A stretch of 64,000 nucleotides of DNA from IMG/VR virus record IMGVR_UViG_3300035698_010959. One strand, given 5' to 3'. Origin of the DNA: a virus. The notes under the pieces are model-generated. The model saw only the letters and a program-made list of their open reading frames with translations, made no database searches and was not told the DNA's origin. The translations under genes were made by a program, and so were the position numbers. Each line of letters begins with the position of its first letter. Positions within the stretch are counted from its first letter, which is position 1. Positions 1 through 64,000 of the stretch are shown here, piece by piece.

Positions 1-165
1 GCCTGCAGACATACGAGCGGGATAGCGTAGGCCGTATTATTATTCATACAGCAGATGGTGGTTATATCTGCTTTTTTGAACAGGATGAGCCACGAATATC
101 CCAACGCTTAGGTGAAAAAAGGATAAGAGTAATAGATAAGTATGACGAGCGCCAGGAGATAAATC

Positions 166-420
166 ATGTTTGACAATCTGAAAGTACATGGGGACTATTG
201 GCCGGACAGCCCCCACGTTTGTGCACAGTGTGGATGTCCGCATTGGTATGGGTTTTATAAAGTAATTGAGTTTATGGGACCCACACTTGTGGACGAAAAA
301 AGCCAACATGTAGAAGGTGGTTGGGAATGCCGTGAGATAGTAAGACTCAAATCAGAGGTGAATGCTATGAAGAGTATATTGGAAGAAACGCAATGTATAT
401 CGGCAACTGTAACTAACTAA
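166..420 (+). CDS. hypothetical protein with CxxC
   Basis: ATG preceded by AGGAG; 84 aa. Confidence 0.65.
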   Translation: MFDNLKVHGDYWPDSPHVCAQCGCPHWYGFYKVIEFMGPTLVDEKSQHVEGGWECREIVRLKSEVNAMKSILEETQCISATVTN

Positions 421-482
421 TAAATATTCCCTATGGCGCTGACACGTCTGGGGCAGGCCAAAATTAACAAGGAGTTTTAATT

Positions 483-929
483 ATGCGAGACAGAAAAACC
501 ATATGGGTAGAAATCACTGAAATCGAACGTATTCAAACACTAGCCGATTATCTTTGCATCGACATAGGTGATGATATTGAAGTAGGATGGGATGATAATG
601 AATTTGATGTTGGTAAGCAGTCTTACAAGGTGCTTACAGATGCCGAAGCAGATGAAGAGGTTAAGGACTATATCCGCGAATCACTATGGGCATTTAATGC
701 CTCGTGGATTATTGAGCATTCTAGCCTGCCATACGAAGCAGAAGAAATGGTTAAGTCATTTCAAGAAGAGAAGTGTGAAGGCGCAAACGAGACTATTTTT
801 GCTATGCTTGACGATTTTGATGACTTTGTTGAGAAGAGTATTAGCGCAGATGGGCGTGGACATTTTATGTCGAACTGGGATGGTAACGAAAACAAGTTCA
901 ACGGACTGTTTATTTACCGTACCAACTAA
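483..929 (+). CDS. highly acidic phage protein (possible DNA mimic)
   Basis: AAGGAG RBS; very D/E rich; C-term DGRGHF..WDG.E...IYRTN. Confidence 0.7.
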   Translation: MRDRKTIWVEITEIERIQTLADYLCIDIGDDIEVGWDDNEFDVGKQSYKVLTDAEADEEVKDYIRESLWAFNASWIIEHSSLPYEAEEMVKSFQEEKCEGANETIFAMLDDFDDFVEKSISADGRGHFMSNWDGNENKFNGLFIYRTN

Positions 930-951
930 CAACTAATCAAAGGAAGAGATA

Positions 952-1164
952 ATGAGGAAAGATTGGCGTAAATTAAAGTGTGTATATTGTCATCTTGGGA
1001 TTATAGATGGATATGATGCTGGTCCATTAGAATGTACACACTGTTCTAGTGGTATACAGTTTATGTTGCCAGATGGAACACTGGCATTGTATCCTGGTGG
1101 TCCTTTTTGTGGAAAGGCAAATCCTGATGAATGGGAAACAGCAGAACCTTTTGTAATTGATTAA
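952..1164 (+). CDS. small Zn-finger protein (CxxC...CxxC)
   Basis: AAGGAAG RBS; CVYC and CTHC motifs. Confidence 0.6.
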   Translation: MRKDWRKLKCVYCHLGIIDGYDAGPLECTHCSSGIQFMLPDGTLALYPGGPFCGKANPDEWETAEPFVID

Positions 1165-1165
1165 G

Positions 1166-1417
1166 TTATGTGTTTCCACTTGTCCTATCATAAAACTTAA
1201 GTTCTTGTAAAAGATTTCTGTTTTGTAATAGTATATTTACATTTTTAGTACTTGCTATTTTTGTTAGGTATTTTATCATACATTTTATACTACAAAACTC
1301 TACTGTTTTATTTTTTATTGGAAACATTAATAACGTAGAATCTTCTGCTGGTATAGTTGTATTACAACAACTACATATTAAATTATTTGGTAGTAGAATC
1401 GTTAGTGCTTTGCTCAT
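1166..1417 (-). CDS. TRASH/MYM-like Zn-binding protein
   Basis: CSCC...FCSIKC motif. Confidence 0.55.
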   Translation of the reverse strand: MSKALTILLPNNLICSCCNTTIPAEDSTLLMFPIKNKTVEFCSIKCMIKYLTKIASTKNVNILLQNRNLLQELKFYDRTSGNT

Positions 1418-2093
1418 TATGTGCCGCCTGTATACTGTTTCTAAAGAATTTTAATATACCTTTTGCTGCTTTTAAATGTCTTTGTAGTGTTCGTGTACTT
1501 CCCATATTTAGTTCAGCTACTACTTCACTTTCAGTTTTACCATCATGATATACTAACTTTAATATTGCCCGTTGTAGTGGTGTTAGTCTTTGTAGATCTG
1601 GTCTTAGTACTGTTCTTCCATTTATCCATGCTATATCTAATTCCAGTTCTTCATCTTGAGCTGATTTATATGAATCCATATCTGGTAGTAATGCTATTTT
1701 TCCATTACCAGAGTATACTAATGGGTCTTTTATTAGTTCCTTTAGTTGTCTCTTAAATACATATTTAAAGTTTGAGGAAATGTTCAAATATTTTCTTGCT
1801 GTAGTAAGTAAAGCAAGAATTAATTCTTGTTGTATGTCTACTTTTTCATAAGATGTTAAAGCTTCTTTTAGCATGATTACAGTATTGTCCAGATTGCTGC
1901 TTCCAATCATAGCTATAAATTTTGTTATGTCTGAATCGTGTCTATCCCATATTCCTAATGTACACAGTCGCATATATTTAGCCAGGATTGGCTGAAAGGC
2001 GTCTATTAATCTTTCAGCCGCACCTGGTACGCCATCTTTGTATTCAAGCACAATCTTATTAAGTTCTTCTGTGCTATGAGTTCTTTCTTGCAT
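1383..2093 (-). CDS. phage RNA polymerase sigma-70-family factor
   Basis: Region 2-like N-term (AAERLIDAFQPIL); region 4 HTH LTPLQRAILKLVYHDGKTESEVVAELNMGSTRTLQRHL. Confidence 0.75.
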   Translation of the reverse strand: MQERTHSTEELNKIVLEYKDGVPGAAERLIDAFQPILAKYMRLCTLGIWDRHDSDITKFIAMIGSSNLDNTVIMLKEALTSYEKVDIQQELILALLTTARKYLNISSNFKYVFKRQLKELIKDPLVYSGNGKIALLPDMDSYKSAQDEELELDIAWINGRTVLRPDLQRLTPLQRAILKLVYHDGKTESEVVAELNMGSTRTLQRHLKAAKGILKFFRNSIQAAHNEQSTNDSTTK

Positions 2094-2701
2094 TACTTTG
2101 TTTTCATACCAATACTTTTTGGATCGAATGGCGCTACAGGTGTAGCAGAAGATGCTTGTATAATCTCTCTAGAATTACATGCATTTAAACATTCTATTCC
2201 ATAAAGAAGTTTTAATATGTCCGGCGTTAGTCTAACAGGGCTTTGTTGTATCTCTATTTGTTTGAAAAGTCCCATTGCTGTGTATCGTTTTTGTAACCAC
2301 TGTGATTCCATTTGTGAATAAGTTACTATATGTATAGATGGTACCTGCTCATTAGGCACTATTTGTATACTTTGTTTTAGTTGTTCACTTGCATTAGGAT
2401 CTGGATGTATTGCAAGAGTCGAATACCATTCCATAAATGTTTCTAGGCATCCTGGCCGTACATGGATTGCTATTATTTGATCTCCTGTTGTAGCTATTTG
2501 TTGTGCTTGTTTTTCTAACATACTAAAGAATTGGTTACGATCTTTTTCTGGTGCAGCCTCTAGTATATCAAAATCTGGATCTTTCTGTTGTTCTTCTGTA
2601 GGCTGCTCTGGAATATTATTAGTTTCTTCCTCTGTTGTTTCTTCTTCTAACTTTAATTCTTCTTCAGTTTTCTCAATCTTAATTATGTCTTCGTTAGTCA
2701 T
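2093..2701 (-). CDS. hypothetical protein, acidic N-terminus
   Basis: 202 aa ORF coupled to neighbours. Confidence 0.7.
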   Translation of the reverse strand: MTNEDIIKIEKTEEELKLEEETTEEETNNIPEQPTEEQQKDPDFDILEAAPEKDRNQFFSMLEKQAQQIATTGDQIIAIHVRPGCLETFMEWYSTLAIHPDPNASEQLKQSIQIVPNEQVPSIHIVTYSQMESQWLQKRYTAMGLFKQIEIQQSPVRLTPDILKLLYGIECLNACNSREIIQASSATPVAPFDPKSIGMKTK

Positions 2702-2856
2702 TTGTTTTTGTCCTCATTGTCCTTTACTTTAGATTTTCTTTTCTTCTTTTGTTTCTTTTCTTTCCATCTTTCTTTTATCTTTGTTGTTTCTAATTCATCA
2801 TCTACTGATCCTAGTTCTTCTCCTGTTTTTGGATCTCTTATCTTTATGTGTGCCAT
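2698..2856 (-). CDS. small basic hypothetical protein (52 aa, not in ORF track)
   Basis: MAHIKIRDPKTGEELGSVDDEL...KKQKKKRKSK; ATGA overlap with next gene; fills the gap. Confidence 0.6.
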   Translation of the reverse strand: MAHIKIRDPKTGEELGSVDDELETTKIKERWKEKKQKKKRKSKVKDNEDKNK

Positions 2857-2860
2857 TGTG

Positions 2861-3250
2861 TTAGTCCTGTTGGATTTTTCCTATTGTACCTTTTGGTGTA
2901 GGAGATAGTTTTCCATATGTTTCTTTTAAACCATCTGCTATTTCTGCCCATTTCTTATCTTCAGCAATAGCTGCTGATTGTACATTATTCTTTTTCTTAT
3001 TTGGATTGTTTGGGTCTATTAGAGGTCCACCCATTTTCTCTGTAAATAAGAGGTAGTTCATTCTATTTTTAGGAGTACACGTGCATATAGATCTTGGTAC
3101 TTTTCTATCTTCACATAGTTGACATTGTACATGATGCTTGTCATAGTTTTCACACATTCTACAAATGTTACATTGCTTATATGATGGGCATCTTGCTATT
3201 CTATGTGTAGAATAAAACTCTCCTCTTAACATGTTTGGTGTATCTGGCAT
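2861..3250 (-). CDS. Cys-rich hypothetical protein
   Basis: CxxCxxC, CxxC and CxC motifs. Confidence 0.65.
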   Translation of the reverse strand: MPDTPNMLRGEFYSTHRIARCPSYKQCNICRMCENYDKHHVQCQLCEDRKVPRSICTCTPKNRMNYLLFTEKMGGPLIDPNNPNKKKNNVQSAAIAEDKKWAEIADGLKETYGKLSPTPKGTIGKIQQD

Positions 3251-3266
3251 AGTTGTTAGTTGTCCT

Positions 3267-3869
3267 TTATCTAAGTGGAAAGATATCCATGTATCTATCT
3301 AGATTTAAAGCAAAGCTTTCTTCCCATACTCTTTTTGGAACAATATTTTTTATAAGAGTAATATCTCTTTTATCAAATAGTTTACTATTTTCTATGGGAT
3401 AGGCTAGTTTTGTATACATAAAGTTGTTCCACCAAGGCAATAGCTCACTGACTGCTTTTCCAGGAAAGAATGCAAAGTCTTTTGCAAATGCTGCTGCTAT
3501 TGATAGATGTTTCCACCATATTGGATTGTTTGATGGACAGATTCCATCTACAAATACTGTTGCATTATAATACATACTTGATCCAGTAAGCAATGATGTT
3601 GTTATTTGTGAATTAAATCCTAAAGTAAGTGTATTGTCATCTAGTTGGTAAAAACTATCTATATCTAAACACTTATTTATAAAATTTTGTTTGTCTAGTT
3701 CTGTTTTAACTATAACATGAACGCTTTCCCATTTCTTATCTCTTACTAGCTTACATGCTGTATTAGCTATCCATGTAGTTGTACCTGCGTGTTTATGTAT
3801 TAAAGCGATTAGCCTATTATATGGAAGCTCATCTAGTAATCTTTGAAGCGAGTTAGGCTGTAGAGTCAT
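3267..3869 (-). CDS. degenerate terminase large subunit ATPase-like domain
   Basis: HKHAGTTT (cf. RQxGKTT), TLGFNSQI (cf. l.NGS.I), VFVDG (cf. hhhDE), VWEESF (cf. w.qEy). Confidence 0.5.
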   Translation of the reverse strand: MTLQPNSLQRLLDELPYNRLIALIHKHAGTTTWIANTACKLVRDKKWESVHVIVKTELDKQNFINKCLDIDSFYQLDDNTLTLGFNSQITTSLLTGSSMYYNATVFVDGICPSNNPIWWKHLSIAAAFAKDFAFFPGKAVSELLPWWNNFMYTKLAYPIENSKLFDKRDITLIKNIVPKRVWEESFALNLDRYMDIFPLR

Positions 3870-4215
3870 TACTTTCTTCCTCTACTTCTTCCAAGATTGA
3901 AATTATATCTCCTTCTGGTAACATATGTATTGTTGTTCCATCAGGAAGTTTAAGCTCTACTGGGGCGTGCTTGTTAATTATAACTAAGTCTCCACGCTTT
4001 ACTATCATAGGAATTGGACTTCCATTTAGGTTTAATAGCCCAGGTCCTGTTTCTATAACTAAAGCAAGTTGTGATCTATCCTGTGCTTGATCTGGAAGGA
4101 TAATTCCTCCTTTTGTAATTGCTTCTGGCTCTTCTAATTTTAGTGCCACATTATTTCCTAATGGCTTTAAATGATATCTTTTACTTGTTGTTACTGTTGT
4201 TTCTTCGTTTTCCAA
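3853..4215 (-). CDS. groES: co-chaperonin GroES
   Basis: LKPLGNNVAL...ITKGGIILPDQAQ...ALVIETGPG...VKRGDLV...EGDIISIL. Confidence 0.92.
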   Translation of the reverse strand: MENEETTVTTSKRYHLKPLGNNVALKLEEPEAITKGGIILPDQAQDRSQLALVIETGPGLLNLNGSPIPMIVKRGDLVIINKHAPVELKLPDGTTIHMLPEGDIISILEEVEEESNDSTA

Positions 4216-4690
4216 TTTTTGGTTCCTCCGTTGTTATAGTTTTTAAATACCAATGTAGTGTTCCATTTTGTCTAAATTTATTTAATGGTTCAATTAGTTT
4301 ACATTCTATAAACTCTATTTCTGGTATACTTTTTCTATTACTATGTTTTTTTTCAAGCTTTATCCAATTCTTTATAGAAATTATATATGCTCTGATATTT
4401 GATTTTCTATTCTTATCTTTTCTAAAGGATATGACTATATATCCTTTTCCTTTATCCTTTTCACAATCTAATAAGCCTTGGCGTTGATGTGGCTCCAATC
4501 TTTTAAATTCGAAGCTTCCAAATATTTCTGATTTTTTTGCTTCTACTCCATAGTGTATTCCATTTACAAGTATCCAAAAATCATATGGTTCACTGTGTCC
4601 AGATCTTCCATTAAATGTGGATAGCTTAGCTCCATGCCAATTAAAAAATTTAATTGATCTACTTATTTCATTTTCAAAAATATTTGCCAT
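4181..4690 (-). CDS. recU: RecU-like Holliday junction resolvase (PD-(D/E)xK)
   Basis: FENEI, PYDF, GVEAKKS, RLEPHQ..GL motifs. Confidence 0.8.
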   Translation of the reverse strand: MANIFENEISRSIKFFNWHGAKLSTFNGRSGHSEPYDFWILVNGIHYGVEAKKSEIFGSFEFKRLEPHQRQGLLDCEKDKGKGYIVISFRKDKNRKSNIRAYIISIKNWIKLEKKHSNRKSIPEIEFIECKLIEPLNKFRQNGTLHWYLKTITTEEPKIGKRRNNSNNK

Positions 4691-4704
4691 GGGTTATACA
4701 CTAC

Positions 4705-4896
4705 TTATCTTGCTGGTATTGCATATCCACATTTGGTACAAACATATACTACTGTTGTTTCTACTATATCTGGTATGGTAAATTCATCATTTCTTAGTGT
4801 TACTCGTGTTTGTGTTATGAAGTTTAGTGGCGGCGCACATCCACATTTTGGATTTGGACAAGGCATTGAACCTTGTGTACTACTTAGTATTGCCAT
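4705..4896 (-). CDS. zinc-ribbon protein
   Basis: CPNPKCG...YVCTKCG. Confidence 0.6.
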   Translation of the reverse strand: MAILSSTQGSMPCPNPKCGCAPPLNFITQTRVTLRNDEFTIPDIVETTVVYVCTKCGYAIPAR

Positions 4897-4906
4897 TGAT
4901 TTGGTG

Positions 4907-5641
4907 TTAACTCCCTTTGTTATAATTTTCTAGTATATTTTGTTGTAAGTTTCTGATGTCTTCTGTTGTATACTTACTATATCTATTATACAACATTTTT
5001 CTAGTTTTGTCAAAGTCTTGTCTTTTTGTATAGGTTAGAGAGCTTCCTGACTGTCTACTATACATACATGTAAATATTGGTATGTATTTTATTTTATAGC
5101 GTAGCGACATTCGTATCCACATGTCCCAATCTTCATGGGTAGACAGGTCTGTATCAAACAATCCTATGTTATCTATACATTCTTTTTTGTGTAGTACAGT
5201 TAGTGTTGGCATTAGATTTGTTACCAAAAGTAATTGTGGATTATAAGGCTGTATAAAGCCGTGTTTTATCTCTAATGTCTTTCCATCTTTGTCTTTTATT
5301 GCTTGCATACATTTGGAATACACCATATCCACATTTTCTTTTTCTATTGCTGTTACTAGCGTATTAAGGTGTGGTTTTAAATAAATATCATCATCATCAA
5401 GATAGGCTATGTACTTTCCTTCTGTGTGTGTTAGTCCAGTATTTCGTGCTGCTGCTGCTCCTTGAGATACGTCATGTAGTATGTATTTTATTCTTTTGTC
5501 TTGTACTAGTCCATCAATAGACTGACCTCCATCATTGACTACTATCACTTCAAAGTCTGTGTAGGTTTGTTTTAGAATACTTGTAAGAGCATTCCTTAGC
5601 ATGTCTGGTCTGTCTTTTGTTGGTACAATTATACTTATCAT
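4907..5641 (-). CDS. glycosyltransferase family 2
   Basis: ISIIVPTKDR, VIVVNDGG, GAAAARNTG, YIAYLDDDD, HEDWDMW. Confidence 0.93.
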   Translation of the reverse strand: MISIIVPTKDRPDMLRNALTSILKQTYTDFEVIVVNDGGQSIDGLVQDKRIKYILHDVSQGAAAARNTGLTHTEGKYIAYLDDDDIYLKPHLNTLVTAIEKENVDMVYSKCMQAIKDKDGKTLEIKHGFIQPYNPQLLLVTNLMPTLTVLHKKECIDNIGLFDTDLSTHEDWDMWIRMSLRYKIKYIPIFTCMYSRQSGSSLTYTKRQDFDKTRKMLYNRYSKYTTEDIRNLQQNILENYNKGS

Positions 5642-6312
5642 TAGAAGTTTAGTTTTCCTCTGAACTCTCTAGCAACAGATGATACTTTACTGGAACATGT
5701 ATTTAGATATTGTTTATATTCTTCTGTTAGGTTTTCATTAGTTATATACCATGGAAGATGTCGTGCTTCATAAGGCGGTTTAGTTCGTATTGCTGCATAC
5801 CATCCCCATTTCATTCCTCTTTCTCTTTCATAAAGAGCAAATGTTGTATCAACAAGTGCCCAATAGTATTTATCTTTACCAACTGATTTTGTTCTATAGA
5901 TGTTTTCCAGTGGCATTATGTCTTTTAATAGTAGAGCATCTTCTGGTAAGTCATCTATTTTTAGAGAGAATCCTGCCTTTGTTATACACTTAAATGATTC
6001 CAAAGCCTCTATAAGATAGTCTACCATATCAAGCGGAACACTTGAAATATCCAGGTCTGGGTCTGTTACTATGAAGTGTTTTCCTTTGTCTCTGTCGATT
6101 AGCCCAGATTCCCAAGGTGCTTTATGTCCATAGTTTATATCCATGTGCTCTATTCTATATGGGCATGCGGTTTTATACCAATCAAGAAGAGGTTGGTAAG
6201 TTGAACAGTTATCTACAAATACTGGTTCAACTCCATCTATTAGAGAGAGCCTATTTGCTATATCTCTGGGCCAGGTTAATTGATTGTATACTATAATATA
6301 TGCTTGTATCAT
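5641..6312 (-). CDS. GT-A fold (GT2-like) glycosyltransferase
   Basis: FVDNCSTY, FIVTDPDL (DxD), VDTTFALY, ARHLPWY. Confidence 0.75.
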   Translation of the reverse strand: MIQAYIIVYNQLTWPRDIANRLSLIDGVEPVFVDNCSTYQPLLDWYKTACPYRIEHMDINYGHKAPWESGLIDRDKGKHFIVTDPDLDISSVPLDMVDYLIEALESFKCITKAGFSLKIDDLPEDALLLKDIMPLENIYRTKSVGKDKYYWALVDTTFALYERERGMKWGWYAAIRTKPPYEARHLPWYITNENLTEEYKQYLNTCSSKVSSVAREFRGKLNF

Positions 6313-6327
6313 CCTTTTATACTTTCT

Positions 6328-6939
6328 TTATTCTGGTTTTGTAAAATACCAAACGACTGATCCATTTATGACAATAGCATCTGGAACAAGCTCACTGACT
6401 GCTCTTACAACTCCGTAGTGTATCCATCCTTCTTCTACTGTGTAATTATTGTCTTTATCACATGCGGAATAAGCAAGATCTTTATTTTTTAGATCTTTCA
6501 TGAGGCATTCACAGTCATGTCCAGATATAATGCCACCTGGTTTTACTTTTGGATACCATGTTTCTATGTCTACTTTAACTCGTGTATATGTATGCCCTCC
6601 GTCTATGAATATTAAATCCATACTAGTATCTTCAAAGAACTTACTTGCTTTAGATGATTCTGAGATCATTACTGTAACATAGTCATCAAAGTTTTCAAAG
6701 TTTATTGTTTCTATAAAAGAATCTAACATTGGTTTATCAAATCCTATTGGATTTATACCTTTAAACCAATCAATACAATATAGATGTTCTTTTGTTTCTA
6801 TTGTATGTGCTAGAAGTGTTCCTGTTGATCCATTTCCCCAAGCACTTCCTATTTCTACTATTTGTTTTCCTATATCTATTGGTGTGGTTTGTGCTAAAGT
6901 AAGTAAAGATTCTTTATCTTTAGCTGATATAGGTACCAT
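6328..6939 (-). CDS. class I SAM methyltransferase (Methyltransf_24-like)
   Basis: IVEIGS..G.ST, DLIFIDGGHTY, KPGGIISGHD. Confidence 0.88.
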   Translation of the reverse strand: MVPISAKDKESLLTLAQTTPIDIGKQIVEIGSAWGNGSTGTLLAHTIETKEHLYCIDWFKGINPIGFDKPMLDSFIETINFENFDDYVTVMISESSKASKFFEDTSMDLIFIDGGHTYTRVKVDIETWYPKVKPGGIISGHDCECLMKDLKNKDLAYSACDKDNNYTVEEGWIHYGVVRAVSELVPDAIVINGSVVWYFTKPE

Positions 6940-6987
6940 TCCTGCTGCGCCTGCTGCTGTGTTTATTATAAGCTATGTTTCCTTTCT

Positions 6988-7674
6988 TTAAGAAGTTTTT
7001 ATCATAATAGCCATACCACAACCATCTGGTTGTATCACTGATCCCCCACCTGATACAATGTTTATAATTTCCCACTGTGATGTTATTTCTTCAGTTGTTC
7101 TTAATTCTGCTATAAACTGTTTGACTCCTGGGAATAATAATGTATCATGTATTGCTATTATTCCATTGTCTGACATTAGAGGATAGATAGAACAGAAGTC
7201 ATTTTTTGCTGCTTCATAATGATGATCTCCATCTATAAAAGCAAAGTCTATCTTATTAGGGCATAGACTATCTAATACTTCAGGAAAGTCTGCGTCTTGT
7301 GAGTTTTTCTTATGTATTATAACATTATCATAGCCTTTTGCTGTTATTCTTTCACTTACTGCTGTTTGATTATAGTAATCATCTTCGCTGGGCCATATAT
7401 CAAATCCATGAATAAAGCCACCATATCCGCTAACAGCAGCACATAAAGCTAATGTTGTATCTCCATAAGCACATCCTATTTCTATTACAGTTTTTGCTTG
7501 TAATATATTGGCAAGGGAATACAATACGAGTCGTTGATTTACACAAGTACCTCCTCCGCCTGTTTGTGTGGTTGTAATATAAGGAAGTAAAGCATGTTCT
7601 TCTTCATGAAGAAGTCCACCTTGCTTTCTGCGTATTCCTTGGGGGTTATTTCTTATAGGTGTTATGTTTGTCAT
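6988..7674 (-). CDS. class I SAM methyltransferase (Methyltransf_24-like)
   Basis: VIEIGCAYGDTT, DFAFIDGDHHYE, GIIAIHDT. Confidence 0.88.
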   Translation of the reverse strand: MTNITPIRNNPQGIRRKQGGLLHEEEHALLPYITTTQTGGGGTCVNQRLVLYSLANILQAKTVIEIGCAYGDTTLALCAAVSGYGGFIHGFDIWPSEDDYYNQTAVSERITAKGYDNVIIHKKNSQDADFPEVLDSLCPNKIDFAFIDGDHHYEAAKNDFCSIYPLMSDNGIIAIHDTLLFPGVKQFIAELRTTEEITSQWEIINIVSGGGSVIQPDGCGMAIMIKTS

Positions 7675-7831
7675 TTTGTTTTTCCATTCTTAGAATATTG
7701 TTGTTTTACTATTTATTAATGCTACTGCTGCTTCTATACTTTTGATTAAATTAGTTTGTTTTTGTTCTTTAGTATTTATTAAGTTTTTTTAGTTTGTTGT
7801 CTTATCATTGTAGATTATTTGTAAACATTTT

Positions 7832-9421
7832 CTATTCTTTTCCTTCTTTAGTTTGTATACAATTATTTAGCATATAATTACCATAGTAGTATAGTAATAG
7901 ATTTAGTGGATAATGATGTAGTGGAGACATGTTTAAATAAATAAGCGCTGTTAGTGCCTCTACTTTCCACCAACTATACCCTTTTGTATTGATATAGGCT
8001 TTTAATTCATCTATTGACTTAAAGGCATTTGTGTTTCTATCTAATGAAATAGTTACATCTGCTCGTTCTGGTTCCTGTGTTCCATTTAGAATTATAGTAT
8101 ATTTTCCATCTATTATTTTATCAAGAGAAAGTAACATACCTGCATGAAGTTTTGCTAGGTCATAATAGATATCTCCAATATCTGTGTTGTTTCCAAAGTC
8201 ATCTCTCCAATCAATTAGAGTGAAGTTGTTATTTGTATCTACTATAATATTGCTGAAATGTAAGTCTCCATGAAATAAATTAGTTGGTACTCCATTACAT
8301 ACCAAATTCCAATCTAATATATTAAGCATTTCATCTGTTGTTGGTATATTAACTTCATTTATACGACAACCGCAGTCCAGTATTCCTGTTTTGTTTCTAA
8401 ATGCTTCTATTCTTTTTAATGTTTTTTGTTTGTAGAAGGTATCACAGAGATCTGAGATATCAACATTTACTGGTTTCCATAATTTATTATCACACCATTG
8501 TAAAAATTTCTTTGTGAGGTTTGGTGTTACTACCTCTCTCATTAGTCTGCCTTGTGCTTTTGTATAGGCTAACCAAGAATTTTGTGATAATATTATATGT
8601 GGAACAGTATCTTTTAGAGCATCTGCTCTTATCTTCATTTTTGATATTACTTCTGTTGATTTATGATACTTTATTACTATATCATCCAACACATATGCTG
8701 CTTGGTCTTTCTTTGGTAGATTTTGATCTCCAGAGTTATATAGTTTACATCTCTTTATAAGTCCTTCTTGACTACCTGCGTCTATCCAATCTTCTACTTC
8801 TTCTGCGTTAAAGTATATGTCTTTGTTTGTTTCCAGCATTTTATTTATGATATGTACATCAGACATATCCGATTCTTTTAGAGCAAGTAGAGCGTGCGTA
8901 CATACCCAGAATACGTTTGTATCTTCTATTCTTACTATACCTAAATGAGTTTTTGCTGTTTCTGTGTTTCCTTTGTTTAGTATATGTGTTACTTTGTTAT
9001 CTTCTATAATGTCTTTGGCATATTGTATACTATTTGTGGTTGGTCCTACAAGTATAGAGTTTCCTTTTAGATTTTCTGGATTATATCCAATAGGAAGTGT
9101 ATCTCCTGCGTGAAAGATAAAAGGCTGTTGTAGTAGTCTTTCTGCGCATGAGATAGACATAAGTGGCCCTGCTGTTGGTCCTTGGTAGTCTATTACAGAT
9201 ATACATGTAATGTCACTATTGCCATGAGCTAGTTCAAGATAGGTTCTTATATCGTTTTCTTTATATCCTACAAGTATAATAAACTTGGTGTCTTTTGGGT
9301 ATAGTTCTATAATTCTTGTAAGCGTTGCTTTTCCACTTATACAAGCCAGTGGTTTAGGTATACTGCCTAGTATATCTCTTAGGCGTGTTCCTAATCCAGC
9401 ACATGGTATAACTACTAACAT
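7832..9421 (-). CDS. sugar nucleotidyltransferase fused to APH/choline kinase-like phosphotransferase
   Basis: N-term VIPCAGLGTRL...PKPL; C-term HGDLHFSNII, LIDWR, YYDLAKL. Confidence 0.85.
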   Translation of the reverse strand: MLVVIPCAGLGTRLRDILGSIPKPLACISGKATLTRIIELYPKDTKFIILVGYKENDIRTYLELAHGNSDITCISVIDYQGPTAGPLMSISCAERLLQQPFIFHAGDTLPIGYNPENLKGNSILVGPTTNSIQYAKDIIEDNKVTHILNKGNTETAKTHLGIVRIEDTNVFWVCTHALLALKESDMSDVHIINKMLETNKDIYFNAEEVEDWIDAGSQEGLIKRCKLYNSGDQNLPKKDQAAYVLDDIVIKYHKSTEVISKMKIRADALKDTVPHIILSQNSWLAYTKAQGRLMREVVTPNLTKKFLQWCDNKLWKPVNVDISDLCDTFYKQKTLKRIEAFRNKTGILDCGCRINEVNIPTTDEMLNILDWNLVCNGVPTNLFHGDLHFSNIIVDTNNNFTLIDWRDDFGNNTDIGDIYYDLAKLHAGMLLSLDKIIDGKYTIILNGTQEPERADVTISLDRNTNAFKSIDELKAYINTKGYSWWKVEALTALIYLNMSPLHHYPLNLLLYYYGNYMLNNCIQTKEGKE

Positions 9422-10092
9422 ACTTCCAATTTTCCTTTTGGTAGAAATTGTTGTTCTAATTGTTTTAGTTGTTCTGATAATATAGTGTTTGGAGCAAATA
9501 GAGTTGAGTTACCAACTACTGCTGTATGTATATTTCTCTGACTTAGAATAGGAAGTGTATTCATTGTTACACCTGTATCTACATATACTACTGTATTATG
9601 TTTCTTGGTCATAAGTGGTGCTTCGTATACTCTATCCATAAAGTCTTTTGTTGGTTTTGAGCCAAATACTCCTGGGGAACATCCCATTATTGTTAGCATA
9701 TCTATTTCGTTTAACAAATGTAATATTGTATCGAGTTTAGTATGAGGTCTTAATGCCAATCCTACCTTCATATTATGTGCTCTAATCTGTTCAATAATTT
9801 GATGTATATCTTTTGTTATTTCTGGATGAAAAGTTACTGAGTATGTTCCAGCATCTGCTAGCTTTTCTATATAATCTATAGGATTATCTACCATTAGATG
9901 CACATCTATAGGAAGTGGTTGCTTTTCTGTAAGTTGTTTTAGGAAATGAATATCTGATCCAACTCTTGGTACAAAATGCATATCCATTATGTCGTAATGT
10001 ATACTTTTTATTAATGGGCTTTTATACAACTCTTCAAATTGCTCTTTAAGGTTGAATAAATCCATACATATAAATGATGGGCTTAAATACAT
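9415..10092 (-). CDS. ribulose/allulose-phosphate 3-epimerase (AlsE-like)
   Basis: LSPSFICMDL..LKEQ, HYDIMD.HFVP, DVHLMV, TFHPE. Confidence 0.88.
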   Translation of the reverse strand: MYLSPSFICMDLFNLKEQFEELYKSPLIKSIHYDIMDMHFVPRVGSDIHFLKQLTEKQPLPIDVHLMVDNPIDYIEKLADAGTYSVTFHPEITKDIHQIIEQIRAHNMKVGLALRPHTKLDTILHLLNEIDMLTIMGCSPGVFGSKPTKDFMDRVYEAPLMTKKHNTVVYVDTGVTMNTLPILSQRNIHTAVVGNSTLFAPNTILSEQLKQLEQQFLPKGKLEVC

Positions 10093-10133
10093 TGTATTGA
10101 TATTCCTTGTTTTTCCAGCGCTGTCCTATACTT

Positions 10134-10162
10134 ATTATAGGTAAGTTTATGATTTTTGTAAA
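10134..10162 (-). promoter_or_regulatory. sigma70/sigmaA-type promoter
   Basis: TTTACA-17 bp-TATAAT upstream of the epimerase. Confidence 0.6.
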
Positions 10163-10210
10163 GTATTTTTATTTAAATTTCTATATATACTGTTATGCGT
10201 ATATCTATAT

Positions 10211-10594
10211 CTAAAATCCACTATCTCTAGTTAGCTCTATAGCTCCTGCTGCGTGTTTTGTTCCTACCTCTATTATATCTATATCTGGTTTTTTATCATT
10301 GATTACTATTCTTGGACCTCTTGGCAATCCCATAATTAAATGATTGTAGGTAATTCCTAAATCTTGTAGTTCTTCTTCAGTTTTTTTACGTAGTGATTCT
10401 TTTCTACCTGTTGTTATTACAATAGTATGTCCAGACCTTAGCCAAGTAAGCATTTCTTTTTGTATGTTTGGTAATAGAATAGGGCATTTGCTTGTTGCTA
10501 TAGCCTGTCCTCGGTGTGTAATTATGCACCCATCTATATCTAAAAATATAGTTGATGGAGTATTTGTTGGTATATCTGTAATCTTTGTTATCAT
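10211..10594 (-). CDS. small HAD-family (capsule biosynthesis-type) phosphatase
   Basis: IFLDIDGCI, ITTGRKE, LIMG, VINDK. Confidence 0.82.
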   Translation of the reverse strand: MITKITDIPTNTPSTIFLDIDGCIITHRGQAIATSKCPILLPNIQKEMLTWLRSGHTIVITTGRKESLRKKTEEELQDLGITYNHLIMGLPRGPRIVINDKKPDIDIIEVGTKHAAGAIELTRDSGF

Positions 10595-10603
10595 GTATGT
10601 TTC

Positions 10604-11155
10604 CTATTCTAAATTAGCGTGTCTGTTCCAAAGTTCTTTTTCTGTTAGGTTTAGCTTTTCTTGTATCAGTCTACCTACAATATCTCCAAATAAATGTAAG
10701 CTTTGGTCAAATAAAAATGTCATGGATTGTGCAGATTTATTATTTGTTAGGTTTACTTTTGTTGGGCAATCTAAATATACTGAGAAGTTACTTAGTCGTA
10801 ATAGTGTTGAATCTTTAGACGCTGTTATTAGTCCTATTCTAGCATTTTTTGTTTTTGCTATTTGCGCTATAGTTACTGGTAGTTTACTTTCTCCTGATCC
10901 ACTGGCTATTAATAACAAGTCATTTGGACCTATTGGTTTTTCAGTAACTGATCCTACAATTTGACAGTTTATGCCCAAGTGTCCAAGGTATTTAATAAAA
11001 CAGTTTAGTGAAAGAAACACCCTTCCAACAGCTATAAAGAATACTTTATCCACAGTCAGTATTTCTTGAATTAGTTGTTCAACTTCAGTTGAGTCTATGT
11101 TTAATATTACTTTTTGTAGTTCTTGTATTGTTTGAGTTGTTAGTTGTTTATACAT
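10604..11155 (-). CDS. SIS-domain phosphosugar isomerase (HxlB/PHI-like)
   Basis: VFFIAVGRV, LLLIASGSGES, QSMTFLFDQS, HANLE C-terminus. Confidence 0.87.
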   Translation of the reverse strand: MYKQLTTQTIQELQKVILNIDSTEVEQLIQEILTVDKVFFIAVGRVFLSLNCFIKYLGHLGINCQIVGSVTEKPIGPNDLLLIASGSGESKLPVTIAQIAKTKNARIGLITASKDSTLLRLSNFSVYLDCPTKVNLTNNKSAQSMTFLFDQSLHLFGDIVGRLIQEKLNLTEKELWNRHANLE

Positions 11156-11197
11156 TTATTTGTTTTTCTTTTCTGTTTATTGTTTTAGTAAATCTTT

Positions 11198-12289
11198 TTA
11201 TTTATATATATACCCTTGAGTTATCCATTCTTCTGGTATATTTGGGTCTATTGCTCTTGCTAAATTAGTGTGGACTTTGTTACGTAACTCAATAAATCCA
11301 TCTCTTGAAACTGTAGGATTTTCATCTATTTCTACTATCTTGTCTTTCCAAAATAGTGGTATATCTTCTAATGTACCACATAGATCTATTCCATTTTCTA
11401 CTACAGATCTATGTGGTTTTCCTGGATGAATATTGACCCATTCTGGGTTAGTATCTTCATAACCATAACGTATTTTTATTTTGTTTTCAAAAAATCCTTC
11501 TGGTATATGTAGTGGCGGACAATTATCTGGAATTATTCCAACATGACTATATCCATCAAAATGTCTACAGAGCTCTGTTAGACTAATAAAGACTATATGT
11601 TCTATAGAAGAATTACTCATTGGAGGTGGTCCCCAATCCATACGTGGCATAAACTGTTTATCTTTATCTGGAAAGGCATTGCTTCGTATAAAAATCCAAT
11701 AATGCATTAGGGCTTTATTTACTATTTGTATTGCATCTGTTAAGCGTGAAGTTCCTTTTAATATTCCAGGTTTATAAAGTTTTCCATGTTCTATATTGCA
11801 TGGAATAATATTCATGGCACAAAATTTTAATACTTCTGGAAAGTGAGAATACATTACTGAACATAACTCATCTGTTGAGTTTACTAGTTCTTGCTCACAG
11901 TTAGTTAACATGTCTAGATTATTTGCTATAAATACATGATCGTTGTTACCTGCGTAAAAAATTGACTGATTATCTGGTAAGTCTTTAAAGTAGGTATTGT
12001 ATACTTCTTTCCATTCTTCTATTAATGCTGTTCTATGTTTATTATAAACAAGGTTATGATTTTTGTAAAGTATTTTTATTTCATTTTCTACACGTTCTTC
12101 TAGATTTTTATACTCTTCATCTAATCCAATTTGTATTATTACTTGTGTCCAAGGAATAGTGGCGTAGCTTGCCAAGGTATATAATAATATATCTACTTTA
12201 TTATAAGAAGGTAGATTTCCTCTTGAATATGCTGGCATAGCCGCATACGTATTTTCTTGAGTTATTTGTGTATTTACAAATAGTATCAT
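11198..12289 (-). CDS. putative GT-A-like protein, paralog A
   Basis: YAGNNDHVFI, ELCRHFDGYSHVG, LEDIPLFWK; paralog of next gene. Confidence 0.6.
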   Translation of the reverse strand: MILFVNTQITQENTYAAMPAYSRGNLPSYNKVDILLYTLASYATIPWTQVIIQIGLDEEYKNLEERVENEIKILYKNHNLVYNKHRTALIEEWKEVYNTYFKDLPDNQSIFYAGNNDHVFIANNLDMLTNCEQELVNSTDELCSVMYSHFPEVLKFCAMNIIPCNIEHGKLYKPGILKGTSRLTDAIQIVNKALMHYWIFIRSNAFPDKDKQFMPRMDWGPPPMSNSSIEHIVFISLTELCRHFDGYSHVGIIPDNCPPLHIPEGFFENKIKIRYGYEDTNPEWVNIHPGKPHRSVVENGIDLCGTLEDIPLFWKDKIVEIDENPTVSRDGFIELRNKVHTNLARAIDPNIPEEWITQGYIYK

Positions 12290-12349
12290 TTATCTATTAG
12301 AAGCCTTTATCTGCTTTGCATATTTGTTCTATTTCTGTTAATGTTGTTA

Positions 12350-13372
12350 TTATTCTTTTAAGAATCCTTTTTCTATCCATTCTTGGTTAACATTTACCCT
12401 ATATGATGTTGCCATATCTGTATGTGCTTTATTTCTCGCTATTAATAGCGCTTCTCTGCTTGGTATGTTTGGGTTTATATCTATATCTTTTATATAGGGT
12501 TTCCAGAATAGTGGTATATCTTCTAATACTCCTTGTATATCTACTCCATTTGGATTAGCTGAATGATAAGGAAGTAATGGATTAATAATTACACTGTGGG
12601 GGGTATGTTTTTCATTTTCTGGATATCCATATCTAATTACAATATCTTTAGTCCAGAATCCTGGTGGGATTTTAAGTGCTGGGCAACGAGTTTGTGATAT
12701 GCCGACGTGTGAATATCCATCAAAATGTCTACATAGTTCATTCTTTATGGGTATATATGTTTCTAAACAAATATCTGCAGGTGGTGGTCCATAGTCTGTT
12801 CTTGGTCTGTATGTATTTGGAGGTAGATGAAAGGTATTCCATGCTTTTTGTAGTGTTTCTTTTCCTATCATAACTACAGAATCTACTCCCATATGATTAA
12901 AGTAAGGATCTCCTCTATCATTTGATAGATATGTATTACTTACTTTCCAAAATAGTTCTGGCCAATGTGAGAACTGTACTGAGATATTTTTATCTGGATA
13001 TACTTCAAATAGTGTTTGTAGATATTCTAGTTCTTCACAGTCTGATGCTAAAAATATATGGTCATGATTACATAAAAACCATACTGGGTCTGTTCTGTCT
13101 AAATTTTTTAAATCCTCTGGAAGTCTTTCTTTCCATTCTTCTACACATGTATTTTGTGATTCATATTGACAACCAGGAAATAGAGATTTTGTAAGCTCTT
13201 CAAGCTCTTGTGCATACGTATCGTGTGGTGAATCAAGAGCTACCCTTATTGTTACACCTGTAAAGTTAATTACTGATAGCCTTGCTAATGAGTACTTAAG
13301 TATATCAACTCGTGTATAGTCACAAAAAGGATGTGGTAAATCTGTTAATCTTGTATTTATGTATAAATGCAT
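12350..13372 (-). CDS. putative GT-A-like protein, paralog B
   Basis: FLCNHDHIFL, ELCRHFDGYSHVG, LEDIPLFWK. Confidence 0.6.
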   Translation of the reverse strand: MHLYINTRLTDLPHPFCDYTRVDILKYSLARLSVINFTGVTIRVALDSPHDTYAQELEELTKSLFPGCQYESQNTCVEEWKERLPEDLKNLDRTDPVWFLCNHDHIFLASDCEELEYLQTLFEVYPDKNISVQFSHWPELFWKVSNTYLSNDRGDPYFNHMGVDSVVMIGKETLQKAWNTFHLPPNTYRPRTDYGPPPADICLETYIPIKNELCRHFDGYSHVGISQTRCPALKIPPGFWTKDIVIRYGYPENEKHTPHSVIINPLLPYHSANPNGVDIQGVLEDIPLFWKPYIKDIDINPNIPSREALLIARNKAHTDMATSYRVNVNQEWIEKGFLKE

Positions 13373-13379
13373 AATAGAT

Positions 13380-14072
13380 TTATGAGCTATCCTTTGTGCT
13401 TTTGTAGTAGGCTTTTAGAAGTTTTGCTCTATCTTTCCACATGTCTATTTTGCGCCAGTCACCATGTACTTTTCTATCATGATTTTCAAACTCTTGTGAG
13501 TTTACTTCATCACATGTTTTATCAGGTTCTCGTTTTCCTGCGAAAGGATGTATGTGTTCTACGATTACTTCTGGAACATATTTAATTCGTCCAGTTGGTG
13601 TTCCAATGTCTTGCCACCAGGTATCTACCCATAGGTGTATTAGTTTTGGATAGGCATAGAATCCAAATACCTTTAGTATGTTTGTAGTTACAAATACTTG
13701 ACTCGCACATCTTATTCCTTGGAACAAATCGTTAGCATATAGTATTGCCCAGTCATTCATTTCTTTTGTTTTATTTATGAAGACAGTATCCCAGGCTTGT
13801 GTTCTGAATACCATGTCATCATTTATTACATATACCGCATCATAGTCATTTACAAATGGCATTACTGAAGCATTTAGAAGTTCTACTGTGCCTTGTGTTC
13901 GTTTTACTATTCTATAATCTATGCCTTCTATTCGTGGGTAGTTTTGTTCATCATCTTTATCAAGAATTACATGGAAGTCTGAGTGTCCTTCTGTAGTTGC
14001 TTTCCATGAGTCTACACACTCTTCTAACATCTTTACTCGATTTCTTGATGGGCATATTACTGCTATTTTCAT
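13380..14072 (-). CDS. glycosyltransferase family 2-like
   Basis: IAVICPSRNR, VINDDM, HLWVDTW, VEHIHP. Confidence 0.8.
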   Translation of the reverse strand: MKIAVICPSRNRVKMLEECVDSWKATTEGHSDFHVILDKDDEQNYPRIEGIDYRIVKRTQGTVELLNASVMPFVNDYDAVYVINDDMVFRTQAWDTVFINKTKEMNDWAILYANDLFQGIRCASQVFVTTNILKVFGFYAYPKLIHLWVDTWWQDIGTPTGRIKYVPEVIVEHIHPFAGKREPDKTCDEVNSQEFENHDRKVHGDWRKIDMWKDRAKLLKAYYKSTKDSS

Positions 14073-14761
14073 TATTGTAGTAACTCCTTATAGCTATTGC
14101 CCCATTTATTCTTAAATGCAGCCAGGTCTTCTTTTAATACTGGTAACTCAGAAAGGTCACCATGTAAGTCATCAAAGGATTGATTTATTTCTGAGTTTGT
14201 TGCTTTACTACAGATGTTTATACATCCACCAAGACTATCTACTTCTAAAGCAAGGTCACAGTCTAGGAATCCTTTTTGATATATTGGATCATGTAGATAT
14301 TTATTTTCTATTTGATTATATGAAAGCATTGCTATTGTTTCTCTACTTACACAGTTAGTACACGGTATTAGTATTCCACAATCTATTATTCTGTTGTGTT
14401 CATCTCGTTTTTCAAATAGAAATGGATGATCTTCTACTCTATCAAATGCTGCTACAAAAGGTGCTTTATGTGCTGCTGTAAAATGTAATATTTTTCTCAT
14501 ACAATTTTGTGTTGGTCTATATAAATCAACTGTGGATATTATATAGTCTCCGGTTGATTGTTCAAATCCTTTTTGTAATGCTTTATTGTTTAAAAGTAAT
14601 TCAGGGCCTTCATCTATCCAAAGAACATTATTTCCTTCTGTTTTAAACTGCGATATTACAATTATTTCATAGTCAAAGTCTAGTGCTTGACTGTTTATTT
14701 GTTTTATTCGTATATCTACTTGTTGTGGCCGTATGCTTGGTATTAGAATGCTTGCTTTCAT
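14072..14761 (-). CDS. glycosyltransferase family 2-like
   Basis: ASILIPSIRP, YEIIVIS, GDYII..VD, FLDCDL. Confidence 0.7.
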   Translation of the reverse strand: MKASILIPSIRPQQVDIRIKQINSQALDFDYEIIVISQFKTEGNNVLWIDEGPELLLNNKALQKGFEQSTGDYIISTVDLYRPTQNCMRKILHFTAAHKAPFVAAFDRVEDHPFLFEKRDEHNRIIDCGILIPCTNCVSRETIAMLSYNQIENKYLHDPIYQKGFLDCDLALEVDSLGGCINICSKATNSEINQSFDDLHGDLSELPVLKEDLAAFKNKWGNSYKELLQ

Positions 14762-14771
14762 ATGTATATAC

Positions 14772-15854
14772 TTACTCGTAGTTAAATTGTGGATGTATTT
14801 TTTTTATGTGAGTAAATACTTCTTTCCACCAGTTAGTTGCGTTATATATTTCTGTTGTTTTTTTACATCCAGAGTCTGCAATAGCAATTCGCTCATTATC
14901 ATGTTCTAAGTAGTAGTTTACTATACTTAGAAGTTCTTTTTTAGAGCTATACTCTACATAGTCTGTTCTTGGTGTGAAGTAATTATGTGTGTATGTGTCT
15001 ACTGGTTGTAGAAGCATTGTGCCACAGGCTGTTGCTTCAAATACTCGTCCTTTAAGTTGAGGAGTATTTCTAATACTATCTGTGGGAAAGTTTAATGTTA
15101 TCTTTGATCGTTTATAGTAGTTAGCATACTCTTCATTTGATAGTTTGTTTCCTTCTATACGTCCTCCTGCTAAAACTATATTTGTATTGTATTTTATTTG
15201 TGCTATATGGCTACGTCCTATTGGTTTTGAAGCAAGGCTGCCTATATAACTTATATCTATATCTCTTTTTAATCCTGGATTGTTGTATAGTTTATTGTCT
15301 TCTGGTGTCCATGTATATAGTGGGTTTGTATATACATATGAGCTATTCATTCCATCTGGTAGGATATGTCCTATAAAACAATCAGTGTATTGCTGTAAAG
15401 CTCCTTCTACAGTTGAGCAACATCCTCCTCCTCCTTTTGTTGCGTCCCACCAAATAGGTAGTATTGGTATGCCAAGTTCTTCATATATTTTTTTAAATGT
15501 TTCATATTTTGGATTACGTGGGTGTCTTGGCATAGATAATATTATACAATCAGGACATAGCTCTTTACATATAGTTATAAGTTTGTCATCAACGGAGGGT
15601 ATTTCTATTAAAGATTTAACAAAAGCCTCTTCGTTTGCATCCCATAGTACGTATTTCTCTGGAGTTAATACTACATTCTTGGGGTCTGTGCTATTATATA
15701 ACCACTCATCATAGTAAAATACATGTGTATGTGCTGCTAGTCCAGTATTTTCTAACGAGTTTCGTAGCATATGCTCTGAGTAACTTGTTCCTTTATCTGG
15801 ATCATTATCACACCACTTAGTTTTTATTAATAGTACAGTAGGTTGCTTAGGCAT
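14772..15854 (-). CDS. CgeB-like (Glyco_trans_1_2) glycosyltransferase
   Basis: RDIDISYIGS, SKITLNF, LKGRVFEATACG, ERIAIADSG. Confidence 0.85.
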   Translation of the reverse strand: MPKQPTVLLIKTKWCDNDPDKGTSYSEHMLRNSLENTGLAAHTHVFYYDEWLYNSTDPKNVVLTPEKYVLWDANEEAFVKSLIEIPSVDDKLITICKELCPDCIILSMPRHPRNPKYETFKKIYEELGIPILPIWWDATKGGGGCCSTVEGALQQYTDCFIGHILPDGMNSSYVYTNPLYTWTPEDNKLYNNPGLKRDIDISYIGSLASKPIGRSHIAQIKYNTNIVLAGGRIEGNKLSNEEYANYYKRSKITLNFPTDSIRNTPQLKGRVFEATACGTMLLQPVDTYTHNYFTPRTDYVEYSSKKELLSIVNYYLEHDNERIAIADSGCKKTTEIYNATNWWKEVFTHIKKIHPQFNYE

Positions 15855-16382
15855 TTAAATATTGTCTCCGTGTGTATCTCTTTCTGAGAGTATTGGATTA
15901 TTTATAGGCCAGTGTACTCCCAGTCTTTCATCATTCCACAATACAGTAAACTGGGAAGCTCTGTTATAATATTGTGATTGTTTATAATGTAGTATAGCAT
16001 AATCACTCATAACTAATTGAGCACCTGCACTGTTAGGTGGAATCAAAAGCTGTAATCCATTTTTATCAGATAGTGTAAATCCTTGATGTTTTAAATAGTA
16101 TGGGCTTTCTTTATCATAGTTTAGGACTACAAAGTAAATGCGCCCTTTAAGGCAGGTAATTAATTTCCATGTCACGCTGTCTCCGTGGAATCCTCTAAGT
16201 ACATGCTTTGTAGATGTTGAAGCATTGTCTTGTACAAAGTCTATATCAAACCCTGTTGCTTGCTGTATCTCATTCTTGTATGTATCTTTTTTATATAGTT
16301 CTAAAAAACTACCTCTAAAATCTTCAAAGTTAGTTGGTAAGCTTACTGTGAACAGTCCCGGTAGGGTCGTGTTGTGAATCAT
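15855..16382 (-). CDS. rfbC: dTDP-4-dehydrorhamnose 3,5-epimerase family (cupin)
   Basis: FEDFRGSFLE, FVQDN.S.S.KHVLRGFHG, WND..LG..WP...PILSERD. Confidence 0.9.
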   Translation of the reverse strand: MIHNTTLPGLFTVSLPTNFEDFRGSFLELYKKDTYKNEIQQATGFDIDFVQDNASTSTKHVLRGFHGDSVTWKLITCLKGRIYFVVLNYDKESPYYLKHQGFTLSDKNGLQLLIPPNSAGAQLVMSDYAILHYKQSQYYNRASQFTVLWNDERLGVHWPINNPILSERDTHGDNI

Positions 16383-17895
16383 TTAAATATGTTCTCTCTA
16401 GTTTTATTTTTGTCATTCTATTTAGATGGTCAATTATGTGTGGACCGAATGTAGTCTTCATCATTGCCCTATATGCTGTGTTATTTTCTGAATAATATTC
16501 TTGCCAAGCAGCATCTCTAAATTTCAATACCTCTAAACCATCTAAATATTTTGTTGGTAGTGGTATAAAGTCTTTTGAAAATTGAGCATAGCCTCCCCAT
16601 GTTTTAGGTAGTGGCCATCCTTTTTCTTTTGCTTCAATGTATAGTTTAGATCCTGGATACGCTGCGGCACAATGGAAGTTTACAAACTCTGTATTTAATT
16701 CATGTGCTAACGAGAGAGTGTCTTCCATAGAGTCATGAGTATCTTCTGGTAATCCAAATATCCAGCTTGTAGCCATGTAGATACCTTCATTTCTTAGCTT
16801 GTGTGCTGCTTCTCTTGAAGTATCTACCTTTGTTTTTTTAGAAATACTTTCTAGTATTTTTGAGTTTCCAGATTCTATTCCAATTCCAAACCAGTTCATT
16901 CCTGCTTTTTTCATTAGAGGTAGCAAATCTGTATTACATATGACGTTACTTCTAGCATATATCCACATGTTTAAGTCGTAGTTTCTGTCTATGATTCCAT
17001 CACATATAGCTTTTACATGTTCTCTATTACATAGAAACAATTCATCTGCTATTTTTATATTGCTTACACCATATTCTGTTACCAGCGTATCTATTTGGCT
17101 TAATACATACTCTGGGTCAAATAGTCTGTAACTGCTTGATTTATAGTTTGATACGCGCTCTCCTGATCTAAATGGAGCCTGTATACAACAAAAATAACAA
17201 TTGTATGGGCATCCAAGTGAGGTATATAGTGTTCCATATGGCTGTCTATTATCTGGATTTGCAAAGCAATGCCAGTTATGTGCTTTGTAGTTTTGCATAG
17301 GCAACAGGTACCAAGGAAGATCTGTAATTTCTTTGTTTATATCCGCAAGAGGAGCCCTTTTTTTAGCATTAGGTAGTATCATATATCCTTGAGGAGTATT
17401 TGAGTATAAATCTGGTACATCATTTGTTTTTTTCTTTTTACTTTGTAGTGCTTTTACTAATGCTGGGATTGTTGCAAAGCCTTCTCCACCACATGCGTAT
17501 GTTGCTTGGATCTCTTCAAGACTTTTAATAGGTAGAGCTGCGATATGACCACCTACTAACAGTACATCTTGATCTGGTGTTTGGTTACATATTGCATTAC
17601 ATACTTCTTGTGCTGAGGGTATAAGTTGAGTAGACGCTGAGGGGTTATGTCCATATACTACAACTACAGTTAGCGTAGGTTTTAGAGTCTTTATTCGTGT
17701 TGCTATTTCTTGTGGGGATAATCTTTCTGCATCCCCATCAATAATGTCTACTGATAGTCCGTGCTTCTGAGCAGATGCTGCTAACATTAGAGCCCATATA
17801 GGTGGTTCTATTGCTGCAAACTCGTTTATTAGAGTCTGATAAGACTTTGAAGTGTTTCCTATATTTATAAATACTACATCCAGATGCTTGTTCAT
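16330..17895 (-). CDS. cobalamin-dependent radical SAM enzyme (class B methylase-like)
   Basis: B12-binding N-term (EPPIW, VGGH), TSLGCPYNCYFC, IADELF, GIESGN, FGLPEDT, YPGS.LY. Confidence 0.92.
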   Translation of the reverse strand: MNKHLDVVFINIGNTSKSYQTLINEFAAIEPPIWALMLAASAQKHGLSVDIIDGDAERLSPQEIATRIKTLKPTLTVVVVYGHNPSASTQLIPSAQEVCNAICNQTPDQDVLLVGGHIAALPIKSLEEIQATYACGGEGFATIPALVKALQSKKKKTNDVPDLYSNTPQGYMILPNAKKRAPLADINKEITDLPWYLLPMQNYKAHNWHCFANPDNRQPYGTLYTSLGCPYNCYFCCIQAPFRSGERVSNYKSSSYRLFDPEYVLSQIDTLVTEYGVSNIKIADELFLCNREHVKAICDGIIDRNYDLNMWIYARSNVICNTDLLPLMKKAGMNWFGIGIESGNSKILESISKKTKVDTSREAAHKLRNEGIYMATSWIFGLPEDTHDSMEDTLSLAHELNTEFVNFHCAAAYPGSKLYIEAKEKGWPLPKTWGGYAQFSKDFIPLPTKYLDGLEVLKFRDAAWQEYYSENNTAYRAMMKTTFGPHIIDHLNRMTKIKLERTYLNDSQHDPTGTVHSKLTN

Positions 17896-18876
17896 TTAGA
17901 TTCTTCCTTCTTTTCTAAGCCTGTCTTTGTTTTGTTTAAACCATGTCAAGGTTAGATCTAAGCCTTCTTCTATTTGTATCTTTGGAGTAAACCCTAACAG
18001 TTCTTTTGCTTTGGTATTATTTATTAATCTCTTTGGTATCATTGTTGGTTGTGCTGTATCATAGCATTTGTATGGATTAAAGTTTTCTAGTTTAAGAAGA
18101 ATGTCTATGAACTCGTTTATAGATACGCCTTGCCCTTGTCCTATATTTATTTGTTCAAAGGTATTTATTTTTTCTAAAGCTAATAGTGTAGCATCTGCAA
18201 CATCATCTACATAAGTAAAGTCTCTTATTTCTTTACCATCTCCCCATATCTGTAGAGGATCTTGGTGTTCTACTATTTTTCTCAGCAGTGCTGGAAGTGC
18301 ATGGCAGGTATCTAAATTAAAATCGTCGTTTGGTCCATACAGATTTGCTAGTCGTAATACCATTGTAGTCATTGGCCGTGGAAGCCTTGAGTAGGTTTCG
18401 CATTGTTTTTCTATATAACGCTTATACCAACCCATTTCAAAATATTTGTCATATGGATCTCCAGAAAACATCTCTTCTTCTCTAACTGGATGGTCTACGT
18501 CTGGATAAGCGGTTGAGCTACCAAAGTATAGAAATTTTTCTACTCCTGCGTTGTAAGAAGCCTCTAACATATTTATACCCATTCGTATGTTTGGGTTAAC
18601 TAAACTAAGTACATTATCTACTGTAATTTTAGCATTACCTACAACTGCTGCTGCGTCTACAACATATTGCCAATCTTTTACTACGTCTTTACATTGGTCT
18701 AAATTTGTAAGATCACACTGATGGTATACTACACCATCTAATACTTCTGGTATTGGTCTGTTATGGTAAGTTGCTTTTACTTGTGCTCCTGCTGCGTGTA
18801 ATGCTCTTACTATAGCTGTTCCAGCAAGTCCAGAACCACCAGCTACTACTACTGTTTTGTCTTTAAAGAATGGCAT
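17896..18876 (-). CDS. GDP-L-fucose synthase/ColC-like epimerase-reductase
   Basis: VAGGSGLAGTAI, AAVVG, NLYGPNDDF, HALPAL, IWGDG..IRDFTYVDD. Confidence 0.85.
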   Translation of the reverse strand: MPFFKDKTVVVAGGSGLAGTAIVRALHAAGAQVKATYHNRPIPEVLDGVVYHQCDLTNLDQCKDVVKDWQYVVDAAAVVGNAKITVDNVLSLVNPNIRMGINMLEASYNAGVEKFLYFGSSTAYPDVDHPVREEEMFSGDPYDKYFEMGWYKRYIEKQCETYSRLPRPMTTMVLRLANLYGPNDDFNLDTCHALPALLRKIVEHQDPLQIWGDGKEIRDFTYVDDVADATLLALEKINTFEQINIGQGQGVSINEFIDILLKLENFNPYKCYDTAQPTMIPKRLINNTKAKELLGFTPKIQIEEGLDLTLTWFKQNKDRLRKEGRI

Positions 18877-19868
18877 TAGATGTTACTCCTTTGATAAGGT
18901 AGTTCTGGATATACATCTTGTATTTCAGATAGTACCTTGTTCCACCAGGCATGTGCGTTATACTGTTGTGTTGCTTTGAAGCATCCACTTCTTGCAATTG
19001 TCCTTCTCTCACTTTTGTGTGCTATGTAATACTTTGCTTTTTCTATTAAGTCTTTCTTTGAAGAGTATGGTATGTAGTCTATGTAAGGAGTTAGCCATAA
19101 TTTTGTTTCATCATTTTCTGGTTCTAATAGCATTGCTTCACATAATACAATTTCAAAGGTTCTTCCTTTTAGTTGGTCTGGAACCATGGGGGAATCTTTT
19201 GGAAAGTTAAGAGAGATTTTAGATCTCTTTAAATAGTCTGCATATGTTTCTAAGTGTATTGGTCGTTCTCGTGTTCCTCCATCTGTTATAACAGCTATGC
19301 CTGCGTATTTTAGAGAAGCCAGATGTGATCTTCCTATTGGTTTATGCCCAAGACTACCTATGTAACTTATGTCTATGTCTTTGGGTGGATAGTCTTCTAG
19401 TTTGCTGTTAAATATTGATGGATCCTCTACTCCCCATGTCACAATTGGATTTTTGTATCTTTCATAATGTAGTTTTCCTGCTATTAATATGTGTGCTAAA
19501 AAGGCGTTATGTTGTGCTACATCAGATCCTGCTCCTTTTACAGAATCAAACCATATCGCTACTGTTGGTATTTTTAGTTTTGCTTCTATTAGTTCAAATG
19601 TTATTGGCTTTGGGTTGAGTGGATTGCCTGGTATTTGTGTAAATATAATAAGATCTGGTTTTAATTCTTCACATGTTTTTAGTAGCGCTTTATCACAATC
19701 ATACTTTTTGATTAATACACATTCATCATAGTAAAAGTTATCAAAACTAGCAAGATCTGTTGATCTTAGTGTGTTAAAGAGTGTATGGTAGTTATTTGAT
19801 AGTCCCATATCTGGATTTGTATCACACCATTTTTCTGTTACAAATAAAATGTGTGGCTTGTTCCTCAT
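18876..19868 (-). CDS. CgeB-like glycosyltransferase (paralog of 14772..15854)
   Basis: KDIDISYIGSL, KPIGRSH, RSKISLNF, QLKGRTFE. Confidence 0.85.
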   Translation of the reverse strand: MRNKPHILFVTEKWCDTNPDMGLSNNYHTLFNTLRSTDLASFDNFYYDECVLIKKYDCDKALLKTCEELKPDLIIFTQIPGNPLNPKPITFELIEAKLKIPTVAIWFDSVKGAGSDVAQHNAFLAHILIAGKLHYERYKNPIVTWGVEDPSIFNSKLEDYPPKDIDISYIGSLGHKPIGRSHLASLKYAGIAVITDGGTRERPIHLETYADYLKRSKISLNFPKDSPMVPDQLKGRTFEIVLCEAMLLEPENDETKLWLTPYIDYIPYSSKKDLIEKAKYYIAHKSERRTIARSGCFKATQQYNAHAWWNKVLSEIQDVYPELPYQRSNI

Positions 19869-19870
19869 AG

Positions 19871-21688
19871 TTATTTACCTATCCTTCCTGGATAGACTGG
19901 ATCTTCCCAACCATCAAGAGGTTTTATAATCATATTTGCTTTGAATTCATCTCTTGGTAAGAAAGGATATTGATCCTCTATTGGGCTATCCCATCCAAGT
20001 CGGGGCTTATAATCATAGAAGTCCTTCATGTTTATGTCACACAGTATAGGTCCTCGTGTATTTAATGCGCTTTTTATATCTCTTTCTAAGTTGTCTTGAT
20101 TGTTTATTTTTAATCCTTCTATTCCATAAGCAAAAGCCAGTGAAATAAGATTAGGTAGTTTAACCCCATGATTAGCATCTACTCCAGCATAGTTAGAGTT
20201 TAGGTGTGTATCTCTGTATAACTTTGTTATACCATATCCGCCATTGTTGAATATCATTATTTTAATAGGAAGGTTATAATTTACTATTGTTTGTAGTTCC
20301 TGTATGTTAAAGTTTATACCGCCATCTCCTACTATACATATAACTGGCTTACTTGGGTCTGCTATTGCTGCTCCTACTGCTGCTGGAAGACCATATCCAA
20401 GTGAAGAGTTTCCATTATTAGAAAAGAATCTTTGGTTTGGTTTTGTTTCCCAGGCTTGTGATGATACAACACAGTTACCTCCAGCTTCTACTACTATTGT
20501 AGCATCTTCTACTATATTAGATAGTGTTTTTACAAATACATATGGATTTACACTTTCTTTTTGATCATAGTATTCATTTTGTACTACTGGATAGTTTATT
20601 CTCCAATTACAAACTCGGTATCTCCAGTCTTCTATATTGTTTATAAAGGCTGTGCTACGTAGTGCTTGTCTGTGATTTATTTCATATAGTAATAACTTTA
20701 TAAATCTTTTCGCGTCACATTTTATATTTAGATCTGAGTGTATATCTTGATTATCTAATAGCGCTTGATCTATGTCTACTACTATCTTAGTTGCTTCACG
20801 AGCAAAGGCATCTGTCTTTCCTCCTGTAATTCGTCCTGGTATTCGTGATCCTATACATAGAAGAAGGTCACAGTTTTGTATTCCAAAGTTTCTTCCATCT
20901 CCGCCAAATGTGCCTACTCGTCCTCCAAAGTAAATGTCATCATGTGTTCCGAAGTCTATAGCATTCCATGTTACAAAGTAAGGTATACCTGTGTTTTCAA
21001 TTAATGTTCTTGCTTCTTTGTAAGCATTTGATAACCATATCCCACCACCAAATAATATAGCAGGACGTTCTGATTCTTCTAATAGAGATATTATTCTGTT
21101 TATTTCTCTATCTATTGATTTATCTTCTTTTATTGGAGGTGTAAAGCCTTTTAGTGTATTTGGGTCTATCTCTGCTCTTTGGATATCCATTGGAATATCT
21201 AATAGTACAGGCCCTTGTCGTCCGTTTGTAGCTAAATATATTGCTTTATCTAGTTCTGCTTTTATTGTTTCTGGGTCTGTAATCATAACAGCATACTTGG
21301 TAACAGGTTTAACTATCGAAACAATATCACATTCTTGGAATCCCCTTTGTCTCATAGCTAAATCTTGACATTGGAATCTTGAGTTTACGTTTCCAGTAAA
21401 ATATATTGCTGGTATTGAATCATAGTAAGATGCTGCTAGCCCATTAAGAAGATTTTGTCCAGCGGGTCCTGATGTAACAACCATTGCAGCCATTTTTCTT
21501 TTTGTTTTATAGTAACCATCTACTGCGAATGCTCCTGCTTGTTCGTGTAGTGGATAGTAACAATGATCCGGTCCATATTCATTTGCTATATCAACTAATA
21601 ACTTAGCACATGCGGAACCATCAATCATAAAAACATCTTCTATTCCTATTTGTTTTAGATATTTAGAGATGTATTCTGAAACTGTCAA
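19871..21688 (-). CDS. ThDP-dependent acetolactate synthase-like enzyme (YerE-like in sugar context)
   Basis: HEQAGAFAVDGY, VTSGPAGQN, GFQECD, LGYGLPAAVGA, GDGG...NIQEL...NNGGYG. Confidence 0.9.
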   Translation of the reverse strand: MTVSEYISKYLKQIGIEDVFMIDGSACAKLLVDIANEYGPDHCYYPLHEQAGAFAVDGYYKTKRKMAAMVVTSGPAGQNLLNGLAASYYDSIPAIYFTGNVNSRFQCQDLAMRQRGFQECDIVSIVKPVTKYAVMITDPETIKAELDKAIYLATNGRQGPVLLDIPMDIQRAEIDPNTLKGFTPPIKEDKSIDREINRIISLLEESERPAILFGGGIWLSNAYKEARTLIENTGIPYFVTWNAIDFGTHDDIYFGGRVGTFGGDGRNFGIQNCDLLLCIGSRIPGRITGGKTDAFAREATKIVVDIDQALLDNQDIHSDLNIKCDAKRFIKLLLYEINHRQALRSTAFINNIEDWRYRVCNWRINYPVVQNEYYDQKESVNPYVFVKTLSNIVEDATIVVEAGGNCVVSSQAWETKPNQRFFSNNGNSSLGYGLPAAVGAAIADPSKPVICIVGDGGINFNIQELQTIVNYNLPIKIMIFNNGGYGITKLYRDTHLNSNYAGVDANHGVKLPNLISLAFAYGIEGLKINNQDNLERDIKSALNTRGPILCDINMKDFYDYKPRLGWDSPIEDQYPFLPRDEFKANMIIKPLDGWEDPVYPGRIGK

Positions 21689-22862
21689 AGCTTTTTATCC
21701 TCCCAGATAATCCATCGTTTAGCCTACTCATTGCTTCATATAGTTGATCAATTGAGCAGGATGCGTAACTTATTCGTATATTATTTGTACTGTTTGGTCC
21801 GAAGTAACTACCAGATAGTGTTACAACTCCCAGGGTATCGAGTGTCCAGTTTTGGAAATCTATTCCATCCTTTTTTGTATCTTCTATTGAAGGGAATACA
21901 TAGAATGCTCCACCAGGCATTGGACAGTCTATTCCAGGCATATTGTTTAGTGCTTCCACTACTATGTCTCTTTTTTCTTGTAGCTCGTTTCTTAGTTCTT
22001 TTGGAAACTCTGTATCCTTTAAAGCTCCTATTGCTCCGTGTTGTGTAAAGATTGGCATACAAGATAGTAATGTTTGTACAAGTGCGGCGATTCGCATTGC
22101 TACAAGAAGCGGAGCAACTACGTATCCCATTCTCCAACCAGGCATACAATGTGTTTTAGATAAACTTCCAAGTAGTATTGTTCTTTTTTCACATTTATCT
22201 ATGTTACATACAGATTGATGTGTAGCACCATCATATACTATTTCTGAATATACTTCATCGCTTAGAATCCACATATCATTTTCTTTCGCAGTTTTATAAA
22301 GATCATGTAGTGTATCTTTAGAAAGTGTAGTTCCTGTTGGATTGCTTGGACTATTTATTATTAGCAGTTTGGATGTATTATCTTTTGCTATGTTTACTAT
22401 GTCTTTAGTTAGCGTATAATCGTTTTTTATGTTTAATGGTGCGTATTGTATGTTTGTTTCTGTGTAGTTAGCTGCTGCTGTGTATGTAGGAAATCCTGGA
22501 TCTGGACATATTACTCCATCTCCTTTATCTAAACAACATTGCATAACAAAACTTATTAGTGCGTTTGCTGGAGCAACTATTATACAATCAGTTTGTGGTC
22601 TAAATCCATGTGTATTACATATGTATTCAGATATTTCTTTTCTTAGCTCTTCAAGCCCTTGTGAATCAGCATATCCAATATTTCCTAATGCCAGAGATGC
22701 TACTGTATCTAATATGGCATCGTTAGGAGGACTATGTTTAGTATCTCCTATTTCCATATGTATTATCTCTTTGTCTGGGCTAATGATGTTGTTGGCTTTT
22801 TTCATTAGGTCAAACATAGGTTGTCCAGTTAGTTTTTTTGATCTATTTGATATTGTTGCCAT
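21663..22862 (-). CDS. PLP-dependent aminotransferase class I/II
   Basis: INSPSNPTG, LSDEVY, SLSKTHCMPGWRMGY, PGGAFYVF. Confidence 0.92.
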   Translation of the reverse strand: MATISNRSKKLTGQPMFDLMKKANNIISPDKEIIHMEIGDTKHSPPNDAILDTVASLALGNIGYADSQGLEELRKEISEYICNTHGFRPQTDCIIVAPANALISFVMQCCLDKGDGVICPDPGFPTYTAAANYTETNIQYAPLNIKNDYTLTKDIVNIAKDNTSKLLIINSPSNPTGTTLSKDTLHDLYKTAKENDMWILSDEVYSEIVYDGATHQSVCNIDKCEKRTILLGSLSKTHCMPGWRMGYVVAPLLVAMRIAALVQTLLSCMPIFTQHGAIGALKDTEFPKELRNELQEKRDIVVEALNNMPGIDCPMPGGAFYVFPSIEDTKKDGIDFQNWTLDTLGVVTLSGSYFGPNSTNNIRISYASCSIDQLYEAMSRLNDGLSGRIKSFDSFRIHL

Positions 22863-23985
22863 CTAAAATTACCAACTCGTTATTGATTAGTTTTAATTGT
22901 TCTACTATTTCATTACGGTACTGTGCTACGTTTAGTATTACTGCTGTTTTGTTCCATAGTATATCGTTTGGATATTGAGATAAGAATTTTGTGCCATATA
23001 GTCTTTTGTTATTCTTTAGTTCTGAATTATCTACGATTCCTGCTATTTTACTTTCATTCAATCCAAATGATCTTAGTATGGTGTAGAAAATATGTGCTCC
23101 AAAGAAATATATTGGGCAGTCAAGCTCAAGCATTTGCTTGTTTATGTTTGTTACTCTTTCTGTATTTAAGTGTATGTAGTTTGTAAACAATGTTTTGTTG
23201 TATTCATAGTCATTTAGGTTACGTATATGCATTGGACGTTTTGATTTCTTTGTTACATATATATCAGATAATGGGTTATTGCTACATCTTTCTATTATAG
23301 TAAACCCACATAAATTTAACATATGTATTACATTGCTTCGTGTTAGTAGTAATGTATGTTCAAAATTTAAACAATTAGTTGTACCTGTTATAAGTTGGTT
23401 TTCCATATCAGGTATTGCGAAAATATGATAGCCATCTTCTGGTAATTGTTTGTATATTTGTTTAAGCGTGTTTAATGGATTTATTGTATGCTCTAAGAAG
23501 TTACTGTGTACAATTGTATCCAAAGGCTGTGTACAGATTGGCATATCTTCAAAGACAGCAGTTACTCGTTTTATGGCTTTAGTTGATTCTTTAACATGGT
23601 TGCGGTCTACTATTGTCCAGGAAGCACCTTGGTTATGCTGTGTATAGTAGTTAGCAAGGTGCCCTTCTCCTCCTCCAAGTTCTAAGATGTTGGTTGAGTT
23701 ATACTTCTTTAGTGTATCTTCTATAGACTTGTTAAGTGTAGACCATGCTTTTCCTATTCCATCATTGTGGTGTTCTAAATAAACTAAGGTAGGATCAACA
23801 AGGTTTTCTAATTGAATGGTTCCAGTATCTTTACAGATACCAAAGGACATATCTGCACATAGATCTTGGTCTTGTGGACTAGTTGTACATCCCATATATA
23901 CTGGAAAGTCTTTAAATGTGTATAGGTGTTCCAGTTCCTTGTTTGTAAATATACTATTTCGTTTTGTTGTATCTGCTGTTATCAT
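22843..23985 (-). CDS. SAM-dependent methyltransferase (sugar C-methyltransferase-like architecture)
   Basis: FPVYMG, ILELGGGEG, SNFLEH, FEHT, C-term FFGA..VDNSELK..KRLYGT. Confidence 0.8.
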   Translation of the reverse strand: MITADTTKRNSIFTNKELEHLYTFKDFPVYMGCTTSPQDQDLCADMSFGICKDTGTIQLENLVDPTLVYLEHHNDGIGKAWSTLNKSIEDTLKKYNSTNILELGGGEGHLANYYTQHNQGASWTIVDRNHVKESTKAIKRVTAVFEDMPICTQPLDTIVHSNFLEHTINPLNTLKQIYKQLPEDGYHIFAIPDMENQLITGTTNCLNFEHTLLLTRSNVIHMLNLCGFTIIERCSNNPLSDIYVTKKSKRPMHIRNLNDYEYNKTLFTNYIHLNTERVTNINKQMLELDCPIYFFGAHIFYTILRSFGLNESKIAGIVDNSELKNNKRLYGTKFLSQYPNDILWNKTAVILNVAQYRNEIVEQLKLINNELVILDGNNIK

Positions 23986-23988
23986 AAA

Positions 23989-24981
23989 TTATTGTGCTCT
24001 TGAGTAATATACTACTTCTGATCCTCTGCTGTGGAAAGTAAATGGAATATGTGTTAGGTCACTAAGTTCTTTTTTTATGTCTTCTTGGTTATCTGGTGGA
24101 GCAAATAATAATAGAGTTCCGCCTGCTCCTGCTCCGTTAAGTTTACCTCCGAGTGCTCCTGCGGTTTTTGCTCGTTCATATATATTATTGATTTTTGTAT
24201 TAGTTACTTTACTTGATAGGTTTCGTTTCAGTTTCCAATATTCATCTAACAGTATTCCTATCTCTAATATATCATCTTTTGCTAAACATGTCAAGGCTTC
24301 ATCAGCAAGATGTTGTATAATTCTTACACTTTCTCGCTTTTGGTCTATGTTTGGTACAAATGTACTTGCCACTGTTGCTGCTATTCGTTCTATTCCTGTA
24401 TAGAATAACATTAGATGGTTATCTAATTCATTTATTGTATGTTGTGGAAGCATTATTGGCTCTACAAAGAACTCTCCATTACGATTAAATTCTATGTGAT
24501 TGAATCCGCCATAAGCTGCTTGTATTTGGTCTTGACTGCCTACAGTTTCATTTAATACTTTTTGTTCTATGTATATTGCTTCTTCTGCGAGTTGTCGTTT
24601 TGTTAACATTCTTCCATTTAATCCATTAAGTGCTAACAATAACCCTACAGTAAAAGCAGAACTTGATCCCATACCACTTTTTGCTGGTAGATCTCCGTCA
24701 TAATGTATTTCTAATCCCATTGTTGGTAGATTATCTACTGAGTTTAGTACTCCACGAACAGCCGGATGTTCTATTTCATTTATTAAATTACATGCTTCTA
24801 TTTTTGAATATACTACTCTGTAGTTGTGTTCAAAAAATGGAGGCAGTTCTCTACAGGACATATAACAAAACTTATCTATACTTGTTGTTATTACCCCACC
24901 ACCATGTTTTAGGTACCAGTTTGGGTAGTCGGATCCTCCACCAAAAAGGCTTATTCGATATGGTGTCTTTGTTATAACCAT
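23989..24981 (-). CDS. hddA: GHMP kinase, D-glycero-alpha-D-manno-heptose-7-phosphate kinase-like
   Basis: TPYRISLFGGGSD, DLPAKSGMGSSSAF, GSQDQ, GGKLNGAGAGG. Confidence 0.9.
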   Translation of the reverse strand: MVITKTPYRISLFGGGSDYPNWYLKHGGGVITTSIDKFCYMSCRELPPFFEHNYRVVYSKIEACNLINEIEHPAVRGVLNSVDNLPTMGLEIHYDGDLPAKSGMGSSSAFTVGLLLALNGLNGRMLTKRQLAEEAIYIEQKVLNETVGSQDQIQAAYGGFNHIEFNRNGEFFVEPIMLPQHTINELDNHLMLFYTGIERIAATVASTFVPNIDQKRESVRIIQHLADEALTCLAKDDILEIGILLDEYWKLKRNLSSKVTNTKINNIYERAKTAGALGGKLNGAGAGGTLLLFAPPDNQEDIKKELSDLTHIPFTFHSRGSEVVYYSRAQ

Positions 24982-26153
24982 TATAATATATTTAATCTCT
25001 TACATAATTCTACTATTTTGTATTGATTTAGTGTTGGATAGTTACCTATGTAAAAACTATTGAAGTGTAGGTAATCTGTTACTTCAAACTGTTCTGGACG
25101 TAAGCAAAGCCTTTTTAGATAAGGCTGTCTTAGCTGGTTTCCACCACCAGATAATCCCCTACGGTATTCTATTTTACTTTCTTGTAAAACTTTTTCTATT
25201 TTTGGTGTAAGGTCTGAGTTCCTTGGTACGATTGTAAGCGCATAGTTTGAGCTACCCTCTACTCTGAAGTCTGTTTTGTAGTGTTCTGGGTTTAGGTTCT
25301 TAAGAAACAACTTTAGGTTTTGCTGTCTTGTGGTTATTTTAATATCTAAATGCTCTAATTGAGATAATCCAAGTACTGCGTTAAGCTCTGTACTTCTCAT
25401 ATTATATGCTGGATACATAAAGGTAAAGTCTGGTGTTAGATCTGAATAGGTTACAGATATTTCATCTCTCCAAGGCTTGTGTAAGCTTTCTCTTATTAGT
25501 CCATGTGATCTAAATACTCTTGCCATTTCATATATCTGTTTTTTGTTTGTACAGATCATTCCTCCTTCTATTGTAGACATATGATGAGCAAAGTAGAAAG
25601 AAAAGTTAGATATTTCTCCAAATGTTCCGAGTTTTTGGTTTCTAAATGTAGCTCCAGTGCTTTCACAAACATCTTCTATTAGCTTTATATTTCTTTTTTG
25701 TAGTTTATGTAATAGTTTGTTTGTAAGCGCATTGTATCCCATTATATGAGAGATAAACACTGCTTTTGTTTTAGAAGTTATTGCTTGTAGAACTTTATCT
25801 GTATCTAAGCCTAATGTATTTACATTAATGTCTACAAATACTGGAGTAAATCCAGCAAATATTACTGATGTAATATCTGATACCCATGTTAGAGGTGGAA
25901 TAATTATTTCTCCTCCTTCTGGATATAGTTCTTTTAGAATAGCCATAGAGATAATATTAGCTGAGGATCCAGAGTTTACAAATATACTGTACTTACATCC
26001 TAGCCATTGCGACCATTGTTCTTCAAACTCTTCTACTTTTGGGCCATTAGTTAGTCGTGGATCATCTTGCTTTAGATACTCTATTAGATTATCTAAATCA
26101 TCTTTAGATATATTATTTGACATTAACGGCCAGTCTAGGTTTAAGGATTCCAT
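24981..26153 (-). CDS. DegT/DnrJ-family PLP enzyme, ColD-like 4-keto-6-deoxysugar 3-dehydratase
   Basis: VNSGSSAN, EDVCES.GA, SFYFAHHMSTIEGG with His instead of the Schiff-base Lys. Confidence 0.85.
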   Translation of the reverse strand: MESLNLDWPLMSNNISKDDLDNLIEYLKQDDPRLTNGPKVEEFEEQWSQWLGCKYSIFVNSGSSANIISMAILKELYPEGGEIIIPPLTWVSDITSVIFAGFTPVFVDINVNTLGLDTDKVLQAITSKTKAVFISHIMGYNALTNKLLHKLQKRNIKLIEDVCESTGATFRNQKLGTFGEISNFSFYFAHHMSTIEGGMICTNKKQIYEMARVFRSHGLIRESLHKPWRDEISVTYSDLTPDFTFMYPAYNMRSTELNAVLGLSQLEHLDIKITTRQQNLKLFLKNLNPEHYKTDFRVEGSSNYALTIVPRNSDLTPKIEKVLQESKIEYRRGLSGGGNQLRQPYLKRLCLRPEQFEVTDYLHFNSFYIGNYPTLNQYKIVELCKRLNIL

Positions 26154-27070
26154 AAGTTGTGTCTCTCCAGATAATTTAAGAAAAATAGAGTTGGGTCTTT
26201 AAAATAATTTCTTACTACTGTATCAAAATAAACTCTTGCTGCTTTAGCTCTGTCCTGTAATTCGCTTATAGGGGTTTCTGCTATTTTAGTAAGTTCATTT
26301 GCTAATTCAGTTTGTGTTAATGTGCTTGGTAGTTGATAGGCAAATGATGTATCATAGTAGTCATATCCTGTGTATAAACATTCTCCTATTATAACTGGAA
26401 CTCGTGTAAAGTAGCATGCTTCAAATCTTCTTATTGTTCCTATTCCAGCACCTTGTGGGCATACTGCTATTAGATTGTTTATCATTACATCTTGATATTG
26501 TTTACATATAGCTTGATCTACATTTACTCTACCAGACCATCCAGGATTAAATTGATAGTTTGCTTGCAGTTTTGCGAGTCGTAATGCTTTATATGTTTTT
26601 ACTCTTGTATTTCCTTTTACATCCATCTCTCCTTTAAATCCAAAGGATATACTATTAGGTATACTAAACTCTTCATGCATATGTCTTACTATGTATACTA
26701 AAAACTTTGAAAGCGCAGGTCGTCCCATTGCGTATCTATTTTTCCAGTGTATTGGTATACAACTTGAAGTTACTATAGAGTCTTTAAGGTCTTCACGTAT
26801 TGTTGTGTTATTATAATCTCCTTCTAAATCTGCTATATGAAAACGTTTATATTCATTCCAAAATTCCCAATTTTTTTGTTCTATTGTAGGCATGCTTGGA
26901 TTGATTTCTCCCATATAGAAGAACTCAGCATTCCATGGAGATACAGATTCTACCCAATCTTCCATACCTTTTTGACTAAAAGGTGTGCAGTTTTTATAAC
27001 CTGGTAGTGGAGATAAGTCACAGCAAACAGGTTTTCTATTTGGATATAAATACATTTTTAGTTTTTTCAT
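26141..27070 (-). CDS. exostosin/GT47-like protein
   Basis: FKGE...TR, AVCPQGAGIGTIRRFEACY..RVPVII. Confidence 0.7.
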   Translation of the reverse strand: MKKLKMYLYPNRKPVCCDLSPLPGYKNCTPFSQKGMEDWVESVSPWNAEFFYMGEINPSMPTIEQKNWEFWNEYKRFHIADLEGDYNNTTIREDLKDSIVTSSCIPIHWKNRYAMGRPALSKFLVYIVRHMHEEFSIPNSISFGFKGEMDVKGNTRVKTYKALRLAKLQANYQFNPGWSGRVNVDQAICKQYQDVMINNLIAVCPQGAGIGTIRRFEACYFTRVPVIIGECLYTGYDYYDTSFAYQLPSTLTQTELANELTKIAETPISELQDRAKAARVYFDTVVRNYFKDPTLFFLNYLERHNLWNP

Positions 27071-28017
27071 TATATAAACTCTGGGTGTTTTATTTCTCTT
27101 ATAGCATTAAGTGTTTTATTTATTTCATGATTCTTACAACATGTTAGACATGTATTATTTACAGGTAGGCTTAGTGGTATACTATTTATTATAGAAGAAA
27201 ATGAATTATTTTTCAAGTTTCCTATAATATATTCATCTTCTTTCATATGGTAGTTACATACTCTTACGTTTCCGTTATAATCTATTACAGGAGTAAAGTG
27301 TCCAGCATAACATTGTGTGTATGTTTTTGGTTTTCTACACTCGGCAAATTTATATTCTGATAGATATACTTTAAAGTCTTTTGTTTCATAGTCTTGTAAA
27401 TAATAAGGTATGTCTATATCTGGTTGTTGTTTATAGTTATTTACTAATGCTGGTCTTACTTGAAAATAATGTACTCCTAAATCTCGTGCTTGTTTACAAA
27501 GCTCTTCTGCTCTATCTATGTTTTCTGGAGTTACATTTAATGAGATACCTACTGTTGTATGTTGTATATAGTTTGCTATGAGTAGTGGGTCTATAGCTTC
27601 TATGTATTTATCTGTTAGAGATATTCGTATCCATTCAAATAATTTTGGATTTGCTGGATGTCCTCTTGATATTGCGTTTGTAAATAGTCCTTGCTTTATT
27701 CCAAAGTGAGAGGCTCGACTTGAGAAACTATCAAAAGAGGGATGTAATGTAGGTTCTCCACCTCCTGTATAATTAATTGCTAGAACTCCTAATTTTGCCA
27801 TATCTGCTATAGCAGCTAATAGTGCTTCTGTATCTATACTTTCTGTGGAATGTTGATTAGCATAGAAACACCAAGGGCAGTTAGCATTACATACATTTGT
27901 TGGAGAGATTTCTACTAATATTGGTGTTGTTCTACCTGTTTCTATCTATTGTTTTACTCTATCTGCGTGGTAGAATAGCTTTGATTGTGGTGAAAAGCTG
28001 GTTGTTTTATTGTTCAT
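27070..28017 (-). CDS. radical SAM/SPASM enzyme with in-frame TAG at codon 24 (possible pseudogene or readthrough)
   Basis: ATG 28017; TAG 27946-27948; then PILVEISPTNVCNANCPWC (CxxxCxxC), TGGGEPT, SPASM CYAG...GNVRVC. Confidence 0.82.
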
Positions 28018-28744
28018 TTGATGCTGCCATTGTTACTGTTGTATATTTTGTATACTCTTCTGGTGTTCCTATATCATGAAAAGAGGTATTACAAACGTAG
28101 GCGTATAGTAAGTTATCTTTGGCCCATCGTGGGAATATATCTAACTCTAGTGAGTTATATTTATTTTGAGGTATGCTGTCTTCTATTAAATTACGCTGTA
28201 GTAAATAGAGCCCAGCATTAACTAATCCATTTGTATTATCTTCTTTTTCTTTAAAAGCTGTAATTGTTTTATCGCTATCTATGGTAAGTGTTCCATAGTT
28301 TCCTGTCTCTTGTTTGTAGTATGCCGCTATTGCTCCTAAGTAATTTCTTTTTGGCTCTAACAGTTCTTCTTTTATATCATTAATTGATATACTATCATCG
28401 TATAGTGTATCTCCGTTTATAATAACACATCTCGGTGCTATTATTTTATTTAGGGCATTAGCAAGTGCTCCTCCTGTTCCCATAGGAGATAACTCATGTG
28501 AATAGTTGATTGTGGTTCCTTTGTAGTGTGTTCCAATTGTACTATATATTTGTTCTCCGCGATGGCCTGTACATATTATTATGTTTTGTATTCCATTGTT
28601 TATAAAGAAATCTAATTGATGGTATATTAATGGCCTATTTTGTATTGGTACAAGAGACTTGGGTATATCTGGAAACATAGACTTTAGACGTGTTCCCTGT
28701 CCTCCAGCTAATATTATTCCTTGTGTATATACTGGGTTAAGCAT
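28007..28744 (-). CDS. hddC: sugar-1-phosphate nucleotidyltransferase (HddC-like guanylyltransferase)
   Basis: ILAGGQGTRL..PKSL, SPMGTGGAL, INGDT, VNAGLY, SLELDIFP, DIGTPEEY. Confidence 0.85.
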   Translation of the reverse strand: MLNPVYTQGIILAGGQGTRLKSMFPDIPKSLVPIQNRPLIYHQLDFFINNGIQNIIICTGHRGEQIYSTIGTHYKGTTINYSHELSPMGTGGALANALNKIIAPRCVIINGDTLYDDSISINDIKEELLEPKRNYLGAIAAYYKQETGNYGTLTIDSDKTITAFKEKEDNTNGLVNAGLYLLQRNLIEDSIPQNKYNSLELDIFPRWAKDNLLYAYVCNTSFHDIGTPEEYTKYTTVTMAASNEQ

Positions 28745-29690
28745 TTCCGTAATGTTCTTTCCGTATCATGCTATATCCCTTTATTAGTTCTTTTATTCCT
28801 GTATCTAAATCAGTTCTTGCTATGAATCCAGCATTTGCTAATTTTTTACTTGATACAATATAATTTCTTTTATCTGGATCACGTCCAGTTGCTGCTTCGT
28901 GTATGTATAGTTCTGGAATGTACTTCTTTATTTGTAGTGCCAGGTCTTCTTTTGACATGTTTAGAGAATCATTACCTACGTTGTATATATTGTGCGCCAT
29001 GTCATCTCTATGTTGAATACAGTAGTACATACAAGCAGCGATATCTCCTATATATACATAGTTTCTCATAAAATCTTTCTCAAAAAGCACAATAGACCTG
29101 TCTGTAAGTGCCTTTAATACAAAGTCATTTACAAGCAGGTCTGTTCTCATTCGTGGTGACATTCCAAATACAGTCGCCAATCGTAGAGATATAGAGTTAG
29201 AATGATAGGTTAATAGATAGTTTTCAGCTTCAGCCTTTAATCGGCCATAAAGAGTTATAGGAGTTAGTGGAGTACTTTCAGTACATAATAAATTGCTTGA
29301 GTCTTGTGTTCCATATCCACTATTTGTTGTTGGATAGATAATAAGTTGGTCTTTGCTAATAATAGTTGGAGAGAGTAATGTTTTTATAGTACATACGTTT
29401 GTTGTTTCTGCTGTTTGTTTATTGTTATCACAAGCAGGAGCACCAACAATACAAGCAAGAGGTATAATAACATCTTTGTTCTTTACATGTTCTTTTAGTA
29501 AGTTAGAATCTCGTGCGTCTCCGTATATAAAGTTAAAGTTAGGATAGTTACACACACCAAACAAACCTGTTTGATGGTACATTAAGTTGTCTATTACAGT
29601 TACATCAAAAGCTCTATCTAGTAAATATTTTGTTAGAACAGAACCAATATAGCCTGCTCCGCCCGTTATTAATACTTTTGCTTTCTTCAT
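28737..29690 (-). CDS. NAD-dependent epimerase/dehydratase
   Basis: VLITGGAGYIGS, LACIVGAPAC, YGRLK (YxxxK), LRLATVFG.SPRMR.DLLVN. Confidence 0.92.
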   Translation of the reverse strand: MKKAKVLITGGAGYIGSVLTKYLLDRAFDVTVIDNLMYHQTGLFGVCNYPNFNFIYGDARDSNLLKEHVKNKDVIIPLACIVGAPACDNNKQTAETTNVCTIKTLLSPTIISKDQLIIYPTTNSGYGTQDSSNLLCTESTPLTPITLYGRLKAEAENYLLTYHSNSISLRLATVFGMSPRMRTDLLVNDFVLKALTDRSIVLFEKDFMRNYVYIGDIAACMYYCIQHRDDMAHNIYNVGNDSLNMSKEDLALQIKKYIPELYIHEAATGRDPDKRNYIVSSKKLANAGFIARTDLDTGIKELIKGYSMIRKEHYGNA

Positions 29691-29716
29691 GTTATCCTCC
29701 CAGATAGCTATTAATG

Positions 29717-30502
29717 TTAGAACTTATATCCTATCATTACTCCTACTTTTGTTCTACTTTCATCAAGGTTATGTAAACCATATACTCCAACTACCGTACG
29801 TTTATTTTTAGTTACTGCTTTTGTTATTGCTGCTCCAATAGCGGATATATCTTTTTCTTTTATATCTATTTCTGCTGCTGCTGCTAGTGCTATATCCTTT
29901 ATCTTTACTACATCATATGTAACTAAAGGTTTACCTTTCATTGTTAGCCCAAGACCTAATGGCCCTGGGACAGATGCCAATGATTCTGCTGGTTTTTCTA
30001 CTATAGTTGTTGTAGATGTTTCTTCTACTTTTACTGTTGTATCAACTACAGCATCTATATGTGTATCTGTTGTTTCAACTATAGTTTCTTCTATCTTTTC
30101 TGCTACTGTTGTATCTGTCTTTGTAGATACTATATTTGTTTCTGTTTCTACTTCATCTATTTCTGTTTCTGTTATCTTAGTTGACTTACCACTTGCTATA
30201 TCTATTTCAGTAACTTTTACTTTTGTTTTAGAAGTTGTTGCTTTTGCTGCGTTTTCTATTGATTTAGTAGATGTATTTTTATCTATTGAAGTAGCTTCTG
30301 TACTCTCTAATTCTTTTAATATATCAGTCTTTATTTGTGCTAGTGTTTTAGCATCTATAGTTTTAGTTGTTTCAATTACTGTAATTATTTCTTTTGGTGG
30401 AGAGGTTAGTCTCCCAATAAAGAATACAGTTACTAGTGCTATTAAAACTGCTAATACTTTAAGTGCGTTTTTGTTTTTTTGTATCTGTGTTATAAATGAC
30501 AT
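29717..30502 (-). CDS. membrane-anchored protein with C-terminal beta-strands (spanin-like candidate)
   Basis: N-term TM (VLAVLIALVTVFFIG), T/E/K-rich stalk, ends VGVMIGYKF. Confidence 0.55.
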   Translation of the reverse strand: MSFITQIQKNKNALKVLAVLIALVTVFFIGRLTSPPKEIITVIETTKTIDAKTLAQIKTDILKELESTEATSIDKNTSTKSIENAAKATTSKTKVKVTEIDIASGKSTKITETEIDEVETETNIVSTKTDTTVAEKIEETIVETTDTHIDAVVDTTVKVEETSTTTIVEKPAESLASVPGPLGLGLTMKGKPLVTYDVVKIKDIALAAAAEIDIKEKDISAIGAAITKAVTKNKRTVVGVYGLHNLDESRTKVGVMIGYKF

Positions 30503-31496
30503 TTTTCCAGTGCTCCTGCCATGCCTCATCTGCTTCTTCTGCTCTCGATTGAACGGGGTAGTGTTTCATAAATATGATATCGCTAAAGTCTGAAACTTTG
30601 TTTTTTGTAATATCTAACTCTATTACAGGTAGTTTTTCTGTTATGTCTGGTTGATTTGCTTTTGCGATTTCATGAAATATTTCTGCGTTCTCTCTATTTA
30701 TCTTATAATCTGAATAAACTGCTCCTATTATTTTTGCGTCATACCCAAAGTTAGATGAGCCTTTTATTGCGTCTGGAGAGTTACCTCTTCGTCTTGAGCC
30801 TTTTGGAGTATGTGCTGATGCTATTATTGTACACTTAGCTCCATCTGCTATATCTGATATTCGTTTTGATACCCAAGATTCTGTTTGTATTTGATTGTTT
30901 GCGTTACCTGGAAAATCATCTACATATATATCGTGTAGGCCATCAATGATAACTATTAGTTTTTTATTTTTACCTTTTAGGTTGTCTTTAGTATAGTATA
31001 TCATTTTTTCTATTGTTGTTAGTCGAGTTGCTCTATCATTAAAATCTGTTTTATCTAGGATAATAAGCTTGCTTGCTATATCTGTTTCCCATGTTTTTGC
31101 TGCTGCTTCTCGTATTCGTTTTTCAGGGTCTGATAGTGTATCTGGATATTTCATTGAGTTGATTGATAGCTTGGATATCCGTGCTAGTGAGTTTCTATAT
31201 CGTATATCAAATGTGTCATCTAGTGTAAAGTCTAATACGAATGCTTCTGGATTGTTTAGTATTAGTTGGTGATATATGTTTATAAGTAGTGTAGACTTAC
31301 CTAAGTTAGCTGGGGCTGGTATTATAAATGTACTATATTCTATTCCTTCTGTTGCCTTGTCTAAGTATTTAGATCCAAACTTTAAATATCTGCCTGTTCT
31401 TACATTATCATGTTGAAAAATATCTTCTGCTCTTTTTTTTATGTTAGGTATTGTGGTACGATCTACTACTACTGCTGTATTAGATTTATATTGCAC
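30459..31496 (-). CDS. dnaB: DnaB-like replicative helicase (ATPase domain only)
   Basis: Walker A APANLGKST, VIIDGLH, IKGSSNFGYDA, ITKNK. Confidence 0.85.
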   Translation of the reverse strand: MQYKSNTAVVVDRTTIPNIKKRAEDIFQHDNVRTGRYLKFGSKYLDKATEGIEYSTFIIPAPANLGKSTLLINIYHQLILNNPEAFVLDFTLDDTFDIRYRNSLARISKLSINSMKYPDTLSDPEKRIREAAAKTWETDIASKLIILDKTDFNDRATRLTTIEKMIYYTKDNLKGKNKKLIVIIDGLHDIYVDDFPGNANNQIQTESWVSKRISDIADGAKCTIIASAHTPKGSRRRGNSPDAIKGSSNFGYDAKIIGAVYSDYKINRENAEIFHEIAKANQPDITEKLPVIELDITKNKVSDFSDIIFMKHYPVQSRAEEADEAWQEHWKNVIYNTDTKKQKRT

Positions 31497-31505
31497 TACT
31501 AATAA

Positions 31506-32171
31506 CTACCTAGCCTTTCGTTTAGATACTTCATCTTCAGCTTCTTGTATAAAGCGTTCTAGCCCTAGTGGATTAGATATTCTTGTTTCATATTCGTTAA
31601 ATGCTATATCTATAGCAAATAGCAGAGTGTTTAGATCATACTTACTTAACATAAAATTAAATGCTCCAGAGGATCCTTTAGCATACTTTTGTGTATATGG
31701 TATCTTTGATGCCTTACAAAACCAAGCTATAAGATTCTCTAAAGTAAATGAAGTTTTTTCTGATATTGTTGGTGTTTTTAAATCTCCTATTGGTGTTTCA
31801 CTACCATCCTCATTTTGTAGCATTATAGGTAGTTGTGTGTGCTTTAGTGCTCTATGTATCTTAGGAGTGTATTTAGATAGTAACTCTCTGGTTAGACTTT
31901 TTGTATTAGCGGTATCTAATAAGTCTGGTGCTACATTGTAGATGTTTGAATGTTTTACTTTATTGTTTAAGCATTCTCTACATCTACTTTCTAGTTTAGT
32001 GGTATCTATTCCTTTAGCCATTAGCGTTCTTAAGGATTTTAGATTTACTTCAAACAGAGCGTGTGTCTTATTTATTTCTTTTGTTCCTCTGTTGTAAAGC
32101 CCTAAGTGAACTCCAGCTGTACTAAAAAATACCTTTAATATTTTGGTTTCTATATCGTTTGGTCTTAGCAT
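31506..32171 (-). CDS. hypothetical protein (replication-associated by position)
   Basis: 221 aa ORF directly upstream of helicase. Confidence 0.6.
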   Translation of the reverse strand: MLRPNDIETKILKVFFSTAGVHLGLYNRGTKEINKTHALFEVNLKSLRTLMAKGIDTTKLESRCRECLNNKVKHSNIYNVAPDLLDTANTKSLTRELLSKYTPKIHRALKHTQLPIMLQNEDGSETPIGDLKTPTISEKTSFTLENLIAWFCKASKIPYTQKYAKGSSGAFNFMLSKYDLNTLLFAIDIAFNEYETRISNPLGLERFIQEAEDEVSKRKAR

Positions 32172-32203
32172 ATAGTAATATGTATATCCTCCATTACATA
32201 TAC

Positions 32204-32212
32204 ATTATAGCA
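32204..32212 (-). promoter_or_regulatory. extended -10 promoter element
   Basis: TGcTATAAT in the intergenic gap before 32171. Confidence 0.4.
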
Positions 32213-32238
32213 CATTTGTGTAAATATTTATAGTATAT

Positions 32239-32988
32239 TTAGGTAATTTCTTTGATTTTTGCTAATGTTACTTTTGTAAGAGCTATATCTGAATTTTCTA
32301 ATAGATATTCACCAAGGGAATCATATCTTGTTCCTTCTAAACAAACTATTCTTTTAATTCCTGCGTTGATTAGTGTTCCTATACAGTTTTTACATGGTGT
32401 AGTACAGTAACAATATAGTGTAGAATTATTTGTAGATATCCCATTCTTTGCTGCGTTTATTATTGTATTTGCTTCTGCATGGACTGCTGGACATAGTTCT
32501 AGGTTTTTTCCACTTTGTAATCCTAGTGTCTTTCTTGGACAATATTTATTTGTTTGACATAGCTTGCTACCAGCTGGTGCTCCATTGTATCCAATAGATA
32601 ATACTTGTTTATCTCTTGTTAGTACTGCTCCTATTTGTCTAGAAGCACATTTACTTCTTTTACTTATTTGCCATGCCATATCCATGAAGAAAGCATCCCA
32701 AGTTTGCTTATCTGTAGGTTTTGCTATACATACATCACTAAAGTTACTATCTTCCCACCAGTCTGTAGTGCTTGTTTGTTCTGAATCAGGAAGTAGTTCA
32801 TTTAGATTGTCATCTGTTAGTACTGTCATTTTCTTGTGTGTTGTCCTCTCTTTAATTAAAGAATCTGCCCAGTGCTCAAATGCTGAAGAATCTTCTACTT
32901 GTTTTTTACATAGAGCATGTAGCTCATTGTCACTTAGTTTGTTTAAATATGGATTTGTATTTCTTAGTGAGTTGTTTCTTCTTTTCAT
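32239..32988 (-). CDS. dCMP deaminase with N-terminal extension
   Basis: WDAFFM..A...RSKC..RQIGAV, IGYNG, VHAEANTI, PCKNC; start moved to 32988 because the track start lies inside tRNA-Gly. Confidence 0.9.
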   Translation of the reverse strand: MKRRNNSLRNTNPYLNKLSDNELHALCKKQVEDSSAFEHWADSLIKERTTHKKMTVLTDDNLNELLPDSEQTSTTDWWEDSNFSDVCIAKPTDKQTWDAFFMDMAWQISKRSKCASRQIGAVLTRDKQVLSIGYNGAPAGSKLCQTNKYCPRKTLGLQSGKNLELCPAVHAEANTIINAAKNGISTNNSTLYCYCTTPCKNCIGTLINAGIKRIVCLEGTRYDSLGEYLLENSDIALTKVTLAKIKEIT

Positions 32989-32997
32989 TATAAGTTT

Positions 32998-33073
32998 TGG
33001 AGCAGGCAGCGAGGTTCGAACTCGCAACTTCTTGCTTGGAAGGCAAGTATTCTTCCAATTGAATTATGCCTGC
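32998..33073 (-). tRNA. tRNA-Gly(TCC)
   Basis: Full cloverleaf; anticodon arm CTTGC-CTTCCAA-GCAAG; TTCGAAC; encoded CCA. Confidence 0.93.
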
Positions 33074-33081
33074 TTTGTTAT

Positions 33082-33156
33082 TGGTCCCTCCAAAGAGAAT
33101 TGAACTCTTCTCTCTTAATTGACAGTCCGATGTTTTAGCCAATGAACTATGAAGGG
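33082..33156 (-). tRNA. tRNA-Asp(GTC)-like, degenerate anticodon stem (possible pseudo-tRNA)
   Basis: Acceptor CCCTTCA/TGGAGGG, T arm AAGAG-TTCAATT-CTCTT, CCA; anticodon stem TCGGA/TTAAG mismatched. Confidence 0.65.
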
Positions 33157-33168
33157 ATTAGTGTTAAT

Positions 33169-33984
33169 CTATTCAAGTTTTATTGAAGGTGAAGGACTAT
33201 CTGTGTCAATATTGTGAGTTACTTTTCTAGGTTTGACCCGCTTTCTGGTACCACGACGATATGCATCTTGAAGGTTGCCACTAGGTGTTACCCACTCAAG
33301 ATTACATGCATTGTTGTTCTCTGGGTTTCCATCTCGATGATTAACCCATTCTTTGTAATCATCATCAGGTGGACGTATAAATAGGGTTGCTACTGCTATG
33401 TGAACATACAAAGTCTTTTGTCTAACACCATTTTTCCAAAGAGCTACAAACTTGTATTTTCGTCCATTGTCACTGAGGGCAATAGGCTTGTATTGCTTTC
33501 CATGTCGTTTTTTAGTAGCTTCGGTGTATTCTTTGCGAATATTTCCATAATTGGAGAATTCATATGCCGGAAAGTCAGGCCATTTACGATATTCTTCACC
33601 CCAAGTATAAGGTCTATCATCTAAGTAGCTTGCAATGTTGTTATATTCCATAAGGGTAAATAATCCCCATGTGGCATGGGCTAGATGTTGAAGTCCACTT
33701 TCGGAGTCTATGTCTTCACCACGCCGCCATGCTTCTAGGTGACGCATAACTGCAGCATAAACGCGGGACCAGTTAATGCCCAATCTATAATTATTAGATT
33801 CATATTTTTGTGCTCCGAATGTATATACAGATACTAGAGCTTCTAAGGCATGTGGTGGTAGTAAATCGTATCGCAATTTTTGATTATCATACTTCAACCC
33901 TACTCCGGTTTCTGTTTCTGTTTCATCTTGTGCTAGATGTTCATCTTTGATGCATTTACTCATGTTAATATAGTGTCCTCCCAT
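33169..33984 (-). CDS. DUF5664 dATP/dGTP diphosphohydrolase fused to NUMOD4-HNH endonuclease
   Basis: KYDNQKLRYDLLP, FGAQKY..NNY..G, RHL..W..GED.D.ESGL.HLAHA; then YEFSNYGNIR, VNHRDGNPENNNACNLEWVT. Confidence 0.88.
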   Translation of the reverse strand: MGGHYINMSKCIKDEHLAQDETETETGVGLKYDNQKLRYDLLPPHALEALVSVYTFGAQKYESNNYRLGINWSRVYAAVMRHLEAWRRGEDIDSESGLQHLAHATWGLFTLMEYNNIASYLDDRPYTWGEEYRKWPDFPAYEFSNYGNIRKEYTEATKKRHGKQYKPIALSDNGRKYKFVALWKNGVRQKTLYVHIAVATLFIRPPDDDYKEWVNHRDGNPENNNACNLEWVTPSGNLQDAYRRGTRKRVKPRKVTHNIDTDSPSPSIKLE

Positions 33985-33998
33985 AGAAACATTATAGT

Positions 33999-34184
33999 TT
34001 ATCTATTTTGTCCTAAGCCTCTTCCGTTTCCTCTTCCATATCCTGGTCCTCCAACTGGACATGCTTTGGTATTTCTACCTAGTCGTCTTCCTCCTGGTCT
34101 TCCAATTCCACGTCCTCTTCCATCTCGTGGTCTAGATAGTCCTCTTGGGTTTGTTTCTGATTGTTGTTGATTTTGTTCTTGCAT
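33999..34184 (-). CDS. small Gly/Arg-rich protein
   Basis: RDGRGRGIGRPGGRR...GGPGYGRGNGRG. Confidence 0.55.
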   Translation of the reverse strand: MQEQNQQQSETNPRGLSRPRDGRGRGIGRPGGRRLGRNTKACPVGGPGYGRGNGRGLGQNR

Positions 34185-34569
34185 TTGGTGTTGTTTTCTT
34201 TCCTTTATCCTTTTGCTTAGAAGACCTTTTTTGGTCTTCTTGTTTGGTAGTGTTGTCTTGTATGTTTTTAGTTATAGCAAGTTTTAGTAATACTATTTTT
34301 GCTGCTATACTTGTTGCTACTTTTTCATAAACACAATTTGTGTGTGGTTCTATTGTATCTGGATTATTTAATAATGGAATTAGCCTATCATATTGTTCTC
34401 TTATTTGTTCTGATACATAAACTATAATCTTTTCCATAGGTAGTAGTGTTTTTTTAATTTTATTGATTGTTTCTAGTTTTGAGTTTACTACTATACTATC
34501 TAGTTGTGATAGTGTTTCTTTTATTCTTTTTGTTACTTCTGTATTAGAAGGAATGGTTTCTTTTTTCAT
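34132..34569 (-). CDS. hypothetical protein
   Basis: 145 aa ORF with genome-typical codon use. Confidence 0.6.
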   Translation of the reverse strand: MKKETIPSNTEVTKRIKETLSQLDSIVVNSKLETINKIKKTLLPMEKIIVYVSEQIREQYDRLIPLLNNPDTIEPHTNCVYEKVATSIAAKIVLLKLAITKNIQDNTTKQEDQKRSSKQKDKGKKTTPNARTKSTTIRNKPKRTI

Positions 34570-34599
34570 AGACTTAGTTTATATCCTTATTTTGTTTGT

Positions 34600-34675
34600 T
34601 GGTACTCCCTGCCTGATTCGAACAGGCGATCTACTGTTTAGAAAACAGTGGCTTTTTCCGCTAAGCTAAGGGAGT
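34600..34675 (-). tRNA. tRNA-Arg(TCT)
   Basis: Anticodon arm ACTGT-TTTCTAA-ACAGT; TTCGAAT; CCA. Confidence 0.92.
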
Positions 34676-34676
34676 A

Positions 34677-35315
34677 TTATACCTTATCTAGACAGCAATT
34701 TTTATATTTTTTTCCAGAGCCACAAGTACATAGCTCATTTCTACCAGGTTTAGGAGGTGTTGCTTTATTACCTTTATCATTTGTGTATAGAGTTTCTATA
34801 TCAAATGGTGGAGCACAAAAAGCATCACTATATGCTGCTGCTTCTAAAGCTAAAGTTATTCTAGCTTTTGGTTCCATTCCTTCTGTAGAAAACATACTTC
34901 CTAAAGCGTAAGATTCTCCACTACCTAATGCAACATAAGGTATGAGGCTTTCTGTAACTTGATAATCACTATAGACTGTATATAGTTTATTTTTGTAACC
35001 AATTACAAATGCATGTCCTGTTTCTTTAGTATTGTCTATAACTACACAACCAGCTTCTTTGAAGCACTTTCTTATAGCATCTATAAAAGTTGTTGTCATA
35101 TAAGCAATATCAGATTCTTCTTCTTTTTGTTTTGGCGGCTTAAATCTGTATTTTAATACTTGTGCTGCTCTACAAGAACCTACAGGACCAAATAGAAAAA
35201 GCCCATTAGCAAATACTTTTGGATTTGCTTTTATCATTTGTTTGCTTCCTGTTGATGCTCTATCTCCTCCTACGTATATTATATTATTTTCTACTAATCC
35301 TACAATTACAGTCAT
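34677..35315 (-). CDS. HslV/proteasome-like Ntn protease with C-terminal SEC-C motif
   Basis: MTVIVG (Thr nucleophile), GGD, ALGSG; PGRNELCTCGSGKKYKNCC. Confidence 0.85.
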   Translation of the reverse strand: MTVIVGLVENNIIYVGGDRASTGSKQMIKANPKVFANGLFLFGPVGSCRAAQVLKYRFKPPKQKEEESDIAYMTTTFIDAIRKCFKEAGCVVIDNTKETGHAFVIGYKNKLYTVYSDYQVTESLIPYVALGSGESYALGSMFSTEGMEPKARITLALEAAAYSDAFCAPPFDIETLYTNDKGNKATPPKPGRNELCTCGSGKKYKNCCLDKV

Positions 35316-35348
35316 TTAAACAATCTATCCTTTTCTTTCTATAATGTT

Positions 35349-35423
35349 TGGTGGAAGCGAAGAGACTCGAACTCTTTTTTCATGCGTGCAAAGCAAACGT
35401 TCTCCCAATTGAACTACGCCCCC
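35349..35423 (-). tRNA. tRNA-Ala(TGC)
   Basis: GGGGGCG/CGCTTCC acceptor with G3:U70; loop TTTGCAC; CCA. Confidence 0.88.
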
Positions 35424-35435
35424 ATTTCTATTATC

Positions 35436-35464
35436 AATATACCATTGTATTATAGAGATGTCAA
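35436..35464 (-). promoter_or_regulatory. sigma70/sigmaA promoter for tRNA-Ala and downstream genes
   Basis: TTGACA-17 bp-TATATT. Confidence 0.7.
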
Positions 35465-35466
35465 GT

Positions 35467-35718
35467 CTATTTCCTCATGATGTCAGGAAAGCGTTTAATG
35501 TCTTCTGGTTTAACATAGTGTTTTCCATCTTTAGCAAATACCCAGATTTCACTAACATCTCTTTTTTTAAGTGGAAGAATATCATCTGGATCGACTGCTT
35601 TGCGTATACGCTCTTTGTTTATTCTTCTAAGTTTTCTATTTGCTATTCGTTTATCCCACTTTTCACTGTCACTGCATGTTATTCCGCAAAATGGCCGTTT
35701 CTTTCTTGATCTACTCAT
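35467..35718 (-). CDS. small basic phage protein
   Basis: MSRSRKK...DKRIANRKLRR...DGKHY. Confidence 0.7.
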   Translation of the reverse strand: MSRSRKKRPFCGITCSDSEKWDKRIANRKLRRINKERIRKAVDPDDILPLKKRDVSEIWVFAKDGKHYVKPEDIKRFPDIMRK

Positions 35719-35732
35719 TATATATTATCTAC

Positions 35733-35981
35733 CTATATTGTAAAATGTATATGCATTTCTGCTGGATTTATTTGTTGAGCTTTTTTTAGTTCAGCTATGT
35801 GTTCTTTTGCTTGCGCAACTGCGCGTAGCATTGCTTCTTGTCCTTCTTTACTTTCTGTCCAAGCTGCTACTTTCTTTGCTAATATAGTCCATTTTTTAGT
35901 AGGCTTTAGTGTTGAGTTGCTCATTTTATTTGTATATTTCTTGCTCATCAAGTAGTGTATATAATGGAAGTAATTCTGCAT
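35733..35981 (-). CDS. hypothetical protein (start uncertain)
   Basis: ORF in operon; internal MSNSTL start likely. Confidence 0.5.
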   Translation of the reverse strand: MQNYFHYIHYLMSKKYTNKMSNSTLKPTKKWTILAKKVAAWTESKEGQEAMLRAVAQAKEHIAELKKAQQINPAEMHIHFTI

Positions 35982-36147
35982 ATTGCTTATCTGCGATAGT
36001 GGCTGTAGTTAGTTTTTTATCTCTTGTGCTTTGAGCGTGTCCTCTTACGTGTTTTCCTTGTAAGAATTCACGATTACAATACCAACACCATAACCCACAT
36101 CCTTTATTTCTTACTTTTGTTGGAGGTTTTCTGTATGTTCTACTCAC
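35926..36147 (-). CDS. small basic protein with CxxxCxxC
   Basis: GTG start with GAGG RBS; MSRTYRK...CGLWCWYC. Confidence 0.55.
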   Translation of the reverse strand: MSRTYRKPPTKVRNKGCGLWCWYCNREFLQGKHVRGHAQSTRDKKLTTATIADKQYAELLPLYTLLDEQEIYK

Positions 36148-36165
36148 AATCTTTCCTCATTCTGC

Positions 36166-37167
36166 TTATATTATACTATATATCTTCTTATTTGTAAAGT
36201 ATTGTATTGTATTAAAGAGCCCTTCTGCCATAGTTATTTCTGGTTTCCAATCTAATAGTTTAATTGCTCGTGCTATTTTTGGGCATCTTCTTGTTGGATC
36301 TTCTGGTTTTTCTTTTATATGGTTTATCTCTCCTTTACCCATTAGGCTTATTATTCTAGTGGCAATTTCTCTTATTGATAATACTTCGTTTGGATTTCCT
36401 ATGTTTATTGGCTCATGTATATTAGAAAAGAATAGTTTATATATTCCTTTTACTGTGTCATCTACATAACAAAAGCTTCTGGTTTGTAGCCCATCTCCAT
36501 GTATTGTTAGAGGCTTGTCTTCTAATATTTGATTTATAAAGTTTGGCAGTACTCTACCATCGTTTGCTTTCATCCTTGGGCCATAGGTGTTAAACAGCCT
36601 TGCTATTGCTGTATTAAGTCCTACTGTTCTTAAGAATGTTACTGTTGCTGCTTCTGCAAATCGTTTGGCTTCTGAGTATTGGCTTCGTGGCCCAATTGGA
36701 TTTATGTTACCAAAGTATGTTTCATCTTGTGGATGTTGTAATGGATTTCCATATATTTCAGATGTGGATGTTAATAAAAACCTTGAATTGTCCTTATCAT
36801 TTTTTAGTTTTCTATCTAATAAATAATGTAATATTTCTAACGTACATATAGAATTTGCGTGAAGAGTTTGTATTGGATAGGTTTCATATCCAACTGGGCT
36901 TGCTGGTGAAGCCAAGTGAAGCACTCCAATAAGAGTTTTTATATTTAAACCAGTAAGTAGTTTTTTTGTTATTTGGTCATTTATAAATGTATAATTTTTG
37001 TTTGACTCTAAGTGTTTTGTATTCTCTTTGCTTCCTGTTATAAGTGTATCTATGTTTGTAACTTTATATCCATCATCTAATAATTTTTCACATAGATGAG
37101 ATCCTATAAATCCAGATCCTCCTGTTACAATTATATCACCTTTGTGTGACATTTGTATATCCTCCAT
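36166..37167 (-). CDS. UDP-glucuronate decarboxylase (UDP-xylose synthase) family
   Basis: VTGGSGFIGSHL, HLASPASP, TSTSEIYG.P..HPQ.E.YFGN.NPIGPRS.Y.EAKR, DDTV.G. Confidence 0.92.
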   Translation of the reverse strand: MEDIQMSHKGDIIVTGGSGFIGSHLCEKLLDDGYKVTNIDTLITGSKENTKHLESNKNYTFINDQITKKLLTGLNIKTLIGVLHLASPASPVGYETYPIQTLHANSICTLEILHYLLDRKLKNDKDNSRFLLTSTSEIYGNPLQHPQDETYFGNINPIGPRSQYSEAKRFAEAATVTFLRTVGLNTAIARLFNTYGPRMKANDGRVLPNFINQILEDKPLTIHGDGLQTRSFCYVDDTVKGIYKLFFSNIHEPINIGNPNEVLSIREIATRIISLMGKGEINHIKEKPEDPTRRCPKIARAIKLLDWKPEITMAEGLFNTIQYFTNKKIYSII

Positions 37168-37169
37168 GT

Positions 37170-37808
37170 TTAATTTGTGTAAAGCTTTTGAGCTTCAGCA
37201 AATATATTTAGTCCAGTATCGGTTAGTGGATGCTTAGGCATTAATTCAAGCATTTTATATGGCATTGTTACAATATCACAACCACATGCAAATAAATCTG
37301 CTATGGGTTGGGGTGTTCTAATTGATGCTGCAATAATTTTTGTATCTACGTTTTGAGTAGTGAATGTATTTTTTATTGATTTTACGAGCTCTAGACCGTT
37401 TGAATTAATATCATCTAGTCTACCGACAAAAGGAGCTACAAATTCTGCACCTACAATACTTGCTAGTATTGCTTGGTTTAGACTAAATACTAGCGTTAGA
37501 GTAACACGTATTCCTTCAGAAGATAGTATCTTACATGCGGCAAGTCCGTTTGATGTCATAGGAAGTTTTACTACTATGTTTTGTGCAAGGCTAGTAAGAT
37601 CTTTAGCTTCTTGTATAAGATCTTCAGAAACAGCCTCAACTAGTATAGTTAGATTTGGATCTATAGCAACTATGTCATAGATACACTGAGTAAGACTTTT
37701 GTTCTCGTGAGATATTATTGAAGGGTTTGTAGTAATACCACTTATACATCCAAACGCCATACCTTTTTTTATTTCTTCTGTATTTGCTGTATCAAGATAT
37801 ATTTTCAT
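37170..37808 (-). CDS. talC: transaldolase / fructose-6-phosphate aldolase (TalC type)
   Basis: IYLDTAN, GITTNPS, VVKLP, TLVFS..QA, APFVGRLDD, AASIR, HPLTD.G. Confidence 0.92.
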   Translation of the reverse strand: MKIYLDTANTEEIKKGMAFGCISGITTNPSIISHENKSLTQCIYDIVAIDPNLTILVEAVSEDLIQEAKDLTSLAQNIVVKLPMTSNGLAACKILSSEGIRVTLTLVFSLNQAILASIVGAEFVAPFVGRLDDINSNGLELVKSIKNTFTTQNVDTKIIAASIRTPQPIADLFACGCDIVTMPYKMLELMPKHPLTDTGLNIFAEAQKLYTN

Positions 37809-37996
37809 TAATAATGTCCTTTGATTGTTATTGTAGTTGGTATGTCTATTTTTCGTTCAACTAATATTTTATTACAATGTGGACATCTTTCTTCTGGAGT
37901 TACATGTAGAGTAACTTTCTTATAAGCAAATGGACTATAGATAGTTTCTTCTATTGTTGTAGAGTTAGAGTTATTGTTTGCTGTAGTGGTTAGCAT
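37808..37996 (-). CDS. small hypothetical protein (CPHC)
   Basis: Translationally coupled 62 aa ORF. Confidence 0.5.
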   Translation of the reverse strand: MLTTTANNNSNSTTIEETIYSPFAYKKVTLHVTPEERCPHCNKILVERKIDIPTTITIKGHY

Positions 37997-38457
37997 TAGT
38001 GTATTATCTTTGCTATTTCTTCAATGTCTTGGCGCATTACTGGCTCTATTTCTATTACTAGTTTTGTTGAGGCTCTTTCTGCTACTGTCAATTCTCGTGT
38101 ACTATCGTGCTCTGTTGTTACATTAGTTATTGATTCTCCAAGAGTCATAACAAGTTCTACAATTAATTTTATGGTATTTTCTGGTATGGTTAGGTTTAAC
38201 CATCTAGAAGCCATAATTACAATGTAGCATGATATCTTATCTCTTACTGCGTCATACTCTGTTACCTCTTTTTGTGCTTGGATATATGCTGCTAATAAAC
38301 TATCCCATCCAAGTATATCTATCCATAGTTCTACTGATTTTGATAGGTTTTCTATTCTGCTTAATATATATTTTTTTACTATCCAGGTTAGCCCACCAAT
38401 ACTTCCTAATATTCCAAGTAACCATAAGCTTCCTTCTAATGAAAATGCGAGTTCCAT
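37996..38457 (-). CDS. single-TM membrane protein (holin-like candidate)
   Basis: N-term TM LWLLGILGSIGGLTWIV followed by KK; AGGAG RBS. Confidence 0.55.
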   Translation of the reverse strand: MELAFSLEGSLWLLGILGSIGGLTWIVKKYILSRIENLSKSVELWIDILGWDSLLAAYIQAQKEVTEYDAVRDKISCYIVIMASRWLNLTIPENTIKLIVELVMTLGESITNVTTEHDSTRELTVAERASTKLVIEIEPVMRQDIEEIAKIIH

Positions 38458-38510
38458 ATTGGTTTATCTCCTTTGTTTTACAACTGTATTATAACTATAC
38501 TATAAAAAAG

Positions 38511-38585
38511 TGGTGGTCAAAGAGAGAATCGAACTCTCAATTTCTTCCATGTAAAAGAAGCGCCCTACCATTGAGCTATTTGACC
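38511..38585 (-). tRNA. tRNA-Val(TAC)
   Basis: Anticodon arm CTTCT-TTTACAT-GGAAG; TTCGATT; CCA. Confidence 0.92.
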
Positions 38586-38710
38586 GATGTTATCTTTTTC
38601 TATAATCTTTTTTAGATTATGATTAAGATAAGAGTTATAGACTATTTGGTTTTGAGATAGTCTAGTTTTAATTTCTTTTGTTTTGCTATATTTAAATTAG
38701 CTAGTTTATG

Positions 38711-39424
38711 CTATATGTGTACATCTGTTATTGGATAAACTGTAGTGTTAAAGTATGAGGTATAAGCATAGTCGTGGTAATTTTTTGGATAAGATATATT
38801 TGGTATAGATTTATATATAGCTATATACTTTGTTATTCCTTTTTCCATATCTTCTTCTTTGTAGTAAGGTTCTAGTTTCATAGTATCTACCATATTTTCT
38901 ACTATGTTTCCATCTTGTTTATAGCCTTTTGTAGTTGATAGTCTTATTTTAATTTGTATCATCTCATTTTCAAAAGATTCTATGGACCAAGGGCTGTGTA
39001 TTATTATATAATGTTTTGGTTTTCCAATAAGTATAAGTGGAGAAAAAGCCATTATTGAATTAATTGGAGTGATTTGACCTTCTTCTTTTTTCCACATAGC
39101 TTTTAGTGAGTTTGTTCCACAGCTAAGTCTTTCTATAAACTCTATTAAAAATCTGTTTAAACTACCATTGTCTAACATTTCTTTTTTGGATATCAATGCT
39201 CCATATGTTTCTTTTTTTAGCATAAATTGAGAGGTAGGATGAGGGTGTGATGGTAAGTTAATTGAATAAGAGTGTTGCCAAGTATCTGCTGATACAGGCT
39301 CTATTGTTGTAGGAATTATTACAACTTTGTTACCTACTGACGTATTTAGAATATAAGGTTTTTCATTAATTACCTTAGTATAATTGAATATAGCTTCATT
39401 TGTGTAGTCTATGGTTGTATTCAT
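38711..39424 (-). CDS. hypothetical protein
   Basis: 237 aa ORF. Confidence 0.6.
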   Translation of the reverse strand: MNTTIDYTNEAIFNYTKVINEKPYILNTSVGNKVVIIPTTIEPVSADTWQHSYSINLPSHPHPTSQFMLKKETYGALISKKEMLDNGSLNRFLIEFIERLSCGTNSLKAMWKKEEGQITPINSIMAFSPLILIGKPKHYIIIHSPWSIESFENEMIQIKIRLSTTKGYKQDGNIVENMVDTMKLEPYYKEEDMEKGITKYIAIYKSIPNISYPKNYHDYAYTSYFNTTVYPITDVHI

Positions 39425-39426
39425 TA

Positions 39427-39885
39427 CTATATTATATGCTCTTGCTTTAGTTTTACTTCTAGCATTCTTTGATATGTACTTGTTAGTATTTCTTGAAATA
39501 TACTATTTCTAAAGTTCTTTTTTGTTCCAAAAGGAATATAAGATACATCCATAAATCCAGCTGCTGCTAAGTGTTGTCCCATACTTACTGATGCTGGATA
39601 ATTTAGAGAATGTATTATAAACTCTACTTTTAGATTTTCTGGTGTATAGTTATTTACTATATACTTTACTACAGTTGTTCCGCAGTTTTCATCTTCAGTT
39701 GAAACATAGACTCTACCTCCGAGGTCATGGTCAAGATATATTGTACTCCATTCTTTTTTTGGTAGTATATCTATACATTCTTGAGCAGTCTTTACCCATG
39801 TAGCATTTGGATATTGTTTTAAGAATATATCCCCTCTTGTTACATCATCATCTAGAAATAAAATAGAGTTACTAGTTGTATTCAT
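39427..39885 (-). CDS. cyclic-phosphate processing receiver (cREC)-like protein
   Basis: ILFLDDDVTR, WVKT, YLDHDLG, IIHSLN. Confidence 0.78.
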   Translation of the reverse strand: MNTTSNSILFLDDDVTRGDIFLKQYPNATWVKTAQECIDILPKKEWSTIYLDHDLGGRVYVSTEDENCGTTVVKYIVNNYTPENLKVEFIIHSLNYPASVSMGQHLAAAGFMDVSYIPFGTKKNFRNSIFQEILTSTYQRMLEVKLKQEHII

Positions 39886-39939
39886 TAGTCTTTATTATCC
39901 TCCTTCTTTCTATATTATAGTATATTTCTATAATTTTTT

Positions 39940-40260
39940 CTAGTAAATAATATCCATTTTAGAGCTTGCTTGTACTACAGATATGTTTGCAAATGAGTTT
40001 GCGTTTATTTTTATTTCTTGGTCTAACTTAATATCTATTATTGTTGCAGATGAATGATAGACAGTAATACACCCCCGTGAGTCTTTAAATCCTTTTTTTG
40101 TTGCTGTATAGTTATATGTACCTGGCTCCATTTCTATTATTGGAGCATTTCCTCTTATTCCTGTTGTTAATAGATTTGATGCACATTGTATTGTTATATT
40201 ATCTATAGGTGTTCCATTGTTATCATGTGCTGAAAAGAAACAATATCCAATATCTAACAT
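39940..40260 (-). CDS. PEGA/carboxypeptidase-regulatory-like beta-sandwich protein
   Basis: AAGGAG RBS before ATG 40260; EPGTYNYTATKKGF. Confidence 0.6.
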   Translation of the reverse strand: MLDIGYCFFSAHDNNGTPIDNITIQCASNLLTTGIRGNAPIIEMEPGTYNYTATKKGFKDSRGCITVYHSSATIIDIKLDQEIKINANSFANISVVQASSKMDIIY

Positions 40261-40273
40261 TTTTTGCTCCTTC

Positions 40274-40426
40274 TTATACAATTCTATCTTTGCCTTTAGG
40301 TTTAGATAGAAATTTTCTATAGTTACAATGCTTACACATATATGTTTGTAGATACACATTGTAACCTATGTTGTTACCACATTTAGGACACAATATTGGT
40401 TGTGGGTAGGAGGATGTATTATTCAT
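40274..40426 (-). CDS. zinc-ribbon protein (50 aa, not in ORF track)
   Basis: MNNTSSYPQPILCPKCGNNIGYNVYLQTYMCKHCNY. Confidence 0.6.
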   Translation of the reverse strand: MNNTSSYPQPILCPKCGNNIGYNVYLQTYMCKHCNYRKFLSKPKGKDRIV

Positions 40427-40604
40427 GTAGTTTTTCTTTTAGACTATCTAGTGTGGTTTTTCTTGTTACATTTGCTGTATGTGTTATAGTTCCTCCTTTT
40501 AGTAATACTTTTGACCAACTTACTACACTGAAGTTTTTTATTGTATATACTATTATATTTTTACATTTATTAGCAGCTATGTCGATTTTTATATTATCCC
40601 ACAT
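40419..40604 (-). CDS. hypothetical protein
   Basis: ATG at 40604 after AGAAGG; fills the gap. Confidence 0.4.
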   Translation of the reverse strand: MWDNIKIDIAANKCKNIIVYTIKNFSVVSWSKVLLKGGTITHTANVTRKTTLDSLKEKLHE

Positions 40605-40639
40605 ACCTTCTATTGCTCTATTTAATTGGTGTTCTGTTA

Positions 40640-43171
40640 TTATGTGAATATTAGTATTCCTCCTGTATGTGGTGGAAGTGTTACAGTATTTCCTGAGTCC
40701 CAGGTTCCTGTTCCGTATGCGTCTCTGCAATCGTTAGTAGCTGTCCATGTTTTATTTGTAGCATAACTATTTGCTAAGACAATTCCATTTGTGGCTGTTC
40801 GTTTTTGGAAAGCGTCTTTCCCTTCAGTTACTGCTACTGCTGTTGATGTCCAGGTTCCTAGACTTGCTAAAGGCGTATAGTCTAAGTAAATTGTTTCCGA
40901 GTTGGTTCCTGGTATATATTTTGCCATTCCAAGACTTGTATATGCGTTTTCTCCAAGTAGATAGCTTGCTAATCCAAAATATGCCCAACCTTGTTTTGGG
41001 TAGTTTGGATTATCTGCAACTATTGCTGGGTCTATGGCTGGATCCTTCAGTTTTACATACATATTTAAATACTGTGGACGTGTATTTGTTTCATTCCATT
41101 GCTCAATTGTGTGCATATCATTGATACAATCTACCCAATATCCAGAGGCATAGCTTCCACTAACTACTGTATTTGATGTTGTTGCTATAGTAATTGCTGT
41201 TGCTGTTGTTGTTATTAAATCAAGATTGTGTGCTGGAAGTGCTGTAAAACTTACCTCTGTTCCACCATTTACATAGTTTAAACTTTCTAGGTATGGGTAG
41301 TTCATAATAAACCCATTTTCCATGGCAGAGTATATTGATAGAGCTATTGCGTCATCATCTTGTGATGTTGGTATCATTTCAAAAAACCCACCAGATGCTC
41401 CTGTTCCATCAGTAAATTCACACTTATATACACTAGGTATATCTCCAATATCTAGGTAAATTTTATCTCCTGTTCCATCATTATTTGAGCCTAGAGTTAC
41501 TGTACCATTTACTGAAAAACTTGCTGAGTCAACTACAGCATAGTTACTAAATGCAATTTCATTTGATGTTCCATCTGTTGAGTTGTCTGCTGTATTGGCT
41601 GTATATCCGTCTGATGCTGGGTATGTTGCTGTTGGTACCCAGTTTTGTTTGACTAATAGTTCATCTGTTGAACTAACATCTGATATGTTTTCACCATAAG
41701 CATTTCTCCAAACATAATAACCAAGAGCATGTGCTGAGGTACATAGTGATTTTATCATGTTTTGTGTCATCCACGCCAGTCTTTCTGGCTGTAATATAAG
41801 GCCAGAAGAAGTATATTCTGTTAATACGGTAGTATCATCTACAAACATATACGTATAGGTATGACGTTGTAGTTTTTCTAATATTGGAGGTATGGATGCG
41901 TTTATGTATTCACTATTATCAAAGTTTGTGTAATAACTAGTTGGATATGATCCGAAATAAACAAAACCAGATACACCAAGCCCTCCCGATATTAACCATT
42001 CTGGATTGTTATTTGCTACATCATAGAAACCTAATGTATTAGGCATAGCTGGTAAATTATCGTTTTCAGCGTCTATTAAAGCTTGTGCTGTTGCTATTAT
42101 TACTCTTCCTGGTGTAATATACATCATATATTTACAATTTGGATTATAGTAATTTAGTCTTTGTTTTTTAGTGTCTTGTCCAATGGAGGAAAAAGCCATA
42201 AATGAACTATTTAGTGATGCTTGTTTATAGATATCAATGCAAGCTGAAGTAAAGCTTGCAATATTATATGGAGATCCATTCCCAGTAGATGGTATATTTA
42301 CCATTATTCTACTTCCATCACGTACTACATATACATGTATGTTATCTATATATATTCCAAAATCTGCTGTGGACGGCGTTGTCCCTGAATAGCTAATATA
42401 AGTACTTGCATATATTGGTAAGGGGTTAGTTGTTCCTGTAATAGTAAGTGTAGTTGACAGTGATTGTGTCTCTGTAGAAGTTATATCTGCATAAGCATAT
42501 TCTGAGGTTTGATTATCGGCAGGTAAGGTAGCTAGGGTAGCTAGTCTTATATATATCTTTGGATCTATTATTCCTGGTATATTTTCTAGATTTTCAGAAA
42601 TCTTTAAATGATCAACTACAAGTTCTAGTGTATCATCTCTTCCACACCATGTTGGATATGCGGTACTAGCAGTATTTGATAGATTTGTTATTAGTGTACC
42701 ATAGGGTAAAACTAGCCCTATCCAACTACTACCTGTTGTTGCTCCAGTTATACCAAAGTATTGTGCAACTGTTCCACTTACACCTTCTCCATCTGCTAAT
42801 TGGTATTTTATGTTTCCAGTTGGGTGTATAGTGGCACTTGAACGTCTACACCATCCAACTCCAGTTTCATCTGTTGTTCCAGATAATACAAATCCACAAT
42901 TTAGTTGTGCAATATCGTCAGACATTGGATATGTCCATATTTCTTTTGGATTTGCTGTATAGTCAAGCCCTGTAACTGGATCTGTTACTATGTTTGTATA
43001 GTAAGATGTCCAGTCTACATATGTACCTGCTACTGTAAAATTTCCAATTCCTCCTAATAAATCTAAAGGTACTTGTGCTGTTGTTGTAGCAGTAGGAAGA
43101 GTTTCTCCAACATCTTGTCCTAGAGTTATATTTATATGTGTTGGTATATTTGGATAAGTATAGCTTGTCAT
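40640..43171 (-). CDS. large Thr-rich protein with GHL15-like putative glycoside hydrolase C-terminus
   Basis: FGLASYLLG...LG...QKRTATNGIVLAN...VTLPPHTGGIL; YMFVDD. Confidence 0.6.
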   Translation of the reverse strand: MTSYTYPNIPTHINITLGQDVGETLPTATTTAQVPLDLLGGIGNFTVAGTYVDWTSYYTNIVTDPVTGLDYTANPKEIWTYPMSDDIAQLNCGFVLSGTTDETGVGWCRRSSATIHPTGNIKYQLADGEGVSGTVAQYFGITGATTGSSWIGLVLPYGTLITNLSNTASTAYPTWCGRDDTLELVVDHLKISENLENIPGIIDPKIYIRLATLATLPADNQTSEYAYADITSTETQSLSTTLTITGTTNPLPIYASTYISYSGTTPSTADFGIYIDNIHVYVVRDGSRIMVNIPSTGNGSPYNIASFTSACIDIYKQASLNSSFMAFSSIGQDTKKQRLNYYNPNCKYMMYITPGRVIIATAQALIDAENDNLPAMPNTLGFYDVANNNPEWLISGGLGVSGFVYFGSYPTSYYTNFDNSEYINASIPPILEKLQRHTYTYMFVDDTTVLTEYTSSGLILQPERLAWMTQNMIKSLCTSAHALGYYVWRNAYGENISDVSSTDELLVKQNWVPTATYPASDGYTANTADNSTDGTSNEIAFSNYAVVDSASFSVNGTVTLGSNNDGTGDKIYLDIGDIPSVYKCEFTDGTGASGGFFEMIPTSQDDDAIALSIYSAMENGFIMNYPYLESLNYVNGGTEVSFTALPAHNLDLITTTATAITIATTSNTVVSGSYASGYWVDCINDMHTIEQWNETNTRPQYLNMYVKLKDPAIDPAIVADNPNYPKQGWAYFGLASYLLGENAYTSLGMAKYIPGTNSETIYLDYTPLASLGTWTSTAVAVTEGKDAFQKRTATNGIVLANSYATNKTWTATNDCRDAYGTGTWDSGNTVTLPPHTGGILIFT

Positions 43172-43228
43172 TATATGTATGTAATCCTGTAGAGGTAGGT
43201 AGATGTGTCGTGCGTGTCATGTGGAAGA

Positions 43229-43304
43229 TGGCTCCTCGACCTGGAATCGAACCAGGACTACCTCGATTAACAGTCGAGTGCTTTGCCAATTAAGCTATCG
43301 AGGA
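43229..43304 (-). tRNA. tRNA-Asn(GTT)
   Basis: Anticodon arm CTCGA-CTGTTAA-TCGAG; TTCGATT; G73 plus CCA. Confidence 0.95.
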
Positions 43305-43337
43305 GCGCGTATATCTTTATTATGGAGAATGGATGGT

Positions 43338-43940
43338 TTATATAGCTTTGTTTAGCATTGCTGCTATTTCTTTAGCTCTTAAATACTCTGTTACAGTTGT
43401 AGCTGCTTCTTGTGCTACTTGTAGATTTATCATGATAAATCCAGCTATAATTGGAGTATTTCCCTTCTTCATGAAGCCACCATTTGGTGTTTTATCTGCT
43501 TCAAATATCTCTAATGAAAACTGTATAGCAGGTCCTATACGAAGAGGATTACCATCCTTATCTTTATCCTTGTATTCTATTTTTAGAGTTCTAGAAATAA
43601 ATGGTATGTCTGGTTGTTTTACTGCCGCGCCTGTTCCTCCTCCAAAATTTTCTAATACTATTCCTTGCTTTAATGTGCCATTTAACATCTTATGAAAAAA
43701 TGCTCTAGCTTTTGCTATAGGTAAAAAGTGCTGTATATGTTTTGATGGTTTATTACCACTTGGATCATATTCAGTTAAACTTAGTACAAGCTTTCCTTCA
43801 CTTAGTTCATCTTTGGTTAATTCAAATTCTCCAAGATGTGAGAAATCCATTACTCTTCCAGCAGATTTACTTTGTGTATTTACTTTAGTAATTACTGTTC
43901 TTCGTTGTTGCTGTTGTGGTTGTTCTTGATTATTTGACAT
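43338..43940 (-). CDS. hypothetical protein
   Basis: GAAGGA RBS before ATG 43940; own promoter. Confidence 0.7.
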   Translation of the reverse strand: MSNNQEQPQQQQRRTVITKVNTQSKSAGRVMDFSHLGEFELTKDELSEGKLVLSLTEYDPSGNKPSKHIQHFLPIAKARAFFHKMLNGTLKQGIVLENFGGGTGAAVKQPDIPFISRTLKIEYKDKDKDGNPLRIGPAIQFSLEIFEADKTPNGGFMKKGNTPIIAGFIMINLQVAQEAATTVTEYLRAKEIAAMLNKAI

Positions 43941-44029
43941 GGTTTCTTTTCCTTCTAAATGGATTTCCTTTTTTAATTGGAAATACATTCTAATATTTGT
44001 CAGGCTATTAGATGCCTTTACTATTATAT

Positions 44030-44058
44030 ATTATAGCATATTTTATCATTTTTTTCAA
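44030..44058 (-). promoter_or_regulatory. sigma70/sigmaA promoter with extended -10
   Basis: TTGAAA-17 bp-TATAAT with TG at -15/-14 and A-rich upstream. Confidence 0.7.
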
Positions 44059-44075
44059 GTTTTTTATTTGTCAAA

Positions 44076-45215
44076 TTAAGAACTCCATTCGGATTGAACG
44101 TAAGTTAGTAATGGAGTACTACCAGCTGATTGCTGTGTTAGTGCTAATTCTACTTTCTTTCCTGATCCACCATTTACTGTTTTTGATATATACGCAAGAG
44201 CTGCTGGTGATTTTCCAAATAAAGTATATGTTGGACTGTTGTATGTTGAGTCTGCTACTGTAGGGGCAAAGTTTACATTTAAAGAGCTAGTTGCTGAGAA
44301 GTCTAACATCTTTAATTCTAATTTTGTAAATCCCCAATACAAGCTAGATGCGTCTACTATACGTAGTCGTATTCGTATTTCTGAGATATCCGTTGCTGGA
44401 AAAAGTAGTCTTGTATTTCCAATTAAAGGTACTGTTGCTCCATTATAGCCTGGTAAATAAGCTAAATCACAAGAGATCCAAGATCCAAGTAAGTTTTTAT
44501 ATTCTACTGATACAAGTGTATGTGTAAGCGTTGGAAACGGATGTAATATTATTGTATTTGCTAAAGCATTTGTAAATACCTCTGCTGGTATTTTTGCTTT
44601 TATCCATACGTCACATGTTTCTGAAACTTCTCTTGTCCATGCTGTATCTAATCTTTGGTCTAGACAATAGATATAATTATCATCATATAAATATTCATAT
44701 TCTTGTGGTACAATTGTGGCTGCAGGTGTACTTACGTAACCTATACTAGAAGAATCTGGTATCCAAATATCTCCATTTGAATCTTCTGTTACTAGCTTGT
44801 CTTGTGTGTTTGTTATGTTTAGAGTTGCTTGTCCATATGTAAGATTTACATCTGCTGAAGTTGCTGATGTATCTGTTGGAGGAGATATTCCTTCTAGTGT
44901 ATACATATCTACTATTGTAGTATTGTAGGTTGTTCCAAGACCAGAAGCTAAGGTTGTTAATGACGTATTTAGAGATGTTATTTTTGAAGCAAGGGCGGTG
45001 GATTGTGCTGTGAATATGTTATTTGATATTGCTATTGCTGTCTCTAACTTAGCTATTCGTGATGTCAATGTTAGTAGATCACTTCGTAGATTATCATTCA
45101 TACTTTGTATTATATCTGAACTTGATTGTCCACCACGATTAATAGTTGGATTGTTTGCTGTTTCTATTAGATTATGTGCTGATCTTAGCATATTAGTATA
45201 TGATTCTCCTTGCAA
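44076..45215 (-). CDS. virion structural protein (paralog family I)
   Basis: N-term coiled coil, TSADVNLTYGQATL, DQRLDTAW, C-term STPLLTY. Confidence 0.65.
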   Translation of the reverse strand: MQGESYTNMLRSAHNLIETANNPTINRGGQSSSDIIQSMNDNLRSDLLTLTSRIAKLETAIAISNNIFTAQSTALASKITSLNTSLTTLASGLGTTYNTTIVDMYTLEGISPPTDTSATSADVNLTYGQATLNITNTQDKLVTEDSNGDIWIPDSSSIGYVSTPAATIVPQEYEYLYDDNYIYCLDQRLDTAWTREVSETCDVWIKAKIPAEVFTNALANTIILHPFPTLTHTLVSVEYKNLLGSWISCDLAYLPGYNGATVPLIGNTRLLFPATDISEIRIRLRIVDASSLYWGFTKLELKMLDFSATSSLNVNFAPTVADSTYNSPTYTLFGKSPAALAYISKTVNGGSGKKVELALTQQSAGSTPLLTYVQSEWSS

Positions 45216-45429
45216 AGCCTACGAGCAGTTTTGCTTTTTGCAGTGCTGCCTGATATGTTGTATCTAAAGTTGTAAAATTACTTGGAATTTGTGTTTCATA
45301 AGAGTTTTCTAATCCAGCTGTTGATCTTACTAGTTTTGTTAAGTCACTTACTGAAGCACCTAATTGAACTACAAATTTTCTAGATTCTCTTAATCCTCTA
45401 TATCTAAAGTTTACTGGTGGTGTTTGCAT
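45193..45429 (-). CDS. small structural-module protein
   Basis: NFRYRGLRESRKF; coupled within the operon. Confidence 0.55.
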   Translation of the reverse strand: MQTPPVNFRYRGLRESRKFVVQLGASVSDLTKLVRSTAGLENSYETQIPSNFTTLDTTYQAALQKAKLLVGFARRIIY

Positions 45430-45440
45430 TTGATGTTTTC

Positions 45441-47630
45441 CTAATTTAAGTAAAGTGTATAACCATATAGTTTTGGTGTTGTATTTACTTCTGATGTTTT
45501 TGAAAGTTCAAACTTTAATCTTATGGCATTTAACATATCTTCACTACTTCTATTGAAATTTAGATGTAATACTGGTTTCATTGGAAGGTTTATTCCATCT
45601 AATACTGCTGAACTTTGTGTTGGATCAAAGTTTAGTAATACTTTCCAAGAAGAGTTTGGGTCTAGTCTACTTGCCCATGCCCAATAATCTTTTGATCCAA
45701 GAGGTATAGAATACTTTAGCTCAAATTCTGATATATTTTTTTGATATCCATATGTAGCTTGTACTTTATAAGACGTTGTATCAAATCCTAGTATGTTTGG
45801 TCTAAAGTATAATCCAACTGCTGATGTTGCTAATCCTGTTTGATCAACATCAGTAGCCCCTATTCCTGGAAAATACATATATATTTCTAACTTATTCCAT
45901 CCTTTTTTAAATGAGTATGTAGCCGTATAGTCATTTATCCCTACACTTTCTAAGTTTGTAAATGAAGTTTTTGAATATAGTATAGATCTATCATTTAAAT
46001 ATATATGGAAAGGAGCAACAACTGGAGAACCTGTTCCGCCATATACAGCTGGATTATATACTAGACATGGTTGTTCTATTAATAACATATCTGATGGAGT
46101 ATGTATATATGATGTAAATCTATAGTTTCCTCCAGAGGTTAATAGTGTATTTCCTGCTCCATCCAACAAACCAACTACTAACCATTCAGCTGTTCCAGTT
46201 GTTTGTTCTGCTACTTCACACATCATGTTTTTTGCTACTGACATGCATGCCCCATCGCTTATTGCGTCTGATGTAGCTGCTGTGGATATTGGAGTAAAGT
46301 ATCCTTGTAATGCGTTTATCCTATTGTCCCAGTCTGCTTTTGATGGTACATGATTTGGATCTCCTTCATCATTCCATGTATAATTGAAATACTCTACAAG
46401 GAATTGTCTATTTCCTTTTGTAAGTGCTTCTGTTCCTATTAGTACATTACTTCCAGCAATTAGTGAAGAATATAATGGTACAGGTGTACTTGCGTCTATA
46501 GTTACAAAGTCTTTTTTATCTAGTTGTATACTTTGTGATAGTATTGATGCTAATACTACTGGGTTTGTATCTATTCTTATCCAGTTTTGTGGCAAGTTAA
46601 TATCATCTGCTGTTATGTATGCTTTTATATCTGTGCCTTTTGGAAGATAAGTATCTACAGATATCTCAGCCATTTGAATAGGAACTTTTGTATTAGATAC
46701 ATCTAAAGCATTTAATGTAATTGTTTCTACTACCGCATTGTTGGCAAAGTTTATAACTAGCGGTTTTATTTGACGTATACCTACATCTTGTCCAGTTATA
46801 AATATCTTAAAGTAATTTGCCTGTATTGTATCAAATGACCAGGTTTTTGGTGTATTTATATCTCCTGCTAGCAGTGAGTAGAAATTAAATCCATCATTTG
46901 ACCATTCTATTTTAATGTTTAGAGATGTAAGCGGGTCTACATAAAACCCATTTATGGTTTGTAATGTATTTGATATACGTATTGTTGCTATGTATGTATT
47001 ATCGTTTAAAACCGCTTGCCATGCTGTGTTTTGAAAGCTTGTAAGTATATCATAAAAACTACCATATTGTTCTATACCTTGTGGTAAAAGTGTTTCTATT
47101 ATTTCTGTGTTTGATAAATCTATTGGTGAGAGCGTAGATATCGCTCTTGGTAGAATAGCGGCTCCTTCATCTAAGTCTAGTTCTGCTGTGGTTTCTAATA
47201 GGTCTATACTATCTGTGCTTACAAGTGTATCATAGAATGTATACCTTACTCCTTTAGAAAAGAAACTTAATAGTCTTTCTATATTTTGATTTATTTTTTG
47301 TAGTCTTCTTCTTAGAAAAGAGTGCTTTGATGAAAATGATTGATAATGAGTTAAAGCTTTTTCTGCCGAGTTTACTATCTCTTCATACAATACTGTAGTA
47401 TCATCAGCCAGCTCTGTATAGGTATCATATATGTCTGTTCCGTTTTCTCCCCCTACTCGTGTTCCTCTAACAGCTGGTCTGAGTGTAGTTGTAGGTGTTC
47501 CCCATATCTTACCTACTAGTTTTCTACCTGCTTCATTTATTAAAGTTTGTATAGATGGAACTATACCTTTTTGAAGATGTTTCTTTAATACTACATCTAA
47601 TAGATATTTTTTTTGTCTAGTGCCTATCAT
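45441..47630 (-). CDS. virion structural protein (family I)
   Basis: DDTTVLYEEI, TTAELDLDEGAAILP, C-term TTPKLYGY. Confidence 0.65.
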   Translation of the reverse strand: MIGTRQKKYLLDVVLKKHLQKGIVPSIQTLINEAGRKLVGKIWGTPTTTLRPAVRGTRVGGENGTDIYDTYTELADDTTVLYEEIVNSAEKALTHYQSFSSKHSFLRRRLQKINQNIERLLSFFSKGVRYTFYDTLVSTDSIDLLETTAELDLDEGAAILPRAISTLSPIDLSNTEIIETLLPQGIEQYGSFYDILTSFQNTAWQAVLNDNTYIATIRISNTLQTINGFYVDPLTSLNIKIEWSNDGFNFYSLLAGDINTPKTWSFDTIQANYFKIFITGQDVGIRQIKPLVINFANNAVVETITLNALDVSNTKVPIQMAEISVDTYLPKGTDIKAYITADDINLPQNWIRIDTNPVVLASILSQSIQLDKKDFVTIDASTPVPLYSSLIAGSNVLIGTEALTKGNRQFLVEYFNYTWNDEGDPNHVPSKADWDNRINALQGYFTPISTAATSDAISDGACMSVAKNMMCEVAEQTTGTAEWLVVGLLDGAGNTLLTSGGNYRFTSYIHTPSDMLLIEQPCLVYNPAVYGGTGSPVVAPFHIYLNDRSILYSKTSFTNLESVGINDYTATYSFKKGWNKLEIYMYFPGIGATDVDQTGLATSAVGLYFRPNILGFDTTSYKVQATYGYQKNISEFELKYSIPLGSKDYWAWASRLDPNSSWKVLLNFDPTQSSAVLDGINLPMKPVLHLNFNRSSEDMLNAIRLKFELSKTSEVNTTPKLYGYTLYLN

Positions 47631-47637
47631 AATAATC

Positions 47638-49689
47638 CTATACTGGTACCGCCTTTATAGCATAGTAGGTTAATACTGGAGAACCATTTGGTTTGTTTTC
47701 TGGTCTTGATAGTGTTGCTCTAAAATAGATAGAGGTTGTTTCTTCTGGAAACTCTACTACTGTATTTGGTAAGTCTTCTCTTTGTGGTTCAATATCATAC
47801 CAGTCTACCCCATTTGGACTTAGTTGATATGTTATCCACTTTGAGGTTGTTGGCCAGAATTGTGGTATTGTTTCTCCAACAATTAGTGAAGCTGCTTTTA
47901 TTGGTTTTTCAAATAAAAACTCTGTTGATTGGTGTATTCCTGTTATACCATATTCTCGTTGTAGTAATCTTAAATCTTTTATACCAATTGAGTATCTATA
48001 TGCTTCGAAGATATCAAAATATTGTTGTACGCCTAGCTCTGTTTCTACGTGATATGAAGAAAAGATACTACCTAATCCACCAAATACAAATCCAAGTGCT
48101 GCTCCAAGAGGTGTTCCATATTGTAACCATCCTATTATTCCACCTGCTACGTTAGATAGAAATCCTCCACCACCAGCACTAGATGTTTGTTGTTCTACTT
48201 CTGTATTTGGTACTCTACTATAGTATGTTATATCCTTTGTTACTTTTCTTGGTGGGAATCCTCTCATGAAGGAGTTCTGTATTCGTGTTGCTTTTACAAA
48301 GAACTGGTGGCCTATTAAAGTTTTATAAGCTTCTGGTTGTGCTAGTTCTAGTTTTAATTGTTTTACTTTTGGAACATCACAAGCTACTACTGCTATTCCA
48401 TTTGTGTTTTTTACTGGTATTCCAGTTGATGTATTGTTTATTGGTTGTTGTATATTTGGTGTAAGATACAATGGCCTTTCTAGTAACTCTACCCAGGTTC
48501 CTCCTCCTTCAGGTAGAACAGATACACTTGTTAAATCTTCTTTTGGTGGTCCATCTGTTGGTAGATAAGGAGTCAGCTCTATCCAAGATAAATCTACTGG
48601 TGTTTCAAATGTTACTATTATTGTTAGAGGTAATATTGTTGTTGGTCTATCTAATCCTGCGTAAGGACTTACAACCCAATATGGTCCACTACTTTCAGAC
48701 TCTCCTGGCCATTTTACATAATACTTCCATCCATAATCTTGTGTTATGTTTTCTGAATAATCTAAAGAAGCAGCAACATCTTTATATAATGCTTTTAGAT
48801 TTTGTTGGTCTGCTGAGGTCCAAATAGGTCCATGTATTACAACATGTGGACTACCATTTGAGTCTGCGATGTATGCTCCTCGTGAATCATCTGGTCCAAA
48901 TACTTTTAATGTTTGTACTGTTGGTAGTGTATAGTTTTCCCATTCAAACCATGTTGTTGGATTTTCATCATTTATGTTTCTTAAATCCCCAGAGTGTACT
49001 TGTTCACTTCCAATAAATGTAGGAGCTAATGGTTGGTCATCTGCTTCAGCATTAGCAGGATATCCTATATCGGAAATTTCCATATTATTTCCTGCTACGG
49101 CTCCAACTATTCCATTACTAACTGTTGGTTTTTGAACTACTATGTTTTCTACATTATAAGCTAAAGTTGTTTCTCCAATAACTGGGAGCTGTATTGCTCC
49201 TATTGTAGAAGACCACCAAGTTGTGCTTATATTTAAATCTATTTTTGTATTACTGTTTAGTGTATCTCCAGCCCATTGAAAGTTTGGGTCTGAATCATTT
49301 GTCCATAGTATTAGTTCATTTGTTTTTCTCTGTGTATCTGCTAACATATCTGATATCCCAGACCGTTCTAAACTACATAGATTTATTAGTGATTTAGTAG
49401 CAGATCTAAGTTTATCTAGTTGTGTAAATCCTACAGATAAGTCTTCATTTAATTCTATCATTGGAGATACAAGAGTAGAGAGACGTAGTATATCTCCTTT
49501 TCTCATCTCTCGTGGTTTTATTGTAGGCTTACCAAGTAAGTTAAAGAAGTTTAAGTATTCTTGTGTTGTTTGTGCAAGAAGATCAGATTCGAAACTAAGC
49601 TTTCCAGCGTTAAAATTTTCTACTAACCGTGTTAATGCATTTCCTGCTCGTTGTTCATTTATGTCTAGTAGTTGTTTAAATGTTGCCAT
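47638..49689 (-). CDS. virion structural protein (family I) with glycine-zipper insert
   Basis: TTWWSSTIGAIQLP, DENPTTWFEW, C-term GSPVLTYY. Confidence 0.65.
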   Translation of the reverse strand: MATFKQLLDINEQRAGNALTRLVENFNAGKLSFESDLLAQTTQEYLNFFNLLGKPTIKPREMRKGDILRLSTLVSPMIELNEDLSVGFTQLDKLRSATKSLINLCSLERSGISDMLADTQRKTNELILWTNDSDPNFQWAGDTLNSNTKIDLNISTTWWSSTIGAIQLPVIGETTLAYNVENIVVQKPTVSNGIVGAVAGNNMEISDIGYPANAEADDQPLAPTFIGSEQVHSGDLRNINDENPTTWFEWENYTLPTVQTLKVFGPDDSRGAYIADSNGSPHVVIHGPIWTSADQQNLKALYKDVAASLDYSENITQDYGWKYYVKWPGESESSGPYWVVSPYAGLDRPTTILPLTIIVTFETPVDLSWIELTPYLPTDGPPKEDLTSVSVLPEGGGTWVELLERPLYLTPNIQQPINNTSTGIPVKNTNGIAVVACDVPKVKQLKLELAQPEAYKTLIGHQFFVKATRIQNSFMRGFPPRKVTKDITYYSRVPNTEVEQQTSSAGGGGFLSNVAGGIIGWLQYGTPLGAALGFVFGGLGSIFSSYHVETELGVQQYFDIFEAYRYSIGIKDLRLLQREYGITGIHQSTEFLFEKPIKAASLIVGETIPQFWPTTSKWITYQLSPNGVDWYDIEPQREDLPNTVVEFPEETTSIYFRATLSRPENKPNGSPVLTYYAIKAVPV

Positions 49690-49693
49690 ATAC

Positions 49694-52600
49694 TTACCTT
49701 CTTGTATTTAATAGTACAGAATAATCATATATTGATGGAGTATCTTGGGTTGTTCCATCTCCTGAATTATTTGTGTATTCTATTACTATTCTTGGATTAA
49801 TTGCTAGTGTTTTATAAGATGCCTCTATGCGTGCTGGTGTATCACTATACTTAAATAAATCATCAGCAAATGTTATGTTTCCGTGCTTATCTATATAGTA
49901 TTCATATATTGGATAGTAGTCTGGAGAACTTGAATCTTTGTTTGATAGTTTTAATGTTGGAATACTATTTGTCCAATAGTCAGTCATATTACGTGTTACT
50001 GGATATGCTTGTGTTGGTATATTTCCTACTCCAGATGTTTGTGGGGTTTCTAAATCATAATCTCGTAACATATGGTCCGCTGGTATTTTTGTTCTGTAAT
50101 ATGCTACTAGTTCCCATTTTTCTTCTGATACACCAGGAACACTTAGTATCTGATCAAATCCTTCATCATTAACTGTTATTGTTGCGTGTCCAAAAGTAGT
50201 TGATTTTGTTGTATTAAACCACTTTGTTAAAGCAATGTCTCTTGGTCTTAGGTGGGCTATGGAATATGTAGATGGATGCAGTAGTATGTCGCTTGTATGG
50301 TCTGTTACAACATTACCATCTGAATCTTGATATCTATGCCAGTATATGTCTAACTGATCTCCCTTATCTGTAGATAGTACTGGATATTTTGTAACATAGG
50401 TTTGTGATACTATTCTATTTTCTTCTACTACTTTTCTTGATAGTTTATTACTATCCCATAAATCAGTTGTTTGTACCTGTTGTATGATATTACTTCTATC
50501 TGTGTTTTTATTTCCTTTTTCTATTGCTTTTTGTATTAGTGAATCTACGTAATCCCAGAAACTTAGATCTTGTAGAGAGGGTTCTCCTCCCATTCGTTCT
50601 ACAATTTCTGTTACTACTGTACCTTCTGTATCTAGTAGTAAACTTTCTGGTCCTATAAATTTTGCGACTGTTACACTTGTATTTCCTATAACATCTGGTA
50701 GTACTATACTATCTGAAAAGTGCAATGTAACTTCTACAGGTTTATAACCTTCAATAGTGGTTAGTACTCCAGATGGAGAAGTAACTGTGGAAGTTATATA
50801 TGTTACTGTAGATGTATTTGGACTGTATCTTGCTATGTTTAGCATATCTCCACTAGCAATTTTTGCTGAGATATCCGCTACTTTTTCTATATTAATATAT
50901 GGAAACTTTGAAAGAGAAATTTTGTGGTTTCTATCTGTGCCATTAAAGGTGTCAGTTATTTCTGCTGGGGCTACAATTGTTGTAAGTCCAGATGGTCCAA
51001 AATATCTTGACTCATCTGAAGCTTTCCAATATCTTGTATAGTTTGGTGCTATTAAAGGTGTAAGATTATCTGTATCAATTGTTTCATTTTTATATGTTGT
51101 TACATAAAAGTTTACTGCTTCTGTAGAAGCATCTGTTGTTGGCTTTAGTGTTAGTTGTCTAATTTCTCCAGTTATATCTAATGGCTTTGATACCCATATT
51201 CCTTCTGGTATATATTCATTATTTTTTAGATTTATTTCTGATGCACCAAAAGTATATTCATATTTTACTACTGTTGTTTCTTCTTTACTTGGTAGCGCTA
51301 TAGAGTATAGCTGTGCAATCATTTCTTTTATTTTACCACTAAGCTTTCTTACTTCAATTATAAATTGTGAATTTGCTGGTAGCTTTCTTTCTTTTTTTGT
51401 AAAGGTAGCTACTCGTTTTCTTGGATTGTTGTATGTTAATATATCTGAATTAGGGGGTAATAGTGTTTGCTCCCATAGATCCTGTAAATCCAGTGCGCCA
51501 TTTGATATTGTATAATGTTTAAGTGTATAGTGTGGTTGTGATAGTGTTAGCCAAAGAGTTTTACATACTATGTTTCCACCACGTATAGGTGTAAATTTTA
51601 GCGTTGTTTTGTCTGTAATTATTTCATCAAAAGTAGTTACATAGTAATCATTTGATAGTTGTATATCATCAAGTAGTGTTTCACTGTAGTCTATATCAGA
51701 TATTTCAAAAGTTAGTGCGATTCCAGATGTTATAGCTCCTGCTTGTAAATACTCATCAAGTGAAGGTGTTTGGAAGTTATATATAGCTTCTTGCCATTCA
51801 TTAGAGTATAACAGTTCTTCACTTGGAGTTATTTCCCAGAATTTACTATGTACTGTTCCTACTGGAATATCTACTATCATAGATGCTGTAAGCTTTACTT
51901 GAGTTGTTGAAGAAGATCTCTTCATATAAAATGAGATACCATATAATGTAGATGGGTTTAATTGTAAATTTCTAGATATTTTCCAACTACTTCCAGTTGC
52001 TGTTGCTGTATGTATTTCTAAACACTGACTTCCATCATAGCCAGCAAGAGAGGTTATGTATCCTGTTGTTTCTGATGTTTCTGTTGTAACCCATCCTACT
52101 AAATTATCTGAAAAGTTTCCATTTATTGGAATGATACTTCCTGTGTCTTTGGTATTTCTAAATTGTGGACTCCATGCTACTTCTAATAATCTCATTGGAT
52201 GTGAGGAAACTGGAGATAGTGAGATTTCTGTTATTGGAGTCATAAAATCAAATTCAAATCTTAGTTTTGCGGCTGATCCACCAGAATAGGAAGCTGGTAA
52301 CCAGTTTACTATATTTCTATTTGCAGCTATTGGAGAGTCTGATAGTATTGTTTCTTTCCAACATGTATCTTTACTTCCATCTACTGCTTCTGATACTGGG
52401 TGTAATGTATCTATAGAAGCACCTAATAGTTTTTCTATTGTAACTTTGCACATTTTTCTATTACCAGCAGAGATTGTTTTTGAAATACTTCCAGCTATTG
52501 GCCGTTTTAGCGCATTATCTGTTTTATCTATCTCTAGTTTTCTATAGAGTGTTGGTATTATTGTAGAGTCTCCGTTATCTGCTGTAAAATCTTCATATAC

Positions 52601-52987
52601 TATATCAGTATAATTTAGGATATTTTTGTTCATTGCAGCGCGAGCTTTTACCATATTCTCTATATTATCTATAGCCTTTGATATTCTAGCTAATTCTCCA
52701 GAATTAAGTTTTTCTAATACTGTTATACCTATACCTACATTATCTATTTCGGCATATAACGCAGTTAAATCTGCAATAGCAGCTATGATAGCTTTATTAT
52801 ATTGATCTGGATCTGTGGGTGTATCTGGTACAGAGAATAATTTCTCTCCTATGTTTTTTAATAGTTCCTCTGGATCTGTTGGGGCTAGAGATAGTGCTTG
52901 TGTTTTTGCTTTTTCTAGGAAGCTATTTAGTGTCAATTTTTGACTATCAGATACTACTGATTTATAGGTATTTAGGTATGTTTTCAT
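49694..52987 (-). CDS. large virion structural protein (family I) with CBM-like domain
   Basis: ADLTALYAEI, DGSKDTCW, INGNFS...GW...LLDDIQL, C-term DTPSIYDY. Confidence 0.65.
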   Translation of the reverse strand: MKTYLNTYKSVVSDSQKLTLNSFLEKAKTQALSLAPTDPEELLKNIGEKLFSVPDTPTDPDQYNKAIIAAIADLTALYAEIDNVGIGITVLEKLNSGELARISKAIDNIENMVKARAAMNKNILNYTDIVYEDFTADNGDSTIIPTLYRKLEIDKTDNALKRPIAGSISKTISAGNRKMCKVTIEKLLGASIDTLHPVSEAVDGSKDTCWKETILSDSPIAANRNIVNWLPASYSGGSAAKLRFEFDFMTPITEISLSPVSSHPMRLLEVAWSPQFRNTKDTGSIIPINGNFSDNLVGWVTTETSETTGYITSLAGYDGSQCLEIHTATATGSSWKISRNLQLNPSTLYGISFYMKRSSSTTQVKLTASMIVDIPVGTVHSKFWEITPSEELLYSNEWQEAIYNFQTPSLDEYLQAGAITSGIALTFEISDIDYSETLLDDIQLSNDYYVTTFDEIITDKTTLKFTPIRGGNIVCKTLWLTLSQPHYTLKHYTISNGALDLQDLWEQTLLPPNSDILTYNNPRKRVATFTKKERKLPANSQFIIEVRKLSGKIKEMIAQLYSIALPSKEETTVVKYEYTFGASEINLKNNEYIPEGIWVSKPLDITGEIRQLTLKPTTDASTEAVNFYVTTYKNETIDTDNLTPLIAPNYTRYWKASDESRYFGPSGLTTIVAPAEITDTFNGTDRNHKISLSKFPYINIEKVADISAKIASGDMLNIARYSPNTSTVTYITSTVTSPSGVLTTIEGYKPVEVTLHFSDSIVLPDVIGNTSVTVAKFIGPESLLLDTEGTVVTEIVERMGGEPSLQDLSFWDYVDSLIQKAIEKGNKNTDRSNIIQQVQTTDLWDSNKLSRKVVEENRIVSQTYVTKYPVLSTDKGDQLDIYWHRYQDSDGNVVTDHTSDILLHPSTYSIAHLRPRDIALTKWFNTTKSTTFGHATITVNDEGFDQILSVPGVSEEKWELVAYYRTKIPADHMLRDYDLETPQTSGVGNIPTQAYPVTRNMTDYWTNSIPTLKLSNKDSSSPDYYPIYEYYIDKHGNITFADDLFKYSDTPARIEASYKTLAINPRIVIEYTNNSGDGTTQDTPSIYDYSVLLNTRR

Positions 52988-52992
52988 AATAG

Positions 52993-53586
52993 TTATATGT
53001 TGCTACTTATTCCAATAAAGGATATTATTATTTCATTTATTGTAGATGCTGTGGGTGTTGTTACTAAAGTAGCACTTTCTCCTGTATATATTGTATATGT
53101 TACTGTGTCAAGATCAGACCAATACCAGTTTGTTCTATACATTGCATAGCGATTATGATCGTTTGCTGGTGTTGAGTCTAGATATTGTAAATCAAAAGCA
53201 TTATATAGTAATGTGTTTTCTGCTGTTGCTGCGGATGTAGGTCTTGCAGAAACCATAAGCATTGCACTTCCAGTTGAACATAGATTTTCTGCGCCAAGAA
53301 GAGCAACAAGTGCAGATGTTGCAACGGTAGAAGAGTCGAAATCTAATGTTTGTGCTTCACCTGGTACTAAATCTGTAATTGTAACAGTTGTTGCTGCTAT
53401 AACCAAGTCATTTGATCCAGATACTTCTGGTGCATTTAGTAGTTCATGCTCTAAATTATATATAGACGCATTCATTCTATTCATACCTTCAGAAGGTATT
53501 ATATCTGTATCGTTTGCATATCTTCTAAATGAATCTAGTACTCCTGGAAATGTTGATTGTTTTCCTGTATTAAAAGGTATAGCCAT
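52993..53586 (-). CDS. tail/baseplate protein (family II N-terminal module)
   Basis: STFPGVLDSF...MNRMNASIYNLE. Confidence 0.6.
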   Translation of the reverse strand: MAIPFNTGKQSTFPGVLDSFRRYANDTDIIPSEGMNRMNASIYNLEHELLNAPEVSGSNDLVIAATTVTITDLVPGEAQTLDFDSSTVATSALVALLGAENLCSTGSAMLMVSARPTSAATAENTLLYNAFDLQYLDSTPANDHNRYAMYRTNWYWSDLDTVTYTIYTGESATLVTTPTASTINEIIISFIGISSNI

Positions 53587-53600
53587 ATTAGATTATTTCC

Positions 53601-54203
53601 TTAGTCTGTTGGGATTGTACAGCCAAATACTTTGACAATATATTTTCCTTCTGGTATGGTTGGTGCATCTTTCCATCCATATCCTTGTGGTTTTAATAGT
53701 AAACTTAATTCTGTTTTAATAGATGTAGTATCTATACGAGTTGTTGTTGGTGTACTTAGTAATTCTACTACAAGTGGATAAACTGTAGCTCCAGTTGAAG
53801 ACACTGAATATCTTAAGTCTCTCCAACTTAGGCTTTCATTTCTTTCTGGAAGTGGAGGAGTTCCTGCTTCATACTGTGTACATATTATTGGTAATGTAAA
53901 CTCTGCACTTGTTACTTCTGTATTACATATAACATCATATGTTGTTAGCAATACTTTTTTCCACAATGCTCCTCCAAGAGCCTCTATTCGAGGTCCTGCT
54001 AATTTATGTATTAGCCGTGATCCTCCTGTTGTGGTTGCGGTTGTACATAGTTTTCTTTCTACAGAACATATAGTATCTGCAAGAGTATTCCATAAACTTG
54101 CATCAACTGGTATTGAATTTCTTACCTTACTTGTTTGTAAGTTGTCAATACCTCCAGTTGCAAATGCAGAATTTAATCCTGTAATTCCGTCTACTATACT
54201 CAT
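53601..54203 (-). CDS. tail/baseplate protein (family II)
   Basis: SAFATGGIDNL...VDASLWNTLADTICSVE. Confidence 0.55.
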   Translation of the reverse strand: MSIVDGITGLNSAFATGGIDNLQTSKVRNSIPVDASLWNTLADTICSVERKLCTTATTTGGSRLIHKLAGPRIEALGGALWKKVLLTTYDVICNTEVTSAEFTLPIICTQYEAGTPPLPERNESLSWRDLRYSVSSTGATVYPLVVELLSTPTTTRIDTTSIKTELSLLLKPQGYGWKDAPTIPEGKYIVKVFGCTIPTD

Positions 54204-55693
54204 TATACTTCACTCTCCCTTAGTATAATATCATCTAGCCATAATTGTGGTACATTTTTATGTACCCATGTCCATTCTGAGTCATCTTCATATTCCAATG
54301 GTCTATCATACATTATAAAGTCTGTAGTTGTTTTATAGAAGGATCCTATTGTTAGTCTAACATATGTTAGATCTGCTGGAACATTTACTGTTGTTTTAAA
54401 TTGTCTCCAGCTTCCATATGTTGTATAGACATGTAGTAGTGGAGGTAATTCTATCCAGTAGTCATCACCATTAGTCAACGTCCATGTTGCACTTAATCCT
54501 TTTGTAGTTGTATAGAATCCAGTTTGTGGATCCGTTTCTATTGAGCTTACATACATAGAAGATACTATATCTGTGTGTGTATATCCATGCATATATATTC
54601 TTGGATATGTTGGTATGTTGTTTGGTTTCCAGAAACCTTCATAGAATACTTTATACCAAAAACTTAATTCATAATCTCTTTCAGATCCAGAATTTGGTTG
54701 TGTTCTTAAATCTACTAACCAAGATGCTACGTGTCCAAAGTCAGGCCACATAAATCCAAAATCTCCAGATGCTGATACATTAGCAGCGGCAGGTAACCAA
54801 CTATTACATGATCTTAGGATACCAGGTCCTACTTTAATTCCAGTTATTCCTGAGTGAGATGCAATTGGATCTTCATGAACATATGTTGGAGTTGTTCTCA
54901 TATGTGTTACATAGGCTGGTATACTATATGCTCGTTGTGCATATGTTTCTGCTACGTAGTATACTGGATAAAATGGCCAATCACAATGGTTTTCAAGAGG
55001 TAACCCACAAAGTGGGCCTATAGGGTTTAGTTGTCCTGTTGTTGCATGCCATAATTGGCTATCCATATATGATTGTACTATTTGTTCTGGTATAAGGTTT
55101 ACAGCATATGGACTAAGAATTACTCCTGTTGTACTTGCTTTATCTATACAGATTATTGTATATTTAAGATTGGTTGAATTTGTTGGAAGTGAAAACGCTA
55201 TGGCTGCGGTTTTTCCATCACTGCTTATATTTACTACTTGTCCTTCTACTTGAAGTGTAGCTTCTTGATATCCTCCGCCTTCTAGTGCTCTTTGATAATC
55301 TACTTGTCCAAGTATTATTATTGCATAACTTGTATTATTCCAAGCAGCTATGATACTATTATCATGTGAAATAATATTACCTTCTACTGTGAATGATACC
55401 CAATCTCCTGTTCCAGCAACAGAGTAACTTACATAGTTTCCATTTATATTGCTATGAATATTTTCATGTTCTACTTGATCAAGTATAGCTGTTCGTCTAG
55501 TAACTGTTGTTCCACTTAATGCATGTAAGTCTGTTAGTATTACATTTCGTGCTCTTTGTTCTACAGGCGTAATGGCATTTATTAATAGATTTACATGGTC
55601 AGCTTTGACAAGATTTTCTGATAACATGTTTTGTGTGTAAGGCATTTCAACTAAAGTGTCTACTTGATTTGGAAATGATGTTTCTATTGCCAT
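54203..55693 (-). CDS. tail protein (family II) with C-terminal CBM-like beta-sandwich
   Basis: TSFPNQVDTL...VKADHVNLLINAITPVE; YELSFWYK, WRQF, LWLDDIIL. Confidence 0.6.
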   Translation of the reverse strand: MAIETSFPNQVDTLVEMPYTQNMLSENLVKADHVNLLINAITPVEQRARNVILTDLHALSGTTVTRRTAILDQVEHENIHSNINGNYVSYSVAGTGDWVSFTVEGNIISHDNSIIAAWNNTSYAIIILGQVDYQRALEGGGYQEATLQVEGQVVNISSDGKTAAIAFSLPTNSTNLKYTIICIDKASTTGVILSPYAVNLIPEQIVQSYMDSQLWHATTGQLNPIGPLCGLPLENHCDWPFYPVYYVAETYAQRAYSIPAYVTHMRTTPTYVHEDPIASHSGITGIKVGPGILRSCNSWLPAAANVSASGDFGFMWPDFGHVASWLVDLRTQPNSGSERDYELSFWYKVFYEGFWKPNNIPTYPRIYMHGYTHTDIVSSMYVSSIETDPQTGFYTTTKGLSATWTLTNGDDYWIELPPLLHVYTTYGSWRQFKTTVNVPADLTYVRLTIGSFYKTTTDFIMYDRPLEYEDDSEWTWVHKNVPQLWLDDIILRESEV

Positions 55694-55697
55694 ATTG

Positions 55698-57239
55698 TTA
55701 ACTACTCACATATCTTATTATTGGTTTTATTCCACTAGCAATGTGTTTGTTTACTATGTCTTCTATTTCTCGTTCTGTAAATGCTCTTATTCCTTGCGCT
55801 CCTGTAATTAAATCTTCTGGTAATTCTATTACTACTACTCCATTTAACATTGCTAAATCGCCTTCCCAACCACCAATATCCCAATATCTGTTCATTTCAT
55901 TTATTTGATCTCCAGATAGGGAGGAGAAGGTTATATCTTCGTTTTCTTTTAGACCACCGCCACGTACTCGTGTATCTATTATTGTTACTCCATCTATTGT
56001 GCTACTTGGGCTTATGTAGATTTTAGCCAGAATAAGTGCGCTTGGATAATTTGTTAACGAGCCTACGCCTCCTGCTAATAAATCCGTAGCTAATGTTCCA
56101 TCTTCTAATACAATTATTGGGCTATCTGTTGTTACTGTATTTGAGAAGTAAGTAATGTCATAGTAAGCTCTACCATATGTATTAAGTGTTTTAAGCCCTT
56201 GTGTGGTTGAGTCTGCGTATGTTCCAAAACCAGAAGAGGGTAGAGTTAGAGTAGGTCCAGCTTCCCATCGTAATAGTTGGTCTGTGTATTTTAGTGCTGT
56301 TTTTACTTTTACTGTTCCTGTTAGTGAATCTGTATAAGAGTATGCTGCTGATGGCAGTAAGAATACATATATTGCGGATGCTAATAGATTCTTACTTGGT
56401 TTTCCTCCGTCATAGGTGTGGCCATAGGATGGATTTAAATCTAAGTCACAGAACCTATTAAGCAGTTCATCATAGTATCCTCTGTATACTAAACATCTTG
56501 CTGAGTATTCGTAGGATACTTGTACTAAGTTGTTTGTAGCTATAGAGTTTGTTAGAGGTATAGTTCCTCTATCGAAGTCTATAGCCCCTACCTCTGGATG
56601 TAGGTTTACTGTTAGTGGTGTTATACCTGTTGTTCCTGGTATTTCTGAGACTTTTTCTTCTCCATTTATTTTTATACTTGTAATTTTATACAAGTTTTTA
56701 TTTGCTACAGATATTGTGTGTTCATCTATATATGTAGCATATTCATCTACTGCAGGAAACCCTCTCATGCCTGCTGCTGTTATGTCTGTATCTACTTCTG
56801 TAGTAAGGTAAGGTTGTGCGAGTACTTCTGGTATTGAATATGTAAGTACTATTCTATGCCCATCGAGCCATCCTTCTTCATTTGCTGCTGACGTTATCCA
56901 ACTACTTGCTACTTCTGAAGAAGTATATTCTGTAAGAACTTTAAATGTTCCATCTCTAATAAGTAAGTGCCATGCGCCTGTTTCATCTTCTATTGGTTTA
57001 ACTACACCTATAGGGGCATGTATTGATTCAAAATATGGCAAGGATGCTGCTGTGCTTTCATATGTAAATGTGGATACTTTTGTATCTTTATAATAATTAA
57101 AGATGTTAAGAGGATGCTTGCCAATTACATCTATTACGATTGCATTTTCATTTGGTGTAAGAGGAGGCGGATAAATCCTTGCCAGGTTTATTGAATCTTT
57201 TGGGACTACGTTACCATATTGTAGTATGTAATCTGCCAT
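55698..57239 (-). CDS. phage baseplate-like structural protein
   Basis: DLNPSYGH, IDTRVRGGGL, YWDIG.WEG, NGVVVIELP, KHIASGIKPIIRY. Confidence 0.6.
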   Translation of the reverse strand: MADYILQYGNVVPKDSINLARIYPPPLTPNENAIVIDVIGKHPLNIFNYYKDTKVSTFTYESTAASLPYFESIHAPIGVVKPIEDETGAWHLLIRDGTFKVLTEYTSSEVASSWITSAANEEGWLDGHRIVLTYSIPEVLAQPYLTTEVDTDITAAGMRGFPAVDEYATYIDEHTISVANKNLYKITSIKINGEEKVSEIPGTTGITPLTVNLHPEVGAIDFDRGTIPLTNSIATNNLVQVSYEYSARCLVYRGYYDELLNRFCDLDLNPSYGHTYDGGKPSKNLLASAIYVFLLPSAAYSYTDSLTGTVKVKTALKYTDQLLRWEAGPTLTLPSSGFGTYADSTTQGLKTLNTYGRAYYDITYFSNTVTTDSPIIVLEDGTLATDLLAGGVGSLTNYPSALILAKIYISPSSTIDGVTIIDTRVRGGGLKENEDITFSSLSGDQINEMNRYWDIGGWEGDLAMLNGVVVIELPEDLITGAQGIRAFTEREIEDIVNKHIASGIKPIIRYVSS

Positions 57240-57240
57240 A

Positions 57241-58962
57241 CTAAACTCCTATAATTACCTTGTCAGAGTAGACATAACTTGATATTGTAGAATCATAAAA
57301 ATATGCGTATATGATGTCTCTTCCTATTAGATAGTATTGTAATGTTACTATTCCTGTATTGCCCACTGTTGTTTCATAGTAACTACTTGCTGTTGTTTGG
57401 TCTTCAAATTTACTATTTTTTGATACCAGATATGCTAAAGTCGATCCTCCTATATAAGGTGTTCCATCTGCTGCGGTTAGCATAACATGTACTTTTGCTT
57501 TATTTTCTATAACATTGTCAGTATCAGCATAAAGGAATATTTTTCTTGGTACTTGCGTTCCGCTATATCCTATTATTGGTGATACAACTTGTACAAAGGC
57601 TGCTTGCCCAGATAATGAAGATGAGGTTGTTGTGCTTACCTCTATTGTAAATGTTGTAGTTCCTGCTCCAGTAGGTGTCCATGAGTAGGTTACTGCTCCA
57701 TTCCAATCTGTTATTTGTGTAGTAGGTATTATAGCAGATGTTGCCATTCGTCCATCTCCAATTGCACTACTTGATAGGCTGACTCCAGGCAGAGGATTAT
57801 TATCTTTATCAACTACATATGCTGCTATTCTAACAGGAGGACCTGTTCCACTTAATACTTGTGCCCGTGTTGGTGAATGAGTAATATATAGTTTATCTGC
57901 TTGAGCACTTGTTGCTTGTGCTTCTGCGAGGAATAAGAAGCCAGGACCAACTCCACTGTATATAGGATTTAGCTGTACATATGATAAATCTGAACTTGCT
58001 AAACTAGATAGGTCTTGATGTTCTGCTATAGATGCTTCATAGTTACAGGTTCCTGTCATAGCAGATGTTGCGTATACTGCTATTTCTCCATTGTCTACTA
58101 CGAATGATTGATTTACATAATAAGATATTGCTACTTGATTTCCAGAGGTTATCGGAGAAGCCAATGTTATTTGATTATTTAAACTTCCTGTTCCTACTTG
58201 TGTTGATGCTACTTCTGTAGTTAGTATTCCTGTTGATACAATAGAAGTTACTTGTGGTAGTCTTGTTGTATCTTCTATAGCTATATGTGCGTAGGCTGTA
58301 CGTATTTTTCTATAAGCATCTACAATATGTATTTCTTCTTGTAATAATAATTCTTGTCCTGATGCTGATGTTGTATAGGTTAAAAATACTGTGCCCGATG
58401 GATTTCCATCTGAAGCAACAAAAGCAAGAGATAGCAATTCATTATAGTAATAGTATTCATCTGATGAGATATATCCACTTGCTGGAACGTTCCATAAATC
58501 TCCATATTTGGTACTTGTTACATTTATTAGTAGTCCAGATACAGGCGCAGTCCATAGATTTGTGTCTGTTACTGATGTCCAGGTTGCTGGTCTGTATGTT
58601 CTTAGTGGCCCGCATACCTGTATGAATGTATCTGTAGAATTATTATCATTTAAAAATATAGGCCCATAATCTAATACTGCGGATGTAGGTACAGAGGATG
58701 TTCCTGTTAGAGCATAGGATTCTATTGTAGAGTGTGTACCATAGTCTACTTGTATTCCTGCTTTTTCAGCAAATAGATATCGTTCTGATGTACCTTTGTA
58801 ATACCATCCCTTTGTTATAAGTGGAAACCATCTACCAAATATACCTTTTTTTATTTTGATTTTTAGGTCGTCACCGATCCCTACACCTTGTTTTGTGTAT
58901 CCAGATAATTCAGTACTATAATTAAATTCTACCCCACTGCTACCACTTTCAAATATTGTCAT
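57241..58962 (-). CDS. structural protein with Ig-like (Big_1) domain
   Basis: AYVVDKDNNPLPGVSL...TDWNGAVTYSWT; very S/T-rich. Confidence 0.65.
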   Translation of the reverse strand: MTIFESGSSGVEFNYSTELSGYTKQGVGIGDDLKIKIKKGIFGRWFPLITKGWYYKGTSERYLFAEKAGIQVDYGTHSTIESYALTGTSSVPTSAVLDYGPIFLNDNNSTDTFIQVCGPLRTYRPATWTSVTDTNLWTAPVSGLLINVTSTKYGDLWNVPASGYISSDEYYYYNELLSLAFVASDGNPSGTVFLTYTTSASGQELLLQEEIHIVDAYRKIRTAYAHIAIEDTTRLPQVTSIVSTGILTTEVASTQVGTGSLNNQITLASPITSGNQVAISYYVNQSFVVDNGEIAVYATSAMTGTCNYEASIAEHQDLSSLASSDLSYVQLNPIYSGVGPGFLFLAEAQATSAQADKLYITHSPTRAQVLSGTGPPVRIAAYVVDKDNNPLPGVSLSSSAIGDGRMATSAIIPTTQITDWNGAVTYSWTPTGAGTTTFTIEVSTTTSSSLSGQAAFVQVVSPIIGYSGTQVPRKIFLYADTDNVIENKAKVHVMLTAADGTPYIGGSTLAYLVSKNSKFEDQTTASSYYETTVGNTGIVTLQYYLIGRDIIYAYFYDSTISSYVYSDKVIIGV

Positions 58963-58966
58963 TTGT

Positions 58967-61240
58967 TTACCTTGCTAGTGGGTCGATCTTGTAGACATCA
59001 ATTATCGTCCCATCTTCATTGTATATTTGTCCCGTAGGAACCGTCGTGCCAACATGTCGAAGCGCGCCTGCGGTCTGCTCCAAATGGTAGGTGTCCTGGT
59101 CGGCTGGCACAAGCACGGAAACAACACAGTCAATTAGTGATATATCATCGGCTGCATCACTTGCCAAGATCCCTGTTGCGCTACCGCCGGTTATGCTTGC
59201 ACATGCAGACACATCTTCGAGGATATAACAGTGATCCAGTGTGCCACCCAACGATCCACCACCATTGCAAATGCACCCAATAGAACCAGCCGCCGCGTCT
59301 ATTGGTATATTAGCGAACGTTGTATATCTCGCGTTGAGAACAGCCGCCGTACCCAACTGACAAATTGGGGTACCAGCACCGAGAGCATCGCCTCGCAGTT
59401 CGAGATAACAATGATCGAGTTGTATTGTACAAGTAGTTGCTAGGTTGGTATCTATTGTGCCGACATCCACGCTGTAAAGCCTACAGTAGCGTAACTCAAT
59501 CACAGGATCACCAAGCAGATGAGTGAGCCCCCCAGGGCTACTCATGTTTTCAAAGTCCACGTTATAGGCATAGATATTCGTTCCGGTGTTTTGAAACTCA
59601 TCGCCGCCGCAGTTCAAGGTCAGGTTAGCCATTGACACAGCAGCAGTAGCAATAAAGGCCGTGCCGGTTATGATAGTTCCCTCACGGCTTTCGCCTATAA
59701 TATGCAAATCCTTGGATATGTCAGTTGCATCCTCACTATAGGCTCCGTTCTCCAGCAGAAGAATATCCCCAGTACTGGCTGCTGCTATAGCATCGGCAAG
59801 CGTACCAGTGCCCGGAGAGACAACCGTAGTGGGTATAACTAGTATCGGCGCGTTTCCTGCTGCTGCTACAGCTGCTTTTATTGTGCTGTAGGTACCTTCT
59901 TTTTCAAGAGTAACTGCTTGTCTTGGGGACCATAGTGTTTCAATTGGTAGCACTTTAACTGCTTGATTTGGTGTATAGTCTAGAGTAGTGCCTGGATAAG
60001 TTAATACAGTTGTTGGAAGAGCTAATGTTGCTCCATCTGTTATAGCTGCGTTATTAGCTGCTTGTATAGTTGTGTAGTTTCCATTACCACTTATATCGAC
60101 TGTTAGTAGTCTAGATATATTGCGACTAAAAGATTCTTGATGATAGCCATCCAATAAATCTGCGTTTAAATTACTATTTAGTGTGGTAGATGTTGCTGCA
60201 TATGGCTGAGTCCCTATTGTAACTTCTGAAACAAATCTGTTTCCAGTTAGTGTTCCTGGACATTTGCTGTCTCCTGATATAGTTCCTGTTGAAGTTTTAT
60301 AGTCTGTTCCATATACGTTTAGTGTTCCGGCTGCTTGATATAGGTCATATGTGTTTGCTCCTCCAGATGCAGTAACTTGTCCTCCATATACATTAATTGT
60401 AGATAAAGCTTGATCCATGTATAGTCCATAAGAATTAGCTATTCCTCCACTATCTCTTGATATCATTTGACAGTTATAAAAATTTATATTTGCAATCTGA
60501 CTACTGAAAATCCACGCAACATAAGCAGGGTATCCAAGAGTTGTTTGTGTATTTTCTGAATAAAGCCTACATCCAAAGAAGTTAGCTGTTGTATCGTTGT
60601 CTTGCGCTATACAGCTTGTTCTATGAGTCGTTTCAGAAAGATTTTTAATATATATTTCAGAGGAATATATGTTAATATTTAATCCACCAGCTGCAAAACC
60701 AATATACTCGCTTTCCATTTTTGTATTATATATTGTAAAATTATTTATGCTTTTTTGAAAACTTCTGATTGCATAGGCTTTACCATATATATAACAATTA
60801 CCAATTGTTAAATCGGTTAAAGTGTCTGCTGCATTTATTCCCCATCCACTTGTATTACTTACAGATAGGTTTTCAATTGTTATATAGTTTGCCAATGTAA
60901 GGGTAGCTACATATGCTTTTGAATATTGAATACTTGTTTTTTCAACAGCTGTTCCTAGTAAACTTACATAGTCTTTACATGTTATTTGTTCCTCATATAT
61001 TCCAGGTGGAATCTTTACTACGTATGGAGTAGAACTAGAAGCATCTGTAATACTATTAATTGTTGCTTGTATTGAACCGCTAGTTGTACCGGATACCCAT
61101 ACTTCTGTACCACTAAAAGCAGAATGTGTTTGTATAGCTATTACAGAATTTTGTAAGTCGTTTATATGGGAGTATTCTACATTATTTGCATTTGTTTTTG
61201 TTGTAAATGTATCTATTGTTGTTGGGAATGTTGAGGCCAT
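58967..61240 (-). CDS. tail fibre/spike with pectin-lyase-like beta-helix modules (family II)
   Basis: STFPTTIDTF...HINDLQNSVIAIQ; SIQATI...IPPGIYEEQI; NLNADLLDGYH; TIQAA-like repeats. Confidence 0.75.
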   Translation of the reverse strand: MASTFPTTIDTFTTKTNANNVEYSHINDLQNSVIAIQTHSAFSGTEVWVSGTTSGSIQATINSITDASSSTPYVVKIPPGIYEEQITCKDYVSLLGTAVEKTSIQYSKAYVATLTLANYITIENLSVSNTSGWGINAADTLTDLTIGNCYIYGKAYAIRSFQKSINNFTIYNTKMESEYIGFAAGGLNINIYSSEIYIKNLSETTHRTSCIAQDNDTTANFFGCRLYSENTQTTLGYPAYVAWIFSSQIANINFYNCQMISRDSGGIANSYGLYMDQALSTINVYGGQVTASGGANTYDLYQAAGTLNVYGTDYKTSTGTISGDSKCPGTLTGNRFVSEVTIGTQPYAATSTTLNSNLNADLLDGYHQESFSRNISRLLTVDISGNGNYTTIQAANNAAITDGATLALPTTVLTYPGTTLDYTPNQAVKVLPIETLWSPRQAVTLEKEGTYSTIKAAVAAAGNAPILVIPTTVVSPGTGTLADAIAAASTGDILLLENGAYSEDATDISKDLHIIGESREGTIITGTAFIATAAVSMANLTLNCGGDEFQNTGTNIYAYNVDFENMSSPGGLTHLLGDPVIELRYCRLYSVDVGTIDTNLATTCTIQLDHCYLELRGDALGAGTPICQLGTAAVLNARYTTFANIPIDAAAGSIGCICNGGGSLGGTLDHCYILEDVSACASITGGSATGILASDAADDISLIDCVVSVLVPADQDTYHLEQTAGALRHVGTTVPTGQIYNEDGTIIDVYKIDPLAR

Positions 61241-61264
61241 GATATGTGGTTAATCTCCTACGCG

Positions 61265-64000
61265 CTAGTCAAATACTACTGGAAGATAGGTTAACTCTGG
61301 TTTAATTTCTTCATCTGTAAACCAGTGTGTCGGTCTATCTCCCCATGATGCTGTTCCTACTATTAGAGGTAATGATTCTTTTATATTGTTAGATATTACG
61401 TGCATTATTTCTGTATCTTTTCTTGCTTCAAAGTCTTTTTTATTTGCTGGGCTCCATGTTGTTATGTCATGTAAACATGCTACATAGTATAGTCCTGATG
61501 CTACGTTTGCTGAGGTTGGTATTACTGTTGATAGATAGCCATCAGATGCAGTTTTTGTATAGTTTTTGTATTTATATTGTGCTTTTACTTCTGCGTTTAG
61601 TGTTGTTCCAAAGCTTATTGTTCCACCAGATACAACAAGATTTGGGTAGTTATATGTTGTAACATGTATTCCATCTGCAAATAGTAGATAATTGTTTTCC
61701 CATTCTCTTTTTGATGAGTAATATACTCCCCCACTACCTGAATAGGTCAATAATTCATCTGAGATTGTTTGATACTCTGGTAATGTAGATATTGCAATAT
61801 CTATTACTCCTGTTATGCCGCTTGAGATTGCGTCAAATGTAGATACTCCATCCCAGGTTCTTAGTGTTACTAGTCCTAAATCTAATGCTATAGCAGAAGA
61901 TAGTGTTTTTCCAAAGCTTCCTCTATCTATATTATTTGCAAAGAATAATCTTTGTAAGAGGTTTCTATTTGATTCATATTCTATTCGTTCAATTCCAAAA
62001 GGTGATGCAAAGGAATCTAATGCATTTGGAATTGTTTGGAACTCTACTGGAGCTAACTCTAGCCCTAATTGTATTTGTCCCGATGTTGAGAGTATTGATG
62101 CTAATCTTTCCCAACTTCTATAAAATACTGTTGTTGCTCCAGATGTTGGTAAGTCTGCTGTTACACTGGTAGTAGACCATACAAGGTTTCTTGCTGGGAA
62201 TTTTTGTACTTTGAAGTTCTTTGGTAGGTTTTCATACCATGGAGAAAATACAGTATACCATACGGGTGTGTCTGGATGTATTGAGCTTGGTACTTCACTT
62301 ATGGTAATAGGTGCTCCACTTGCGGTTGTTGTAAATGATTGAACTTCAAGATTTCTTAGATATACATATGTATCATATGGGTCATTTTTTGTATCTTGTA
62401 AAAATGCTCCTGGTACCCATACAGCATCATAGCTACTAAAGAAATCAGCGTAAGAAGTTGCTCGTCTTATAGAGTAAGTTATAGAGCTAACAGTTAAAAG
62501 TATTGTAGATGTTACTGATGTACTTACTGGAATACGAGCAAACCATAAATAACTATCTGTTTCTAGTTCAAAAGTAGAAGGTAATGAGTTATTTACAGAT
62601 GTATCTACATAATCTTCTGCTACTCGTAGCGCATAGCTTGAAGATGTTACCCATTTTCTGAGTAATAAATCGTCTGCTGATATTGTCGATTGTGGTGGTT
62701 CAAATCCAGTAGGAAGCGTTGGAGCCCATGGATCAGGTACATATATGTCTGGTAGATCTGGAAGACCTGTTCCACCAGAGGGTGCAGCAGGGGGCGACGG
62801 TATTTCTGGATCAACAGGAGGAGGTGGAGGACTAGGAGGAGATGGAGGTGGGTCTGTTGGTGCTTTTTCTCCAACTCCATATGCTATTATACTAGCAATT
62901 GGATCTGAGGCTTCAATGGTTTCTTCTCCATAAGCTGTAGAGGTTATTCTGTTATTTACTGCGATTACAGCTGAGCCAACTTGTGTTGTTCCTACAGTTA
63001 GTCCATGACTTACGAATTTACCTCCAGTAGAGTCTAAGTTTTGATTTCTATCTGAATCTACTAAGTCTGTTATTTCTACAGATGTTCCTTGTGTATTCCA
63101 TCCAGCAAATCCACATAGAAGCCATCCAAGTCTGTGTTCTAATGGTAGTATATTTGTAGAATTATATCCAAGGGCTCCTGTTCCATTTCCAAAGTCCATT
63201 GGATTTTTTATTTGCATACTTGTATATGCTTTTCTTATTTGTAATGGAAGCACACTTAAGTTACTTCCTGGAACAAGGTGCTGTGTTTTAAATAAATCTA
63301 ATGCCCAAAAGTCTTCGTTTTCATAGAAGTTCCATGTATGGCTACCAACATAAGTATATGCTATATCTCCTTGTGTTTGTTTGGCTCCTACATACATAGT
63401 TCCTGCAAGCCCATCTACACCAAATACCTCTACAGGCGCTTCCCATAACGTAGGTATTGTTTTGTTATAGTTAATTACATATGTAGGAAGAGAGTCAACC
63501 AATAACCTTCCTACAATAGTGGATGATTTGTAGCCCATGCAAATCGGAGCGTTGTGTGCTGTTATGCTACCAAAGTAAAAACCATATAGTTGTTCAAAAG
63601 TAGTTGCTTCTCCAGATAGTTGATACACTGTTACATCTATTTGATCTATAGATGTTAGCCATGTTGGAGGTGTTGCGCTTGGACCAAAGGAACTTGGAAC
63701 TTCCGCTGATATAAGATCAATTATTTCTCCTTGTCTTACTCCTGTCCAGGTTCCTATTCCATTAAGAACTACATTTGCATAGGCATCTGTATCGTCTGAA
63801 GACCAGCCAAACACCATGTATCTAAAACCAGAGGTATTGAATGCTGCTCCAGTCCAAGATAAATCCATACTTGCTCCAGATACCATCTCTACCTGTACAT
63901 TGTCACTTGATTGAAATATTCCATTGTCTGGTTGTGACCAATCTCCAGATGCATCAAATGTTACTAGGTTGTTGGTTGATATATGGGATATGTATGCTGC
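61265..64000 (-). CDS. large structural protein, 5' end outside the window
   Basis: Frame open to 64000; NALDSFASPFGIERIEYESN baseplate-wedge-like motif; Pro-rich linker. Confidence 0.65.
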   Translation of the reverse strand, partial: AAYISHISTNNLVTFDASGDWSQPDNGIFQSSDNVQVEMVSGASMDLSWTGAAFNTSGFRYMVFGWSSDDTDAYANVVLNGIGTWTGVRQGEIIDLISAEVPSSFGPSATPPTWLTSIDQIDVTVYQLSGEATTFEQLYGFYFGSITAHNAPICMGYKSSTIVGRLLVDSLPTYVINYNKTIPTLWEAPVEVFGVDGLAGTMYVGAKQTQGDIAYTYVGSHTWNFYENEDFWALDLFKTQHLVPGSNLSVLPLQIRKAYTSMQIKNPMDFGNGTGALGYNSTNILPLEHRLGWLLCGFAGWNTQGTSVEITDLVDSDRNQNLDSTGGKFVSHGLTVGTTQVGSAVIAVNNRITSTAYGEETIEASDPIASIIAYGVGEKAPTDPPPSPPSPPPPPVDPEIPSPPAAPSGGTGLPDLPDIYVPDPWAPTLPTGFEPPQSTISADDLLLRKWVTSSSYALRVAEDYVDTSVNNSLPSTFELETDSYLWFARIPVSTSVTSTILLTVSSITYSIRRATSYADFFSSYDAVWVPGAFLQDTKNDPYDTYVYLRNLEVQSFTTTASGAPITISEVPSSIHPDTPVWYTVFSPWYENLPKNFKVQKFPARNLVWSTTSVTADLPTSGATTVFYRSWERLASILSTSGQIQLGLELAPVEFQTIPNALDSFASPFGIERIEYESNRNLLQRLFFANNIDRGSFGKTLSSAIALDLGLVTLRTWDGVSTFDAISSGITGVIDIAISTLPEYQTISDELLTYSGSGGVYYSSKREWENNYLLFADGIHVTTYNYPNLVVSGGTISFGTTLNAEVKAQYKYKNYTKTASDGYLSTVIPTSANVASGLYYVACLHDITTWSPANKKDFEARKDTEIMHVISNNIKESLPLIVGTASWGDRPTHWFTDEEIKPELTYLPVVFD

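Follow-up and report, generated by a model that had tools for sequence, protein, structure and literature searches.

A rare-sugar synthesis and glycosylation island in a jumbo phage lineage and its possible role in decorating the virion

Why should a phage carry a long, uninterrupted run of genes for making and transferring unusual sugars, and to what would these sugars be attached? The question is raised by positions 4907-29690 of a 64-kb stretch of viral DNA (hereafter the window; IMG/VR record IMGVR_UViG_3300035698_010959), which in the ORF listing are filled, almost without gaps, by 26 minus-strand ORFs (Table 1). On the side of sugar supply, these encode two nucleotidyltransferases and two kinases (in both cases one standalone protein and one half of a bifunctional protein), along with sugar epimerases and oxidoreductases (genes starting at 28737, 17896, 15855 and 9415). 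On the side of transfer and tailoring, they encode nine glycosyltransferase-like proteins, a ThDP enzyme, two PLP enzymes, two radical SAM genes and three methyltransferases. A preliminary description of this DNA had counted 25 co-oriented genes, one too few, with the orientation correctly seen. Profile matches agree with its list of enzyme types, and its estimate of about seven to nine glycosyltransferases is matched by the nine found through Pfam, phrog and Atlas/AF2 structure matches; both of its radical SAM genes exist, but one is interrupted by an in-frame stop codon. Its central idea of rare-sugar nucleotide synthesis coupled to many soluble glycosyltransferases is likewise supported by the gene content, which resolves into a GDP-heptose-type module H (about 14772-29690) and an AfhE/AfhF-like module P (7832-13372).

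Table 1. Predicted genes of the island and other features of the window
Position	Strand	Predicted product	Basis
1383-2093		Sigma region 4 (flank)	weak match
4181-4690		RecU (flank)	PF03838
4907-5641	-	GT2 glycosyltransferase	Pfam 7e-30
5641-6312	-	Small viral GT2-like GT-A protein	Atlas structure, TM 0.8-0.9
6328-7674	-	Two Methyltransf_24 (TylF-like) O-methyltransferases, starts 6328 and 6988	PF13578 6e-20, 8e-20
7832-9421	-	Nucleotidyltransferase (N-terminal) and APH-like sugar kinase (C-terminal), AfhE architecture	
9415-10092	-	Ribulose-phosphate/allulose-6-phosphate 3-epimerase family	PF00834 4e-41; AlsE and Rpe models score alike
10211-10594	-	Small HAD phosphatase, AfhF/GmhB-like role	weak HAD-IIIA matches
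10604-11155	-	SIS phosphosugar isomerase, HxlB-like	TIGR03127 143.8 bits (cut-off 160 bits)
11198-12289, 12350-13372	-	GT-A-fold tandem paralogs, no Pfam family	35% identical to each other
13380-14072	-	Phage glycosyltransferase	phrog_14945, E 1e-35
14072-14761	-	Small GT2-like GT-A glycosyltransferase	Atlas structural neighbors GT2 families, TM about 0.75-0.9
14772-15854	-	CgeB-like glycosyltransferase	PF13524
15855-16382	-	RmlC-fold 3,5-epimerase, GDP-heptose type	PDB matches, 2e-33
16330-17895	-	B12-binding radical SAM enzyme	PF02310, PF04055
17896-18876	-	GDP-fucose-synthase-like C4-reductase/epimerase	NCBIfam Fcl 2e-47
18876-19868	-	CgeB-like glycosyltransferase	PF13524
19871-21688	-	YerE/JanthE-like ThDP carboligase (would install sugar C-branch)	all three ThDP domains
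21663-22862	-	Class I/II aminotransferase (PLP)	PF00155 1e-55
22843-23985	-	SAM methyltransferase, 380 aa	PF13489 3e-11; phrog_24523, phrog_37107
23989-24981	-	GHMP sugar kinase, HddA-like	PF00288, PF08544
24981-26153	-	ColD-type PMP/PLP-dependent sugar 3-dehydratase	PDB 2gms (ColD) 1.6e-50
26141-27070	-	Possible GT47/RXYLT1-like glycosyltransferase	weak only, Pfam E 1.4e-3 and 8.9e-3
27070-28017	-	Radical SAM-SPASM gene with in-frame TAG at 27946-27948	SPASM domain PF13186
28007-28744	-	Sugar-1-phosphate nucleotidyltransferase, HddC/ManC-like (GDP-sugar)	PF00483 1e-31
28737-29690	-	SDR, probable GDP-heptose C4-dehydrogenase (Cj1427-like)	PDB 6vo6/6vo8, 3.4e-92
30459-31496		DnaB-like helicase (flank)	
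36166-37808	-	SDR (4,6-dehydratase-like) and FSA/TalC transaldolase, outlying	phrog_540, phrog_440; TIGR00875 1.6e-66
44076-52987		Virion proteins	

The island belongs to the phage. The phage genes previously said to surround it are present, the sigma factor as a weak match, and it is placed amid replication and nucleotide genes (the DnaB-like helicase, a dCMP deaminase and a dATP/dGTP diphosphohydrolase domain), outside the virion module. GC content stays at 0.31-0.36 throughout, and the tetranucleotide profile correlates with that of the genome at 0.958-0.972 within the island as against 0.889-0.969 outside it, with no compositional break. A search for synteny recovered cognate islands in the corresponding position, flanked by RecU and a DnaB-like helicase, in two near-complete jumbo phages (G050 and G051; 211 and 217 kb), in which a virion protein is 38-39% identical to that of the present phage. 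Roughly 16 and 23 genes make up these islands, in altered order; the shared site combined with differing size and order indicates a phage locus that is both old and plastic. The preliminary description had raised the worry that the contig might be chimeric with host LPS genes; the matching composition and the syntenic islands rule this out. The phage, an uncultured one, belongs to a jumbo phage lineage with a distant relationship to Bacillus phage 0305phi8-36. The outlying SDR and transaldolase genes possibly serve the island as supply genes.

Judging from the enzyme families, the activated sugars made by the island are probably modified seven-carbon sugars. Module H would start from a heptose phosphate, which the GHMP kinase would phosphorylate at C1 and the HddC-like enzyme would activate as a GDP-sugar; the top NCBIfam models for these proteins are HddA (127 bits, under the cut-off) and HddC (137 bits, below its cut-off of 300). 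Oxidation at C4 would fall to the Cj1427-like dehydrogenase, which has homologs of 44-56% identity in 69 IMG/VR loci. Its PDB matches 6vo6 and 6vo8 were named 'putative sugar-nucleotide epimerase/dehydratase' by their depositors, and the former we take to be Cj1427. The 3-hydroxyl could then be removed by the ColD-type enzyme, which retains the His-His of ColD at the site of the aminotransferase lysine; a C4-dehydrogenase and a 3-dehydratase in combination are functional in vitro (PMC10680097).

From the 4-keto intermediate two routes may diverge. In one it would be epimerized and reduced by the RmlC-like enzyme, which among PDB entries is most similar to GDP-heptose epimerases of C. jejuni (7ang, 7m14 and 8db5), and the Fcl-like enzyme, which matches GDP-L-fucose synthases and C. 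jejuni heptose reductases. In the other it would receive a carbon branch from an alpha-keto acid through the ThDP enzyme, for which JanthE (8rph, 4.5e-99) is the top PDB match, above acetolactate synthases. JanthE is described as YerE-like (PMC12188165), YerE-type sugar-branching chemistry has been described (PMC9306805, PMC12188165), and in viral loci ThDP genes adjoin DegT/ColD-like genes. The class-I aminotransferase, counterparts of which adjoin ThDP and B12-radical SAM genes in loci L001 and L002, may either provide the branch keto acid or aminate the branch. Extra tailoring would come from the methyltransferases, that of module H lying in a viral cassette conserved in 12 of 80 loci, and from the B12-radical SAM enzyme (CPYNCYFC motif at residue 229; nearest PDB entry AprD4, 6fd2). 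As for the interrupted radical SAM-SPASM gene, its start codon, an ATG at 28015-28017, sits inside the final stretch of the nucleotidyltransferase gene, and its CNANCPWC motif lies downstream of the TAG, which is an ordinary stop in this genome, ending 41 of 145 ORFs.

Module P may constitute a second route, in which a sugar phosphate would pass through isomerase and epimerase, kinase, HAD phosphatase and nucleotidyltransferase in the AfhE/AfhF style, the resulting NDP-sugar being consumed by the adjacent GT-A-like paralogs. Of 80 viral loci, 35 couple the nucleotidyltransferase-kinase to a GT-A-like gene, as do all nine cellular loci, and the couple extends to marine T4-like phages, DPANN archaea, CPR bacteria and SAR116 genomes. 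The HAD phosphatase gene adjoins the GT-A-like gene in 27 of the 80 viral loci and is also kept in G050 and G051. The SIS protein is more HxlB-like than GmhA-like, so the sugar of this module may differ from arabinose; this resemblance and the HddA and HddC scores under the equivalog cut-offs count against the heptose assignment.

The paralogs themselves belong to an unannotated GT-A-fold family of 895 clusters at 50% identity (AF2 pLDDT 91; Z about 10), with D117-H118, H243 and D245 invariant. Among the other transferases, the phrog_14945 protein is also kept by both jumbo phage relatives, and the GT47-like protein has homologs (33-36% identity) adjoining ColD-like genes in loci L102, L103 and L077. 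The two CgeB-like proteins are 40% identical; the family has a role in Bacillus spore-surface maturation. Three of the glycosyltransferase families have relatives with TPR fusions, and the baseplate operon contains a GT-B gene that is 53-57% identical to its counterparts in both jumbo phage relatives.

What, then, is glycosylated? Whole-record counts refer to the 143 kb of the searched phage record, the remaining 28% of the genome lying outside them. All ORFs in the 143-kb record have fewer than four hydrophobic segments, and neither the record nor five near-complete carriers encode multi-pass membrane proteins or match the Bac_transf, WecA/MraY or Wzx families, for which positive controls matched; the earlier report that exporter, priming transferase and membrane protein are absent is thereby borne out. 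The lack of priming transferase, flippase and multi-pass membrane proteins favors a soluble acceptor. We tentatively favor, at somewhat less than an even chance, a phage-owned, self-contained glycan factory, in which nine soluble transferases would act in the cytoplasm, building the glycan on an acceptor that is itself soluble. The leading candidates for that acceptor, again short of an even chance, are virion proteins, toward which the baseplate GT-B gene, the TPR fusions and the CgeB-like family lean, and the chain most likely would coat the phage's own particle. Against this reading, a candidate acceptor motif, Ser/Thr-Gly-Ser, is not enriched (33 observed against 25.9 +/- 5 expected), the island is placed outside the virion module, and one of its radical SAM genes is broken by a stop codon.

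The closest characterized enzymes (C. jejuni heptose enzymes, ColD and YerE) serve capsule or O-antigen synthesis, and a host could prime and export a phage-built unit. This counts against the self-contained factory and for remodeling of the host envelope, in which phage NDP-sugars would be added to lipid- or wall-linked host glycans (capsule, S-layer glycan, teichoic acid or LPS) with host priming, flipping and ligation, blocking superinfection or altering the surface during infection. The P-SSM2-type clusters (PMC7824862) and S-SCSM2R (PMC12801897) are usually read in this way, and a cell-surface product is the natural guess for the couple in DPANN, CPR and SAR116 genomes. However, polymerase and ligase are missing, together with the functions named above, from the island, the record and the five carriers; nine transferases would have to slot into a host pathway, and the export specificities of phage and host would have to match in each relative despite differing island content. 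Nor did the general annotation, which was not aimed at such genes, bring up an integrase or a lysogeny module. We consider this explanation rather unlikely, if a serious one.

The preliminary description had allowed either virion protein or DNA as acceptor. The virion half of that inference is the one we retain, DNA being less likely: no ThyA homolog, Tet/JBP protein or C5-methylase was found in the 143 kb (nor a 5-hydroxy-dCMP synthase), and the GT-A/NT-kinase couple occurs in DPANN and CPR. Hypermodification would have module P and some transferases glycosylate a hydroxylated pyrimidine, much as UDP-arabinose is used in RB69, DLP3 and HY126. Module P shares the architecture of the AfhE, AfhF (HAD) and arabinose-5-phosphate isomerase pathway (PMC13326640), BLASTP gives a weak yet genuine match of its bifunctional protein to the RB69 kinase domain (gp52, 1e-6) and a further match to RB69 gp53 (6e-4), and a distant homolog in Enterococcus phage 9183 adjoins a thymidylate synthase homolog, dTMP kinase and dUTPase; the flanking replication and nucleotide genes, and the part of the genome beyond the searched record, also favor it. 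Yet the island is kept without a ThyA homolog in G050 (98% complete), and G051 has only a weak ThyA homolog 12 kb outside it; the complete T4-like carriers G022 and G032 also lack ThyA. The coupled transferase has a GT-A fold and DNA arabinosyltransferases a GT-B fold, and nine transferases with heavily tailored sugars go well beyond any known DNA glycan. We regard DNA as an improbable target.

More improbable still is a diffusible product, either a small molecule bearing sugars or a free oligosaccharide, akin to a secondary metabolite and acting on host or competitors. Sugar tailoring in natural products typically involves enzymes like those of the island (ThDP, aminotransferase, B12-radical SAM, O-methyltransferase and deoxysugar enzymes), and in the case of a second cyanophage cluster Iyer and colleagues suggested this kind of function (PMC7824862), but the island has no aglycone-forming enzymes (PKS, NRPS or cyclase) and no transporter, and its nine glycosyltransferases point to a polymer or multi-sugar glycan.

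The earlier statement that known phage virion glycosylation systems use only a few transferases overstated the novelty of the island, for similar ones are already known from large phages: cyanomyovirus clusters have 15-22 sugar genes and up to 13 glycosyltransferases, from the 15-gene 'LPS' cluster of P-SSM2 to the 22 genes and 13 glycosyltransferases of S-SCSM2R (PMC7824862, PMC12801897). Like these, the island combines SDR epimerases/dehydratases, cupin epimerases, sugar kinases, nucleotidyltransferases and many paralogous glycosyltransferases, varies in content among relatives and has a putative target; several of its cassettes have homologs on T4-like marine phage contigs. Unlike them, it comes from the lineage distantly akin to 0305phi8-36, and has the Cj1427-like dehydrogenase with a ColD-type dehydratase, YerE-like branching, a B12-radical SAM enzyme, the AfhE-like module and the unannotated GT-A family.

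The capsular GDP-heptose pathway of C. jejuni comprises Cj1427, C3/C5-epimerases, C4-reductases, the HS:5 C3-dehydratase and HddA/HddC (PMC10680097). Homologs of its dehydrogenase, epimerase, reductase, 3-dehydratase, kinase and guanylyltransferase are all in the island, which differs in being phage-borne, in lacking capsule export genes and a recognizable GmhA-type isomerase, in its sub-cut-off HddA/HddC, and in the additional ThDP, aminotransferase and radical SAM steps. YerE-type systems make the acyl-branched sugars yersiniose, erwiniose and caryophyllose (PMC9306805, PMC12188165). As in these, the carboligase adjoins enzymes predicted to make an NDP-3-deoxy-4-keto acceptor; the carrier and sugar here are probably GDP and heptose, in place of CDP-3,6-dideoxyglucose, and a YerF-type reductase is not assigned. 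With the UDP-arabinose pathway of AfhE, AfhF and arabinose-5-phosphate isomerase (PMC13326640) module P shares the SIS isomerase, bifunctional nucleotidyltransferase-kinase and small HAD phosphatase, the similarity being only distant and the coupled transferase GT-A-like rather than GT-B.

In the mycobacteriophage Che8 type of virion O-glycosylation the target is a virion protein (Freeman et al. 2023, cited in PMC12619734 and PMC12801897). As there, the island encodes soluble transferases; for Che8 the virion protein target is demonstrated, and systems of this kind have few transferases and use host sugar nucleotides, whereas the present phage has 9-10 transferases, full rare-sugar synthesis and a putative target. 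In Mimivirus, a eukaryotic giant virus, the fibril clusters combine rare-sugar synthesis (viosamine, bacillosamine and rhamnose) with soluble transferases, and the particle is decorated without help from a cellular export apparatus. The island resembles them in its viral rare-sugar synthesis, soluble transferases and lack of export genes; its sugars differ, and the likeness of one of its glycosyltransferases to R699 is at fold level only. Islands of the P-SSM2 type have in this phage a counterpart of different chemistry and lineage.

The record from which the window is drawn is 142,839 bp long, the window being its first 64 kb, and its completeness is judged to be 72%; the same proteins were also met on contigs of up to 226 kb. 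The sugar and glycosyltransferase island in this window comprises 26 tightly packed ORFs, which were re-annotated using Pfam, NCBIfam, PHROGs, the ESM Atlas and one AlphaFold model. The gene inventory of the preliminary description proved correct in substance: the island encodes nine glycosyltransferase-like proteins (that at 26141-27070 weakly so), two nucleotidyltransferases, two kinases, four epimerase or oxidoreductase-type enzymes, one ThDP enzyme, two PLP enzymes and three methyltransferases, and contains two radical SAM genes. Phage genes lie on both sides, namely those for RecU, a weak sigma-like protein, a DnaB-like helicase and dCMP deaminase, with virion proteins from 44 kb onward. 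A composition break, as might mark a chimera with a host LPS locus, is not seen, as neither GC content nor strand skew shifts at the island borders, and the tetranucleotide correlation of the island with the genome average (0.958-0.972) is equal to or above that of other regions. Megablast searches of cultured phages with the island and the virion module gave no match, and tblastn searches of the same phages with the GT-A-like and CgeB-like proteins gave nothing useful. The window differs from the genome record at five single bases (168, 3996, 12627, 13280 and 35050), two of them inside the GT-A-like paralog 12350-13372.

Two near-complete jumbo-phage relatives in IMG/VR, G050 (211 kb, 98% complete) and G051 (217 kb, 93% complete), encode a virion protein 38-39% identical over its full length to that of this phage, and each holds a cognate island at the same site, with RecU on one side and the DnaB-like gene on the other. 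They comprise about 16 genes in G050 and about 23 in G051, and differ in gene order and partly in content. The core common to all three consists of a Cj1427-like SDR, an HddC-like nucleotidyltransferase, a GHMP kinase, a HAD phosphatase, a B12-radical SAM enzyme, a ThDP enzyme and a ColD-like enzyme, along with two glycosyltransferases, one of phrog_14945 and one CgeB-like. At 26-56%, the identity of this shared core is comparable to the values for core genes on the flanks, which argues that the island is old in this lineage and has been evolving by gene shuffling and exchange. The 7832-13372 cassette, here termed module P, is missing from G050 and thus appears to be an accessory added onto the lineage core. 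Fixed position combined with variable content makes the three relatives a natural comparative system.

The larger part of the island, module H, carries genes for tailoring of the GDP-heptose type. The 28737 SDR matches PDB 6vo6, which we take to be Cj1427, with an E-value of 3e-92; the best PDB matches of an RmlC-fold protein are the Campylobacter jejuni GDP-heptose epimerases 7ang, 7m14 and 8db5 (2e-33), and a Fcl-like protein matches GDP-fucose synthases and heptose C4-reductases. The C. jejuni-type trio of C4-dehydrogenase, RmlC-fold epimerase and C4-reductase is thus predicted to be present. The top NCBIfam models of the GHMP kinase and the 28007 nucleotidyltransferase are HddA and HddC, at 127 and 137 bits, respectively, far under the cut-offs of 600 and 300 bits. 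A DegT-family protein, which matches ColD (PDB 2gms, 1.6e-50), has a His-His that aligns with the His-His of ColD, at the point where aminotransferases possess the catalytic, Schiff-base-forming Lys; it is accordingly predicted to be a ColD-type 3-dehydratase. Raushel's group combined Cj1427 with the HS:5 3-dehydratase in vitro and obtained GDP-3-deoxy-4-keto-heptose, which they called a novel compound (PMC10680097). The same pairing of C4-dehydrogenase and 3-dehydratase is encoded naturally in this island and in the viral loci L028, L059, L026 and L101-L103.

The ThDP enzyme, with three ThDP domains, finds its best match in JanthE (8rph, 4.5e-99, 336 bits), as against 257 bits for 5ahk and 247 bits for plant AHAS, and scores under the acetolactate synthase equivalog cut-offs. 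As JanthE is a YerE-like, ketone-accepting carboligase (PMC12188165), the protein is by sequence closer to YerE-like carboligases than to acetolactate synthases. Enzymes of the YerE type place an acyl branch derived from alpha-keto acids onto NDP-4-keto-3-deoxy sugars, and transaminases can provide the donor or alter the branch (PMC9306805); genes for a class-I aminotransferase and a B12-radical SAM enzyme adjoin the ThDP homologs in the viral loci L001 and L002 too. The most economical reading of module H, with sugar structures that we infer, is a two-product scheme: one product would be a GDP-linked 3-deoxy (possibly 3,6-dideoxy), C4-branched, methylated heptose derivative, and the other a simpler heptose that is epimerised and reduced. 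Two genes outside the island, for a 4,6-dehydratase-like SDR and a transaldolase (see the table), may supply the 6-deoxy step and sedoheptulose-7-phosphate.

The second radical SAM gene was listed as a 243-aa "SPASM" ORF, yet the full-length gene begins at 28015-28017, its ATG overlapping the stop of the upstream nucleotidyltransferase gene. Its 24th codon, 23 codons past the ATG, is an in-frame TAG (27946-27948) that precedes the CNANCPWC (CxxxCxxC) cluster motif. Recoding of TAG was considered and rejected because TAG terminates 41 of the 145 ORFs of this genome; since it is an ordinary stop here, the gene is probably inactive, a pseudogene, or else the base call is a sequencing error.

Module P opens with genes (7832-11155) for an Rpe/AlsE-family epimerase, an HxlB-like SIS isomerase, a small HAD phosphatase and a fusion of a nucleotidyltransferase to an APH-like kinase. 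In the comparison with GmhA the SIS protein is nearest to HxlB (143.8 bits against a 160-bit cut-off), and in that with GmhB the HAD protein gives weak HAD-IIIA matches. The architecture is identical to that of the phage UDP-arabinose route comprising arabinose-5-phosphate isomerase, AfhE and AfhF (PMC13326640), and the similarity to the RB69 proteins is distant yet detectable (E-values of 1e-6, 6e-4, 0.02 and 0.011). Candidate substrates are pentose, hexulose and heptose phosphates. Adjoining these genes are tandem paralogs (11198-13372) of a family that is without a Pfam model. An AlphaFold model (pLDDT 91) displays a GT-A fold, with structural matches at Z-scores of about 10 to MGAT2, GnT-I, hyaluronan synthase, SpsA and Mimivirus R699; D117-H118, H243 and D245 are invariant. 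The family is sharply bounded, with 895 clusters at 50% identity; fusions to GT2, methyltransferase or TPR domains occur in some members, and T4-like phages make up four of the five large viral carriers that were tested. A homolog of the nucleotidyltransferase-kinase fusion lies within 10 kb of the GT-A-like gene in 35 of 80 viral loci and in all nine cellular loci, which come from DPANN archaea, CPR bacteria, SAR116 and Victivallales. This coupling to an AfhE-like kinase-nucleotidyltransferase, seen in phages (T4-like marine phages among them), DPANN archaea, CPR bacteria and SAR116, points to a new glycosylation pathway that is open to testing.

Features of the island and of genes near it
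Feature	Coordinates	Strand	Remarks
Island	4907-29690	-	26 ORFs
Radical SAM-SPASM gene, full length	27070-28017	-	in-frame TAG
270-aa protein, no family found	29717-30529	-	one N-terminal membrane anchor; long Thr/Glu/Lys-rich segment
dCMP deaminase	32239-33027		extra N-terminal segment of ~100 aa
dATP/dGTP diphosphohydrolase N-terminal domain + HNH endonuclease fusion	33169-33984	-	PF18909, 9e-33
SDR (4,6-dehydratase-like) + FSA/TalC-type transaldolase	36166-37808	-	6.5 kb from island
Cyclic-phosphate processing receiver domain protein	39427-39885	-	PF20274, 4e-16

Among the neighboring genes, the HNH endonuclease fusion, which adjoins the dCMP deaminase gene, was considered as an amidase, an assignment rejected on account of its dATP/dGTP diphosphohydrolase domain. 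A Z-genome pathway was likewise rejected: the PF18909 domain is present but a PurZ homolog is missing in the 143 kb. For a phage, the cyclic-phosphate processing receiver domain is an unusual find. The distal part of a 757-aa tailspike-like gene (58001-60000) has a GC content of 0.42, versus 0.33 elsewhere. The 270-aa protein is encoded directly upstream of the island, its gene overlapping a GTG-started DnaB-like ORF by 71 nt; it could be a candidate acceptor or unrelated.

Three kinds of evidence bear on the acceptor of the glycan: the absence of export and priming functions, the absence of DNA base-hydroxylating enzymes, and hints towards a protein or the virion. An HMM search for three families, PF02397 (Bac_transf), PF00953 (WecA/MraY) and PF01943 (Wzx), found none of them in the 143-kb record or in five carriers at least 92% complete, while positive controls matched. 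A hydropathy scan of the 143 kb and of the relatives' islands found zero ORFs with at least four hydrophobic segments, and an ORF of this kind lies close by in only five of the 80 viral loci. Both scans agree with the earlier observation that no priming glycosyltransferase, exporter or membrane protein is present. The island thereby differs from a Wzx/Wzy- or ABC-dependent O-antigen or capsule locus, whose initiating transferase, Wzx and multi-pass membrane proteins were not found here. Remodelling of the host envelope, the reading given without tests to the large sugar and glycosyltransferase clusters published from jumbo cyanomyoviruses (PMC7824862, PMC12801897), is for this island the second most likely explanation, somewhat behind a virion or soluble-protein acceptor.

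The placement of the island among replication genes brings DNA to mind as a target, but the usual base-hydroxylating enzyme is missing, and we consider this improbable. PF00303 (ThyA homolog or 5-hydroxy-dCMP synthase) has no match in the 143 kb (72% of the genome) or in the 98% complete G050; a ThyA homolog is also absent from the complete T4-like carriers G022 and G032, and G051 has only a weak ThyA-like gene, outside its island. No C5-methylase was found in the same 143 kb, nor any Tet/JBP protein, the latter result having little weight as no control genome matched either. Moreover, the AfhE/AfhF clusters for DNA arabinosylation employ GT-B arabinosyltransferases, whereas the transferases beside module P are GT-A-like.

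Two observations hint that the acceptor is a protein or the virion: a GT-B gene of the baseplate operon is conserved in both relatives (53-57% identity), and TPR-repeat fusions occur among relatives of three island transferase families. Against this, the island itself has replication genes as its neighbors, and the [ST]-G-S tripeptide acceptor motif shows no significant enrichment here. The virion proteins are Ser/Thr-rich, though not distinctively. We tentatively favor a virion or soluble protein as the acceptor, at something short of an even chance, and hold a diffusible glycoside to be very improbable. In G051 the baseplate-operon GT-B lies in a 997-aa open frame (G051:C1:42091-45048) with its matches split in three pieces, which suggests one or two insertions, possibly inteins.

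A bolder reading, less likely than not, is that the phage assembles a complex heteroglycan in the cytoplasm, needing neither lipid carrier nor exporter, and couples it to its own virion. Among the components would be a higher sugar derived from 3-deoxy-heptose, C-branched and methylated, of which no natural example has yet been seen, and a second sugar moved by a previously unrecognised GT-A family. The system would then parallel, in a phage, the fibril glycosylation of giant viruses, and the island would evolve as a hypervariable "serotype" locus at a fixed site. Were the virion indeed coated with this glycan, large environmental phages would bring along a variable sugar coat of their own, with effects on host recognition, stability, evasion of immunity or grazing, and the design of phage therapy. 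For rare GDP-heptose derivatives the island offers a compact set of enzymes, and sugar-branching ThDP carboligases are a further enzyme resource.

Among known systems, virion glycosylation is proven for mycobacteriophages, with few transferases, according to Freeman 2023 as cited in PMC12619734, and the pairing of C4-dehydrogenase with 3-dehydratase has so far been demonstrated in vitro only (PMC10680097). Specific to this island are the coupling of an AfhE-like module to a new GT-A family, the fixed genome site with variable content in three relatives, and the predicted natural union of heptose C4-dehydrogenase, 3-dehydratase, YerE-like branching and a B12-radical SAM enzyme.

Follow-up and report, generated by a model that had tools for sequence, protein, structure and literature searches.

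Among the closest described systems to the gene set reported here are those that make branched sugars of the yersiniose type. In the yersiniose A pathway (E1/E3, YerE, YerF) and in the ErwE, MygE, JanthE and PpYerE systems, a histidine-type PLP/PMP 3-dehydratase makes a 3-deoxy-4-keto nucleotide sugar and adjoins a ThDP enzyme with an AHAS fold; the scaffold is a CDP-3,6-dideoxyhexose. JanthE and PpYerE are YerE-like enzymes with solved structures, as described in parts of PMC12247030, and the JanthE paper cites entry 8rph. In the erwiniose cluster and ErwE-type clusters, genes able to make the donor 2-oxo acid adjoin the ThDP gene, according to sections of PMC9306805. The capsular GDP-heptose enzymes of Campylobacter jejuni (HddA, HddC, Cj1427, the HS:5 C3-dehydratase, Cj1430-type epimerases and Cj1428-type reductases) form a second system. 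With Cj1427 and the HS:5 C3-dehydratase, Raushel's group made GDP-D-glycero-3-deoxy-4-keto-heptose in vitro (sections of PMC10680097). A third relative is ColD, the GDP-4-keto-6-deoxy-D-mannose 3-dehydratase of the colitose pathway, whose product is converted to colitose by epimerisation and reduction.

The gene set studied lies on the minus strand at positions 19871–29690 of a 64,000 nt window, the whole stretch of DNA that was analysed. The window is part of virus record IMGVR_UViG_3300035698_010959 (142,839 bases), a large uncultured phage with a CheckV completeness of 72%. We give slightly better than even chances to the reading that this phage carries a copy of a nucleotide-sugar cassette which is widespread but uncharacterised, and that the stretch is its biosynthetic core, predicted to follow a route to a branched 3-deoxy GDP-heptose. 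The end product would most likely be a carbon-branched 3-deoxy sugar, derived from an activated seven-carbon sugar and not previously described.

Open reading frames, Pfam and NCBIfam show a tightly packed operon of overlapping genes on the minus strand. All genes named in a preliminary description of this DNA were found on that strand and given coordinates, including the nearby Fcl-like and RmlC-like genes, which lie just downstream of the interval. Two genes inside the interval had gone unmentioned there, one GT47/exostosin-like (26141–27070) and one of the radical SAM/SPASM type (27070–28017). The features are as follows.

19871–21688, minus strand: YerE-like ThDP carboligase with an AHAS-like fold (Pfam, PDB scores, tree, no small subunit)
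21663–22862, minus strand: class I (Asp/aromatic-type) aminotransferase (Pfam, PDB)
22843–23985, minus strand: putative NDP-sugar C-methyltransferase-type enzyme, possibly of TylC3/TcaB9 architecture (Pfam, Atlas neighbours)
23989–24981, minus strand: GHMP sugar kinase, HddA-like (PDB, NCBIfam)
24981–26153, minus strand: ColD-type PLP/PMP 3-dehydratase, His replacing the catalytic Lys (PDB)
26141–27070, minus strand: GT47/exostosin-like putative glycosyltransferase (Atlas feature matches, weak Pfam match in a homologue)
27070–28017, minus strand: radical SAM/SPASM gene with an in-frame TAG (alignment to a Prochlorococcus-locus homologue)
28007–28744, minus strand: sugar-1-phosphate nucleotidyltransferase, HddC-like (Pfam, NCBIfam)
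28737–29690, minus strand: extended SDR, Cj1427-like, proposed GDP-heptose C4-dehydrogenase (PDB)
18876–19868, minus strand: CgeB-like putative glycosyltransferase, PF13524 (Pfam; paralogue of 14772–15854)
17896–18876, minus strand: GDP-fucose-synthase-like (Fcl-like) SDR (NCBIfam, PDB)
16330–17895, minus strand: B12-binding radical SAM enzyme (Pfam Radical_SAM and B12-binding)
15855–16382, minus strand: RmlC-fold 3,5-epimerase, closest to GDP-heptose epimerases (PDB search)
14772–15854, minus strand: CgeB-like putative glycosyltransferase, PF13524 (Pfam)

The ThDP enzyme contains the three TPP domains (Pfam TPP_enzyme_N, M and C; E = 1e-39, 2e-26 and 3e-22). An alignment of 18 sequences shows no variation at H48-E49-Q50, G454-D455-G456 and N481-N482, and the cofactor motif and activating Glu are intact. 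This three-domain fold and the GDG...NN motif are shared with AHAS (IlvB/IlvG/IlvI). A single-sequence search of the PDB gave JanthE (8rph) at 4.5e-99, 5ahk, which we take to be the PpYerE entry, at 3.3e-75, and the best AHAS at 1.5e-72. With the family profile, the corresponding scores were 482, 411 and 348 bits. A tree of four true AHAS (IlvB/G/I) and 45 family rows, built without YerE, ErwE, JanthE and PpYerE, split the two groups with an SH-aLRT of 100 and a branch length of 1.99; since those four sequences are absent from it, we base the label "YerE-like" on the PDB scores and the surrounding genes. One alternative is that the enzyme is an acetolactate synthase of the ordinary kind, an auxiliary metabolic gene for branched-chain amino acids, and that the aminotransferase is its IlvE-like partner. 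This would agree with the top NCBIfam models, which are AHAS large subunits (E = 5e-105), and with the name "acetolactate synthase" that homologues bear in their sources. However, the score against TIGR00118 is 352 bits, below the cut-off of 538, and no match to the AHAS small (regulatory) subunit model TIGR00119 occurs anywhere in the record. The phage protein does not group with true IlvB/G/I in the tree, and its gene sits within a sugar operon both here and in dozens of genomes. IlvE has a class IV fold, whereas the phage aminotransferase is class I. We hold the acetolactate synthase reading to be highly improbable. By sequence, sugar-branching lyases of the YerE-like kind are nearer relatives of the ThDP enzyme than AHAS is, in keeping with the branching role first proposed for it.

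The likely partner for making the 3-deoxy-4-keto nucleotide sugar is the ColD-type enzyme encoded in the same operon. Its motif FSFYFAHH aligns with SHH of ColD, where the first His is marked by H188N and H188K mutant entries. The best PDB match is ColD (2gms, 1.6e-50), and E1 (3bcx) follows at 1.4e-36. Related ThDP genes have 63 DegT neighbours, and 62 of these likewise carry His in the ColD His188 column. The conserved histidine at the catalytic position supports the ColD-type 3-deoxygenation that the preliminary description had predicted. Unlike ColD, the phage enzyme would probably act on a 6-hydroxy heptose, and its product would go on to C4 branching. No E3 reductase was found with the ColD-type dehydratase, in contrast to the yersiniose pathway.

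The SDR at 28737–29690 had been described as a dehydratase. In enzymes of the 4,6-dehydratase type, a catalytic Asp/Glu pair (or Glu) adjoins the active-site Thr. The sequence of the phage protein shows the motif TNSGYG at this site. The best PDB match is 6vo6 (3.4e-92), presumably the Cj1427 C4-dehydrogenase; the next match is at 2.2e-19, and dTDP-glucose 4,6-dehydratases reach only about 4e-16. With the Asp/Glu pair missing and 6vo6 as the best match, we rejected the dehydratase label. Enzymes of the Cj1427 type are further marked by tightly bound NADH that is recycled with 2-oxoglutarate. The record encodes three extended SDRs in all: one Cj1427-like, one Fcl-like and one UDP-xylose-synthase-like. 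Since no 4,6-dehydratase is encoded among them, the product is likely to be 3-deoxy and not the 3,6-dideoxy sugar originally put forward. Supporting evidence for an octose scaffold, also suggested at that time, was not found.

In sequence, four of the enzymes (kinase, nucleotidyltransferase, epimerase and reductase) are similar to those of the C. jejuni GDP-heptose toolkit, and the same families are represented in both systems. The strong matches are those of the SDR (6vo6) and the epimerase. For the latter, the top eight PDB matches (E = 2e-33 to 1.5e-31) come ahead of the dTDP enzyme RmlC (3e-29), and five of these are GDP-heptose 3,5-epimerases by name. The kinase matches 3k85 (7.6e-38), WcbL 4usk (1.2e-33) and C. 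jejuni 4n3o (4.8e-31), and its best NCBIfam model is HddA, at 127 bits against a cut-off of 600. The nucleotidyltransferase (Pfam NTP_transferase, 1.3e-31) has HddC as its best NCBIfam model (E = 7.5e-40), at 137 bits against a cut-off of 300. Both are thus distant relatives below the equivalog cut-offs, and they are the only members of the four-enzyme GDP-heptose set in the record; GmhA and GmhB gave no match in this 72% complete sequence. Among related loci, GmhA-type SIS_2 genes occur in six and GmhB-like HAD genes in four, so that some bacterial copies of the cassette have them. Together with the epimerase matches, these genes argue for the GDP-heptose scaffold named in the preliminary description. 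The Fcl-like SDR (NCBIfam Fcl 2.2e-47, 162 bits against a cut-off of 500; PDB 7ll6, 8.3e-36) is proposed to reduce either the C4 keto group or the branch ketone.

We infer every chemical step of the proposed route from homology. The HddA-like kinase would phosphorylate a heptose phosphate at C1, and the HddC-like transferase would convert the product to GDP-heptose. Heptose isomerase and phosphatase are probably supplied by the host, because neither is encoded in the record. The Cj1427-like SDR would oxidise C4 and leave the 6-OH in place. Removal of the 3-OH by the ColD-type enzyme would then give GDP-3-deoxy-4-keto-heptose; the D-glycero form proposed here is the compound made in vitro with the C. 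jejuni enzymes. The YerE-like enzyme would decarboxylate a 2-oxo acid and add the acyl group to C4, forming a tertiary-alcohol branch. The putative TylC3-type C-methyltransferase, B12 radical SAM enzyme, RmlC-like epimerase and Fcl-like reductase may tailor this sugar, or else yield an additional 3-deoxy-heptose that lacks the branch. A single molecule cannot be both reduced at C4 by the Fcl-like enzyme and branched there. The neighbouring GT47-like, CgeB-like and GT2 proteins could attach the sugar to virion proteins or to the host envelope. Neither a ThDP branching reaction nor a B12 radical SAM or class I aminotransferase step belongs to the C. jejuni system. The yersiniose-type systems differ in their scaffold, since that of the phage looks like a GDP-heptose retaining its 6-OH, and in that the phage cluster adds a class I aminotransferase, a B12 radical SAM enzyme and a C-methyltransferase and is phage-borne.

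The aminotransferase gene overlaps the ThDP gene by 26 nt and appears to be translationally coupled to it. Of the 15 dereplicated loci with an aminotransferase homologue, 11 have it within 400 bp of the ThDP gene. The preliminary description had pictured a 3,6-dideoxy-4-keto GDP-heptose or octose receiving an acetyl branch from pyruvate by YerE-type chemistry, which the aminotransferase would turn into a 1-aminoethyl group. Close linkage of the two genes agrees with this, and transamination is a known modification of ThDP-made acyl branches in parts of PMC9306805 and PMC12247030. Two viral loci (L089 and L171) have ThDP, B12 radical SAM, ColD and SDR genes and no aminotransferase; the aminotransferase is therefore accessory, as expected of a tailoring enzyme. 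However, the record offers no candidate enzyme for 6-deoxygenation, and the aminotransferase is of the amino-acid/2-oxo-acid type, nearest to Asp/aromatic amino-acid aminotransferases (PDB 1gd9/1dju, 1.5e-52; Pfam class I/II, 1.3e-55). To our knowledge, sugar aminotransferases belong to the DegT family. PanB-like genes, whose products act on 2-oxo acids, occur in six related loci, four of them adjoining the ThDP gene and none accompanied by an aminotransferase. Two pairs of sister ThDP genes (L073/L075 and L082/L086) differ in having PanB versus the aminotransferase. Presence of the aminotransferase showed no association with a candidate branch reductase, which is found in 5 of 10 loci with it (5 without the reductase) and 4 of 11 loci lacking it (7 without). 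We consider the earlier version as a whole unlikely. Because the enzyme is of the Asp/aromatic type and is replaced beside the ThDP gene by a PanB-like 2-oxo-acid enzyme, donor supply may fit it at least as well as branch amination. It would then most likely convert an amino acid to the 2-oxo-acid donor, like the donor-making genes of the erwiniose cluster, with amination of the branch ketone as the alternative role.

A core set of His-DegT enzyme, Cj1427-like SDR, GHMP kinase, nucleotidyltransferase, aminotransferase, B12 radical SAM and ThDP enzymes recurs in Nitrospira, SAR11, Prochlorococcus, candidate-phyla bacteria, archaea and other viral contigs. Among 88 loci picked solely by ThDP homology, and among the 44 left after dereplication, ColD-like genes occur in 65 and 30, Cj1427-like SDRs in 58 and 24, B12 radical SAM genes in 61 and 23, kinases in 56 and 19, nucleotidyltransferases in 54 and 15, and aminotransferases in 52 and 15; these counts are conditional on the ThDP choice and phylogenetically lopsided, about half of the 80 genome loci being Nitrospira. 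In the 80 best-matching viral loci seeded with ColD instead, a B12 radical SAM homologue is present in 62 and the ThDP gene in only 8. This last figure would suit a phage that makes only unbranched GDP-3-deoxy-heptoses, as C. jejuni does, by oxidation, 3-dehydration, epimerisation and Fcl-type C4 reduction, while the ThDP enzyme and the aminotransferase together produce a small amino or acyloin group as a separate substituent of the glycan. Every enzyme for the unbranched product is present, and viral loci L001 and L002 have the aminotransferase, ThDP and B12 radical SAM genes with no ColD-like or SDR gene in the DNA examined, although their flanks are short on one side. Against this, 30 of the 44 dereplicated loci combine the ThDP gene with a ColD-like His enzyme, just as E1 is paired with YerE in the yersiniose pathway, and the nearest solved relatives of the ThDP enzyme are ketone-accepting sugar-branching lyases. 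An unbranched-only output seems distinctly unlikely to us.

If the branched GDP-heptose route is correct, YerE-type branching would reach beyond the CDP-3,6-dideoxyhexoses of a few Gram-negative O-antigens, to GDP-heptoses in Nitrospira, SAR11, Prochlorococcus, candidate-phyla bacteria, DPANN and methanotrophic archaea, and large phages. Genes annotated as "acetolactate synthase", "aspartate aminotransferase" and "panB" in metagenomes of viral and environmental origin would then be glycan genes and not amino-acid or vitamin genes. For biocatalysis, the ThDP family could be a source of ketone-accepting ThDP carboligases. The phage context also raises the question, open to testing, of whether a jumbo phage spends some 25 kb on virion decoration or on re-coating its host. 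A more elaborate picture, which we regard as fairly unlikely, is that the phage makes a sugar of an undescribed kind and attaches it to its own virion or to the surface of the infected cell: a 3-deoxy-heptose with an amino-acid-derived C4 side chain (aminotransferase to 2-oxo acid to ThDP transfer), C-methylated by the TylC3-type and/or B12 radical SAM enzyme. Swaps of the donor gene (aminotransferase, PanB-like or none) would diversify the glycan in a bacteria–phage arms race.

For the methyltransferase, Pfam finds only the methyltransferase core (Methyltransf_23, 2.8e-11), and there was no PDB sequence match. The TylC3/TcaB9 type is defined by a SAM core with a C-terminal PF08484 and an N-terminal zinc-type PF08421 domain. 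Atlas structure and feature neighbours (TM 0.85–0.95) carry PF13489 with the C-methyltransferase domains PF08484 and PF08421, PF08484 being present in 36–98% of members.

Codon 24 of the radical SAM/SPASM gene is an in-frame TAG (27946–27948), and the CxxxCxxC motif lies in the segment bounded by this TAG and the first ATG. Where the phage gene has the TAG, its homologue from a Prochlorococcus locus (alignment E = 2e-33) has Phe. The phage gene is possibly a pseudogene. The GT47/exostosin-like protein has Atlas feature matches of 0.96 to Exostosin_GT47 clusters, and a homologue (L066) gives a weak Pfam GT47 match. The two CgeB-like paralogues are 40% identical, and 15 Nitrospira loci have a member of their family linked to the cassette.

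The window makes up the first 64 kb of an IMG/VR virus record. This source record is a single, linear sequence of 142,839 bases, estimated by CheckV to be 72% complete, and nearly all long ORFs in the window lie on the minus strand. Proteins encoded at 44-53 kb match 'virion structural protein' families in PHROGs. Among cultured phages, Bacillus jumbo phages related to 0305phi8-36 come closest; they are very distant, connected by weak protein links, and megablast gave zero matches to known phages at the DNA level. The cluster described below thus belongs to a large uncultured phage. The region 19871-29690 holds nine genes, all on the minus strand, whose ends abut or overlap by 1-26 nt. Pfam and NCBIfam bear out their families. 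In order of transcription, they are:

28737-29690, minus strand: gene 1, extended SDR
28007-28744, minus strand: gene 2, nucleotidyltransferase
27070-28017, minus strand: gene 3, radical SAM/SPASM gene whose codon 24 is an in-frame TAG
26141-27070, minus strand: gene 4, GT47-like protein
24981-26153, minus strand: gene 5, DegT-family enzyme
23989-24981, minus strand: gene 6, GHMP kinase
22843-23985, minus strand: gene 7, methyltransferase
21663-22862, minus strand: gene 8, class I aminotransferase
19871-21688, minus strand: gene 9, ThDP enzyme

Downstream, the operon runs on through genes for a CgeB-like transferase, an Fcl-like SDR, a B12-binding radical SAM enzyme and an RmlC-like epimerase, followed by a second CgeB-like transferase and four proteins of unknown function. 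The in-frame TAG of gene 3 (27946-27948) could be a pseudogene mutation, a sequencing error or a site of read-through. The CxxxCxxC cluster motif is encoded after this TAG but ahead of the next ATG, which would leave the annotated 243-aa ORF without it. A homologue in a Prochlorococcus locus, longer by about 85 residues, has Phe where the TAG lies.

The sugar scaffold is most likely GDP-heptose, judging from the matches of four proteins and from bacterial copies of the cassette. The extended SDR of gene 1 matches PDB 6vo6 with an E-value of 3.4e-92; for dTDP-glucose 4,6-dehydratases the value is about 4e-16. We take 6vo6 to be Cj1427, the 2-oxoglutarate-recycled GDP-heptose C4-dehydrogenase. 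At what is presumably the position of the acid/base pair of the 4,6-dehydratases, the phage SDR reads TNSGYG. The top eight PDB matches of the RmlC-like protein rank above dTDP RmlC, and five of the eight bear names that refer to GDP-D-glycero-heptose. The Fcl-like protein matches GDP-fucose synthases in the PDB, and the GHMP kinase matches HddA-type structures. The bacterial copies include a GmhA-type SIS_2 protein in six loci and a GmhB-like HAD phosphatase in four; neither GmhA nor GmhB was found in the virus record, which is 72% complete. The scaffold first proposed for this operon is therefore upheld as the most likely one, and nothing was found that points to an octose.

The 6-deoxygenation that had also been proposed finds no candidate enzyme in the virus record. 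A search of the whole record with Pfam GDP_Man_Dehyd returned just three extended SDRs (the Cj1427-like, the Fcl-like and a UDP-xylose-synthase-like protein) and no 4,6-dehydratase. The third of these (36166-37167) was considered as a 4,6-dehydratase and ruled out by its likeness to UDP-xylose synthase. An E3-type reductase, the partner of an E1-like dehydratase, is likewise missing from the record. With 6-deoxygenation lacking an enzyme, the phage route would be expected to pass through GDP-D-glycero-3-deoxy-4-keto-heptose, a compound that the Raushel group obtained in vitro with Cj1427 and the HS:5 C3-dehydratase and described as novel (PMC10680097).

The DegT-family enzyme carries the histidine motif that the preliminary description had noticed. 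FSFYFAHH aligns to the SHH of ColD, and alignment with the ColD mutant entries H188N and H188K identifies its first histidine as the catalytic residue.

The ThDP enzyme had to be distinguished from acetohydroxyacid synthase (AHAS), whose models rank first in NCBIfam, though their 352 bits fall short of the cut-off of 538. Single-sequence PDB matches place 8rph (4.5e-99) ahead of 5ahk (3.3e-75), which we take to be PpYerE, and then plant AHAS (1.5e-72). With an 18-member family profile the gap was larger: 482 bits for JanthE, 411 for PpYerE and 348 for the best AHAS. Entry 8rph is cited in a JanthE engineering paper, and JanthE and PpYerE are named as YerE-like lyases with solved structures in a review (PMC12247030). 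A quick IQ-TREE was computed on the 49 of 96 rows left after 80% dereplication, with YerE, ErwE, JanthE and PpYerE not among the rows. The four true AHAS (Salmonella IlvB, IlvG and IlvI, and Staphylococcus IlvB) split from all 45 family rows with an SH-aLRT of 100. The window's enzyme falls in an eight-row clade with sequences from a 211-kb viral contig, Methanoperedens, Syntrophales, Arcobacter, Nitrospinota and Saccharibacteria. No AHAS small subunit was found in the virus record. On the tree split and the small-subunit search, we reject the identification as AHAS; the phylogenetic comparison with IlvB called for earlier has the enzyme outside that group, in a tree that does not include YerE itself. 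Relatives of the protein number in the thousands, the best at 55-71% identity.

The predicted core of the pathway is thus YerE-like branching of a 3-deoxygenated GDP-heptose. Here the original reading was right, with the ThDP enzyme apart from IlvB and a ColD-type histidine in place; its 6-deoxygenation falls away with the missing 4,6-dehydratase. Combining a 3-dehydratase of the His type with a ThDP enzyme of AHAS fold follows the same logic as the yersiniose pathway (PMC9306805). None of the seven papers found to mention both yersiniose and phage describes a phage pathway, judging by titles and abstract openings. We regard the operon as an uncharacterised version of a known pathway type that is widespread and here phage-borne.

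Gene context was sampled in 8 viral and 80 genome loci picked by ThDP homology and searched with the window's proteins. Homologues were found in 65 of the 88 loci for the ColD-like enzyme, 61 for the B12 radical SAM enzyme, 58 for the SDR of gene 1, 56 for the GHMP kinase, 54 for the nucleotidyltransferase and 52 for the aminotransferase. Seven cassette genes are contiguous in Ca. Nitrospira defluvii (locus L033, 3229-11800), and when all 1258 ORFs from these loci were clustered without supervision, the same seven families came out as the commonest neighbours. Nitrospira supplies about half of the loci, so we dereplicated them at 80% ThDP identity. The resulting 44 loci retain the ColD-like gene in 30, the SDR in 24, the B12 radical SAM gene in 23, the Fcl-like gene in 20, the kinase in 19, and the aminotransferase and the nucleotidyltransferase in 15 each. 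In 11 of the 15 that have an aminotransferase, its gene is no more than 400 bp from the ThDP gene. Histidine occupies the ColD His188 column in 62 of 63 DegT-family neighbours.

Phage carriage of the module is common, since IMG/VR holds the Cj1427-like SDR in 69 loci and the ColD-like gene in at least 131. The full, ThDP-containing version is rarer in viruses than the ColD/SDR module; the best 80 ColD-seeded viral loci contain a ThDP gene in 8. The B12 radical SAM gene occurs in 62 of these 80 and, counting the ThDP-seeded loci as well (61 of 88), is the most constant partner. The IMG/VR loci L158-L237 show that a compact module is common in viral contigs: a ColD-like gene and a Cj1427-like SDR occur together in 77 of 80, the B12 radical SAM gene in 62 and a GHMP kinase in 53; a homologue of the window's HddC-like transferase was detected in none of the 80.

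The aminotransferase resembles aspartate/aromatic amino-acid aminotransferases (PDB 1gd9/1dju, 1.5e-52). By our reading of its sequence it retains NPTG, D..Y, SxSK....GxR and the C-terminal IRxSYA arginine, which we take to be motifs of that subgroup. Since these motifs suit any donor amino acid, they do not discriminate between an enzyme that makes the 2-oxo-acid donor for the ThDP enzyme and one that aminates the branch ketone of the sugar. Gene neighbourhoods argue for the former as the most likely role. Six related loci, bacterial and archaeal copies of the cassette (L056, L066, L072, L073, L082 and L087), have beside or near the ThDP gene a PanB-like gene of the ketopantoate hydroxymethyltransferase family (Pfam E about 1e-100), whose substrates are 2-oxo acids. 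This gene abuts the ThDP gene in four of the six, and none of the six has the aminotransferase. Two sister pairs in the tree (L073/L075 and L082/L086) swap one gene for the other. The erwiniose cluster likewise keeps its donor-making genes next to ErwE (PMC9306805). However, the sample is small, the viral relatives L089 and L171 have neither gene, and the aminotransferase shows no association among the related loci with a candidate branch reductase, which it might have replaced. Amination of the branch is for these reasons a possible role.

Besides producing the 2-oxo acid, as we favour for the aminotransferase, the operon would tailor the sugar. The gene 7 methyltransferase shares its architecture with NDP-sugar C-methyltransferases, judged from Atlas neighbours, which suggests methylation beside the 4-keto group; the search of the 88 ThDP-seeded loci found no homologue of it. 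For the B12 radical SAM enzyme, the probable substrate is the sugar or its branch. Two paralogues of unknown function at 11198-13372 (minus strand), 35% identical (E 1e-60) and with a common CRHFDGYSHVGI motif, have homologues in 4 of the 80 ColD-seeded viral loci and are candidates for new transferases in the glycan system. DNA hypermodification or glycosylation as the target is unsupported, the record (72% complete) having no thymidylate-synthase-family hydroxymethylase and no PurZ. A dCMP-deaminase-family protein (32239-33027, minus strand) adjoins a protein with a dATP/dGTP diphosphohydrolase N-terminal domain and an HNH motif (33169-33984, minus strand), a pair resembling the nucleotide-pool remodelling of modified-base phages, here without PurZ or a thymidylate-synthase-family gene.

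A second sugar route, separate from the branched-sugar operon, lies at 36166-37808 (minus strand), where the SDR resembling UDP-glucuronate decarboxylase (UDP-xylose synthase; PDB 2b69, 3.6e-83) adjoins a fructose-6-phosphate aldolase/TalC-like protein. Three further genes may form a third sugar-activation module, or a source of ketose phosphate:

7832-9421, minus strand: nucleotidyltransferase fused to an APH-type kinase
9415-10092, minus strand: ribulose-/allulose-phosphate 3-epimerase-like protein
10604-11155, minus strand: 6-phospho-3-hexuloisomerase-like SIS protein (144 bits, cut-off 160)

The C-terminus of a 212-aa protein encoded at 34677-35315 (minus strand) is a SEC-C metal-binding motif (Pfam 5.6e-09).
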